A stretch of DNA of 64,000 nt from Scyliorhinus canicula (Eukaryota), in assembly GCF_902713615.1 (NCBI RefSeq), contig NC_052155.1:172583828-172647827 (forward strand). Direction: 5' to 3'. The position numbers were made by a program, and so were the translations under genes. This document shows, one piece after another, positions 1 to 64,000 of the stretch; position 1 is the stretch's first letter; every line of letters starts with the position of its first letter. The notes under the pieces were generated by a model. The model was not told the origin of the DNA. It saw only the letters and a list, made by a program, of their open reading frames with translations, and made no database searches.

Positions 1-177
1 CAAGACAAGATAGGTGGACAGATCATGGGTGGTGGTGATTGGGGGGGAGGGGAGGACTTATGTGTCATAGGGACATTGAAATGCATTGGGGGCTCACTTT
101 TTTGTCTCATGCCGACTTCTGCCTTTGCGACTGCCTGCTCAGTTCCCCCCCCCCTCCCACCCCCAACCTTTTTTTTT

Positions 178-393
178 TTAAATTTAGAATATCCAATTCA
201 TTTTTTCAAATTAAGGGGCAATTTAACGTGGCCAATCCACCTAACCTGCACATCTTTGGGTTGTGGGGGTGAAACCCACGCAGACACAGGGAGAACGTGC
301 AAACTCCTCACAGACAGTGACCCAGGGCCGGGATTCGAACCCGGGTCCTCAGCACCGTAGGCAGCAATGCTAATCACTGTGCCACCGTGCCGC
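178..393 (-). mobile_element. HE1/V-SINE-related tRNA-derived SINE, short A-tailed form
   Basis: Reverse complement has GGCACGGTGGCACAG A-box head, GGTTCGAATCC B-box, the GTGAGGAGTTTGCAC/TGGATTGGCCA core and an A/T-rich tail; many similar copies in the window. Confidence 0.85.
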
Positions 394-419
394 CCCCCCC
401 CCCCCCCCCCCCAACCTCA

Positions 420-760
420 CCGACCAGGTCCAACGCCCTCTGCTCTGCGACGGTGATGCAACCTGGCCGCCTGAGGAGGTTGTGCAGCTTCTTTCTGCAT
501 TGCTGCCCGGTCCTTGTGGTAGGGCCACGGCCTCTGCCACCTGCGCCCAAGCTCGGTTGCCATCAGCGGGTGGCAGCCGCCTTCACACCCTGGGGAACAG
601 GGTGTCCCGTCTCTCCTCCACAGCATCTAGCAACATCTTGAGCTCTGCATCTGCGAATCTCAGGGCCTCTCTCCGGGGTTGCATGTTCTTGGCTGGAATG
701 AGAGTGTGTGGGGAGTAGAGTGCTTATATGCAGCTCCAGCTTGTCAGGCGTTCCAGTACC
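420..760 (-). mobile_element. PIF/Harbinger-associated Myb/SANT-like gene fragment (decayed)
   Basis: Minus strand translates as MQPRREALRFADAELKMLLDAVEERRDTLFPRV*; similar to the 5075-5165 region. Confidence 0.6.
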
Positions 761-1185
761 AATCTCAAACCGCAGTGAATCAGACGCTGGCATGAGTTGG
801 AATTGCACTAGTTGGGATATTGAACCAGAAGCATCATGAAGGAACCAATCATTGACTGTTTTCAGGCAGAACACTGACTGGTTGTCAGTTAGTTAATCAA
901 ATCGCCTTCCTCCAAAACTGATTCCTCAGATTCACGCGGCACTGACAAGTCTGTTTTCTCCTCGCCAAAATACAAAACCTAGGAACAAATGTCTTGACAA
1001 GCAGGCTGCTTCAGCTTGAGTCTTCTCTTTAAAGGCACATCCTGATTATGGATCCAGGGACCAAAAATAATAAAATTTAAAAAATGGGAACAAAGAAAAT
1101 AACAGGAAGAGTTCGCACAAGAAGCTGGGTTGTTTTCCTGAGAGAAGGAAAAGACTGAGATGAGATTAAATAGTTGTTCAAAGCA

Positions 1186-3357
1186 ACAAGAACAAAAAAC
1201 AATACAGCACAGGAACAGGCCCTTTGGCTCTGCAAGCCTACGCCGATCACGTGCCCTATCTAGGCCAACCACCTGTATTCTTCTGTACCCTGTCTGTTCA
1301 TGTGCCTATCCAGATAAGTCTTAAAGGTCGCCAACGTATCTGCCTCAACCACCTCACTTGGCAGTGCATTCCACCCTCTGTGTAAAAAAACTTCCCCCGC
1401 ACATCTTCACTGAACCTGTCCCCCCCCCTCACCTTGAACTTGTGCCCCCTTGTAATTATAATTTCCGCCCTGGGAAAAAGCCTCCAACTATTCATCCGAC
1501 CTATACCCCTAATAATTTTATAAACTTCTATCAGATCGCCCCTCAGCCTCCGTCTCTCTAGAAAGAACAATCCCAGTTTATTCAGTCTCTCCTCATAGCT
1601 AATACCCTCCATACCAGGTAACATCCTGGTAAACCTTTGCTGTACTCTCCCCAAAGCCTCCACGTCCTTCTGTTAGTGTGGTGACCAGAATTGGACACGG
1701 TATTCCAAATGTGGCCTAACCAACATTCTATATAATTGTAACATAATTTTCGAGCTTTTATACTCGATACCATGTCCTATGAAGGCAAGCATGCCATATG
1801 CTTTCTTTACCACCATTTCCACCTGTGCTGCCACTTTTAAGGATCTGTGGACCTGCACGCCTAGGTCTTTCTGTGTCTCTATGCTCCTGATGGTTCTGCC
1901 ATTTATTTTATTGCTCCCACCTGTATTGAATGTACCAAAATGCATCACCTCGCATTTGTCCGGGTTAAATTTCATCTGCCATTTCTCTGCCCAATTTTGC
2001 AGCCTATCTATACCCTGTTGTGTTTTCTGACAATCTTCATCACTATCCTCAACTCCTGCAATCTAAGTATCATCCACAAACTTGCTGATCAGATTGCTAT
2101 GTTTTCTTCCAAGTCATTTATATATATTACAAAGAGCAGAGGTCCCAGTATTGATCCCTGTGTAACACCACTAGTTACAGACATCCATTCGGAAAAACAC
2201 CCTTCCACTGCTACCCTCTGTCTTCTTTGGCCAAGCCAGTTGTGAATCCATCCAGCTTGTTCACCCCGATCCCATGTGATCGAATCTTTTGCACCAGCCT
2301 GCCAACTTACCAAATGCTTTTCTGAAGTCCATGTGGAAAACGTCCACAGCCCTTCCCTCGTCATTTTTGTCACCTCCTCAAAACATTCAGTCAAATTAGT
2401 GAGACATGACCTCCCGGATACTAAACCATGCTGTCTGTCGCTAATAAGACCATTCACTTCCAAATGTGCATAGATCGTATCTCTAAGAATCTTTTCCAAC
2501 AATTTCACTATCACTGACGTCAAACTCACTGGCCTATAATTACCCGGATTATCCTTGCAACCCTTCTTAATAATGGTACAACATTGGCTCTCCTCCAATC
2601 CTCTGGGATCTCACCTGTGGCCAATGAGGACACAAAGATTTCTGTCAGAGGCCCAGCGATTTCATCTCTTGTCTCTCTGTAATCTGGGATGGATGCCATC
2701 TGGCCCTGGGTATTTGTCTACCTTAATGCTTTTTAAGACACCCAACACTTCTTCCCTCGTAATAACAACCTGTTCTAAAGTGTTTACACATCCCTCTGAG
2801 ATACCACCAATCAACGTGTCCCTCTCTTTTGTGAATACCTATGCAAAATACTCATTAAGGACCTCACCTATTTCCTCTGGTTCAACACATATTTTCCTTC
2901 CTTTGTCTTTGAGTGGACCAACTCTTTCTCTAGCTACCCTCTTGTTCCTAATATACGTATAAAATGTCTTGGGTTTCTCCTTGATACTGTCTGCCAAGGA
3001 CATTTCATGACCCCTTTTTGCCTTCCTAACTCCCTGCTTGAACTCTTTTCTACTTTCCTTGTATTCCTCAAGTGCTTTATCTGTTTTTAATTGCCTGTAA
3101 CTCACATATAAATCTTTTTTCTTTTTGAAAAGATTCTCAATTTCCCTGGTCATCCATGTTCCCAAATTCTGCCTTTCCTGCCCTCCCTTTTTACTGGCAC
3201 ATGCCTGTCCTGCACTCCCATCAACTGCTCCTTAAGAGACTCCCACATGCCAAATGTGAATTCACCCTCAAACAGCCTCTCCCAAACAACAGCCTCCAAA
3301 TCCTGTCTAATCTGGCTGTAGTTAGCCTTCCCCCAATTTAGCACCTTAACCCTAGGG
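1186..3357 (-). mobile_element. CR1/HER1 LINE, 5'-truncated ORF2 (reverse transcriptase) and 3' tail
   Basis: Motifs [54 protein letters not shown]; frameshifted; tail ending GGCCTGTTCCTGTGCTGTA. Confidence 0.92.
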
Positions 3358-3359
3358 AC

Positions 3360-3700
3360 TGGGACTCAGTAGATAGAGAGAAACTATCTCCATTGCAGAA
3401 AGGGTCAAGAATCAGAGGAAACTAATCTAAGGTGAATGGCGAAAGAACCAATGGTCCCATGAGGATTTTCTTTGTGCACTCAGATACATAGGATCTGGAA
3501 TTCAATGCTTGAGAGTGTAGGTGGAGCCAGAATCAAGTGTGGCTTTCAAGAAAAAATTATATAATTATCTGGAGAGAAAAAACCTGCAGGACAACAAGGA
3601 AATGGCAGTGGGGTTAGGTGAGTTGCTCTTGGAGAGAGCTGGCATGGACATGATGAGCCAAATGGCCTCCTTCTATACTATAACCATTTTATGATTCTAG
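3360..3700 (+). mobile_element. Old CR1 3' end fragment
   Basis: Degenerate CR1 3' end ending in CAAATGGCCTCCTTCT...TTTATGATTCTA. Confidence 0.65.
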
Positions 3701-3795
3701 AACTGAAAATCTCATTCATCCAAATTCTGCAACATTGACAGGTTTGTACTGATACGCATTCCAGTTCTGATCTCATCGTACCTAGTTGTATCCTA

Positions 3796-5417
3796 GAGAA
3801 TGATTCAATGGCCTCATCGGGCCCGAGCATGATGAGGCCGGTGAATAGTAGGAGATGCTAAAAATGAGAACTGCGCTGGGCGGCAAACCATTGCGATGCA
3901 ACCGGCCTTCTCCATAGGCAAAATTGGGATCCCACTGTAGCATGGCGAGAAATCCATAAATCACCACTTAAGGCCTATTTCCATACAATTAGCTGGAGCC
4001 ACCCCATATCCAACTACATCCCCAGTAAGTGGTCACACTGGCACCAATTAGTACTCCTTTTAAAAAACGTGAACCTGGTGGAAGGGCTGCTGCGGGGACC
4101 CTAGGACGTGGGATGGGGCCCTGGGGTTCACCTCGAATGGAGGGGCAGCTGGATTGAGCCCCAGCTGTCCCTGCATCATCTGGTTCTGCTAGTCTTGGCA
4201 GCTCCCCAATGTTTGCACCATGGTGTTGACACCCTTGGCGATGCTCCTCAGTGACTGGGACACATTCTGCAGTGCCTCAGCAATGCCCACCTGCGACTGG
4301 GACAAGCTCTGCAGCGCCTTGGCCATTCCCATCTGAGAGCAGGTCGTGTCCCGCAGTACTTCATCAAGGTTACCTCCCCCAGCGAGTTGGACAGCCTCCC
4401 AAGGCCTTCCGCTATGGCCGTCACCAACTGTGCCATGCCTTGGGACACTTGCACTAATGCTGCTGACATTATGCACCAAGCTCTCCACTGCGATTGCCAC
4501 CCTAGCAATGTTGGCCTCGGTTCCACGCATTGCAGGCGCTATCTCTTGCGCCCGTCGCCTCTGGGGCTCCTCCAATGGGCCATGGACGTGCTGGAGTTCG
4601 CTGGAATCTCCCTCAGAATGTCATGGCCGCACCCTAACACCTGCATTAGCTCTGGGTAAACCAGCTGGGTCCTGGGATCCAGCAGACCTCTGACTGCTGT
4701 CTCATCTGGATGTTACTGCCTCCACCTGTTGTGCATCAGCAACTGTGAGGTGCTCAGCAGAATGTCCTCAAAGACCTGACCACTAATGTTGCCCACCGAG
4801 GTGAGAGTCTCTGCGCTGCTGGAGGGTGGCGATGAAAGCTGTGACGCAACGATGGTTGCATCCTCGGAGCTCTCCTCCGTGATGGTCTTCTGGGGTGTGG
4901 GGGGGGAACAACCCCGGATGGGCCTGTGCCGTCGGCTGGAGATCCTGCAGGCCTGGTATAGGTTGTTACCCTTCTTGCGGCACTGTCTAGTCACGCTGTC
5001 CGAGCTGATGGCGCTGCCACTTCAACCCAGGTGGCACTGGCTGCCCTGTGGCTCATCCTCCGGGACCCTTGGGGGAACAGGACATCCCTCCTGGCCTCGA
5101 CCTCATCTAAGACCCTCCCTAGGTCCGCATCTCCAGATCTTGGGACTGGTCATCTCGACACCATAGCGGCGAGCTGAGTGGGGTTGGCGGTGTAAGAGCT
5201 GTTTAAGTGCTGCTCGACCTTGTTAGCAGGGGGCTGGCAAGCGCGGTCCTGGCAAATTGGCTGGCGAGTCTTCATTTGCAGCGTGGAGCCCATGGGGCCT
5301 CCTTAAGTGGACCAATTATTGTATTGCGCTGCCACCCTCGCTGGGCCGAGAGCCGGGAAGCTCAACACAGATCCTGCTCGCTACCACGCTTAGAAATCTT
5401 TCCGGAGAATCGCACCC
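3796..5417 (-). mobile_element. PIF/Harbinger-type element with decayed Myb/SANT-like ORF
   Basis: Ends resemble GGG(C/T)G(C/T)GATTC terminal repeats (GAGAATCGCACCC at about 5405-5417); peptides PRSGDADLGRVLDEVEARRDVLFP and TRQCRKKGNNL, then a coiled-coil-like region. Confidence 0.65.
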
Positions 5418-6319
5418 CAAGTCACAGACCGCTAACTTGCACTGTGTTGTCGATCTCAAACTCGCATTATTTTAGGAAAAATTGGTGATTGCATCAAAGG
5501 TTGGGAGCGTCAATGTCAAAGCAAAACATTCAACGCGAGGGCACACATTTAAAGGGACACTGTCATTGTTTAAGTTGTTGTACAAAGACACTGCGCCAGG
5601 TTTTGGTATTCAGAGTAATAGCCAATGATGTGACACCATTCTGGAATTCTATCATGTCTGCTGGAGAGAAACATCGTTTATTAAAAGTGTAATTGCATGT
5701 TATAAAAACGAAGAGGAAATAGCATTACAAAATGCTGTGCTGCAGCAGAAATAGCATTTGCCCAATGTCTTCACACTTGTCATGGCGCAATTATTTTTTC
5801 AGCTTTCAGACGCTGTTACAGGGACGAAGACTGCTGCACTCCCCCCCACCACCACCCCACAAAAAAAATTCCAATGCACTGACAACGCCCCTTGAAAAGA
5901 TAGTCTGCTGAAACTGCCCACTTTCGTCTTCGGGATAAACAGGATCCCTATACATCAGTCTCCAGTCGTGCTCTGAACTTCCCTTTTAAAAAAACAACAT
6001 ATACGTACATTGATTTTCGAATGAGTGGCAACCGATCTGATGTCTGGCAATGTAAGCTCGTTATTTCGCTAATTCATGCTTCCTTTTCTCACTCACAGGA
6101 AAGAGCTGCGAGATTGTGAAAGCTTGTCTAGATTAGCTCTATGTTGGTTGGACAAGGTTTTTAAAAATCCACCTTTTCCTCCACAGAACAGTGAACACTT
6201 CGTTTATCGTGTATGTCATGATTTTATACATGTATGAACGATAAGTATGAGAAGCAAAACCCTTGTCAACTGATTACATTTTTAGTCATTTTGTGACCGA
6301 GATGGTGTTACAAACCTGA

Positions 6320-6452
6320 ACCAAATGACGTACAATTGACCAACCCGGAAGTAACAGTTCTTGCACTTTCAGCTTGAAACTGCCTTTTATTGAAGATTAC
6401 TTCCCGTTTTAACAAACTGTACGCTTTTTTCTCTCCTCCTCCTCTCAGTAAG
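6320..6452 (+). promoter_or_regulatory. Housekeeping-type promoter: CRE-like site, GABP/ETS site and 5'TOP/TCT pyrimidine tract
   Basis: TGACGT 6326-6331; CCGGAAGT 6345-6352; ACTTCCCG 6399-6406; 23-nt pure pyrimidine tract CTTTTTTCTCTCCTCCTCCTCTC 6424-6446, followed by possible donors CA|GTAAGG and AAG|GTACAG; locally CpG-retaining and repeat-free. Confidence 0.55.
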
Positions 6453-6964
6453 GTACAGTACGATCGTTTTATTTTCCATTATTGAAACAGGAATATCGCA
6501 CAAATGCATTATTTTTTGTGATTGTGCTTTTTAGAATGTGATGCTTAGCGTTAGTTGGATTCGCTAAAATGAAAATCCTCGCACCTGGAGAATACATTAA
6601 ATTAGAATTGTGCAAAGGATCGTGAAGGAGACAGATTTTGCAACGTTTTATGTAGTTTTCTAAAGAATACAATGATTGACCTTATTTTCAATTGAGGCAA
6701 TCTTTGATGTAGATATATTTCTGCATCGCCCTGATTTTTCAAATATATTTCTTTCCGGAGGATACGAATTCGGATCTCAGTGAATGAGAAGCATTCATAG
6801 CCTGAAGGTTGGAGGAGGATAGTGCAGCTGTAGAGGGTGACATTTCCTCTAGGTCCAAAAGCCCGCCTTTTAAAAGCAATTCCTCCTATTTTTGTCTGCA
6901 TGTTACTGTTCCGGTAATGTGTGTAGGCCTGCTTTGCAAGATTTTGAAAAAAATGTTCAATATA

Positions 6965-7133
6965 CGGGTTAGGTGGATTGGCCATGCTAAATTGCCCGTA
7001 GTGTCCTAAAAAGTAAGATTAGGGGGGGTTGTTGGGTTACGGGTATAGGGTGGATACGTGGGTTTGAGTAGGGTGATCATTGCTCGGCACAACATCGAGG
7101 GCCGAAGGGCCTGTTCTGTGCTGTACTGTTCTA
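6965..7133 (+). mobile_element. HE1-type SINE 3' half with CR1-derived tail
   Basis: TGGATTGGCCATGCTAAATTGCCC core and GGGCCGAAGGGCCTGTTCTGTGCTGTACTGTTCTA tail matching the CR1 end at about 31720-31761. Confidence 0.85.
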
Positions 7134-9114
7134 TACATGTACAAACTGGTAGTGCAATAACATTATACAGTGGAAATAGGCTTTGTTGATAATTTCCGGT
7201 TTGTGTACATTAACCTTAATGTTTTTATAAATGCTAAATTGTATTTTAATTTTGGCAACTGGAAAGGCATCATTTTGAATCAAATTTAAGGGTCGGAGTA
7301 GAGTTAAATTTGGCACCCTATAAGTATATAATACCCTTTTTAGACTTGTTTTTTTTACATATATTCACTGATCACAAACAACTTATGTGACCAGTGGCAA
7401 AACTACATGCAATTTTGAGTTTTTCCTATTATCTGCTAGACAAAACATATTACTAATTTGACTTAATTTATTCCTTTAAATCTGCCAGTGTCAAAACTGA
7501 GTTGTACAAATCAGAAATATGCTTTTAATTGGGTGCAACAGTGAAGCTGCACATAGTCATATAATGATGACCGTGCCTGGTTTATCAAGCATGCAACAAA
7601 GTGGCACTTTCTTGCATAAAGGATGGAAGTTAAGCGGGACAAGTTAATTGATGAGCCTCCTTAAGAGGCGCTATTTGGACTTTGCACGGTCAGTTTTATA
7701 GTAAATTTGGTGGAGACACCAGAATACGTCATGAGTCTGGTCTTGTGTATAATATTGGGATATCAATTAAAATATTATATACTAATAGATCTTCTGTGAC
7801 ATTGCTCATGGTAAATCATGGGATGCAGTCAAACATGATGTCTGAAATGTGATGGCTAAAGTGTGGACATTGCAGGAAATATACAATACTTTAAATATGT
7901 TACCAGTGGCATTCACATAGCAAGTTAGATTATATGGTCACACTTGTGTTGCTGATACTCACTCTTGCCTACCTTAGTCTCTTTTTCTCTTCTCTCTCTC
8001 AAACTTGTTACTTCTCTCTATCTCTCTATATGTTTGACTGGAAGGTAGAGGTTGGTTTGCCATTTGGAGTGAGTTTTCAGGAAAATATGGCCCTCAACAA
8101 TTCCCATCCTCAATCATACATACTTCACCTATTTGAGTCCATAGCATTGCTTAACTCTTTATCTTCCTACTGCTCATTCACCTTGCCACCATTCCCTGAT
8201 ATCGCCCACTATACCCACATCTTCCTCTTTAAATAAATTACTTAGCTGTTCAACTCTTATTTCCTCCCTTTCTTTCTCCACATGTATTTTACTCTTAAAG
8301 CTGTTTTAAAAGACAGAAATATTATATCTTTCAATGCACAACGTAATACTGTTGAAAGGAAGTTGCATGTAAATTTACCTGCTGCTTTATGGGTTCGTAA
8401 ATACGTGCTGCGATCAATTACAGGATCATTTTTCTATAGACCTGTAAGTCTTCAGCTTTTCACCAATACCAATAAAGTTAATTTCTCTGTGGTAACTTAT
8501 TATCTTTTCAATATTTATAATTCAAAGCCCTTTCTCCAAGTCCCTGAGCTGTCCATTACACGTAAATAAATATTTATCTTCCTTTTAGATAATTTCAATT
8601 TGATTCCTTATCTAGCCTTTTGGGACAGGGGCTCCTGTGTTCCCATCCTTTTGAATAAAGATAATTTTCTGTGGATTAAATTTTAACTGGCTTCTCATAC
8701 CAGAGAGTAATGTCTCTTCCTATCTGCCCCAGCAGTTTAATTCATTATTTTTGAACACCTTAATCAGATAACCTCCTGATTCTAAGCTAGGAAATATAAT
8801 CCAAGCTTGTCTGACGTAGCCAAATCCCTTCAGCGCAAATCTTATCCTGGTAAATCGTCAGAGGACTTTTTCCAAGCCTAATATATCCTCTCTAAAGTGA
8901 GCACCCAAAGTGAAATGTTTATTAGTTCAGTAGTACTTTCTTGCTTGCTTATATGTTCTTTATTTCTATAGTTCTAGTAGTGCATTTGCTTTTTACATCT
9001 GTGAATCGCTTTTAAATGGTTTTATTCAATGAACCCACAAAACTTCAAGTTAGATAGTATTCTAAACTGTATTTCTTGCATTACAAGTGTACTGCCTTTA
9101 ATTTATTACCATAG

Positions 9115-9540
9115 CAATTTGTACTTGCACAGTGCCTTTAAGATTAAAATCTCTTCCAAAGCATTCACAATTACATACCAAAAATAAATGGATACTGAGC
9201 CACAGAAAGTCTTATTAGGAAAAATTACAAAAATTTTGGTCATAGCAGGTTTTAAAGAGTGCCTCAAAGAAGCAGAGATGGGGGGATTTGTTTAAAGGAA
9301 ATTCATCTGGAGCCAAGTTGAGTGAAGGTATGGCCATGGCCACAAGTGAGGGTGTGAAGGGAGGTGGAGTTGCACAAGTCCTCTGAATCATCAGAGGTAT
9401 AGAGTCAGAAGCTCAGCTCAGGGCCAAATTAAATGCTTAATGGTTTTAAAGTCTGGTTCAGCCTGTGATGGTGGTGGGGGAGGAGGAGATGGAGTCAATG
9501 ATGAGGGTTCAGAGTTTGTGGCATTGGTTTTTCCAATGTT
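9115..9540 (-). mobile_element. Old L2-like LINE 3' fragment
   Basis: Degenerate match to the L2-type 3' end (…TGCCTTTAA…CAAAGCATTCACA on + strand) followed by G-rich body. Confidence 0.45.
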
Positions 9541-9934
9541 TTGTCACATTAACCTGCATTGGCTTACTGCCTAATGTATCTATTGATTTGTTTGTAATTT
9601 TCTGCTCTTTTTCAAAGTTGATTTTTGCCTCCTAACATGTATCATCTTCAAATTTGTCATACGTGGTCTTTAGTGGACATCATTAATTAACTGCTTGTGA
9701 ATTTGAAAATATCCCAGTTACCCAACTTTTTTCTTCCTACCTTCCAACTAATCTATATGGTCACCAATCTCGTGTGCCTCAATTTTAGCATGCAATCTAT
9801 TGTACAAAACCTTATTGAATGCCTTCCAAAGGTTCACCTGACTGGCTGTCAGGAACTTTAAATGTTAGAAACAGGAGTAGGCCATTCAGCCCGTTGAGCC
9901 TGTTCCATTATTCAAGATGATTATATCTGATTAG

Positions 9935-9966
<32 letters not shown>

Positions 9967-10953
9967 ACCGACACATATTGCATTGATATTTAGAAATCTT
10001 TGAAACTCTACTTTAAACATAATTGAGCTTCCGCAGTCCTCTGGGGTAAAGAATTCAAAAGATTCACCACCCTCTGAGTGAAAACATTTTGCCTCATCTT
10101 GGTCCTAAGTGGATTCCTCCTTATTGTGAAATTGTGTTCCCTGGTTCTAGACTTCCCAATCATGGGAAACACCTAACCTGCATCTACTCTGTCCATCTAC
10201 TCTGTGTAACCCTTTAATTAATTTGTCAACTTCAGTGAGATCACTTCTCATTCTTTGAATCCCTTGAGAACACAGACCCCAGTTTCCCCAGCCTCTCTTC
10301 AAAAGACAGTCCCACTGTACCAGTAACAAGTCTGGTGAACCTTCATTGTACTTGCTCTATGACAATAATATCCTTCCAAGGAAAGGGGATTAAAGCTGCA
10401 GATGCTACTCCAGATGCAGTCTAACTAAGGTTTGCTACTCCTGTGCTTAGATCCTCGTGCAATAAAGGCTAACATACATTTGCTTTTCTAACTGCTTGCT
10501 GCACCGGCATGTTGGCTTTAGTGACTTATTGACGAGGACACCCAGGTCCCTTTGTACATCTACATTTCTAATATCTTATCATTTAAGAAATACTCTGCAT
10601 ACCAGTTCCTCCTACCAAACTGGATAATCTGACATGTTTCCACATTATATTCCATCTGCCATGTTCTTGCTTACTCACTAAGTCTACAAATCCTCTGAAG
10701 CCACTTTGTATCTTCCTCACAACACATATTCTCACCTAGCTTTGTGTCATCTGCCAACTTGGAAATATCAAATAGGGCCCCACATCCAAATAATTGATAC
10801 AGATTGTGTGTTGGCATGAGGCAATGCCAGGTAGACTGCAGTATGAAGGAAAGCAGGTTTTATTGGCAACTAACAAGGGTAACTTTTATACAGGCACAGA
10901 ATCTCTACAGGTCTTCACATTCTGACTCCAGGGTTAAGGCTGACCAGGGCCAA

Positions 10954-11178
10954 GGCAGCACGGTGAAGCAGTGGTTAGCACTGCTGCCTCACGGCACAGA
11001 GGTACCAGGTTCGATCCGGCTCGGGGTCACTGTCCGTGTGGAGTTTGCACATTCTTCCCGTGTTTGCGTTGGTTTCGCCCCCACAACCCAAAGATGTTCC
11101 GGGTAGGTGGATTGGCCATGCTAAATTGCTCCTTAATTGGAAAAAATGAATTGGGTACTCTAAAATTTATTTTTAAAA
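10954..11178 (+). mobile_element. HE1-related SINE, short form, inserted in an LTR
   Basis: Full head and core; flanking direct repeat CTGACCAGGGCC. Confidence 0.88.
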
Positions 11179-11436
11179 ACTCTGACCAGGGCCTCGCTCC
11201 CCGGACCCTATGATTCCCCCCCGCCCCCCCGCCCCCCCGCCCCATTGGTCAGGGTTCACGTGCTCCCGCACGATAGGCCTGAATCTGTCACATGACCCTC
11301 AAAGACACATCCCTTAAAGGGGCCATGTTACGAATAACATATTTATGAATAAGCTATGTACAGTTCCTATATACAATATAAGAGCTGAGGAACACAAAGG
11401 AAGAGACTCCATAACAGTCCATCACAATGTTAAATA

Positions 11437-11785
11437 GGCAGCACGGTAGCATTGTGGATAGCACAATGGCTTCACAGCTCCAGGGTACCAGGTTCGATTC
11501 CGGCTTGGGTCACTGACTGTGCGGAGTCTGCACATCCTCCCCGTGTGTGCATGGGTTTCCTCCGGGTGCTCCAGTTTCCTTCCACAGTCCAAAGATGTGC
11601 AGGTTAGGTGGATTGGCCATGATAAATAGCCCTTAGTGTCCAAAATTGCCCTTAGTGTTGGGTGGGGTTACTGGGTTATTGGGATAGGGGGAGGTGTTGA
11701 CCTTGGGTAGGGTGCTCTTTCCAAGAGCCGGTGCAGACTCGATGGGCCGAATGGCCTCCTTCTGCACTGTAAATTCTATGATAAA
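11437..11785 (+). mobile_element. HE1 SINE, long form
   Basis: tRNA-like head, core and CR1-type tail GAATGGCCTCCTTCTGCACTGTAAATTCTATGA. Confidence 0.9.
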
Positions 11786-12451
11786 TGATAAACTTCTCAG
11801 GGGGTTTTCTGGGTCCTGTAGACCGCCTTTGTCTCCCAACTGGCTCCTCCAACTTGGAGGAATCAACAGTAGCATCCTTGACAGAATGTCTCTGAAAGTC
11901 AAACAACTCTGCAGGGTTATTGCCTTCTGTAGTTTCTTCCTAGGTAATCAAAGAGTTTCTTCAAGACTCGTCGATTCCCTCTGTTCTGGCTCCACCACAG
12001 GAGCACTGGTGCTGCCTGCCAGCTCCAAATGTTCCGAGTTTGGGGTAGTAGTTCCCCGGCTTCTCATGTGGTCAATGTGTTTCTTCATTGTCCTACTTTT
12101 CAAATCTGCCACAATTCGATCTGGTAGCCATAATGGGCCTGAGGCGAAGTTTCTGACTAGGACCAGGTCGCCCACTTGGAATGACCTGCCCCTTTTTTGT
12201 GAAGCATTCTGTTTCCACTGGGAGGTCTGCCGTGCCTCCACCCACTCCGCAACATTTGGGAAAATCCAAGTCCAAGTGGGTCTGGAGACGGCAGCCTATT
12301 AGTACTTCTGCGGGTACAATGCATTTGGTGGTATGGGGCGGGTTGTATTTTAAGACAAAAGAAAGTTGGCCAATCTAAGATGTAGTGCTCTCATGGACTG
12401 CTTTTTCATACCAGCCTTGAATGTTTGCACAGCTCTTCCCGCTAACCCATT

Positions 12452-12797
12452 TAGAACATAGAACAGTACAGCACAGAACAGGCCCTTCGGCCCTCAATGT
12501 TGTGCCGAGCCATGATCACCCTACTCAAACTCACGTATCCACCCTATACCCGTAACCCAACAACCCCCCCCCCTTAACCTTACTTTTATTAGGACACTAC
12601 GGGCAATTTAGCATGGCCAATCCACCTAACCCGCACATCTTTGGACTGTGGGAGGAAACCGGAGCACCCGGAGGAAACCCACGCATACAGGGGGAGGACG
12701 TGCAGACTCCACACAGACAGTGACCCAGCCGGGAATCGAACCTGGGACCCTGGAGCTGTGAAGCATTTATGCTAACCACCATGCTACCCTGCTGCCC
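12452..12797 (-). mobile_element. HE1 SINE, long form, second CR1 tail type
   Basis: Reverse complement has head, core and GAAGGGCCTGTTCTGTGCTGTACTGTTCTATGTTCTA tail. Confidence 0.9.
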
Positions 12798-13857
12798 CGA
12801 GGCAGTGTGATAAGGGCTGTTCAGATAAGGTGAATGTCATTTGTTTGGACGAAGTGCTGAAAGTCCTCTCCAGTGAAAGGACGTTTGTCAGGCAATATTA
12901 CTTCGGGAAGGCCACGGGTAGCAAACATTCGCCATAGGGCCACTACTGTGACTGCCGAGGCTGTTACTCCCATCTCTTGAACCTCCAACCACTTTGGGCG
13001 TTGACCAAAACGCAGAACATTTTGCCCAAGAAAGGGCCAACAAGGTTCACATGTACCTTTGTCCATGGGTGGCTAGGCCACCCTCATCATGGAGGTTGGC
13101 TGTAGGTGGCAGCATCCGCTCTGTCTGGCAGAGGCCCCACGGGCACCATGTTCAGTATCCTTATCTATGCCAAGCCACCAAATGAGTGAGTATTTTCAGT
13201 TTTGCCAGGCCTAGTTGGGCACAATGCAATTCTTGCAAGAACAGCTCCTGGGCTGGTGGTGGTACGACCACTCGAGAGCCCCAGAAAATGACTCCATCCT
13301 TGCAACTGAGTTCATCCTTAAGATTAAAGTAAGGCCTTAATTGGTCAGATTTATCATGGTGCCACCTGGTTAAGATCATGTGTTTCACTTTGGACAGGAC
13401 TGGGTCACATTTTGTCCAATTCTTTGTGACCAGACAAAACTTGCAATGTGTTCAAAAAGTACATGCCAGGATGATTTCCTGAGATACTGACAGCGTGCCA
13501 GGTTCTTTGGAAGTGGGAGCCGACTCAGCGCATCAGCGTTTGAAATTTGCGTGCCTGGCTTATACTGAATGATGTATTTGTAGGGCATCAACATTAAAAC
13601 CCATTGTTATAGTCTGGGAAAGACAATTGGAGGTATTGGCTCATGAAGGAGGCCCAACTTGTGGTCCATTATTGTCATGAAATATCGTCCATAAACATAC
13701 TGGTGAAATTTCTTGACACCATAGATTACGGCGAGGCCTTCTCAATCTGTGCATATTTATGCTCGGCATTAGGCCTCTCTGAGCCATCCTCCATTTTACA
13801 GATAGGACTGCCCTATCCTATATGGCAATGCAGGTCAGAATGATGGGTTTTCTCGGG

Positions 13858-14554
13858 TGTCATGGGTCTGCCCAACAACAGGTCTGCCCAGCAACAGGTA
13901 GAAATCTGCCTATCAACAGCAGTAACCAGCATTCAAAAGGCATAATGAGATGCAATTTTAAAAGTAACGAGATTCAGGTGTCTAGACAAATGATACATAG
14001 TTGTCAGAAGTGTAGAGCTAGTTTACATCTAACAGCCAGGAAGAGCAGTTTACATCTAACAGCCTGCGAGGCCGGTCTTCAATCTAACAGCCAGGTTCAA
14101 AGGCTACAATCTAAGTCTTCGAGCCAAAGACGTGCAGAAACCTTTATAAAGACAGTTTAAATATCTTTGCTAGACCAGGAAAAAAATGTTTCCTCGTCTT
14201 GACTATCAATCCTGTAATGTCTGGTAACTATAAGCTGAATTTGACTTCCAGATTTACTTAATTTGGACATTGTTTGGCGATGACTTATGGGGTCCAGGCA
14301 TCATAGATATAGTTTGGAACAAGGGGTGCATTCTACATAAACTGTGTGTGTGTTTAGTGATTCATATACTTAATTTCCTAAAGTATTGTAGTCCTGTTTG
14401 TGTATATTTGTCTTTTCTTTAATAAATATGACTTGGCTGGTTATTCTTACTGGGGCTTCAATCACACCATTCTGAAAACAAAACTATGCACCCCCACAAA
14501 GCGGCGTTCCAAGTTGGGATATCCTCGCAGATGCCATCAGCGTGGTTTGTGACA
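13858..14554. mobile_element. Solo LTR inserted in Gypsy pol
   Basis: TGTCA...TGACA ends; TSD CGGG/CAGG; removing it restores LVHFDPRKPIIL on the - strand. Confidence 0.75.
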
Positions 14555-14679
14555 CAGGTCAAAGTGAACCAATAGATTTGATAATTGTAGGACCCACTGA
14601 GCGTGTTGGAAGACTTGCTCCTATGGTTTCTTAGGAACAATGGAAACGTTGGTATTTTCTTTTTTTTTCTTTCTTTTTT

Positions 14680-14836
14680 TTAATAAATTTAGATTACCCA
14701 ATTATTTTTTCCAATTAAGGGGCTTTTTAGCATGGCCAATCCACCTACTCTGCACATTTTTGGGTTGTGGGGGCGAAACCCACGCAGACACAGGGAGAAT
14801 GTGCAAACTCCACACGGACAGTGACCCAGAGCCGGG
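14680..14836 (-). mobile_element. HE1-related SINE, short form, head truncated
   Basis: Core and A-rich tail; degenerate flanking repeat AACGTTG.TATTTT. Confidence 0.85.
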
Positions 14837-16860
14837 AACGTTGATATTTTCTTAACAGCATGTATAATGGTGCCACTGTCGTTGCTAGGTAGGGGGTAAA
14901 ATGTCAATAATAGTTTACCATCCCTTAGAAGGACTTTAATTCTACCAATTTCTTAAGTGCCGGGACTTTTCTTATGGCTCTCACCTCATCTTCGAATGAG
15001 TGCAGGCCTCTTTAATCCACTCTGAACCATAAGTAAGTGACCTTACTAGTCTGGAAAGTGCACTTCTCGTATTTCAGTTGGATTCCCGCAGCGCTGAATC
15101 TTAGCACCTTTTCTGAGCTTGCCAGGGGCTCCTCATGTGATATCCCTGTTACCAGGACATCATCCATGTGGATGACCACCTTTGGGATGCCCTGTGTAAA
15201 TTTTCCATTGTGCGCTGGAATATCGCACAGGCCGAGGAGATGCCGTAGGGTAAGCTGGCATATTGAAGCAGGTCTTTATACGTGTTAATTGTCGCAAGCT
15301 TTTGGGAATCTTCATCTAGTTCTAGCTACAAGTAGGCATGACTGAGGTGGAGTTTGGTGTACATGTGCCACCCCCCCTCCCGCCAACTTTGTATAAAGAT
15401 CTCAATTCGCATGAAACTGCGTATTTATCTACTCGGGGGCTGCCTGGTTGATTGTAAGCTAGCCATCCCTGCATATCCTAACTCAGCAGGCCAATTTTAA
15501 TACGGGGCAATGGAGGCTGCCCATTCTGAAAACTGCACGGGTCTGATAATTCCCATTCTTCAAGGTGTTTCAAGTTTGACTTCCGCTTTTTGATGCAAAG
15601 CGTAAGGGTACCGGGCTCGCTCTGTAACACCTTGGTATTAAGTTTGGGTTAAAATAAATCTTGGTCCTTACTCCTTTTATTCAACCCAACGCGTTCCGCA
15701 ACATGTCTTTATATTTGCATAAGACTTCCTGGAAGACACTGTCCGGGATTTTGAAAATTTCCAACCAGTTCAACTTGATTTGGTGCAACTAATCCCACCC
15801 CATAAGACCTGGTCCATAACCCTTGACAATTATCATAGGTAGCTGGACTTGACACTGGAGTCACAGTTGTTCCTAAAACCTTCAGGGTCGCCCCCGTATA
15901 TGTCGCCAACTTGGCTGTTGTGTCACTCAAGTTCAAAGACTGAATGCCTCCTTGAAGGTATTTAAACAGCTTTTCACCCACAACCATGGCCAGTAGTGTC
16001 AACCTGCATCTTTAGTTATCTTGCACTTACTGTGAGGACTATCGCTGTTTGGCTTACTTTCACCAAGTTTAATTTGTACATTCCCGGTTCTTCATCTGAA
16101 TTCCTCTCCACTTGATTTGCTAGAGCCATGACTTGCTGCTTTTAAAAAAGAATTCTGCTCTCTGCCTGGTGTGGCAGTGTGCCTGGATGTTGCTCTTCCT
16201 ATTGCACCAAAAACAAATAAACTCTCTGCACTAGCACGATTCTCCCCACATCGATAGAAACTGTCTTGACTTCTGGGCTGACAGCTCTATTTCTTTGCTG
16301 GCCACCGACTACAATCCTGTTCCTGGGATCGTGGTTGAACTTTCTCTATGCTTGTCTTGCCTTGCAGCCATGACACCCCACAACTGGTTCACCTCACCCT
16401 CTTGCACGCTCTGACATGCTCCCTCTCTCCGCACTCAGTTGCCTGAACAATCTCGATTACCCGGTCTAGGGTAATCTTCGTTTCAGCCAGAAGATTCTTT
16501 TGCTCACTTGAGTTGTTAATATTGCATATTAAACTATCACGTCGCCAAGTGCTGCACCAAGCTCACAATGTTCGGCCATTGCGAGAGTCTGGCAACGAAA
16601 GCGGAGATCTGTTCTCCTGGATCCCTGACATCCGAGTTAAACTTGTATCTCTGTGGTATGATCGAGGGTCTGGGTTGAAATGCTCCCTGACCAGCTTCAC
16701 CACTGTTCAAATGATATCAAGTCAGGAGCCTCCTGGGACATCAAAGTTCTTACAAGGTTGTTGGCCCACAAACTGTCAATAGGATAACTTTCTGTTTATC
16801 CTCCCCTGTTATTTCATTTGCCGCAAAGAAGTAACAGAGCCGCTCAATCATATTGGCTCC

Positions 16861-16898
<38 letters not shown>

Positions 16899-16993
16899 AC
16901 CCTCGGTCAAATGGCATTTTTCACTCTGTTGAATGATATTGTCAATGCTTCCTGACTTCTCTGTTCATTTTGGAGGCTTCTCCCTTACCCTTG

Positions 16994-17581
16994 TGGCATG
17001 TGAGAGTACCTTTAAGAAATTGAGGTTTATAAAATAGCTGTAGTGGATGTACCTTTAAGAAATGGGTGTTTATCAGTGATGTCAGAGTGTGGGTGGAGCT
17101 GGGCTGTCTGTCTCTTTTACTTTCACTTTGGGCTTGCAGCTACATGGTGTGTTTGGTTTCGTTTTAAATTTGGAGAAGCTGCAGTCACAGCAAGATGTGT
17201 ACGAATCTCTGAAAGCTTATGAATGTTGATTTGGTGATTTCAAAGTGGTAACTGTTCTCAGTAGTGAAGCTAAACCTGATGTCTTTCTGTAAACAGGGTT
17301 TTTTGCCATGTTGCAAAGAAAGATTAAGAGTTACTCAGAGTACTGTATTTTATGGGGGATTTATTGGTGTTGATAGTTGTTAAGATGTTTACTGTGGGCT
17401 TATAAAGTGTTAACTGGTTTCATAAATAAACATTGTTTTAATTTAAAAGTACTGTAGATTTCTGTTGCATCACACCTGCAGAGTGGCCCGGAGTGCTCCC
17501 CATAAGCACAAACTATTCAAAGTTGTGGGTCAGGTGAACTTCATGATACACTTTGGGGTTCTCTAAACCCTGGCCCAAACA
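16994..17581 (+). mobile_element. Solo LTR
   Basis: TG...CA ends, 4-bp TSD CTTG on both sides, internal AATAAA at about 17425. Confidence 0.75.
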
Positions 17582-17938
17582 CTTGAATTCAACGACTGTG
17601 GGCCTGCAATACATCCGGCGTATACACGTTACCAATGTGGTGATTTGAGGCAATACCAGGTAGACTTCAGTATGAAGGAAAGAAGGTTTTATTGACAACT
17701 AACAAGGGTAACTTATATACAGGTACAGAGTCTCTATACAGGTCTTCACACTCTGGCTCCAGGGTTCACTTTGATCAGGACCCTGCTCCCCAGGCCCCTC
17801 GCCTTTTCCCATCGGTTGGGGTTCACAAACTCCTGCACGATGGGCTCAGAGCCAGTCACATGGACCCGCCCCTTCTAGGGATTACACTGCACACAAATTG
17901 GGAACAGTTGGGGCTCAAGTACTGATCTTTGTGGTACC

Positions 17939-18342
17939 TGATGTGTTGGGCTGGCTGGGTCGATGTGGACTGTACTTGATGCAGTGTAGCGAGAGACAGA
18001 CTTCCAACACTTGATGAGATGCAACACGATTTTATTTAACATCTGAACTATAATACATGTTAAACTGTGGGTTGACACTATGCTGACTTGAAGGGAAACC
18101 TGACACTAGCCTGACCAGACTTACTAGCTACCACATGGTGTTTGCACTGGCTAGCTCAAGAGCTCTGACTGTCTCAGAGGCTTGGTCCCGAGAGAGAGAG
18201 GGAAAACTGGTGCCCTCTGGCTTTATAGTGGTCGTGTCCTGTCTGGTGATTGGCTGCTCTCTTCTGTGTGCTTACCGGTCATCCTGTGTGTCAATCACTG
18301 CCTGTCTGCACTCCATTATATACATAGATGTATATTATGACA
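17939..18342 (-). mobile_element. Solo LTR-like insertion in CR1
   Basis: TG...CA ends; flanks GTACC/GTATC; CR1 sequence resumes afterwards. Confidence 0.6.
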
Positions 18343-18474
18343 GTATCTACTAGTCACAGCCTGCCAATGCAAGAATGACCCATTTGTTCCTACTTTCTGT
18401 TTTATACTTGTTAGCTTTCCAGTTTATTACATTCTACCCCAATGTGCTTTTAATTTGATAACCAACCTCTTCCA

Positions 18475-18652
18475 GGGGCTGGTTTAGCTCACTGAGCTAA
18501 ATCGCTGGCTTTTAAAGCAGGCCAGCAGCACGGTTCGATTCCCATACCAGCCTCCCCGGACAGGCGATAGAATGTGGCGACTAGGGGCTTTTCACAGTAA
18601 CTTCATTGAAGCCTACTTGTGACAATAAGCGATTTTCATTTCATTTTCATTT
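18475..18652 (+). mobile_element. tRNA-derived SINE of a different family
   Basis: GGGGCTGGTTTAGCTCA A-box, GGTTCGATTCC B-box, (TTTCA)n tail. Confidence 0.8.
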
Positions 18653-21600
18653 CCTCTAGGAAACTTTGTCAAATTCCTTTTGAAAATTCAAGTATCCCAT
18701 ATCCACCAATTTCACCCTTTACCATTGTTATTAGTAACATCCTCAAAAAACCCAACAGGTTCGTCAAACATGATTCCCCATTCATAAATCTATGTTGACT
18801 ATGCCTAACCAAATTATTATCCAAATGTCCATTTATCACATATTTTCTAGCATTTTCCCTATTACTGATGTAAGACTAACAGGTCTGGAGTTCCCTGTTT
18901 TCTCTCTCCCTCCCTTCTGAAATAGTGAGGTGACATGTGCCACCTTCCAATTTGCAGGGACTGTTCAAGAATATGTAGAATTTTGGAAGATGATCACCAA
19001 AGAATCCACTATCTCCACAGCTACCTCTTTTAGCACTGGGATGTGGAATATCAGGACCAGGGGACTTATCAAACTTCAATTCCATTAATTTATCCAATAC
19101 AATCTTCTTACTAACAGTAATTTCCGGATTTCCTTTTCTGGGAGAATTCTTGTATCTTACTCAGTGAAGATAGACACAAGGTAATCATTTAACTTCTGTT
19201 CCCTATTATAAGTTCTGACTCTGCCTGTAATGGACCCACATTTGTCTTGGTCAAACCTTGCCTTTTTATGTACCTATAGAAGCTTATACAGACCGTATAT
19301 CTTTGCTAGTTTACATTCATATTGTATTCTCCCTTTCTTTATCAGTTTCTTGATCCTTCTTTGTTGTATTCTAAAATGCTCCCAATCCTCAGGTTTACTA
19401 CTATTTCAGGCAACTTCATAGGCCTTTTCTTTTAAATTTATATACTCCTTCCTTTGTTCGCCCTCATTGACTGACTTTTCTTTTGTGATTTTGTGCTTTG
19501 AAGGAATGTATAATTACTGAAAACTAATAACTGTTCAAAGACAATCTATCACACATGTACCATCAAACATTCTCCATGGGGAGAATGGGATCAAAGCTAT
19601 GGGGAGAAAGCAGGGTTAGGCTATTGAGTTGGATGATCAGCCATGATCATGATGAATGGCGGAGAAGGCTCGAAGGGCCAAAAGGCCGCCTCCTGCTCCT
19701 ATCTTCCATGTATCTATCTAAACCTTTTAATTTATTTTCCAATCCACGTCATACAATTTGCCCCTCATACCTTCATATTGTTTTTGTTAAAATTTAATAC
19801 CCTGGCTTTCAAACATAAAGAAAATGTTATCATATTATGGTCACTCATCGCGGAAGATTATTTTACAACAAGATTATTAATTAGCCCTTTCCCGTTACAT
19901 GATACTAGATATAAAATAGCCTGTTCTCTAGTCGGTGCCTCAACATACTGCTCTAGAAAGCCATCCCCAACACACTCTAGAAAGTCATCCTCCACAGATT
20001 TAGTGCTCATTAGATTTTCCCAGTCTATGCAGATTGAAATCACCCACGATTACTGTATTATCTATGCTATATGCTTCTTTAATCTTCTGATTAATACTAT
20101 GCCTTAGTCTAACACTACTGTTTGAGTACTATGAATAATTCCTACCATTGTTTGCACCCTTTGCTGTTTCTTTGCTCGAGACAAACAGAATTTGCATTTT
20201 GTTCTTCCGATCCAAGATCCTCCCTTCCTAATGCTGATTCCATCTCTTATTATAAGTGTAGCACCATCTCTTTTTCCTTTTTCCTGTCCTTCCTAAATGT
20301 CAAATATCCTTTAATATTCAGTTCCCGTTGGACACTCTGTAGCTACGTTTTTGTAATGCCAATTATATCATGAACCTTTACCTCTATTTGTGCCTTTAAA
20401 CCATCTACCTTGGTACAAATGCTGTGTGCATTTAGGTAGAGTGCCCTTAATTTTGTCTTTTCACCATTATCCTGAATTCTAAGCTTAATTGCTGCTCATC
20501 TTTGTTTTGCCTGCTATCTCATTCACTTACTACTTTTCTACTTACTGATACCGGCTTTACTTCCTTCCAATCTGAGCCACCCTTCAACTCCCATCCCCCT
20601 TACAAGCTAGTTTGAATCTTCATCAACTGCACTAGCAAATCTCCCTGTGAGGATATTAGTCCCAGTCCTGTTAAGGTGTAACCCATCCAGTTTCTACACC
20701 TCCCAGCCACCCCAGAACCGGTCTCGATACCTCAGAAATCTAATGCCCTCCCTCCTACACCAATTCTCCAGCCACGTGTTCAATCGCTCGATCCTTCCTA
20801 TGCCCATGAGCATGTGATACTGGGAATAATCCTGAGTTCTGTCTGATCCCCTGACTATTGAATCCCCTATCACTATTTCTCTTCCATTTTTTCCCCTCCT
20901 GCGCACCTGAGTCACCCATGGTGCCATGGACTCGGCTGCACTCCGCTAAGGAACCATCGTCCTCATCAGTATCCAAAATGGAAACCGCTGAAGTAGCAAG
21001 ATAGAATTGGGGACACTTGCACCACCTGCCTGTACTATCCACATTGTTCTCTTATCAAGGATGCATAACAGTGTTCTGAAACTCAAAGCTGAACCTTCTG
21101 CAGCAGGTGACGCTTCTTGCAGATCTGCTGTTATAGGATAACATGGTGCATCCATGACTCGCATACCGCAGAATGTACATTCCACCTAGCTGAACTGACC
21201 TGCCATACCGTAACTTTAAAAACTGTTCTTGTTACTTGAATACAGGAAGTCCCCACTCAACGCATCTCACAAAATGTAATTTGCATTAAGGTAGCTCTCC
21301 AATTATAAGCTAGCATTTGTCTTGTATTGCTGCTTTATTGGCTCAATGTCGTCATACACCTAGACATCCCTTTGTGACTTCCATGTTGAGCCTGCGAGAG
21401 ATGGGTCTCGGGGCTTGGATAAGATGATGAGGAAGCAATATTGGGAAGGGGATTTGAGCTTCAGACACCATGTATGTATTGCGTCATTTTTTTTGCTTAA
21501 CATCGTTTATCAGTTTCTGGAAAATGAAGTGACAACTTCCACGATGTTCCTCTTCCCACAAAAAAGTTCTGACTCTGACAATCAGCTTCAGGGCTGGACT

Positions 21601-22784
21601 TTTGCTACCAAGGAGGGTAGGTCGAATAGGGAAACTCCCAACTCAGCAGATCTGCTTCAGTGGGAAGTTCCCTAGATGACCCAATTTTTGTGCTGGGGGT
21701 GTTAGGGCAGGGTTTGCAATGGTGTTGGGCCTGCAACCCCAGAGCAGATTGGAGATGGATAAGTGCTGCCTGCCTTGGTTCTGTGGTGCTTAGACCCGAC
21801 TATTTAGTTTAATTTTGGTCCTTTAGCCTCCACTCATCACATCCTACCCACTTGCCATGCCTCCATACCAACCAATGCCAAGCCATGGCTCCCAACCACC
21901 CTTATGGTCCCTTATAACCCCGGTGCCAACTCATCTCTGTGATGCCCCCCTTCTGAAATGCCTTCTAAAGACCCACCGCCATGGCTTGAATTTCCCTGTA
22001 CTTTATATTTATCAGATTTCTCTCTTCTATTATAAGGACCAAAGCTAAATATTCAAGTGGCTGTGTCCTTATGCCATCCTCTATTACTGCAAGACCTAAC
22101 TCTGCTTTACCATATTCTTTATTTTCAAGGACAAAAAATAAATATTTGTATCTTTATGTTCTCCTTCTTTACTCTCCATATTATTTCCGTGACCATTTCC
22201 TGTTGCTTTCTACAACTTTCCAACCTCATCTCTCTTTAAATGTGTATTCTACTTTGTTTAAATTTTGTAAATTAATTTGCACTGTCTCAGAATTAGCTCT
22301 TCTGCTTTTCAGAATTTATAAACTCTGCATTATAAATTGTTTTATAATGCACTTAAAATAATTTGAAATTCATAATATTTTTAGAGCTTAATTATTTTTG
22401 GGTGATGTAAATACAGTCCATTAAATTGGTTAGAAGAGGTGTGAAACAAAAGAAATCGTATGCGGATGTCTTTTATTTTTCTCCTTTATCATAATCTGGT
22501 GACATTTTAAAGCCTAACATTTCAAATATAAGAGACATTATAGAAGTAAGATTAGTGAAACATTCACGATAGTAGTCAAAAACACAAATAATTTCATTGT
22601 TAAATTTAAGTATGTTATTGTAAAATAAGTTTAAAAAACAAAAATTCTGTCATGCCTGTGACCTTTTATTTGTAGTTGAAATAGAAAATGCTGAAAATAC
22701 TCAGCAGGCCAGGTCGCATTAGAGACGAGTGAAAGAAAATTAATGTTTTAGGTCAGTGACCTTTCAGGTTGATGACTTTAAAAA

Positions 22785-23002
22785 AAAAATTTAGAGTACC
22801 CAATTCATTTTTTCCAATTAAGGGCAATTTAGCGTAGCCAATCCACCTAGCCTGCACATGTTTGGGTTGTGGGAGCGAAACCCACGCAAACACGGGGAGA
22901 ATGTGCAAACTCCACATGGACAGTGACCCAGAGCCGGGATCGAACCTGGGACCTCGGCACCATGAGGCAGCAGGGCTAACCCACTGCGCCACCGTGCTGC
23001 CC
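22785..23002 (-). mobile_element. HE1-related SINE, short form
   Basis: Full-length; TSD AGGTTGATGACTTT; inserted in a Penelope-like remnant (about 22680-22770). Confidence 0.9.
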
Positions 23003-23939
23003 AGGTTGATGACTTTTAAAACTATATTATCAAACTAAGAAAAAGTCAGATAAAAAAAAATAAAATTTAAGTGTTTTGAATTATTTGATTAGTTCACCTT
23101 CTCTTTCTCTCATTGATTAATAGAAAAAGGACAGCCAATTAGATCGCTCCCACAGATAAGAGTTATATTCTAATATAACAAATGGCCTAGTTCCAATTTC
23201 CAGCCTCTGGTTTTATAATCAAACTAAATAATTAAAACGTAACGTAGAAAGGAAAGAGAGGAAGGTCATGTATTCTGAAACAAGGCTTCGAGCCGTGGCT
23301 CTTGCCTTGCGTCACTCCATTGACAGTTCCAAAATCATTTGTGCTATGCTAACAGATAATTCTTGTATATTTCTGTTGTGTTGAACTTATGGTCCAGTGA
23401 GGTTCCTCCCAAAAATAAAGTTGGTTGGAAATTTTAAATCAAAACTGACTCAGCTTAGAATTTATATGACTTTTGAAATCATTTTTGTGGTTAAAGAATA
23501 TCCTTTGTTAGTAGGTTTTGGATTGAGTTATGGTGGTGAAATAACTTGTTTACATTGTGCATTTCAGTCTCTCAATGTGCTTTGTTTTAACTAACTGCAT
23601 TTGCAGCACAATGCTATTCAGTAACTTTTCAGCCAAATTGTGGACAGCAAGATCATACAAACCACAATTAGATAAATGGTTAGTCAACATCATGGCCACT
23701 GATGGAGGCCAGAAATACCAGATAAACCAACCTTCCCTGGTCTATTCACCCCCGTGCATGTGCAGACATACAAAATGGCTATGGGGCAAGTTAGGGTCTG
23801 GCTAGCCTGCTGATATAATTAAAATTAGCACAGAGCTGCAATTGCATTAATTAATTTACTGATTAAGTTTTGATGATAATTACCAATATTAACTGTACTA
23901 ACACCTAATATATATAGTAGAATAGCTCCTAGGAAAATT

Positions 23940-24200
23940 ACCAATAATAATGCCAACAAGAGTAGCAGATGCACGAAAATACCATCACATGCAAGTTGCC
24001 CTCCAAGCCACATACCATGCTGACTTGGCACTACATCACCATTCCTTCACTGTTGCTGGGTCAAAATTCTGGACCACCCTTCCAAAAATCATTGTGGAAG
24101 TACCTACATTATGGACTGCAGTGACCACTACTTTCTCAAGGGCAGTTAGGGATTGGTAATAAATGCTGGTCGAACCAGCAATGCCCACACCCCATGAAAT
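23940..24200 (+). mobile_element. Non-LTR retrotransposon 3' end fragment
   Basis: CATTCCTTCACTGTTGCTGGGTCAAAATTCTGG...GGCAGTTAGGGATTGGTAATAAATGCTGG resembles a common fish/shark LINE 3' end. Confidence 0.5.
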
Positions 24201-24259
24201 AATTTTTTTAAAAGATCAGCCTCTATGGGGATCTTAACAATGGGAAAACATGTTTTGTG

Positions 24260-25850
24260 GGAGCATTACTGCACAATATAGGGAATATATAGAAGCTGAT
24301 TCTTTTCATGTTTATGAATTCTATTTCCCTGAGCTTTGGTGAAAAGTTTCAGGTACCTTTCCTCACTAGTCTGGCAATGCTTCAACTCCGAGGAGGCTAT
24401 AACACTTTCCACAATGCCAAATTCTTCGTACAGTGGTTCTATGTCAGTCTTTTTAAGATTGCATTTGAACACCATTGCAAGATTCTTCAAAGGACATAGC
24501 ATTAGCAAGGGTTAATTTGGAAGTTCTGTTGGGAAAGCTAGTTTTCAGACAAGTCATATCTGTCTCCCAAATACCTCTTGACTCTTCTGTAGAAAGTAAT
24601 AAAGTCTCTCTTATGTTTCCTGTAGAAAGTTATAAAATCTCTCTCGTATTTTTCTGTCAGTCTGTCATTCATTGCAAAGCCAAAGATCTTTCCCGAATCC
24701 TCCTCTTATCAGCTTGTACACCGAGAGGACCCTGACTAAATTTTCAATATGCTCCATGTATATTTTCAGAACTTTGCTGAGAAAGGGAAAGTAAAGCTCA
24801 GACAATTTTTTTGCAACCATTGTTCACGATGCATCTTCAGAGTATTTTGGGGCAATCTTCCTTATCTAAATTCTGAAAGTAGATTGTCACAGGTTTCCAG
24901 TATTTCTGTAATCTGACAATAGTCGGCAGGAGGGGAAGCCACCTGGTCACATTGTGCTTCAATAGATTGCACTCCACTTCAACAAAGTCACAGAACTCCC
25001 TCAATAGATGCGTTCTGCTTATTAAAATGGTCAAGTGAACATACACCTTGAGGATGATGTTTTCCACATTAAACATCAAAGTTTCCAACAGACTATTTTA
25101 CGCAATGCAGCATGGTATTGAGCCAGTTAGCTGTAATTTAGCCTTTTTGTTTTTGGTAAACTCTTATGATTTCCGGAATTAATACTTGCATTATCAGCTA
25201 AATACATGGAAAGTCTCCCTAGACTGAGGTCGAAGAGACTGTGTTTGGATAATATTTCTGCTGCAATTTCTTCTGAGGTTTCTTGGTTATTACTATAGAA
25301 ATCCAACAGTAAACACCCCTTCTCAAAATTGAAATATCTCAAATTTAAGAGGAAGCACTTTGCTGCACCCTTGTTTGAGACATCGATTGCCAAAGAGAAT
25401 AAAAGATATTTGCTTTAATGAGGAAGTGCTTCTGTACCGAATGCGGCACTAGAATGTTCCTGGTGTTTTCAGCTCTGGTTTACCACACGTCAGGACTCTC
25501 GCCATGGAGGAGACACTGTAGATTTCTTTATCAAATTTTAGGCTGCAGTAAATAGTCTTGTAAGTTTGGCAGTGCCTCAGCAGCAGTCACTGTATCATTT
25601 TTTATTATTGCAGGCAATATAAAAAAGGATCACTGATTTTTTTTGGAAAATATTTTATTGAGGCATTTATAATTTTAAGCATTGAATTTAAAAAAAAACA
25701 AAAGCACAACAATATAACCAACAACTCCCCCACCCCACCCCAAGCACAAACCCCAGCCAACATGACACATGACATTACACAAACAGTGCTACCTTCCCCA
25801 GCCACCCCTCCATTGGTTCTCCTGCCCTTACTTGTCTCTCCCATGCCTCA

Positions 25851-25896
<46 letters not shown>

Positions 25897-26640
25897 ACCG
25901 CTGACAGCTTAATTTAAGAAGTCGATGAACGGCTGCAAACCCCTGCAACAAACCCCTCAAGGCAAATTTAATTTTGTCAAGTCTGAGAAACCCCACCATG
26001 CCGCTAACCTACACCCCCGACTTCGGGGGTTCCGAGTCCCTCCATCCTAGTAAGACCTGTCTTCGGGCCACCAGAGAGGCAAAGGTCAGGACGTTGGCCT
26101 CTCTCACCTCCTGGGCTCCCGTGTCTTCCGACACACCAAAGATCTCCACCTCTGGACTCAGCGCCACCCTCACTTGTAAGACCTCTGGCATGACGTCAGC
26201 AAATCCCGGCCAGAAACCCCTCAGCCTCGGACAAAACATATGTACATGGTTCGCCGGAACCCCGTACAATGTCCACACCTATCCTACACCGCCCCAAAGA
26301 ACCTGCTAATCCGGGCCACAGTAATGTATGCCCTAAACTGTATTAGGCTGAGCCTGGCGCACGACGAGGACGTATTAACTCTCCTCAGGGCCTCCAAAAG
26401 ATATCAATGATGACGTATCAGCACTTTGTGAGTTAAATTTGTGCTTTTCTGCCATAATATGCTGATTTACATCTCTCCTTGGTGGCTGACATTGAAGTCA
26501 CATCAGTACAAAGTACAGGTTGCTTTTTGCTATTCTTTTGACCTTTGACATTTCGAATTGGTATATGGGGGTATGTGACAGGATATGTGTGTGATGAGAA
26601 CAATGGTAGGATATTTTTTCCCATGCACTCGTTGACCTTG
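24260..26640 (-). mobile_element. Decayed hAT-like transposase, interrupted by an L1/Tx1 fragment
   Basis: Peptides AIDVSNKG, ADNASIN and LLKHNVTRWLPLLPTIVRL (hAT TRW motif); many stops and frameshifts. Confidence 0.6.
25637..26397 (-). mobile_element. L1/Tx1-type LINE 3' fragment
   Basis: ORF2 C-terminal peptides PANHVHMFCPRLRGFW and FASLVARRQVLLGWRDSEPP; G-rich 3' UTR, AATAAA and A tail. Confidence 0.75.
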
Positions 26641-27888
26641 AAATAAATTTCAATTATTGATAAAGGTATTGGAATAGAACATAGAACATAACTTCAAGAA
26701 ATGGCTCCACCAGTTAATTTATAAGAAACGGCATTTTATTCCAACAATAAACAACTATTTACAGAGTGCTTTAAATGGTCTTTCCGCACTCTGCTCTAGG
26801 GTTCAACTGCTGGGACAAGTCTCAGTACGTCTCAGTGAATTCCCAGCTCCCTTCCCTGATTGTACTATCTTGTCATATAACCACTCCCTCAGAGAATGTC
26901 CCTTCTAGCTACTACATTTCTTCCACCTATAAGACCCTTTATACACATGGGAACCGTTAAATTATACATGGGAATAGTTAAATTGTAATTGTATGCGGGG
27001 TGATCCTATATGATAGCAGAAACCTAGTAAACTTGTCTTTAAGGATGCAGGTGGTTGCTTTTTCCAGCCAGCCTGCCTCTTGGCCAGTCCATTAGATGAA
27101 GGATGGTACAGTGCCATTCTGATGTGTTTATTCCGTTAAAAGTCATAATCTTCTGAAATTCAAGCACCGTTCAAAGCCATTTCGTTGTCTGAAACAAGGA
27201 CATCTGCAATCCCATGGATTGCAAAACACTGGCACAGATTCTCAACTGTGGTGTAAGCAGTTGTGGATCTCTTAAACGCCTCCATCCACTTTGAATGGAC
27301 ATCCATTAGTAACAAAACATTGCGCCAATAAATGGCCTCACATAGTCAACGTGAACCCTAACTCATGGTCAGCCTGGCTATTCTCATGACAGCAGGTAAC
27401 ATTTGCTGAAATTGGCACTGATTGCAGTGGTTTACCATTCTTTCAATTGTTGCGTCGATGCCAGGTCACCACACGTAGCTTCTTGCTAGCATCTTCATTT
27501 TAGACAGGCCGGGATGGGCACAATGTAACTCTTCCAGCAATAATTCTCTTCCTGGCCTGGGGACGACCACTCCCGATCCCCAGAGGATTATCACACCCCC
27601 CCAAACCTGAACTCGTCTTTACGGATCTGGTAAGGCTTAATTTCCTTTGAAGCTCAAAATTTCAATTTCACCTGTTTTACCTTCGATAACACTGCATATC
27701 TGTTTGTCCAGTACTTGTTAAGCTGACTCTGGCAAAGTATCTAGAAAATTCATGGCTATTCTTGTCTCTGCTGCTGCTGCATCCATCTCTGGCAAAGGAA
27801 TATGACTCAGGGCATCTGCATTGGATATTTGTGTCCCGAGACTATCTTTAATGGTGTACTCGTGAGCCGACAAGAACAACACCCAACA

Positions 27889-28115
27889 TGGCAGCACGGT
27901 GGCGCAGTAGCTAGCACTGCTGCCTCACGGCACCGAGATCCCAGGTTTGATCCTGGCCCTGGGTCACTGTCCGTGTGGAGTTTGCACATTCTCCCCGTGT
28001 TTGCGTGGGTTTCGCCCCCACAACCCAAAGATGTGCAGGTTAGGTGGATTGGCCATGCTAAATTGTCCCTTAATTAGAAAAAAATATAATTGGGTACTCT
28101 AAATTCATTTTCAAA
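27889..28115 (+). mobile_element. HE1-related SINE, short form
   Basis: Head, core and A-rich tail. Confidence 0.88.
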
Positions 28116-28119
28116 AAGT

Positions 28120-28250
28120 ATTTACTTTGTATATCTATGTATGTCCTATGTTGTTTTTTCATGTATGGAATGATCTGTCTGGACTGTACGCAGAACAATA
28201 CTTTTCACTGAACCTCAGTATATGTGACAATAAACAAATCCAAATCCAAC
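28120..28250 (+). mobile_element. Rex1/Babar-like LINE 3' end
   Basis: ACTTTTCACTG...ATGTGACAATAAA followed by (CAAATC)n tail. Confidence 0.5.
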
Positions 28251-28680
28251 CATCCATAATAGTTGACCATCCCCAGAAAGGATTTGAGTTCTGAGGTATT
28301 CCTTGGGAGCTGGTACCTCTTGTTGTTTCACCTTTTCCTCTGCAGCTCCTGTATGTCGAACCCAGGTAAGCCACTTCATTAGCCTGGAAGGTGCACTTTT
28401 CTCTTTCGAGATGGATACCAGCTTCCTGGAACCTCCTTAATACTATTTCTAAATACGCCAAGTGTTTTTTTTTGTAGGTTCTGGTACTAATACGTCATCC
28501 AAGTACACAACGACACTGGAAAGCTTTGCAATAAACTCGTCATGTTTCATTGGGAATATAGCACATGCTGATGAAGCTCCAAATGGCAAGCGTGTGTACT
28601 GGTGTAACCCCTTATGGGTGTTTATGGTCACATATTCCTTCGAGGCATCGCCCAGCTCCAGCTGCTGGTAGTCATGACAC

Positions 28681-31600
28681 GTGGCTGCAGGGATGGTGTA
28701 GGAGGGATAGTTTCAGTTACGTGGATAATTGGAGCACATTCTGGGGAAGGTGGGACCTCAACAAACAGGATGGTTTGCACCTAACCCAGAGGGGCAACAA
28801 TATCCTGGGAGGAAAATTTGCTAAGGCTTTTCGGGGGAGTTTAAACTAATTTGCCAGGGGGATGGGAAAACGAGCTGTAGTCCGGAAGCCAGTGTTGAGA
28901 GTAGTGAGGTACTGAGGAGGAAATCAAGGTCGTAGGAGTGTACCGGCAGGCAGGAAGGTAAACATGGAGCGTGGATTGGTACTTGGGACTATGATGTTGT
29001 GGCCATTACGGAGACATGGTTAGAACAGGGGACAGGAATGGTTGTTGGAAGTTCCGGGGTATAGATATTTCAGTAAGAGTAGGGAAGGTGGTAAAAGAGG
29101 TGGAGGAGTAGCATTGTTAATCAAGGATAGTTTAATGGCTGCAGAAAGGCAGTTCGAGGTGGATCTGCCTACTGAGGTAATATGGGCTGAAGTTAGAAAT
29201 AGGAAAGGAGTGGTCACATTGTTAGGAGTTTTCTATAGGCCCCCAAATAGTAATAGAGATGTGGAGGAAAAAATTGCACAGCAGATTATGGATGGGTGTG
29301 GAGGTCTTAGGGTAGGTGTCATGGGTGACTTTAACTTTCCAAATATTGATTGGAACCTCTATAGGTCGAACAGTTAGGACGGGGCAGTTTTTGTACAATG
29401 TGTACAGGAGGGTTTCCTGACACAATATGTGGATAGGCCAACAAGAGGTGGGGCCACATTGGATTTGAAACTGGTTATGAACCGGGTCAAGTGTTAGATT
29501 TGTTTGTGGGAGAGCGCTTTGGTGATAGTGACCACAATTCGGTGTCTTTCACTATTGCAATGTACAAGGATAGGGCCATACGGCAGGGCAAGGTTTGTAA
29601 TTGGGGGAGGGGTAATTATGATGCGATTAGGCAAGAATTAGTCAGCATAAGATGGGAACAGAAACTGTCAGGGAAAGGTACAAATTAAAAGTGGAGCTTG
29701 TTCAAGGAATAAATACTGCATGCCCTTGATAGATATTTCCCTGTCAGGCAGGGTGGAAATGCCCGTGTGAGGGAGCCATGGTTCACAAGAGGTTGAATGT
29801 CTTGTCAAGAGGAAAAAGGAAGTGTATGGAAGGATGAGAAAAAGAGGTTCAGTTGGGTTGCTTGAGGGTAACAAGGTAGCAAGCAATGAGCTAAGAAAAA
29901 GGGCTTAGGAGAGCTAGGAGGGGGCATGAGAAGTCCTTGGCGGGTCGGATCAAGGAAAACTCCAAGGTTTTTTACTCTAATGTGAGAAATAAAAGAATGA
30001 CCAGGGTGAGGTTAGGGCCGGTCAAGGACAGTAGTGGGAACTTGTGCATGGAGTCAGAAGAGATAGGAGAGGCGTTGAATGAATACTTTTCTTCAGTGTT
30101 CACCGAGGAGAGGGGCTATGTTTTTGAGGATGAGTGTGAGATGTAGGCTGGAGGAGGTAGATGTTCTGAGGGAAGATGTATTAGCAATTTTGAAAATCCT
30201 GAGGGTCGACAAGTCCCCTGGGCCAGATGGGATATATCCTAGGATTCTTTGGGAGGCAAGGGATGCGATTGCAGAGCTTTTGGCTTTGATCTTTGGATCC
30301 TCGCTGTCCACAGGGATAGTGCCAGAGGACTGGAGAATGGCAAATGTTGTTCCTCTGTTCAAGAAAGGGAATAGGAATGACCCTAGTAATTATAGGCCGG
30401 TTAGTCTTACTTCGGTGGTCAGTAAGTTAATGGAAAGGGTCCTGAGGGATAGGATTAATGACCATTTGGAAAGATGCAGCTTAATCCGGGACAGTCAACA
30501 TGGATTCGTGAAGGCTAAGTCTTGCCTCACAAATTTGATTGAATTCTTTGAGATAACTTTGAGGTGTGTCGATGAAGGTAGAGCAGTTGATGTTGTATAC
30601 ATGGATTTCAGTAAGGCGTTTGATAAGGTTCCCCATGGTCGGCTCATGAAAAAAGTAAGGAGGTGTGGGATAGAGGGAAATTTGGCCAATTGCATAAGTA
30701 ACTAGCTATCACATAGAAGACAGAGGGTGGTGGTGGATGGAAGATTTTCAGACTGGAGACCAGTTACCAGCGGTGTACCACAGGGATCAGTGCTGGGTCC
30801 TCTGCTATTTGTGATTTTTATAAATGACTTGGAGGAGGGGGCTGAAGGGTGAGTCAGTAAATTTGCTGATGACACCAAGATTGTTGGAGTAGTGGATGAG
30901 GTGGAGGGCTGTTGTAGGCTGCAAAGAAATATTGATAGGATGCAGAGCTGGGCCGAAAAATGGCAGATGGAGTTTAACCCTGATAAGTGCGAGGTGATTT
31001 ATTTTGGTAGGCCAAATCTGAATGCGGATTACAGGGTCAACGGCAGGGTTCTGAGGAATGTGGAGGAACAGAGAGATCTTGGGGTTCATGTCCACAGATC
31101 TTTGAAGGTTGGCACTCAAGTCGATAGGGCCGTGAAGAAGGCCTATAGTGTGTTAGCGTTTATTTACAGGGGGCTTGAGTTTAAAAGCCGTGTGGTTATG
31201 CTGCAACTGTACAGGACCCTGGTGAAACCACATTTGGAGTATTATGTGCAGTTCTGGTCATCTCATTATAGGAAGGATCTGGAATAATTGGAAAGGGTGC
31301 AAAGGAGATTTACCGGGATGCTGCCTGGATTGGAGGGTAGGTCTTGTGTGGAAAGGTTGAGGGAGCTAGGGCTTTCCTCTTTGGAGCGAAGGAGGATGTG
31401 AGGCAACTTAATAGAGGTTTATAAGATGATGAGGGGGCTAGATAGAGTGGACGCTCAGAGACTATTTCCTTAGGTGGAAGCAGCTGTTACAAGGGGGCAT
31501 AACTATAAGGTTCGGGGTGGGAGATATAGGAGGGATGTCCGAGGTAGGTTCTTTACTCAGAGAGTGGTTAGGGTGTGGAATGGACTGACTGCTGTGATAG

Positions 31601-31761
31601 TGGAGTTGGATGCTTTAGGAACTTTCAAGCGGTTATTGGATAGGCACATGGAGCACACCAGAATGACGGGGAGTGGGATAGCTTGATCTTGGTTTCAGAC
31701 AAAGCTCCGCACAACATCAAGGGCCGAAGGGCCTGTTCTGTGCTGTACTGTTCTATGTTCT
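28681..31761 (+). mobile_element. CR1/HER1 LINE, relatively young: end of ORF1 plus ORF2 endonuclease and reverse transcriptase, with stops and frameshifts
   Basis: Motifs DGLHL, GGGVALL, YRPP, MGDFNFPNIDW, KSPGPDGI, NYRPVSLTS, YMDFSKAFDKVPH, FADD; (TTCTATG)n tail; 7-bp TSD ATGACAC at 28674-28680 and 31762-31768. Confidence 0.95.
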
Positions 31762-32315
31762 ATGACACATGTCTAACTTAGTGAATATTTGACCTCCAAC
31801 CAGTTTCTCATATAGATCTTTAATTTTGGGCATCTACTTGTCCAGCTTTGTGACCTGGTTCACTGTCAGCTTGAAATCCACGCAGGTGTGAATGGTTTTA
31901 TCTGTTTTCACAACTGGAAAAATGGGTGCTGCCCACTCTGCAAATTGTACCGATTGAATGACGCCTAGATCTTCCAGCTTTTTAAACTCTGTTTCAGTCT
32001 TCTCTAATAATGTATAGGGCAAAGGTCTAGCCCTGAAAAATCTTTTTCCGAGTTCACATGCATTCTCACCTTGACTCCTTTTATATTCCCCTGTTCTTCC
32101 AGAATCTTGGTACTTGCGTGGGTCCCCTTGGATTTCCTAGAGCCTATCACGCCCCATTAAGCTTAGTCTCTGACCAGCCAACACGGCTAAAGCTGGCAGA
32201 TTGCTGTCGATAGCTCACTCGGGTCATCCTTGTGCCCATTATTTTTATGGCCTCCCCATATATCTCGTCAGGCTGGTCCCAGTGTTCTTCAACCTCGAGG
32301 TGAATCCCTTCATTT

Positions 32316-32538
32316 AAAATTTTTTTTAGAGTACCCAATTAATTTTTTCCATTTAAGAGACTATTTAGCACAGCCAATCCACCCAGCCTGCACATCTTTG
32401 GGTTGTGGGGGCGAAACCCACGCAAACACGGGGAGAATGTGCAAACTCCACACGGACAGTGACCCAGAGCCGGGGTCGAACCTAGGACCTCGTCGCCGTG
32501 AGGCGGCAGTGCTAACCACTGCGCCACCGTGCTGCCCC
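32316..32538 (-). mobile_element. HE1-related SINE, short form
   Basis: Head, core and tail. Confidence 0.88.
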
Positions 32539-34417
32539 CGCCATGTGGAGCTGGCAAACCATGATAAGGCAGCTCCTAGCCTAGCAGAGAGAGATAGTTG
32601 GAGGCAAGGCCACTATACCTTTCAGATCCATTTTATAAGAGGCTAGATTTTGATCACTGCAACTTGCAATTAATCTTTCGGCCAGACATTAATGTGCACT
32701 GCAGAATACATAAAGCAGAAAAGCATAATGTAAGTTATATACTAATATAAAGATTGGAAATTTCAACCATAACATGCATAAACTATGAAATACAACCTGG
32801 AAAGTCCTTATGGCTAGAAGATTGCATGCAGTAAGCTGGGCAGCACAGACCATTAGATTGTAAAGGCTCCTCAAGTTCTTGATCCTGTCTAAACCATGAG
32901 AGCTGCATAAGGGCTAATGCACAGTAAGACTATGAGCACATTACATCCCAACACAATCTGCAGGAACGGGATTATTTTTAGCAGTTGATGTTTGTTTGCT
33001 TGCATTGCAAACCAATCAATGGTGTCACTAATAATGTGGTGCATGTGAAGATTATTCAGAACCCTGTTTTATGTGGATGGCAGGATTAGCTTTCCATTCA
33101 TAGAGGTGAGGAACTAGGACAGGTGTGTTTGAAATCCAGAGACGTTTGAAGAAGTGGAGACAATGTGAGTGCTGGGGCACATTGCAAGCTGAGAGCTGGT
33201 TAGCTACATGGTGGACTTGTCAATGTTTTTTTAAAATCTCCTGAAGATTTTTAATTTAGAATATTGAAATTATAAATTAAAAATGGTCATGAGATTTGAA
33301 AATATGGAGTAAGGATTGGCACCAACTGCAGCTATCCTGCATTACATTGTTGACACTGCAATTGGGTGTGGTTTTGGGGGCTGGGAGGGAGGAGTGCGGT
33401 CGTGGAGAAATTAAGGTTATGGGTTGGCGTCAGAGCTTTCGGGATATGGGAATTGTTGGTGCTGAGAATTTTTAGGATCTGAGAAGTCACCTCTACTGTC
33501 TGCAGAAACTGCTTTTGACAACTATTGTTGTTACTCATTTCATCTAATATAAAATATAGGGTCAACCTCTCAAAATATAATCCTATGAATGCATTCAGCA
33601 TTTTGTGCATTTATATCCTCAATAGTAATTTGTAATTTATGGTGTTTGTACAATTCTGCTTCCATGTTTTTCTTATTTATACTGGTATACTGAAGAATCA
33701 TTGCAAAAAAATGACCAGTTTAAAAAAGAGATACTGACATCTCCTGACATTTCAGGTTTGAATATTGGTGCGAGTGTTCCATAACAAATTTGCATTTCTG
33801 AAAAATGAAACATAAAGCATTCATGTGATAACTATATTTGTTGCATAGCAACTTGCAGATGCTGAACCAACAATAAGGGATTCAAATACGGATGGTGAAT
33901 TTATTTTTAATTTTGTGACGCAATGGCAGCACTAACATTCTGAAGTTGAGCAGTATATGCAAAATATATGCCTATTTACCGTCATTCAGAATTTAGGAAT
34001 TAGCTTGCATGGTTTTTGTAAACAGATGCATTTCATGGTTTCAATTTTTAACACAATTAAATATTACTCTTATACACAGGCAGGGACTAACCTGGTTGTT
34101 ATTTTATCCCTTTCCTTTGAAGCTTCCTTGCAGCATGGGCCTTTCATGGCTTTTAGATGGCCTAGAGAGCAGATGGAGGTTTGCTCTGATATCTTCACTT
34201 AAAAATTGTCTGGTAAAAGAAAAAACTTGAATTATATAGTGCCTTTCATGTCTCATGGCTTTACAGCCAATATGTTTGAAGTGTAATCATTGGTGTAACC
34301 TAGGGAAACAGGCAGCCAAGCTCAGCAGATGATGCTGAATTCTGTTTTGGCTAGCCAAACTCTACAAGGCCACTGCTCAGGTTGTTCCTATGGAGAATTG
34401 TCTAAATTGATACATTC

Positions 34418-34676
34418 CTGGTTCGGTGGTAGCACTGTAGCCTCTAAATCAGATGGTTGTGGTTTCAAGTCGCTTTCCAGAATTAAGTACACAGGCAAAG
34501 TTTGAAGTACATAATCCAAGGACTTCAAGGGAGTACTGATGGAATACTACAGTCGGAAATGCTGTCTTTCAACCAGAGCATTAATCTGAGACCTGTCTGT
34601 CCTTTGAGGTGGATGTAAAAGATTCCATGGCATTATTCAGAGAAGAATAGGTCAGAACTTGTGCCAATATTTATCC
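34418..34676 (+). mobile_element. Ancient Deu-domain SINE (SacSINE1-like)
   Basis: tRNA-like head GGTAGCAC...GGTTGTGGTTTCAAGTC; GCTGTCTTTC...AGGTGGATGTAAAAGATTCCATGGCA...GCCAATATTTATCC resembles the Deu domain (recognised from memory). Confidence 0.65.
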
Positions 34677-35913
34677 ATAGAATCATAGAAATGTTACAGC
34701 ACAGAAGGCAGCATTTTGCCCCATCATGTCTGTTGCTGGCTCTCCTCAGGAGAAATTCAAGTACTGCCACTCCCTAATTCTCTCTCCACACCCCTGCACA
34801 TTCCTACTTTTTTTTAGAAAATGTGGAAATATTTACTACCCTTTCAGGCAACCAATGAAGAAAGATTATGTGGTCATTTCTGGACCAGGTGCTGGGTGTT
34901 TACACTGCTGTGCTGGGGTTGGGTAGTTTGGGACACTGTAGTGAAGGGAGGGAATAGAGGTGGTGATAATTCTTTGGGGTGAAGTTAGTGGAAGGTGAGG
35001 ATATGGGAGGTGAGCTGTGACAGAGGAATAGTTGCGGGCCTGTACTACGTATAAGCAGGAAATGGAAGGAGAGAGACTTTAAGACCTTGTAGGGAACCTG
35101 GCAAAGATGAGCGGTTGTTGGGGCTGCAGGGAAGACTGGTTAGGCTGTGGATGGAGAGCAAAGAGAATGGAGAATTTAGTGTTGAAGGTTAGAGATAGGC
35201 TGAATTATATGGGAGTAGTCAATTTAAAATGAAATGAACTGAACCTTTGTAATGAATGGAGGATAGGTCAACTTCACCCCAAAGATCTCGGGCTGGCATG
35301 CAGTGAACAAAGTCAAGATTTCAGAATAGAATAAAGAAGGCGAAAGTAGCAAGTCGATAAAAAATAATCTTATATAAATAAACTTAAATAACTTTTTTAA
35401 AGAAGAGATACATTGGCCTGGGAAATTGTAAGACTTATTGCAACAGTTTAGGCAAACTGTATAAGAGAAAATGTGCCCAAAGGAAAAGTAAAGTTGTCTG
35501 AAAGACATAAAATTGAATTAAGGTTAAGGGTGTTGTTCAGAAGTGGAAGTGGTGTGTATGGTTTGGATTTGGGCATAGAGAGCACAATATATAATTAAGT
35601 TAGCTGTGAACGTAAAATTAGGGGGTATGGCAAGAGATGGACTGTAAAAATAACTTCAGGAAGACATGGATAGATCGGAGGCAACAGCAATTTAATGCTT
35701 AATACATTCTGGCGGATAAACAAGGAACATACACCTAATAGACACTGAACGCTATGAATGAACAGACAGACCTATGTTTATAAACATTAATTAATAGAAA
35801 TTGCAGATGGATAAAGTCATAAAGAGACCAATGCCAATTTATGGCTTTATAAATACAGGCATAGAATACAAAAGGAAAGAGATAAGAACACGTGTACAAA
35901 GAAATGGTTAGGC

Positions 35914-36345
35914 CAGGGGTGGGCAAACTTTTCCGTGCAAGGGCCACATTCAGAAATTTACAATTTTAAAGGGCCGCATAGTATATTGATTAATAGTCCC
36001 GGTTGTAACCAATTAGCGTGCAGCATATACCTCAGCGCTTCCCCCGGCGGCATCCTGCCTTTAGCCCTCTTTTTCTCTACTTTTCAAAAATGGCGCTTTA
36101 CCCGGTCATGATTCTGGGCGCCTCATATAGAACATAGAACAGTACAGCACAGAACAGGCCCTTCAACCCTCGATGTTGTGCCGAGCAATGATCACCCTAC
36201 TCAAGTCAACGTATCCACCTTATTAACCTTATAAAAAAAAATTTAAAAATATATTTTTTTTTTCTAATGACTTGATCTTGGTGGGCCACATAAAGACCTT
36301 TGGCGGGCCGCATGCGGCCCGCGGGCCGTAGTTTGCCCACCCCTG
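35914..36345. mobile_element. Non-autonomous hAT (Charlie-like) MITE
   Basis: Terminal inverted repeats CAGGGGTGGGCAAACT / AGTTTGCCCACCCCTG; perfect 8-bp TSD GGTTAGGC. Confidence 0.92.
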
Positions 36346-36535
36346 GGTTAGGCCATAGAGTATTGGTACAGTTTGGGTTATTCCATTACAGAAGGACATG
36401 AAAGCTATTCACCGAGATGAAACTGTGGTTATAAGGAGACTTCATATATTGGGATAATTTTCACAGGAACAGAGGAGATTTAATCAAGGCAGTTACAATT
36501 GTAAAGGGCTGTGATAGAATGAATAAGGAAATATT

Positions 36536-37233
36536 GGGGGCGATTCTCCGATATTGAGGCCAAGTGTTCACGCCGTCGTGACCTCCATCGCGTTTCACGA
36601 CGGCGCGAACAGGGCCCGTGCACGACAGCACGGCCCTGCAGCGGTTCACGCTGCTCCAGCCTCCTTACGCGGCGGCAAATGGGCGTCGCGCCAATCCGCA
36701 CATGCGCAGTTGGGCCAGCTCAATCCTGCGCATGCGCAGTTGGGCTGTGCCATGCTGCGCATGCGCAGGGAACTTCTTACGCGCGCCGGCCCCGACTCAA
36801 CATGGGGTCGGTGTTCAGGGGCCGGCCGTGGTGGAAAGTAGGCCGGGGAGGGGGGGAGAGAGTAGGCCCGGGGGGGGGGGGGGGGGGGGGGAGAAGAGGA
36901 GGCTGGCCCGCCGATCGCTGCGCCTCGATCGCGGGCCAGACCCCTTCGGAGCACCCCCCCCCCCCTCCCACAGGCCGCCCACCCGAGCGTTCCCGCAGAG
37001 TTCCCACCGGCAACAATCAGGGGTGAACGGCGCCGGTGGGACTCTGTCGCATCGGGACGGCAGCTTGGCCCATCTGGGCCGGAGAATCAGCGGCCCCGCC
37101 GATTCCAGCGGCCCGCAGCTAGCGCCGTGCCAAACGCGCTGGCGCAAATGGTGTTGCTTCTCCACACCTCGGGGCGTCGTGGCGCGGTTGCGGCGATTCT
37201 CCGGCCTGGCGCGGGCCTCGGAGAATCGCCCCC
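36536..37233. mobile_element. GC-rich non-autonomous PIF/Harbinger-type element
   Basis: Terminal inverted repeats GGGGGCGATTCTCCG / CGGAGAATCGCCCCC; 3-bp TSD ATT. Confidence 0.85.
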
Positions 37234-37990
37234 ATTATTTTCTTTAATTAGAGAGTAATTTATGAGAGGTTATCACTTTACAATTATTTCTGAGAGTGAG
37301 GATGTAGGAGGATTTCTGTATGGAGAGAATTATTGGAACATGGAATTCTTTGACACATGGTGGAGTTGAGGCAGACAATAATTCTTTTAAGGACAAAGTG
37401 GGTAAATATTTAAAGCGGAGGAAAATATGGTTGCCATCAGGGCAGGAAAGTGACATGGCAAAGATCTGGTACATTTGACAAGACATGCTTAATCAAATGG
37501 TCATCTATTCAGTAAATAACTATGTTTTTAATTGACTGGAAGCTGGGATGTGGAATTGGGTGCATAGTGCACTACAGTGAAAAACCTTTCAAAGAAATTC
37601 GCAAGACTTCACTGGTATTAATGAGCCAATTTTTTTTATTAGTTCTTTGGAAACTAAATAGTATTTCCTCTATTATACTGTAATAGATAATAACAAACTG
37701 CTGCTTAATTAAATATTTCTGAAGAAAAGCTCATTTTAACTTCTTAGTATAAACAAAACACAGGTATTTTAATTGCCACTTGTGAATCTATCTCAAGAAA
37801 AAAAGCACAAATGTTATCATGTTCTTTGGGAAGCTATTATTCAGAAAGGTTTTTAAAAATTAATCTTCTGGCCTGTTTTCGGGTCATTTGAAAAAACAAG
37901 CAAACATATATGCTGTTCGAAGGACACTTGCATTGAGGAAAGCTAACTAATCTTTTTGTAAAAAATTATTATATTCAACTTTTTGTTTTA

Positions 37991-37996
37991 AATAAA
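37991..37996 (+). terminator. Candidate polyadenylation signal
   Basis: AATAAA with U-rich upstream sequence and CA/U-rich downstream sequence, ending an AT-rich non-repeat segment. Confidence 0.35.
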
Positions 37997-38240
37997 GATG
38001 CTACAATTACACATCATATTCTTTCATTTGAGTAAGAATCTCTTGAGTGAAAATTAATCAATTAATAGCATTAAATTCTGAAATCCTGTTTTGCATATGC
38101 AGATTACGTTATTGAAAATTGCAAGCATGTGTGTACTTGTTAATGCGCTTCAGCTAGCAGATAATTCTGAGAAAAATATCAATGCAAATTAGGTTTTTAA
38201 GAGAGGTTTGATCCTCTTTGCTAAAGTATTAAGGTACTCA

Positions 38241-38450
38241 GGGTGGCGCAGTGGTGAGCCCTGCTGCCTCACAGCGCTGAGGACACGGGTTCGATCCCGG
38301 CCCTGGATCACTGTCCATCTGGAGTTTGCACATTCACCCCATGTTTGCGTGGGTCTTACCCCCTCAACCCAAAAGATATGCAGGGTAGGTGAATTGGCCA
38401 CGTTAAATTGCTCCTTAAAAAAAGAATTGGGTACTCATTTTTTTTTATAA
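38241..38450 (+). mobile_element. HE1-related SINE, short form
   Basis: Head, core and tail. Confidence 0.85.
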
Positions 38451-38919
38451 GAAGTAAAAATGTATATATCTTTAAAGGTTCTCCAAGGTCATTTTATAGA
38501 TACAGTTAATCATTATTATGACATTTTTATTTTACAAGAAACCTTTCAATTTGAATGCTTAAGCTTGTTGGAAAGAAAATAGCAAAAGCAAGGGAAGGTG
38601 CGTGAAAAATCATTTTGGTTCTTTTTAAAAACTGTATATTTTGTCTTTTCCCAGTTCTAGGCTTCCAATCTATTGCGGTTAAAATGATTTAGATTCCCCT
38701 GAGTAAATGTGATTGGTTCAGTTTTTTCCGTCTTTCTTGCTAAATTTTGCTGACCATTGATAGATGATATATATTTCTTATTTTATTGTTTTACAAATAG
38801 GACTAAAGTGAAATTTATACTTGTACATCTATAATGCATGATTCAAATATATTCTACATATATCTTTTATGGTATTTCTAATGGACAATCTAAAGTAGTA
38901 TTGTTCTGGTATTTTACAT

Positions 38920-39310
38920 CAAATGTACAGCACAGAAACAGGTTATTTGGCCCAAATGGTCTCCACAAGCTTCCTCCCATCCTACTTCAACTCGTTATCA
39001 ATATTTTTCTATTCCTTTTTCCATCATGTACATATCTAGCTTTCCTTTAAATATATCTATGTTATTTGCCTAAACTTCTCCATATGGCAGCAAATTCCAT
39101 ATCTAACCATTCTTTGGGTAAAAAAGATTCTCTTGAATTCTTGATGGATTTATTAGCGACTCTCTCATATTTATGATCCTTAGTTTTAGACTTCTCCACT
39201 GGTGGAACCATCTACGGTATGTATGTCGACCCTATTAATATTTCTATGTTCCTAAACCTTCCAGAATTTTAAAGCCCTCTATCTAGTTATTCTTGTGACT
39301 TCTCTTTTAT
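38920..39310 (-). mobile_element. Old CR1 3' fragment
   Basis: GTACAGCACAGAAACAGG...TTGGCCCA tail in reverse orientation. Confidence 0.55.
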
Positions 39311-39423
39311 GGGGTAGAGAGCTCCAGTACACACCAGATGGTTATAACTTCTGTTACAATCCCAGCTGAAGTTACTACTGGACAGGAAGGTCCCAGAATG
39401 GAGAATTGGCTCAATTGACCATG

Positions 39424-39600
39424 GCGGGATTCTTTGTCCTGCCAGCCCATTTTCCGATGCGTCTCTGCCGGCAGCAGGATCCTCTGTTCTGGCAGCTGGC
39501 CAATGGGGTTTTCCATTGTGGCCAGCCCACGGCTTCGGGGAGGCCGCGATATGGGTGTGCTGCCAGCGCAGCAGAGGATCCTGTCAACGGAGAATCCCAC
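39424..39600. mobile_element. Small Harbinger-like MITE
   Basis: GCGGGATTCT...AGAATCCCAC ends and internal palindromic CAATGGGGTTTTCCATTG; related to 50960-51114. Confidence 0.55.
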
Positions 39601-39660
39601 TGAGAAACTTTTACTTTTTTTTCAGAAATGAGGATGAACCCAGTCACAGGACTGCCAGTT

Positions 39661-40012
39661 CATAGAATTTACAGTGCAGAAGGAGGCCATTCGGCCCATT
39701 GAGTCTGAACCAGCCCTTGGAAAGAACACCCTACTTAAGCCCACGCCTCCACCCCGTAAACCCAGTAACCCAACCCAACTCTTTGGACACTAAGGGACAA
39801 TTTAGCATGGCCAATCCAACTAACCTGCACATTTGTGGACTGTGGGAGGAAACCGGAGCACCCGGAGTAAACCTACGCAGACACGGGAAATCTATGCAGA
39901 CACAGGGAGAATGTGCAAACTCCACACACACAGTCTCCCGAGGCCAGAATTGAACCCGGGTCCCTGGAGTTGTGAGGCAGCAGTGCTAACCATTGTGCCA
40001 TCATGCTGCCCC
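39661..40012 (-). mobile_element. HE1 SINE, long form
   Basis: Head, core and CR1-type tail. Confidence 0.9.
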
Positions 40013-40510
40013 GTTCTGCCAGCTGCCAGTTAGCTTATTGCAAAATAATAAAATATTTATTAAACATGAAAAAATTGGAACTATAACACAATACTCTTTC
40101 ACCCCACCTATGTCTTCACAAATGTACACAGATTTTTTTTAACGATTAACATAAGTTACAGAATTTATTGCATACTATATTATTCTCAGTCCCCGTAAAC
40201 CAACAGGCGAACTGTGGTCAGGCACACCCCAGTCTCAAATCAAATGGCATACGCCACCCAATACAATTTCTGTGGATTGTTCAACAAATCCCCCAGATGA
40301 TTATCACTTCATGAGCCAACTGGTCTCCCAGGAACTCTGGCTTCCACACAAGAGTTTCCAAATTACACTCTTGAAAAGACATACCTTAGAATCTTCTCCC
40401 AAACAATGCTTTCTCTCAGATACTTCACCATAGCTCCACTACCAGACTTTCAGTCTTTCCTTTCAATACTCCTCTGCTTTGAATTGCCATGTGCTTTTAA
40501 GCTTCCACAC

Positions 40511-40573
40511 AATTTCTCGGGTAAACAGCCACACCAACAGAACTTCTCGGGTAAACAGCCACACCAACAGAAC
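40511..40573. repeat. 30-bp tandem duplication
   Basis: AA(T/C)TTCTCGGGTAAACAGCCACACCAACAG twice. Confidence 0.85.
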
Positions 40574-40669
40574 AGCACTGCTTCACAGGCTGTTTTAAAG
40601 TATCACCAACTTTGGGATTGCTTCAAGTATTTGGTTTCTCATGAGGTAACTTCACCAGGTCTGCACTGA

Positions 40670-41155
40670 CAGTGCTCCAGCCAGCACAACTGGGGCACCC
40701 TGGCAGTGCCAGAGTGGCACTTCCAGGGTGTCTGGGTGGCATTGCCAAGATGCCAGTCTGTCAATTCCTGGGTGTCAGCAGGAGTGCCAGGATACCACAA
40801 TGCCCAGAGCCCGACCACCTGAGGGCCTCAAATGGCCTGGGAGGCCTCCCCAGGTACTGTTTCACCTATTCCATGTTTGTGGAAACTAGTGCTAAATGGC
40901 ACCATGGCGAGATCTCCCAGGCGAGGCCATTAATTCCCAGGCCCCAGGAGAATACGGCACAGATATATTTAAATGACCTTAATGGCTCACTTAAATATGT
41001 TAATCTGGATCTCACCCAGCGAGGGAGAGATCCAGATTGTGACATCTCGCAAAATTCTGTTAAATCTGATGACATTTGGAGTGTCGCGAATCTTGTGCGA
41101 GCCCCCTCATATCGCGCTACCAAGTTGGGCACAACGAGGCCATTGAATCACGCCC
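40670..41155. mobile_element. Non-autonomous Harbinger-type fragment
   Basis: Ends in ATTGAATCACGCCC; shares TGGCAGTGCCA arrays with the copies at 43.4, 49.3 and 58.3 kb. Confidence 0.55.
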
Positions 41156-42399
41156 TAGTCTTTACGCATGTTTGTTTTCACATTAAAAACTCTCTAATCA
41201 CAATGCAGACACAATGCAGTTAGAGATGAAACCAAAAACCTCATACATGCAAGCACCTATGTTTAACATGAATCTTTTTACCCTTTCTTTACCCTTTTTT
41301 TTTACCCTTCTTTACCCTTTCTTATACAGACACACAATTAACACACTCTTAAATCTATACCTTATTTCTAATATCCAAAATCAAATGTAGACTATTTCAA
41401 ACTAACTGTTTCTGGAATGATATTTGTAAATTTTTCTTTCATCTTTACCAGTCCTTTTATACCCTTTTATGTAATAGATCCATAACTGTACACTGTATGC
41501 TAACCAAGGTTCCACACAGGGTTGTCATAACTTCTATGCTTTTCAGTTTTATTCCTTCGGAAATGTACCCAGTGCTTGGTTTACATTTTTATGGCCTTGT
41601 TAACCTGTGTTGCTACTACTAATGTTTTGTGAATGTGCACCCTTCCATTTATTCCTCTATTCCAGTTAGACTATTATTTTTCATTCTGCGACCTCCCTAT
41701 TTCTGCTCCAAAAATGCACAATTTCACACTTACCTGTGTTAAAATTAATTTGCCGCATAAGACAATTCTGCAAGTTTATTAACATGTTCCTGTATTTCTC
41801 TGCAGTTACGTCCAATTTGTTTCATTCATACATTTTGAAATTATACTTCTGATTCTTCAGTCCAGATAGTTTCTGTAATTGGTGAACAGCAGTGGCCTTA
41901 GTAACAATCTCTGAAACACCACAGACTATGGAAACAGATTCTAGTCTAGTGTCATGGTGGCGGGGCAGGCTCTAAGATCCCTTTATCAAAAAAATAAAAA
42001 TAAAAAACTCACCAATGGACGTGGAAGGCCCACCTTCCTGGCAGTGCCAAGGCACTACCCTCTTCCGCTCTGGGGTCTGCACTTAACTGTACGCTCCTGG
42101 CACCCCCATTTTACAAAATCTGTTGTAAACCCCAACGACATGTCACACCGGTGGGCTGGACAGAAATCCCTACATTGGGGGAACAATACAGTGGGGAGGC
42201 CCACTCCTTGTACGTTAATGTCTGGAAATGATGTTCTTGACCTTTCATGGCAGGAACCCTATTATATACAATTGGTGGGGGAACGGGGCTAATCAAAGGG
42301 GAAGTCCTGCCGGCATGAAAGCCGTTTTGGGTCTCCCTCAATTCTCCGCCCCCTGCTGCCATTCCCACTTGCCAGAAGGGGAGTGGAAAATTACCCCCA

Positions 42400-42468
42400 T
42401 ATCTCAAAACCTAATTGGCAAATTTCAATTCCCCCCTCCATCTCAAAACCTAATTGGCAAATTTCAAT
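42400..42468. repeat. Tandem duplication with about 40-bp period
   Basis: ATCTCAAAACCTAATTGGCAAATTTCAAT twice. Confidence 0.8.
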
Positions 42469-43409
42469 CAAACTTGGTACACAAATAGGGTATGGCCTGA
42501 GGAACAAGTGTTTAATTTTTGGCAAAGATGTGGCTACAGATCCTGGAATCTTTTAAAGGTTCTGTTAACTTTGGGAGATAGGGCAAATTGCTTTTTTTTG
42601 TAAAGAATTTTGTGGGTTGTTTTATTTAGATTGTTGTTGATTATTTTAGAATGTTATGGATTGTCTAAGCTGTTGTGGTGGGATTTGTTGAAATGTGACC
42701 ACAATTTTCAGAGCGGGTTAATAGATGGCTGGATTGGCCTGAAGCCTCCTCGGTGAGATGGAAGCTCTCAATAAAAATCTATTTTGTGTTTATTGGAATA
42801 TATTTCTCTTGAACGCTTAATTATCTCTTTAAAAATATTTTCCACTGCTGCACTATCCCTTGTTTATTACATTGGCATAATATCAATTTTTTTTTGAGTT
42901 TATCTTTGCTTGTTCCATTCTCAGACCCTTAAAAATTAGCTTTTATCCAATCAAATTTTTTGTATTTTGAGAAAGACATAAATAATACAATCACCATCTT
43001 AAAGTTCACTATGTTATGATTGCCATTACATAGGTGTTTCCCTCTGCTTATTTCTCTTAACTTGTCACAAACCAAGCTGGTGGTATCTGCGAAGGTATCT
43101 CAACCTGGAACACCAGTTCGAGGGGTGTATAGTTTTGGTTTTTTTGTAATGGTGTGAGAGAGGAGTTAAGTGAAATCCTAGTGAAAATAACGAGCCCAAT
43201 CATCAAGTAACAATTATTAAGGACCATTTATTAAATCAAAGCCAAACGCACATGAAAAGGAAGCCAATGCTATAAGACCATTGAGTATATAAATCACTAA
43301 ACACAGACAGCTTAGGTAGAATGAACCCCTTGTTCCAAAATATATGTACAACCCTGAACTCCTCAAGACTTCCCCTTTCCCAAACAACTTCCAAATTAAA
43401 TATATCTAT

Positions 43410-44070
43410 GGGCGTTTGACAGGTGATTCTCAGTGGCTGCAGTGCCAGAAATCACCCCACTTTTAATTTCTCCCCGCCAAGGCCGCACTTGGAGAGAATT
43501 CCTGCTGGCAGGATCTGCTTATCACTGCTGTTCGCAGATCGGCAGCCCCACCTGTTTCACCCCCCCCCCACACACACACTTTTAGGCCACCCCTGAACCT
43601 GTCCGAGGCCACTGGGAAACCCCCCCCCCCCCCCCCCCCCCCACATGGACAAGGCCACCCTGGGCCTGACCCCTGGCAATGCTGACCTGGCACCAGGGCA
43701 CCCTGGCAGTGCCCAGATGCCAAGGGAAATGCCAAGGTACCACACTGCCCTGCCCCCAACCAACCGGGGGTCTCCAATGGCCTGTCAGAAACCCCCCTCC
43801 CCGAGGCATTGTTAAGCCTGGTCCACGTTTGTGTGGGCCAGTACTAAACAGTGCCTTGGCAAGCTCTCACTGGCGCAGCCCATGAGTCCTGGGCGCAAGG
43901 TGAATCCATGTCCGGGTATTTAAATGAACCATCAGGCTCATTTAAATGTGCCTGATGCAGAGAAGGTCGGGTGACTCATGATCGGCCCGGTGCCAAGCCC
44001 GATTTTGGGTTCTTGTACCATTCACCCATTGCTCCCAGTTCCTTGCTGGGCACAATGGGGTTGCTGACCA
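43410..44070. mobile_element. Non-autonomous Harbinger-type element (decayed)
   Basis: GC-rich, GGCACCCTGGCAGTGCC motifs and ATTTAAATG..CATTTAAAT palindrome shared with sibling copies. Confidence 0.5.
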
Positions 44071-44580
44071 GACATTACAGTGACCACGCAATACAGTGTG
44101 GGTAGTCAGGTCTGGGAAACATATTTTCCTTGTCCAGTTAAGATATTTAAACTGCCTTTAAGACCTAGATGCTAGCCGAGGCTCCTCCTGGCTGTTGGAT
44201 TGGAAACGGGTCTCCTTGGCTGTTAGGTGTAAACTGCCTCTCCGCTTCTGAGGATACTGGCAGCTATATATCATTTGTCTCGACACTTGCATCGCATCAC
44301 TTTTAAAATCACAGCTTTTGAATGCTGGCTACTACTATCACTGGACAGATTTATATCTGTTGCTGGGCGGACCCATGACGCTTGTTTCTGGGTAGATCAT
44401 AGAATTTACAGTGCAGAAAGAGGCCATTTGGCCCTTGGAAAGAGCACCCCACCCAAGCCTACCACCCCCCCTCCCCCCCAAATCAGACCCCAGCCTGGTT
44501 GCTGCATTAATTTTACTGTTGTTGCTAGGCACATTTCCACCTGTTGCTGGTGTGATTAATGTTGGAATTTCAGATATATT

Positions 44581-45213
44581 GGGCTGGATTCTCCATACCC
44601 TGACGCTGAAATTGCGGCCGGCGCTGGGGCGGAGAATCTATTTTGGTGCACAAAATTGGGACCGCCACTGTTTCCCCGATTCTCCGGGCTCCAAAAAGCG
44701 GTACACCGCGCCACAAAGCACCTACCTAAGGCCATTGATGGAGGCCCGCCCCGCCATTCTCTGCCCCCGATCGGCCGAAGTCCCGACGGCGTGGATGTAA
44801 TATGGTCCTGCTGGTCAGGATACTAGCGTGGAGGGTGCGGACTCAGTCTGCAGCTGCCCTGGTCCGGGTGGGCCGATCGGAGGGCAGGGGGGCCTTCTAC
44901 TCGGCTGGACACTAAAAATAGAACCCCCGATCGGCTGCGCGCCCGACCCCGACCGATCGGGGGGGTCTATTTTTAGTGTCTAGCTCCGCACTCTGAGTCC
45001 GCCATGGAGCATGGCGCGGCTGCTTGAGGCTGCCGCCGTGCATATGCACGGCCTCCAACCCAGAAGTGCGGGGACCTGTAACTGCAGCAAAACCTGCTAG
45101 ATTTACGGCGGGCCCCTGCTAGCCCCCTGCAGGGCTATGAATATGTGGCCTTTTCTCGCCAATTTTCTGGCGTGAAAGTCCAGTTCTGACGACGGAGTGG
45201 GGACATCCAGCCC
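44581..45213. mobile_element. Non-autonomous Harbinger-type element
   Basis: Terminal inverted repeats GGGCTGGAT / ATCCAGCCC; CpG-rich interior. Confidence 0.75.
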
Positions 45214-47384
45214 AATGTATTATAGGTGTTTGGTGCAGTAAGGGTTAAAAGCTTGGGTTAGCGTGTGCTTGACTGCTGAAACCATGTTTTAAAAGATTCT
45301 TAGGTTAAAAAGCAATAAAGCTTTTGGGAGCCAGGGGTACAATTTAACCATTGTAAAAAGCTTGGGCTAATGCAATTTTGTTTTGATTAAGGGAATTCCC
45401 TGGAAAGGTATTTTGTTTTCAGCTTGATGAGATTATGTCATGGCTCGGTGGAGCTAAGGCATTCAATTCTGGCTGAAACTGTGCAGTGAAACAGTTCTGC
45501 TCTCACTGTTAGATAGTTGAAAGAGATTTACTGTATTTACAGTGCAGACTTGTTGAAGGTCAGGGGGAGCTGTTGAAAGCCAGTTGAATCAGTTTTTGAG
45601 TTTCTGAATGGGTCTGACCGGAGTCAGATCTGTTCCGTAAAGTAGTGTCAAGAGATCACTTTCTCAAAGAATAACTCTGTAAGGCAAGTATTCCTTTGTG
45701 CCATTGGTATTTGAGGTGGATTGAGAGCTGAATTGATTGTTCTCTTGTTGTTTAAGTGGGAATAAAGATACCAATGAAGAGTACTATATTCACTGTATTG
45801 AGTAGTATTGTGCGCGATTCTGCCAAAACATTTCTAAGTTCAACTTGTGGTGCGTTTTTCAGGGGACCCCCACCATTATTCAATGACATTTAGTCACTTT
45901 TTCGGACCCTGGGAAGTTTCTCACCAGTTTAGCCCACACTTCTGGTGCGATTCTCTTGCCGTGTTGCGCTCATGCGAGAGCACAATGTGACCGGAGAATC
46001 TCAGGAGAGCCCTCCAGCAGACTTCACGAGATCCTCCATGCCTCGCGGGATTCACCAGTCATGATATTTGTCTACCTTTAAGATACCACCATTATACTAA
46101 CTCTAATTAGCATAGCTACCTTCATTATCCTTTCCTGTGCTTTAGCCTACAATATTTAACTAGTCCTACTCTTTACTTAGGCATTATTCAGTTACCAACA
46201 TCAGATTTCTCACTATGAATTATTGTCTCTGGTTTCCCCATTTTATTTTGAATGTTGTACGTATTTCTGTTCTAATTTCTCTTTATTTTTTAAAGATAGA
46301 TTTTATACTTATGTTCTACAACTTTATCTATTCTCTGACTATTGTTACCCTTATCCCATACCTTGGTCTGACCTATACTCTCTTCTCCTTAATCTTTTAG
46401 CTTCAGCCCTATCTCATTCAGCCATGATCTCATTGAATGGCGGGACATGCTTGAGGGGTTGAATTCTGTTTCTATGTATTTCAAACTTAGCCAGTCTTTT
46501 TAGTTAAAGTTTTATCCATAGCTGTGTTCATCCTTTCTATTAAGACTCTGATCCAGGAGGAGTCCATCCCAGTCGCACAGCCCCTTTCTGTTCCATTACT
46601 GGTGTTGTGTCCCATGGGATAGAACTTCTCCTTTCCATCTCATTCTTTGAGTAATGCAGTCACCTCCCGGTTTCCCTTGTATCATTGATCCTGACAGGGA
46701 CAGTGAGCTGGATCTACCACCTCCCCTTTCAAGTTCCTCTATAGTTGTTCCGTCATATCCTTTACCCTTGCACCAGATGGGTGATACGCCTTCTGAACCT
46801 CTGTTGTGTTAGAGTATGCAATATCTTCTCCCTAATTATTGAATGCTCTGTAACTATAATCTTCCTGCTATGCCCTCCCATATTTACCCCTAACTTTGGA
46901 CTGCCAACTCCTCAATGGCGCCATGGTTAGCATTCTAACAAGGCCACAAGTACATTATATCTGTTTGATAGGATAGTGTCTGCCTTTTTCTCTACCTCCT
47001 TTCGATTCCTCCTAGCCTGCTAACAGTGGCACTATCCTCTTTGTGCATTTGTGCTTTTCTGAGCTGAGATACTGTCCAGATATCTCTGCCCCTCCCTTAC
47101 CTGTCAGAATGTATCAAACTCGCCAGTCCAACAACTTGCTTGAGGATGCAAATTATTTTAATATTGATTTCTCCTGTTTAGTTTATTTTTTCTCCTTTGA
47201 TATATTTAGGCTATTTAGATTCTTAGGCTATTTGGATTCTTCGGCCTATTTCTTTACCTGAAGGATATTATTCTCTGAATACTTAAGAGAAATAATTAAA
47301 CACTTCCCTCTAATTCCTTGAATTCTGCCGGTCCCTACCCTATGCTGGCCATGTCCTCTTTGATTTTTTTAAAGTTTCTACGAT

Positions 47385-47714
47385 GGGCAGCACAGTGGTT
47401 AGTACTGCTGCCTCACAATGTTAGGGACCCGGGCTCAATTCCAACCTTGGCTGACTGCGTCAAGTTTGCACATTGTCTCTGTGTCTGTGTGGGTTTCCTC
47501 CGGGTGCTCCCGTTCCATCCCACAGTCCAAAGTTGTGCTGATTAGGTGGATTGGCCATGCTAAATTGCCCCTAAAGTGTCCAAAGGTTGCCTTTGGTGGT
47601 GTTATCGGGTTACAGGGATAGGGTGGGCGAGTAAGCCTAGGTAGGGTGCTCTTTCAGAGGGTTAGTGTCGACTCAATGAGTCGAATGGCCTCCTTTTGCA
47701 CTGTAGAGATTCTA
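47385..47714 (+). mobile_element. HE1 SINE, long form
   Basis: Head, core and CR1-type tail. Confidence 0.88.
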
Positions 47715-47969
47715 GTGGTACTGATATTCCCTTGCGTTTTATGGGTTGCTGATGTTTGCTGCCACTGCTTTTAAATTGATGCTTTAGGGTTGTTGCCATT
47801 TCTATTGCGCAATACACTATTAATCTGTCACCATGAGCAGTTCGCTCTTAGGTTGTGGCAGCACTAGATGGGGGAAGAGATCCTGGGGTCTAAGAACATG
47901 GGGAGCAACTTGCCAACTGGGAGTTGTCACAAAATCCAGGACCACTGGAGATTCTGTATCTCATTAAAA

Positions 47970-48170
47970 TAAATTTAGTGTACCCAATTCTTTTTCCAAT
48001 TAAGGGGCAATTTAGCGTGACCAATCCTGCACATCTTTAGGTTGTGGGGGTGAGACCCACGCAGACACGGGGAGAATGTGCAAGCTCCACATGGAGTGAC
48101 CCGGGGCCGGGATCGAACCCGGGTCCTCGGCGCCGTGAGACAGCAGTGATAACCACTGCTCTACCGTGCC
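47970..48170 (-). mobile_element. HE1-related SINE, short form
   Basis: Head, core and tail. Confidence 0.85.
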
Positions 48171-48496
48171 TCCTTAGGGGTTTGTGTATCTGACAATAGG
48201 GAGCAGGGGAATGGGTCTGTGAGCAACATAAATTTTCCAGAATGGGTGACTGTGGGTAAAGGTAAATGTTTTTTGTCTCAGTATAAAATGAGACACAAGG
48301 ACAGTTAATTAAATGTAAAAATCTCTGATATCCCAAACCCAGGAGATGAGCTGTTTCCCACAGCAGGCTGGTAGTTTGTACTTTAATAATTTGAACACCA
48401 GGGGTTCAAATATGAGAAGCAATTACATAAATGGGTTGTCTTCCCGGGAATTTAGAAGACTAAGGGAAGATTTGATAAAAGTTTTCAAAATATTTG

Positions 48497-48722
48497 GGGC
48501 AGCACAATGGCGCAGTGGTTTGCACTACTGCCTCATGGCACCGAGGTCCCAGGTTCGATCCCAGCTCTGGGTTACAGTCCGTGTGGAGTTTGCACATTCT
48601 CCCCATGTTTGCATGAGTTTCGCCCCCACAACCCAAAGATGTGCAGAGTAGGTGGACTGGCCACGATAAATTGCCCATTATTTAGAAAACAATGAATTGG
48701 TACTCTAAATTTATTTTTAAAA
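48497..48722 (+). mobile_element. HE1-related SINE, short form
   Basis: TSD AAAAGTTTTCAAAATATT; inserted in an old CR1 3' fragment. Confidence 0.88.
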
Positions 48723-48824
48723 AGTTTTCAAAATATTAAGGGGAAGTTAAGGTAGGTAGGAAATATTGCAGCTGATTGGAGAATTTAGAACTAAGGGATA
48801 TTTTTTATTTTTTTATTTTAAAAA

Positions 48825-49039
48825 TTTTTTAGATTACCCAATTATTTTTTCCAATTAAGGGGCAATTTAGCGTGGCCAATCCACCTATCCTGCACATCTT
48901 TGGGTTGTGGGGGTGAAACCCACGCAGACACGGGGAGAATGTGCAAACTCCACACGGACAGTGACCCAGAGCCGGGATCGAACCTGGGACCTCAGCGCCT
49001 TGAGGCAGTTGTGCTAACCACTAGGCCACCGTGCTGCCC
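48825..49039 (-). mobile_element. HE1-related SINE, short form
   Basis: TSD ACTAAGGGATAT; T-rich tail on the + strand. Confidence 0.9.
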
Positions 49040-49319
49040 AGGACTAAGGGATATAGCCTGAAATATAATCAGTCCTTTTTAGGAGTGACATTAGGAAACA
49101 CTACATGCAAAGGCTGGTGAAAATTTGGAATTCTCTTCTACAAATGGCAGTTTTAATAGGTCAATTATTAATTTTAAATGAGATTTAGATTTTAGTTAAC
49201 CAAATGTATTCAGGGATATGGGGCAACGGTTATGTCTAAAATCAGCTATGATCTAATTTCATGGCAGAACAGGCTCCAGGGGTCAAATAGTCTACTTTCT
49301 TATGTGGAAGAAGGTCAAA

Positions 49320-50162
49320 GGGGCAATCTAACTGAAAAGTTTCTAAGTGTAATTTGTGGCAGGTTTTGCTGGAAGTTTCAGTTCCTCACCGCTATCAAAC
49401 GATACTGTATCACTTTTTTGGGCCTTGGGGAGTTTCTCACCAGCTTAGCCCCACACTTAGAATTGTTTTAATCACTGGGGAGCTAAACTCAAGAGATGGA
49501 GCTGCTATTTTGAAAGGGTGTCCCGATCTATAAGTGAGCTTGTAGGTCTCCCACCCCTCACACCCATGGGCATTACTCCACACCTTCCAAGTGAGGACAC
49601 CCCACTATGGGGTCCCTGGGGGCCCCCCTCTTCGGGGCCACATCTGTCATGGCTTCAACCTCCCAGAGGCCCCTTCTTACCTGTCTTGCACTTTCATGGG
49701 CATGGCCTCCCTCTGGCCCTGACCCTTGGCAATGCCACTCTGGCACCCAGGCACCCTTGCAGTGCTCCTGCCAGCTTGGCAGTGCAAAGGTGCGCACGTC
49801 CCAGAGGGAGGGCCAGGCGGGCACCCTGAACTATCCCTGACTACCCAGGGGCCACCATTGGCCTGGGAGACCCCTGGTTGCTGTTCTGCCTGGTTCACCT
49901 TTGTGTGGACCAGTACTGAACGGCGCCCAGCCAGTGAGGCCGGTAGATCCCAGGAGACACCAGGTAAACTCGCCTAAGTAGGTTTAATCCCTACTTTGGC
50001 GCGCACTGTCTGGTCACGTCCATTTTGGGTATGATTCTGATTCCAACGACGCAAGATCTGGGCACATCTCGAGGCATAAAGGCTGCTGGGAAGCCCGCAG
50101 GACACCTCTCCTGGCATCCACTGACCGTGCCGTCGCTCAATGTGGCCGGTAGATCACGCGCC
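49320..50162. mobile_element. Non-autonomous Harbinger-type element
   Basis: GGGCAATCT…AGATCACGCGCC ends; TGGCANTGCCA arrays. Confidence 0.55.
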
Positions 50163-50859
50163 AAGTGTTCCAGGAACAATTGGGAGTCAGAAGAATCCTA
50201 CAATCTGTCAGAATTTAACAAGATGACAATATACCCCTGGTTCAGTCCCCACTGTCGACCACCAGCTCCACACATTGATGACCATAAGGTATTATCCACA
50301 CTCTATGGCTAGTTGGCTCTTTGAACTATTACTGCTCAGAGTTGACTTTATGCAGAGAGCTGGACTGACAGATGAAGAATGTCAAATATTGTCTGGGAAC
50401 AAACTGGGGTGAGATGGTTTGGAACTGCTCTGATATCAACAGGTTATAGCTGAGCAGTGAGGCTCTAGTACGCAGGTTGGCAGGCACTGAATGACAGGAT
50501 TCCAGGCAGATGAGAATAAGGTTCTTTTTAAAGCACCTCTGATCGTGTTGATCAGGGCTGCACAAGGAACTCAAAACACCAGGCTCAGCCGAAACTGAGC
50601 GCTATCTTCAAGGCCTCAGGTTGCAGGAACTTTGCTTGCGATATATTGAATAACTGTTGAATGCTCAAATGACATGGACTAGTTGGGCCTATATTTTTTT
50701 GAACTAATATGGTATCATTGCCACAAAATAACCACCAGTTACTTCACCCAGCGTGATTAAAATGTGGAATTCATAGATTAGTTGAGGCAACTAGTGTAGG
50801 TGCATTTAAAGGGAAATTAGATAAGTACAAGTGGGAGAAAAGAATAGAAAGACCTGTTA

Positions 50860-51150
50860 ATAAAGGCAAAATACAGCGGATGCTGGAAATCTGAAATAAA
50901 AATGAAGCGCTGTAAAAAGATCAGCAGGTCTGGCAGCATCCGTGGAGAGAGAAAGAGTTGGGATTGTCTGATTTTGTGGGCAGCACACCACAGCTGGTGG
51001 AGCAGGGTGGCTTCAATGAGAAATCCCATCGACAAGTGTCGAGAATAGAAAATCCCGCCGCTAGTGAACGGCGAGCAACACGCGGCGGCGGGGGGGAACT
51101 GGAGAATCCAGCCCAATGTTTCTGGTTGAATATGACTTTTCTTCAGAGCA
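50860..51150 (-). mobile_element. Penelope-like pseudo-LTR remnant with a MITE inserted at about 50960-51114
   Basis: GCAAAATACAGCGGATGCTGGAAATCTGAAAT...CAGCAGGTCTGGCAGCATC; hammerhead-like core on the - strand. Confidence 0.65.
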
Positions 51151-51234
51151 GAAAGATGTTGGTTGATCGGGTTGGATGAGGGTGTCTGGGAGAAGGCCCC
51201 TGCGGAGCATTCACAACATGTTGGCGCTGTAAAT

Positions 51235-51405
51235 AACAAAGAACAAAGAAATGTACAGCACAGGAACTGGCCCTTCGGCCCTCCAAGCCCGTGCGGACCA
51301 TGCTGCCCGACTACACTACAATCTTCTACACATCCTGGGTCCGTTTCCCTCTATTCCCATCCGATTCAGGTATTTGTCAAGATGCCCCTTAAATGTCACT
51401 ATCGT
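51235..51405 (-). mobile_element. CR1 3' end fragment
   Basis: (AACAAAG)n tail followed by GTACAGCACAGGAACTGGCCCTTCGGCCC. Confidence 0.75.
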
Positions 51406-51689
51406 CCGTGGTCGACAAATGCCCCCCCTCCCCTCTACAAGGAGGACCCCGCTCAAACAAATGGTTGAAGACAAACTTAAAGAATGCGTGCTTAAAACCT
51501 GACTCTTTTGCTGATTACTATGCCAATAATCTGGCATCCCATTATCCACCGGTGGTGAAGCGAACCAGGGGGCATGACATGACCCTGCTGGCTGCAAGGT
51601 AGGTCGGGTGAAGTGCCAGTGAGTTAAAGGGGGAACAACAAGGAAGGGATGAACCTGGCGCTAGGACAGTGTGGAGCAGGCATAGGGCA

Positions 51690-52290
51690 AGGTGGGCACG
51701 TCTTGGCTATCCGTGTGTGTGTGATCGGCGCAAGCGGGGCCTGCCGTGTGTGGAGCAGTTGAGTGCACGGCGGCGGCGGCAGGAGGCAGGCAAGTAGCGG
51801 TGTTTGACGGTCACTAGGGGCGGCGCGGTGGCATGCCGTACCTGAAGGGCGCGGCCGTGCCCTGGAGCCGGTTGGGGAGCGGAGCGGCGCGCGAGCCCCG
51901 GCGGCTTTCAAAGCGAGGAGCTCGAGCCCAGGACGGTTGGTGCGCCCGCAGGGCAGAGGCTCGCGGCGGGGGCGTCAGGCGCTCGCGCTGAGCGGAGGGG
52001 CCCCGCAGGTGAGAGGCGCGCGTGGCGGCGCGCGAGCGGGGTTGAGGGGGTGGGGAAGAGCGCGGACCGCCGACCGGCCTGGCCGCCGCCCGCCGGGGCC
52101 AAGGGAGGCAGCCGCTGGGCTCGGATCCGGCTCAGCGTTCCCTCTTCCCCCGCACGGCCTCCGCCATCAGCCGGGAGCTCGGGCACAAGGTGACACCAAT
52201 CCGGCTGCGTCGGTGAACACGTCCTGCTCAAATCAGACCCCTTACCCCACTGGCAGCTCTTTCCAAACACTGGCGGCGGCGGCGGTGGTG
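51690..52290 (+). promoter_or_regulatory. CpG island with probable non-coding first exon (donor after 52008)
   Basis: Very high GC and CpG content, no terminal repeats or repeat similarity, GGC repeats, GGGGCGG box, strong donor GCAG|GTGAGA. Confidence 0.7.
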
Positions 52291-52495
52291 GGGGGGGGGG
52301 GGGGGGGGGGGTGGATGCTGATGCTGCTGCCCCGGGGAAAGGGGGGGGGAGGGTTGGATCCGATCCTGGGCGTAGCATTGGGGAGAGAAACACCCTTCCC
52401 TAGGTGGGGTGGAAGAGGGGTCAAGGATGCTCTGGCCTAAGGGTGATGAAAGGGATCCTACCAACGTGTGGGGGCAGGAGGAATGGGGAGATGAG

Positions 52496-52790
52496 GGTGG
52501 CACGGTACCACAGTGGTTAGCGCTGTTGCTTCACAGCACCAGGGTCCCGGGCTTGATTCCTGGCTTGGGTCACTGTCTGTGTGGAGTCTGCACGTACTCC
52601 CCGTGTCTGCGTGGGTTTCCTCCGGGTGCTCCGGTTTCCTCCCACGAGCCCCGAAAGATGTGCTTGTTAGGTGAATTGGACATTCTGAATTCTCCCTCTG
52701 CGTACCCGAACAGGTGCCGGAATGTGGGAACTAGTAATGTCATTGCAGTGTTAATGTAAGCCTTGTAGCAATAATAAAGATTATTATCAT
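52496..52790 (+). mobile_element. HE1-headed SINE with an alternative tail
   Basis: HE1 head and body, then CCCGAACAGGTGCCGGAATGTGG...AATAAAGATTATTA, similar to the 3' part of the SINE at 18475. Confidence 0.8.
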
Positions 52791-52817
52791 CCTGCTGCCT
52801 CTGGGGTAAAGCGTGTA

Positions 52818-52977
52818 CTCTGCTGGGATGAGGGAGATCCTGGTCTCTGCTGGGATGGGGGAGATTCTGGTCTCTGCTGGGATGGGGGAGATCCTGGTCT
52901 CTGCTGGGATGGGGGAGATCCTGGTCTCTGCTGGGATGGGGGAGATTCTGGTCCTTGCTGGGATGGGGGAGATCCTG
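52818..52977. repeat. 27-bp minisatellite, about 6 copies
   Basis: Unit CTCTGCTGGGATGGGGGAGAT(C/T)CTGGT. Confidence 0.92.
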
Positions 52978-53730
52978 TATGAGATGCTGTGCGAGGAACC
53001 CTGCTCAGTGTCGGTATGGGTGGTGGTGGGAAGGGTGGCATGGATAAGCGTGGGAACCTGCCTATTGTGATGGGGAACGGGGGGAATCCTGCCTGTTGTG
53101 GGAGGAGAGATAGAGAGAAAAACTGGGACCATAACAATTAGGGAAGAGAGCGATTTTCCTCTGATAGGGTGGAGAAAAGATTGCCAAAGGGTAGAATTAT
53201 GCCGGGCAGAGAGAGAGGGATGATGTACGTCCCTTGTATCTGTTTTAGGAAGAGGAATGCTCTCCTGGGAAAAACCTGTTTGTCTTGTACCCGCAAAATG
53301 ATAATTTCAAATTCCCAAAGAACCTTTAACTCGCCATTTGACACAATAATTCTGCAGCTTCAGATCTGCTCAACCACAGCCTCACTTCTACCTCTGAACT
53401 TTTCCTGAGCAAAAACCCTTCCACTCTTCCTGTTTGTTTCAACTGGTACAGCTCACATCTTCACCCTCTTAAATACAGGGGATCCAGTGTTTATGGGCTG
53501 TAACTGTTTTAGTTATACATTGCAAGATCTCGCTGAATCAAAAGTAATATTGCATCTTGCTGTTCTCTCCCCAAACTGTTCACTATTCCAGGATCATCCT
53601 GGAGTGCAAAGATAACCCCTGGCTTCTCTTCCCCATGACAAACTTCCATAGTCATCTACCCACACCTCCAATGCTTTTGATGCATTTGTCACCAAGATTG
53701 GGATGTCAGTTCAGCTACGGCTGCTACTTT

Positions 53731-54076
53731 CATAGAATTTACAGTGCAGAAGGAGGCCATTCGGCCCATCGAGTCTGCACCGGCTCTTGGAAAGAGCACC
53801 CTACCCAAGGTCAACACCTCCACCCTATCCCCATAACCCAGTAACCCCACCCAATACTAAGGGCAATTTTGGACACTAAGGGCAATTTAGCATGGCCAAT
53901 CTACCTAACCTGCACATCTTTGGACTGTAGGAGGAAACCGGAGCACCCGGAGGAAACCCACGCACACACGGGGAGGATGTGCAGACTCCGCACAGACAGT
54001 GACCCAAGCCGGAATCGAACCTGGGACCCTGGAGCTGTGAAGCAATTGTGCTAGCCACAATGCTACCGTGCTTCCC
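53731..54076 (-). mobile_element. HE1 SINE, long form
   Basis: Near-identical in reverse to the 11437-11785 copy. Confidence 0.9.
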
Positions 54077-54764
54077 TTAGCCTATCAAACCAAATTTCCC
54101 CCAATATTCTGCATAGCCCAGCACTGAAATCATATTTTTCTAATTTCTCTCTAAACTCCCCTTCTGGCCTTTGAGCTTTGGCCCTCTTGTTAGCTGTTAC
54201 TGTAAATGGTTTCCTCTCGTGTACTGTTTCTGTCCACAGATATTGCCATTGGGATCACTTGAGGAAAAGTTAAGATTGTGTGGCTTCGGGGCTACCTCAT
54301 TATTAGCTTTTATCAAGCAAAACTCTTTTTTTCAAGCTCTTATGTCTAGTTACTGGACAAAAATCAATGAGCATTTGGCTGAAGTACTAAGACTGAAACT
54401 GTTGCATTTAGCAGTGTGAAGGGCTGGGCTAATTTAATTAACATCTGTTCACAAGTGCTATTCAGATTGAACTTTCTGCCAAATTTGTTCTTGGAACAAG
54501 CATCTTGGATTGCATGTGTTTATTTTTATTCATAGAATGCATCTCAACCTGAGTTCTCAAATTGCTCATAATGTGTGCTAAGCCATTGACTTTTCTGAAG
54601 ATTTCTTAAATGTTGGAATGTGGTAAGGCAGCAAGAAGTGATGATTTTGTTTTTGGATATCTGTTTGGCTCCAGTCGTTTGATAAGATATATTTCACATG
54701 AGGCATGTTACAAATGTTCTAGTGTTTGGATGAAGAGGCAAGCAACCCAACAACATACATGAAA

Positions 54765-54865
54765 AAGCAAAATATGACACATGCTGGGAATGTTTAGCAG
54801 GTCAGGCAGTATCTGTGAAGAGGGAAGCAGGGTTAACATTTCAGATCGATGACCTCTTCAGAAAC
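54765..54865 (-). mobile_element. Penelope-like pseudo-LTR remnant
   Basis: AGCAGGTCAGGCAGTATCTGTG...GTTAACATTTCAGATCGATGACCTCTTCAG. Confidence 0.6.
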
Positions 54866-54999
54866 GGGGGCCAGTATACCATTAAGTAACGGAGGGCAAA
54901 AAAGGATGTAGATGGGAAGAAACTGGGCAAGGGGAGAAACAGTAGAGTTGAGATATGAATAAATCAGTTCACTGAGAGAGGAACGCTAGGTCCAAAGAA

Positions 55000-55302
55000 T
55001 CCATTGAATTTGGTCCATCAAGTCTGCATCGACCCTCCGAAAGAGCATTCTACCTAGCTCACTTCCCCATCACCCTGTAACCCCAGCTAACCGTTGGACA
55101 CTAAGGGGCAATTTAACATGGCAAATCCACTTAACCTGTGCATTTTTGGACTATGGGAGGAAACCGGAGCTCCCGGAAGATACCCACGCAGACATGGGGA
55201 GAACGTGCAAACTCCACACAGACAGTCGCCAAAGCTGGAATCAAGCCCAGGTCCCTGCCACTGTGAGGCCGCAGTGCTAACCCCTGTGCCACTGTGCTGC
55301 CC
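55000..55302 (-). mobile_element. HE1 SINE, long form (older)
   Basis: Diverged head, core and tail. Confidence 0.8.
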
Positions 55303-55965
55303 ATGTCTACCAGGGCAGTTCTGTTTGTGGATCTTAGTAGGAGCGGACTGTTTAGATTTGGTGAATTACGAGGTTGAAGACAGTGGAGAGAAGGATCTCC
55401 AGAGGAGTTGATGCCAGTGATGTTTTGGAGATGATTGCTTGATGATTGGTGGTGGCATCATGATCCAGGAGGTGGAGGTAGGTCAGAGAGTAGGCATTCA
55501 GCCTCGACTAGGTAGAGATCGGTTCAGCAACATCCTAGTCAGCAGGTTTGATGATGCTGTTAGGGTTGGACCTGAGAGAACAGGAAATTCAGATGGAGAC
55601 AGGTATAGAGCGAGTGAATAGAATAGAGAAATGGAGAGGGCTGATATGTCACCCCCACCCCCGCAGTTCTTTAAAGAGGATAAAGAGGCAGCTGGAGGGA
55701 GAACATACATGTATACAAAATAGAAGCAGAGGTAGGCTATTTGGTCCCTTGAGCCTGCTCCACCATTCAGTAAGATCAGGACTGATCTGTATTTGGAATT
55801 CCACATTCCTACTAACCCTATTGATTTCCTTACCTAACAAGAATCTATCTACTTCTGCCTTAGAAATATTCAAAGACCTTCACCTTCTCTGCTTTCTGAG
55901 GCAGTGAGTTCCAAAGATGCTCAACCCTCAGAGAAAAAAATTCTCCCCACCTCTGACCTAAAAGT

Positions 55966-56185
55966 AAGAAGTCTTAAAACACCAGGTTAAAGTCCAACAG
56001 GTTTGTTTCAAATCACCTAGCTTTCGGAGCACTACACCTTCCTCAGGTGAATGCATGAATCATAAAAAGGAGCAGTGCTCTGAAAGCTAGTGATTTGAAA
56101 CAAACATGTTGGACTTTAACCTGGTGTTGTAAGACTTCTTATTGTGCTCACCCCAGTCCAATGCTGGCATCTCTGTATCATGGCT
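55966..56185. mobile_element. Penelope-like element fragment with inverted pseudo-LTR arms
   Basis: Arms of about 75 bp: AAGAAGTCTTA.AACACCAGGTTAAAGTCCAACA... / ...TGTTGGACTTTAACCTGGTGTTGTAAGACTTCTT. Confidence 0.75.
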
Positions 56186-57794
56186 GTCCTAAAAGGACAA
56201 CCACTAATTTTGAAACAGTGTCCCCTAGTTCTGGACTCACCCAAAAGAGAAAACAATCGTTCCACATCCACCTTGTCAGTACCATTCAGGATCTTATATA
56301 CTTCATCATCAAGTCACCCCTCACTCTTCTAAACTCCAGTGGGAACAAACTCAGTCTAACCTTTGATAAGACAACCTGCTTGTTCCAGGTGTCAATCTAG
56401 TAAACCTGCTCTGAACCGTGTCCATTGCATTTACATTCTTTCTTAAATAAGGAAGCCAAAACTGCATACAATATTTGAAATGTGGTCTCACCATTGCCTT
56501 TTATAACTGAAACATAACATCCTTATTTTTATGTTCAATTCCTCTTATTAATAAAGGATAGTATTCCATTAACCTGCTTGATTACATGCTGCACCTGCAT
56601 ACTAACTTTTTATGACTCCTGCATTATAACATCTAGATCCCTCTGCATCTCGGAATTCTGCAACCGTTCTCCTTTTAAGTAATACTCTTTTTTAAAATTC
56701 TTGCCATTTTCTCACATTATACTCCCATCTGCCCTATTTTTACCCACTCGTCAACCTATCTATATCCGTCTGCAACCTCCCTATGTCTGCTTCACAGCAT
56801 ACTTTCCTACCTATGTTTGTGTCGCCTGCATATTTAGCTACCATGTCTTCACTTCCTTCATCTGAGTCATTGATGTAAATTCTAAAAAGTTGAGGCCCCA
56901 GTACAGACTCCTGCAGACTCCTCTCATCACATTCTGTCATTCAGAAAAAGACTAATTTAAGTCAAGTACAGCACATCCACATGCTCCCCTTTATCCACAG
57001 CACATGTGACTCCTTCAACGAACTACAACACATTGGGTAAGCATTATTTCCCTTTCTAAAATGATGCTGACTTTTCCCGATTACCTGGAGTTTCTCCAAG
57101 TGTCTAGCTAAAACCTCCTTAATGACTTATTCTAACACCTTCCCCACAACAGACCGCAAGCTAATGGGCCCATAGTTTCCTGCTTTCTGTCTCTCATCCT
57201 TCTTGGAGAGGGGTTATATTTTCTATTTCCAGACTGATGGAACTGTTTCAGAATCTCGGGAGTTTTGGAAAATGAACACCAATACATCAACTACCTGTTA
57301 AGCAACCTCTTTTAAGACCCTAGGTTGAAGTTGATTAGGAACCGACTTGTCAGCTGCAACTCCAAACAATTTGCTGAGTACTGCTTTGTTAATGATTGTA
57401 ATTTCACCAAGTTCTCCTCTCCCTTCCACCCCAATTTGTAGGTTTTACGGGCATGTTTTGCATCCTCTATAGTTAAGGCAGAAGCAAAATATTTGTTAAC
57501 TTCATATGCAATTTCCTTATTATCTATTATTAACTCCCATTGTCATTCTCTAGAGGACCAACATTCACTTTATTTACCCTTATCCTTTTTAAATACCAGT
57601 AGAAACTCTTGCTATCGTATCCATTTTTACGTTTCTAGCTCACTCCCTCTCATACTCTTAATTTATTTCTCCTGATTAACCTTTTAGTCAATCTCTGTTG
57701 TTCTTTATATTCTGACCAATCGTCTGACATGCCACTCACCTTTATGCCCTTATGCTTTTCCTTAAGTTTGATGCTTTCCTTCTTTTTTTTTTTT

Positions 57795-58012
57795 ATAAAT
57801 TTAGATTACCCAATTATTTTTTTCTATTAAGGGGCAATTTAGCGTGGCCAATCCACCTACTCTGCACATTTTTGGGTTGTGGGGGCGAAACCCACGCAGA
57901 CACGGGGAGAATGTGCAAACTCCACACGGACAGTGACCCAGAGCCGGGATCGAACCTGGGACCTCAGTGCCGTGAGGCGGTTGTGCTAACCACTAGGCCA
58001 CCATGCTGCCCC
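57795..58012 (-). mobile_element. HE1-related SINE, short form
   Basis: TSD GATGCTTTCCTTCTTT. Confidence 0.9.
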
Positions 58013-58259
58013 GATGCTTTCCTTCTTTAGTTAACCATGGATGATGGGCCCTCCCTTAGAATGTTTCTTTATAGTCGGAATATACTTAATCTGTGTATTC
58101 TGAAATACCCCCGTAAATGTCTGCTCCTGCTTCTCTACTGATCTATCGTCTAGCCTAGTATCCCAGTTCACTTCAGGTAGCTCAGCCTTCATACCTACAT
58201 AGTTACCCTTATTTAAGTTTATAATACAAGCCTTAGAGCTCAGTTTGTTGGTGCAGGAA

Positions 58260-58800
58260 GATGACTCATGGGTCAGGGCAGCATTTTTAAATGCCGCCCT
58301 AATCCTTCGACTCTTTCTCCTCTCTCTCTCCCCCCACCTTCTGCTCCTCCATTGCAGACTGCGGACCTCCCCACTGCCCCAAACCTCTTTGGGGTCCTTG
58401 AGCACCCCCTTCTCACCCCACCTCTTAAGGGCTGGGCACCCCTGGGCTGATCACTAGCATGGGCACCCTGGCCCCTTGGCACTGCCAGTTTGCGGCAGTG
58501 CCAAGGTGCTTGGGTGCCAGTGGGAGTGCCAGAGTACCACCCTGCCCAGAGCCTGACCACCCAGGGCTCTCTAATGGCCTGGGAGACCCACCCAGGTACA
58601 GTTATGGCTGCTCCACGTTTGTGTGGACCAATACTAAACGGTGCCCTGGTGAGGGCTCCCACGTAAGGCCGTTAGTTCCCGGGCCTCAGGAGAATCCAGC
58701 ATAGACATATTTAAATTACCCGAAAGACTTACTTAAATATGTTAATTTGGATCATGCCCAGTGGGGCAAGATCCAGGTTGCGAGACCTCGTTAGATCTCA
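58260..58800. mobile_element. Non-autonomous Harbinger-type fragment
   Basis: Alignable by eye to 40670-41070. Confidence 0.55.
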
Positions 58801-59555
58801 AGTTCCCCCACAACCCAAAGATGTGCAGGGTAGATGAATTGGCCATATCTTTTTAATAAAACAGTAAAAAAAATATATACAAGGCCAAACAGTACATACA
58901 CTAATTTCGTTTTGGAGAAACAGGGTACCCTCTCCTCAGTATCAGCGTACGGGGAGGGAGGGGGGGGGGGGGGGGGAGACAGATTATTAAAACAGTTCAC
59001 AACAGTTGTACTAAAAAAAAGGTACATGCACTAAACTTTGCGCTGGAGAGACCAGACTCCTCGCCTCTATACCAACAGGAGGGAAAGGAAGGTGGGTAGT
59101 GGGGAGAGAGGGGAAAGGAGGGTGGTGGGGAGGAAGGGAGTCGGGGTGTTGGTGGAGGGGGGGCAATAGGACACTGCCCGAAGATGGAATGACCAAGCTA
59201 AATTGCCTCTTGGGGAAACAAAAAATTTAGTTACACTTCATCCAACAATGCAATCTTTTTCAAGGGTTTTAACAACAAAATGAGAACATAACAAGTGGAA
59301 ATTCACATTAGTTCCGTGGTTTTATTTTGTTTAATTGATTCCTTTTGCAAAGACGTCTTCTCCCACTATGAAAGATTGGGGAATCAGTGACAGCAATTTC
59401 TCGATTTCTGCATTTAATTGGGTATGGTTGGATGTCAGATGTTGCTGTCAGTTTCACAGAATAATTAAAGCAAACACTAACTGTTATTCTGTCATTATAA
59501 CTGAAATCCAGACCAGTATATTTAGAAATGAATAATGGAACAAGACATATCGATT

Positions 59556-59757
59556 TTTGCCTCACGACGCTGAGATCCCAGGTTCGATCACGGCTCTGGG
59601 TCACTGTCTGTGTGGAGTTTGCACATTCTCCCCGTGTTTGCATGGGTTTTGCCCCCACAACCCAAAGATGTGCAGGGTACGTGGATTGGCCACGCTAAAA
59701 ATAGCCCCTTAATTGGAAAAACGAATTGTGTACTAGAAATTTTGAATTTAAAAAAAA
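59556..59757 (+). mobile_element. HE1-related SINE, short form
   Basis: Flanking repeat CATATCGATT; head slightly truncated. Confidence 0.85.
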
Positions 59758-59904
59758 TCATATCGATTAAATGATGAGTAATGAGCTAGAATAGGGGAAA
59801 ATCTTGCAAAGAAGAGAGAGTCCAAAACCAAGTTTTTAAAGTAAACAAAATTTTGAAAGGGATGAGGCACAACTAGGCTGACTTTTTAAAAAAAAATTTA
59901 AAAA

Positions 59905-60022
59905 TAAATTTAGAGTACCCAATTAATTTTTTCCAATTAAGGAGCAATTTAGCGTGGCCAATCCACCTAACCTGCACATCTTTGGGTTGTTGGGGCGAAA
60001 CCCACGCAGACACGGGGAGAAT
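59905..60022 (-). mobile_element. HE1-related SINE, 3' half
   Basis: Core and tail only. Confidence 0.8.
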
Positions 60023-60303
60023 GACTCGGCTGACTTATTGAGAACATTTACAAATAGTGAGAAGTGTTCAAACAAGTATGTGGTGTGATACAAAACCAGT
60101 ACATATCCCTAAAAGCTAAATTTGTGTCGTTAAGCCCCATTTGTGTAGTTAATCAACCAGAGTGAACAACTGATATCATTAACTTATTAAAGTAAAAGCT
60201 TAAACACAAAGGAAAGAATGGAACTCCATCAGGCTGGAAGAGCTGTGCAAATACAATGAATAAATAGAGGTTAAAAAGGGATGTGGATCCTTAAAAGACA
60301 ATT

Positions 60304-60625
60304 GGCACAGTTGCTTCACAGCTCCAGGGTCCCAGGTTCGATTCCCAGCTAGGGCCACTCTCTGTGGAGTCTGCACATTCTCTCCATGTGTGCACGGGTT
60401 TCCTCCGGGTGCTCCGGGTTTCCTCCCACAGTCCAAAGATGTGCAGGTTAGGTGGATTGGCCATTCTAAATTGCCCTTAGTGTCCAAAAAGGTTAGGTGG
60501 TGTTACTGGGTTACGGGAGTAAAGTGGATAGGGTGAAGGCGTGGGGCTTAAGCAGGGTGCTCTTTCCAAGGGCCGGTGCAGACTCGATGGGCTGAATGGC
60601 CTCCTTCTGCACCATAAATTCTATG
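60304..60625 (+). mobile_element. HE1 SINE, long form
   Basis: Head, core and CR1-type tail. Confidence 0.88.
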
Positions 60626-60689
60626 TCTCTCTGATGCATGTAAGACTGTATATGGGCAAAATAAATAAATGTTAGCATCGTTGATGATG

Positions 60690-61925
60690 TATTTTGGACC
60701 TGATTCACACTACAGAAAGTGGACAAAATGCCACTGGTACCAGTAAACCTAGAAATGAGTCAATGGGAGGAACTTGAAGTAATCAATATATGTTTTTAAA
60801 AACAGTAATAGAGAAAATAATAGGACTTAAGATAGACAAGTCCCCGGTATCTAATGGTTTCCATCACAGGGAACTAAAATAAATTGCAGAATGCATTAGC
60901 CATACATTTCCAGAATGCTCAAAATCTGGGAATTGAGCTTTTAGAATTAGAAAATTGAAAATGTCACCCTGTAATCTAAGAGACGGAAGGAAAAATCGGT
61001 TAACCTACAGACCTTTAAGTTTAACTTCAGTTGTGGGGAATTACTGAAATCTATTATCAGGGATGGAGTGACTGAGCACTGGAATAAGTATGAGCTCATC
61101 AATGAGAGTCAGCATGGATCTGTGAAGGAATCTTACTGATCTAGTTACATTTTTGAGGCAGTCACTAACATGATCATTTGAGAAGCATTATTGGATGTTG
61201 TCTTTCTGGGTTTCCAGAATGTGTGTGAAGATTATTAGTAAAAATTATAATACACCAAATTGATGGCAGCCTTATAACATGTGTTGGCAATTGGTCATGG
61301 AGTAGGGAAGAGAGAGAATGGGATAAAGTAAATAATGTTGAATTGACAGGATGTGGGTTACAGTTTCCAGGGATTTATACTGAGGCTTTACTTTGTTCTT
61401 AGTAATGACTTAGAACTGAGAGTTGTCAAACCGTGTTTGCAGATGGCACTAAGTTAGGATGAACAGCAGGTTGTGTAGAATGGAAGATTGAGAGGGCAAA
61501 CTGGTAGATGGAGTTCAATATAGAAAGGTGTGAGGTCATGCACTTTGGATTAAAGAGAGACAAATGTGCATACTTTCTTAAGGGTGAAAGCAAAGGGATT
61601 TAGAGTTCTTATATTATGCCCTTGTCACAAAAAGCTAATGAATAGATATAAAAAGAAATCAAAAATGTTAATTGCCTTTATGTTGGATGTGTTAGAACTC
61701 GCAAAAAAGGATGTTATTCTGCAGTTCTACAAAGCCATGGTCAGACGTAATCTAAAGCACTCTGCGTTCAGATTTGGGTGCCACAATTGGGAAAATATAT
61801 TTACCCTTGAGGGGCCTGAATCCTGGACTAGATAAAGTTGGATTCGAGGCAGCTTGTATAGAGCAACACACTGAATGGGTCATTTTGGGTCAAATGGCTT
61901 TATTCTGTGCTATAAATTCTATGTA
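60690..61925 (+). mobile_element. Old CR1 ORF2 fragment
   Basis: Degenerate DKSP, NYRP.SLTS, FAD.TKLG and MEFN...CEVMHFG motifs. Confidence 0.7.
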
Positions 61926-62868
61926 ATTGATTTGGTTTACATTCTCTTAATTCCATTTTGCATTTGGTTTTGGTTTGATAATACTTTTTAATGCATAAAT
62001 TTAACGTAACATTTAAAAAAATCCAAAATGTTTCTACAATGGCTACTTAGTCATTCTCTCACCCAAGCGTGTTCAAGTTTTTTCATGCCTGTGGGTTACA
62101 TATAAAGTTGGAAAAGTGTTTCAGTTAACTTGCACATATTTCAAACTCTAAATACTAATCAATCGGGTTTGGGACTAACAGTGTACTGAAGATTTTCTGC
62201 TCTTAAAAATTTGACTTGTCCAATATTTTGAATTAAGCAACATAAATAAATGGCAAAGTAGGTAATTGATGGCAAAATTATATTGTTGCAAATCACAGAA
62301 TGATACCGAACAAATAAAAGTTAAAACGTCTGATGGCTCAAACCAGTGAAAAATGTTAATTTCTTTATCCATCTGCCCTATAGTCTTTCAATGTCTAACC
62401 ACAGACCATTTGGCTTATTCGAAGTGGCTACCAGGTCTTGCTCCCATTGACAACCTGAGTATTCTCCAGACTCTCTTACCCCTTGCCATTGCAGTCCCAT
62501 CTCAAGCTTGACGTCTAATCACTCAGGCCCATTTTCTACCTGACTGATGACAATATCAACATTATCATGTAAATTTAGTCTGCCTCAAAAACTGCACAGG
62601 CTTCACTGGGAAAGTTTCCAAACACACCTGTGCAGTCTGACCATATACAGCGCACAATCTGTGCATCAGAATGTGCTAAAATAGAAAGATGGCCTCTCTT
62701 GCCCAGTATTTGCAACTTTATTTGCTTTTCCCTAAAGATTTGGAAGCAAACAAATGATCAAATTCTCAAAACTTTGCTTTAGACTGTCTGACATTTATTT
62801 TAATCTTCTGAGACCCTTCTTACAGTTGGAAGAAATGGAATATCATTTAGCTCCCTTTGTTATAACAG

Positions 62869-62902
62869 GGTGATAAATATTGCAGCTGCTGCTATGGCGA
62901 AA
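62869..62902 (+). CDS. Candidate translation-start exon (ATG at 62894, M-A-K then intron) of the CpG-island gene; identity unknown
   Basis: Acceptor CTCCCTTTGTTATAACAG|, strong Kozak GCTGCTATGG, donor AAA|GTAAGA, in non-repetitive sequence. Confidence 0.35.
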
Positions 62903-62939
62903 GTAAGAACAGATCTTAAAGTTACCTTTGATTTCAATG

Positions 62940-63345
62940 GCCTGAGATGTTTACCAACTCATGGCTTCCTAAAATTTCAGAAAAGTTTCAAGGCATTTGA
63001 CAGATGGGTGTATGGAAATTGATAATAAACCAAAGAAAGATAGATTTGAAGGAGTAACTAAAAATTGAGCTAAAAAGATGACTTTGTTTTTGATAGAATG
63101 AGAGCCTCTCGGAGGAATTCCAGATTGTAGTTGGCATAGTGAAAATTCAGCTGCAATTGGTGAGGCGCAGGAGGTTGGAGTCAAAGTATGGAGACTTTGG
63201 GCAAAGGATAGACATCTGATGCATGTTGTGTAGGTAGATAGAGCAAGGTCATGGAGTGGGGATTTTACATTCGGGGCATTGTGGAGTAAGGAGCCATTGT
63301 AGGTCAGCAAGAAGGGGAGTTAGGGACAGATGGGACTTAGCACCC
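62940..63345 (-). mobile_element. Old L2-like LINE 3' fragment
   Basis: Similar to 9115-9540 (CAAGGCATTTGACA…GGAGCCATTGTAGGTCAGCAAG). Confidence 0.45.
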
Positions 63346-64000
63346 GCTGCTCAAGTGAATCAAGATATCAGCCCCTGAGCAACATTGAAAAAGGTGCCAA
63401 AAATAAGTTAGCTTTGAGTTTTGTTTTAACAGCTTAATATGTATACAATGAAAAGCCTCCATTTTTTCACCACCTTTGCTTAACTAACAGTTGGTAAATT
63501 TTATGCTTGGTTTGTCACACTGGATATTAAAGGAGAAAGGTGGAGGCTACCCATAATGGATCTCTTTCAGTTTCTCCACAAGAGCTAAAGGTTTCTGCCT
63601 GGTTCTCATGTGATGTGAGCTGTAGCAATGCACCATATCATAGTTCCGCAGGAGGAGGGTAAAAATTGTAACTAGAATAATTCATTTCTTTCCCCCATGC
63701 CCAAAATGACGAGCAGTAGCTGAAAAATATCAATCCGTATCTGAACCAGGTGAAATTTGCAACATCAGTCTCTGGTCACATCTTCTGTAGGGAGCCTGAA
63801 GAGCAAATAACTACATTTTCAGGTATATTTGATTGATCTTTCAGAATTGTATATCTATAATATAAATGTTGTCTCTTGCGTAGACTCGGTCAACTGTTCA
63901 GTAGAAGGATTTGTGTGTCACAGGGCATGAATAACAGATTAGTGCTGTTGCAAATACATTTAGAATGTTAGGATAAAATGCCTGGATGAATTTAACCAGC

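Follow-up and report, generated by a model that had tools for sequence, protein, structure and literature searches.

Does this region of the catshark (Scyliorhinus canicula) genome hold a gene and, if so, of what kind? For the window, meaning the whole 64-kb stretch of DNA that was analysed, the original prediction proposed an unannotated 5'TOP host gene for snoRNAs that starts at a pyrimidine tract and extends over about 32 kb. Most of the individual sequence marks on which this proposal was built are present. The sequence CCGGAAGT is an ETS/GABP-type motif and has a single copy in the window, whereas chance alone would give about two in 64 kb when both strands are counted. The pyrimidine tract is C-initiated and includes TCTCTCC (6430 to 6436), and it belongs to a set of 12 pyrimidine runs of at least 20 nt on the plus strand of the window. 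A GT preceded by CAGTAAG follows at 6453 to 6454, an AATAAA is found toward the far end of the locus, and all four islands described as repeat-free are single-copy in the 4.22-Gb genome. Furthermore, the CpG observed/expected ratio is 0.9 to 1.2 across approximately 5.9 to 6.7 kb versus 0 to 0.6 further on, and this single-copy, promoter-like DNA has the composition of a CpG island.

A real plus-strand spliced transcript starts in this region. Its first intron was recovered in three runs from three studies: as one contig of run X1 (depth 40.1), as one contig of run X15 (depth 16.2; the shorter arm of the joint has 123 letters), and as two raw reads of X20, an oligo-dT RNA-seq run. Exon 1 is covered from 5876 by the X1 contig (depth 40) and from 5929 by the X15 contig, both of which are joined at 6051 to 6187, and X15 has zero coverage at 5601 to 5800. 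The exon 1 donor reads GGCAAT/GTAAGC (the slash marks the cut), and a simple splice-site weight matrix gives this intron scores of 12.9 for the acceptor and 7.0 for the donor. Reads of X20 over the exons have a single orientation throughout, which fits plus-strand RNA given the GT..AG ends. Exon 2 is defined by a 658-nt record of X15 in which 5929 to 6051 is joined to 6187 to 6452; the alignment stops exactly before the GT at 6453, and the other 269 nt of the record fall outside 5001 to 11000. The predicted donor is used in RNA, and it is spliced to an exon beyond 11 kb. These features, together with others discussed below, are listed in Table 1.

Table 1. Coordinates of features at the catshark locus, as positions in the window
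Feature	Position	Strand	Remarks
Exon 1, minimum extent	5876-6051	+	5' end at or upstream of ~5874; RNA contigs of X1 and X15
Intron 1, 135 nt, GT..AG	6052-6186	+	Joint 6051>6187 in X1, X15 and X20
Exon 2, 266 nt	6187-6452	+	Holds the GABP site; pyrimidine tract at 3' end; X15 record
ETS/GABP-type motif CCGGAAGT	6345-6352	+	Inside exon 2; one occurrence in window
Pyrimidine tract, 23 nt	6424-6446	+	Internal to exon 2 in the transcripts observed
Intron 2, start	6453-11000	+	Donor AAG/GTACAG; acceptor beyond 11000
Very high-copy interspersed repeat	6965-7134		In intron 2; many genomic copies at 94-97% identity
C/D-box-like candidate, 282 nt	7564-7845	+	AUGAUGA ... CUGA; 7-bp closing stem including G-U pairs
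H/ACA candidate of the original prediction	23191-23328	+	Unsupported; z -0.42
Single-copy island with AATAAA at 37991	37250-38230	+	Probably still within the transcribed unit; runs X1, X15-X18

We favor the interpretation, to which we assign a probability of about 0.6, that the locus produces a low-abundance, spliced, apparently non-coding Pol II transcript (lncRNA) from the plus strand. Transcription begins at 5.87 kb or slightly upstream of it, where the DNA is AT-rich over a short distance and CpG is undepleted, and it yields an RNA with at least two 5' exons (the first covering at least 5876 to 6051, the second 6187 to 6452). Both the GABP motif and the tract are exon 2 sequence. Such an RNA presumably carries no snoRNA payload, and any function may be that of an ordinary lncRNA or may lie simply in transcription through the locus.

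Coding potential bears directly on this interpretation. The absence of a long ORF holds for the observed 5' part of the transcript, where each of the three frames of the joined exons (442 nt) is interrupted by stops and no open stretch exceeds 49 codons. This part is multi-exon, with one full GT..AG intron and a second used donor, and it is spliced, non-coding and longer than 200 nt, as is characteristic of lncRNAs. An antisense open frame of 47 codons, located where exon 2 ends, has no match in the protein collection, and an exact look-up of the minus-strand ORF at 6605 to 6985 gave no record. Pfam searches of the window's 150 longest ORFs found only LINE reverse transcriptase and endonuclease, and nothing credible emerged from 150 plus-strand ORFs of 51 to 82 aa. 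Weak Pfam matches to SPT_ssu-like and Hexokinase_2 domains were rejected since their signature motifs are missing from all six frames, and an APD1-4_N match (E = 0.0057) is at chance level among 150 ORFs.

The transcript was observed in its 5' part, and coding exons might lie further on. Exons 1 and 2 could accordingly form the non-coding 5' leader that an alternative upstream promoter supplies to a distant protein-coding gene, whose coding exons might lie past the window or, for instance, behind the CpG island at 51.5 to 52.5 kb. We regard this reading as unlikely. The X15 contig continues after exon 2 with 269 unplaced nt, catshark genes are long, and the strong CpG island 45 kb downstream is on the same strand and includes a possible first exon (ATG at 51834, donor near 52009), all of which would suit a leader. 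Against it, the ORFs of the window lack non-transposon Pfam domains. Likewise, among ORFs of at least 134 aa in the 160 kb downstream and 80 kb upstream, the only non-transposon match is a retrocopy resembling ribosomal protein P1, although a domain search of long ORFs is weak for short exons.

The abundance and extent of the RNA bear on whether it is transcriptional noise. In X20, the one raw run examined, approximately 5 reads in 15 million map to the exons, giving a mean depth near 1 and thus no sign of abundant, housekeeping-type expression. The island at 37250 to 38230 is present in X1 (fraction 0.29) and X15 to X18 (0.31 to 0.66) and in no other listed run, which makes five listed runs from two studies. 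The same five have the largest shares of 6300 to 8000, and the spliced contigs come from two of them (X1 and X15). A unit of about 32 kb is therefore plausible, and transcription probably reaches at least ~38 kb. The argument is indirect, since none of the five runs is recorded as RNA and their coverage includes unspliced sequence at low depth. Run X7, which comes from a second species, has a share of 0.16.

Sporadic read-through or repeat-driven transcription with chance splice sites, and no useful gene, would fit the very low depth in the one true RNA-seq run, the heterogeneous and unspliced contigs, the transposon-rich surroundings and the weak donor at 6453 (weight-matrix score 4.4). What counts against noise is that the same junction was recovered from three studies, that the first island occurs once in the genome and resembles a CpG island in composition, and that two islands separated by 31 kb are found together in the five best 5'-island runs and in none of the other runs listed. 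We consider noise alone quite improbable as an account of the locus.

The first part of the proposed short-exon chain, directly after the donor, did not withstand comparison with the contigs and reads, for which splicing evidence covers 5001 to 11000. The joint 6051>6187 is the sole GT..AG joint among those listed for this interval, a listing that omits 19 joints with weaker support, and no listed joint leaves 6452, though weaker joints (depth 9 to 14) are listed. Exons separated by introns of 90 to 310 nt were not seen in 6.45 to 7.9 kb; instead, unspliced contigs span 6384 to 6738, 6425 to 6983, 7350 to 7689 and 7758 to 7972, and low-depth unspliced contigs of X15 cover much of 6.4 to 9.7 kb. 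The interspersed repeat in intron 2 reaches a summed depth of 6x10^5. With the weight matrix, exon-like AG..GT pairs are equally common on both strands (24 minus and 23 plus, or 7 and 3 with a stricter cut-off). Matrix-based prediction of downstream exons was dropped because it does not discriminate strands and scores the donor verified in RNA so low.

The 5'TOP assignment required a start at C6424. However, the observed transcripts begin approximately 550 nt upstream of the tract, which is internal to exon 2 and preceded by another exon; a start at a different site is among the outcomes that the original prediction itself named as refuting it. In the spliced RNA the tract has 410 nt or more in front of it and is therefore not a cap-site TOP. 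A C start followed by uninterrupted pyrimidines is absent from the X1 and X15 contigs, in data where a 29-nt exon would be barely visible. A different pattern occurs in run X2, which covers 6462 to 6924 and none of exons 1 and 2, with coverage beginning between 6400 and 6462. This pattern hints at either a second start near the tract or an independent or antisense RNA.

The proposed intronic snoRNAs fared no better. Rfam searches detected no snoRNA at gathering score, a result that has no positive control from this genome, and permissive thresholds applied to the whole window and three sub-regions gave chance-level matches only. The best of these lax matches, to SNORD75 at 26885 to 26934 (20 bits, E = 1), is on the minus strand, which is the wrong one, and has no box C. 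A genome-wide run of the SNORD75 model scored no more than 65 of 2.3 million candidates. The L7Ae-family loci of this genome also gave no Rfam match. For the H/ACA candidate, 66 of 200 shuffles fold as well and no plus-strand Rfam match overlaps it; snoRNA-type Rfam matches nearby are far below gathering score. A de novo C/D box scan of 6453 to 38010 produced a single match, at 7564 to 7845. In this single-copy element a perfect box C is combined with a box D, and the fold z-score is -2.95. Nevertheless, 7.75% of shuffles yield an equally good C/D match, and similar z-scores occur at 5 of 58 local windows. The element has no Rfam match and no read peak, and contigs cross its 5' end at the same depth as the flanking intron (3 to 5).

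These data also bear on a weakened form of the TOP model, in which C6424 is an alternative start that creates a 29-nt first exon and an intron yields a lineage-specific snoRNA or scaRNA, for example the element at 7564 to 7845. Such a start would agree with the CRE-like and GABP motifs 70 to 100 nt upstream of the tract, the undepleted CpG around it and the X2 coverage, and the C/D-like element would provide a product. However, position -1 is G rather than the pyrimidine of a TCT initiator, the spliced contigs carry the tract internally, the read count is unlike that of GAS5/SNHG hosts, and the element itself behaves as described above. This model is very doubtful. Still more improbable is that 7564 to 7845 is a long, lineage-specific C/D-type snoRNA or scaRNA released from intron 2 of a weakly expressed non-TOP host lncRNA; if real, it would represent a new small nucleolar or Cajal-body RNA specific to sharks, which the present evidence does not favor.

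The host gene hypothesis thus survives in part: the spliced plus-strand RNA, its exact donor, the absence of an ORF in the part seen and a probable reach to about 38 kb are retained, whereas the TOP start, high expression and snoRNAs are not. The significance of the lncRNA is mainly one of annotation, as it adds one more low-abundance spliced non-coding transcript in a gene-poor, transposon-rich region of a catshark chromosome. There are also two lessons of method. First, a GABP site, a pyrimidine run and a GT can mimic a 5'TOP first exon by eye, and here they mark the end of an internal exon. Second, chains of AG..GT "exons" turn up just as often on the other strand.

Comparison with known systems places the locus as follows. 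According to the summary of Smith & Steitz 1998 in PMC4584312, the oligopyrimidine tract of GAS5 forms the 5' terminus and belongs to exon 1, and the box C/D snoRNAs in its introns number nine or ten. Like GAS5/SNHG hosts, the catshark RNA is multi-exon and spliced, has no long ORF in the part seen, and has an ETS/GABP motif as well as a pyrimidine tract close to its 5' region. Unlike in GAS5, the tract forms the 3' end of exon 2, snoRNA families were undetected and expression is low. Alternative upstream first exons of protein-coding genes likewise have 5' exons that are non-coding and are joined over a very long intron, but no downstream coding exon was identified here in the window or in the 160 kb beyond. 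Relative to generic vertebrate intergenic lncRNAs, the 5' part of the catshark transcript has nothing distinctive. It resembles them in its low abundance, its few small exons and long transposon-filled introns, its weak CpG-rich promoter, its lack of an ORF and its gene-poor neighborhood.

The locus carries a real transcript, which is an ordinary low-abundance spliced non-coding RNA or possibly a 5' leader. Contigs of the sequencing runs X1, X2 and X15, together with raw reads of the oligo-dT RNA-seq run X20, were mapped to positions 5001-11000. Among the joints (splice junctions in contigs or reads) listed for this interval, the sole well-supported canonical one is a GT..AG junction that skips 6052-6186. 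Support for it comes from one contig each of X1 (depth 40) and X15 (depth 16) and from two raw reads of X20; these runs represent three studies. When aligned, an X15 record of 658 nt matches 5929-6051 and 6187-6452. This alignment and the shared junction therefore indicate a spliced plus-strand transcript whose exon 2 ends at 6452. Thus, the splice donor proposed in the original prediction is used in RNA, since exon 2 stops exactly at 6452|6453 in the X15 contig. The acceptor preceding exon 2 is strong (weight-matrix score 12.9). Expression is sparse, with a depth of about one read over the exons from the 15 million reads of X20, and all reads on the exons share a single orientation. The depth of the X1 contig falls from 40 to approximately 10 past roughly 6241; a possible alternative donor there is AA|GTATGA at 6244|6245.

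As had been proposed, there is no long open reading frame (ORF) in the RNA seen, because the joined exons 1 and 2 (442 nt) contain stop codons in every frame. Pfam searches with the 150 longest ORFs of the window on both strands returned only LINE reverse transcriptase and endonuclease, and two marginal matches were dismissed after failing a motif check. Likewise, 150 plus-strand ORFs of 51-82 aa gave no credible Pfam match. In the flanks (160 kb downstream, 80 kb upstream), ORFs of at least 134 aa gave transposon domains and one intronless ORF of 158 codons resembling 60S acidic ribosomal protein P1 (Ribosomal_60s, E 1.2e-23), which is probably a processed retrocopy. The region is gene-poor. 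It is possible that exons 1 and 2 are leader exons of a distant protein-coding gene, because the ORF test is insensitive to short exons. For such a gene, the main promoter may be the strong CpG island found at 51.5-52.5 kb. This island (GC 0.65-0.74, CpG observed/expected 0.9-0.97) is apparently single-copy except for a SINE at 52490-52790, and its plus strand has an ATG at 51834 with CAG|GTGAGA after it, near 52009. The island lies 45 kb downstream of the transcript and could also represent the promoter and initial exon of a different gene.

A motif scan found all the proposed signals in place: the ETS/GABP octamer CCGGAAGT (6345-6352), a C-initiated pyrimidine run of 23 nt (6424-6446) containing TCTCTCC (6430-6436), the GT at 6453 within CAGTAAG|GTACAG, and AATAAA at 37991. 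Individually, none of these is unusual. Chance alone predicts about two copies of CCGGAAGT over the two strands of 64 kb, and the plus strand of the window has 12 pyrimidine runs of at least 20 nt. Because exon 2 begins at 6187, the GABP site and the entire tract are exon-internal in the mapped spliced contigs, and in the spliced RNA the tract is preceded by at least 410 nt. Transcription was predicted to start at C6424 in this tract; the 5' end is instead near 5874, the limit of the X1 contig, or further upstream. X15 contigs have no coverage at 5601-5800. Between approximately 5.9 and 6.7 kb, CpG is undepleted (observed/expected 0.9-1.2) whereas the surrounding DNA is AT-rich and CpG-poor, a composition that fits a small unmethylated promoter region. 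TCT initiators have a pyrimidine at -1. A minor alternative start at C6424 may exist, since the resulting TOP first exon of 29 nt would be nearly invisible to the 5001-11000 mapping, but the base at -1 is G.

Run X2 covers 6462-6924 at depth 10 and nothing of 5801-6400, where the upstream exons lie. Such coverage could come from a second RNA that starts near the tract and is not spliced, from an antisense transcript, or from read-through out of the repeat at 6965-7134. The latter and 10954-11179 are two copies of one extremely abundant interspersed repeat; the RNA contigs there sum to depths in the hundreds of thousands, and numerous spurious joints connect the copies.

Downstream of exon 2, the predicted short exons and 90-310-nt introns at 6.45-7.9 kb were not seen; contigs run unspliced through this region (6384-6738, 6425-6647, 6626-6983, 7350-7689 and 7758-7972). 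Exon-like AG..GT pairs were scored with an approximate splice-site weight matrix on both strands of 6.45-38 kb, yielding 24 on the plus strand versus 23 on the minus strand (7 versus 3 at a stricter cut-off). Given these near-equal counts, the chain of about nine candidates is at chance level. The RNA-verified donor at 6453 itself scores only 4.4. The remaining 269 nt of the X15 record have no placement anywhere in 5001-11000, and no joint leaving 6452 is among those listed for that interval, though weaker joints are. Exon 3 therefore appears to lie beyond 11 kb.

Coordinates of single-copy stretches and candidate features (C10, the contig that holds the window)
Feature	Position	Strand	Description
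Single-copy stretches, self-match only	5600-6960, 7140-8000, 23020-23800, 32650-34250, 37250-38230		Genome search
Sole de novo C/D-like candidate	7564-7845	+	282 nt, 7-bp stem with G-U pairs
P1-like ORF	C10:172503828-172513827, ending near 5526 of that piece	-	~75 kb upstream of the window

The window consists of single-copy DNA and transposons within a 4.22-Gb genome. The repeat-free islands that had been described were confirmed, as a genome search with each returned essentially only itself, the sole exception being one short old repeat fragment. The stretch at 37250-38230 is present in only five runs among those listed, X1 (0.29) and X15-X18 (0.31-0.66). The 5' region, too, was best represented in these runs, and the spliced contigs came from two of them, X1 and X15. 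X2 and run X3 contain part of the first island but 0.00 of 37250-38230. Because both islands are single-copy and occur in the same contig sets, which total only 220-340 Mb versus the 4.2-Gb genome, a transcription unit extending as far as 38 kb is reasonably, if indirectly, supported. This co-occurrence is silent on whether transcripts terminate at the AATAAA at 37991.

The predicted intronic snoRNA payload did not emerge from Rfam searches: no match reached the gathering score in the window, and permissive searches gave only chance-level matches, which overlapped neither candidate segment on the plus strand. We also scanned 6453-38010 de novo for C/D snoRNAs (perfect box C, box D within 45-300 nt, adjacent closing stem). 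Dinucleotide shuffles yield such matches in 32% of cases with stems of at least 5 bp and in 7.75% with at least 7 bp. The sole candidate folds with z -2.95, and z <= -2.9 occurs in 5/58 windows of the single-copy islands, including exon 2. Contig depth across its 5' boundary is 3-5, the same as in the remaining intron. An H/ACA candidate at 23191-23328 is not more stably folded than its shuffled versions (z -0.42). The introns may carry lineage-specific snoRNAs.

Other structured elements appeared in these searches. A 720-bp, GC- and CpG-rich element at 36525-37244 has 27-nt terminal inverted repeats (93% complementary) and contains GCGCATGCGC palindromes in a 29-nt tandem repeat. It resembles a small non-autonomous DNA transposon, and its match to a Burkholderia sRNA model is spurious. 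A near-perfect 105-nt hairpin (56001-56105) and a long inverted repeat of roughly 300 nt (48620-48916) match plant or animal miRNA precursor models far under the gathering score, and most likely are repeat-derived hairpins.

In hosts of the GAS5 type, exon 1 carries the oligopyrimidine tract at the 5' terminus of the RNA, and the introns encode nine or ten snoRNAs of the box C/D class (PMC4584312, citing Smith & Steitz 1998). The original prediction of such a host stands as regards splicing and the lack of an ORF in the 442 nt seen, and is not supported as regards the TOP start and the snoRNAs. The catshark transcript was tested for a cap-site TOP, intronic snoRNAs and abundant expression, and none of the three was found. 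The locus is therefore not classed as a snoRNA host gene, and its reading as a 5'TOP snoRNA host lacks support. The one defining feature the transcript shares with these hosts is that it is spliced and, in the part seen, without a long ORF.
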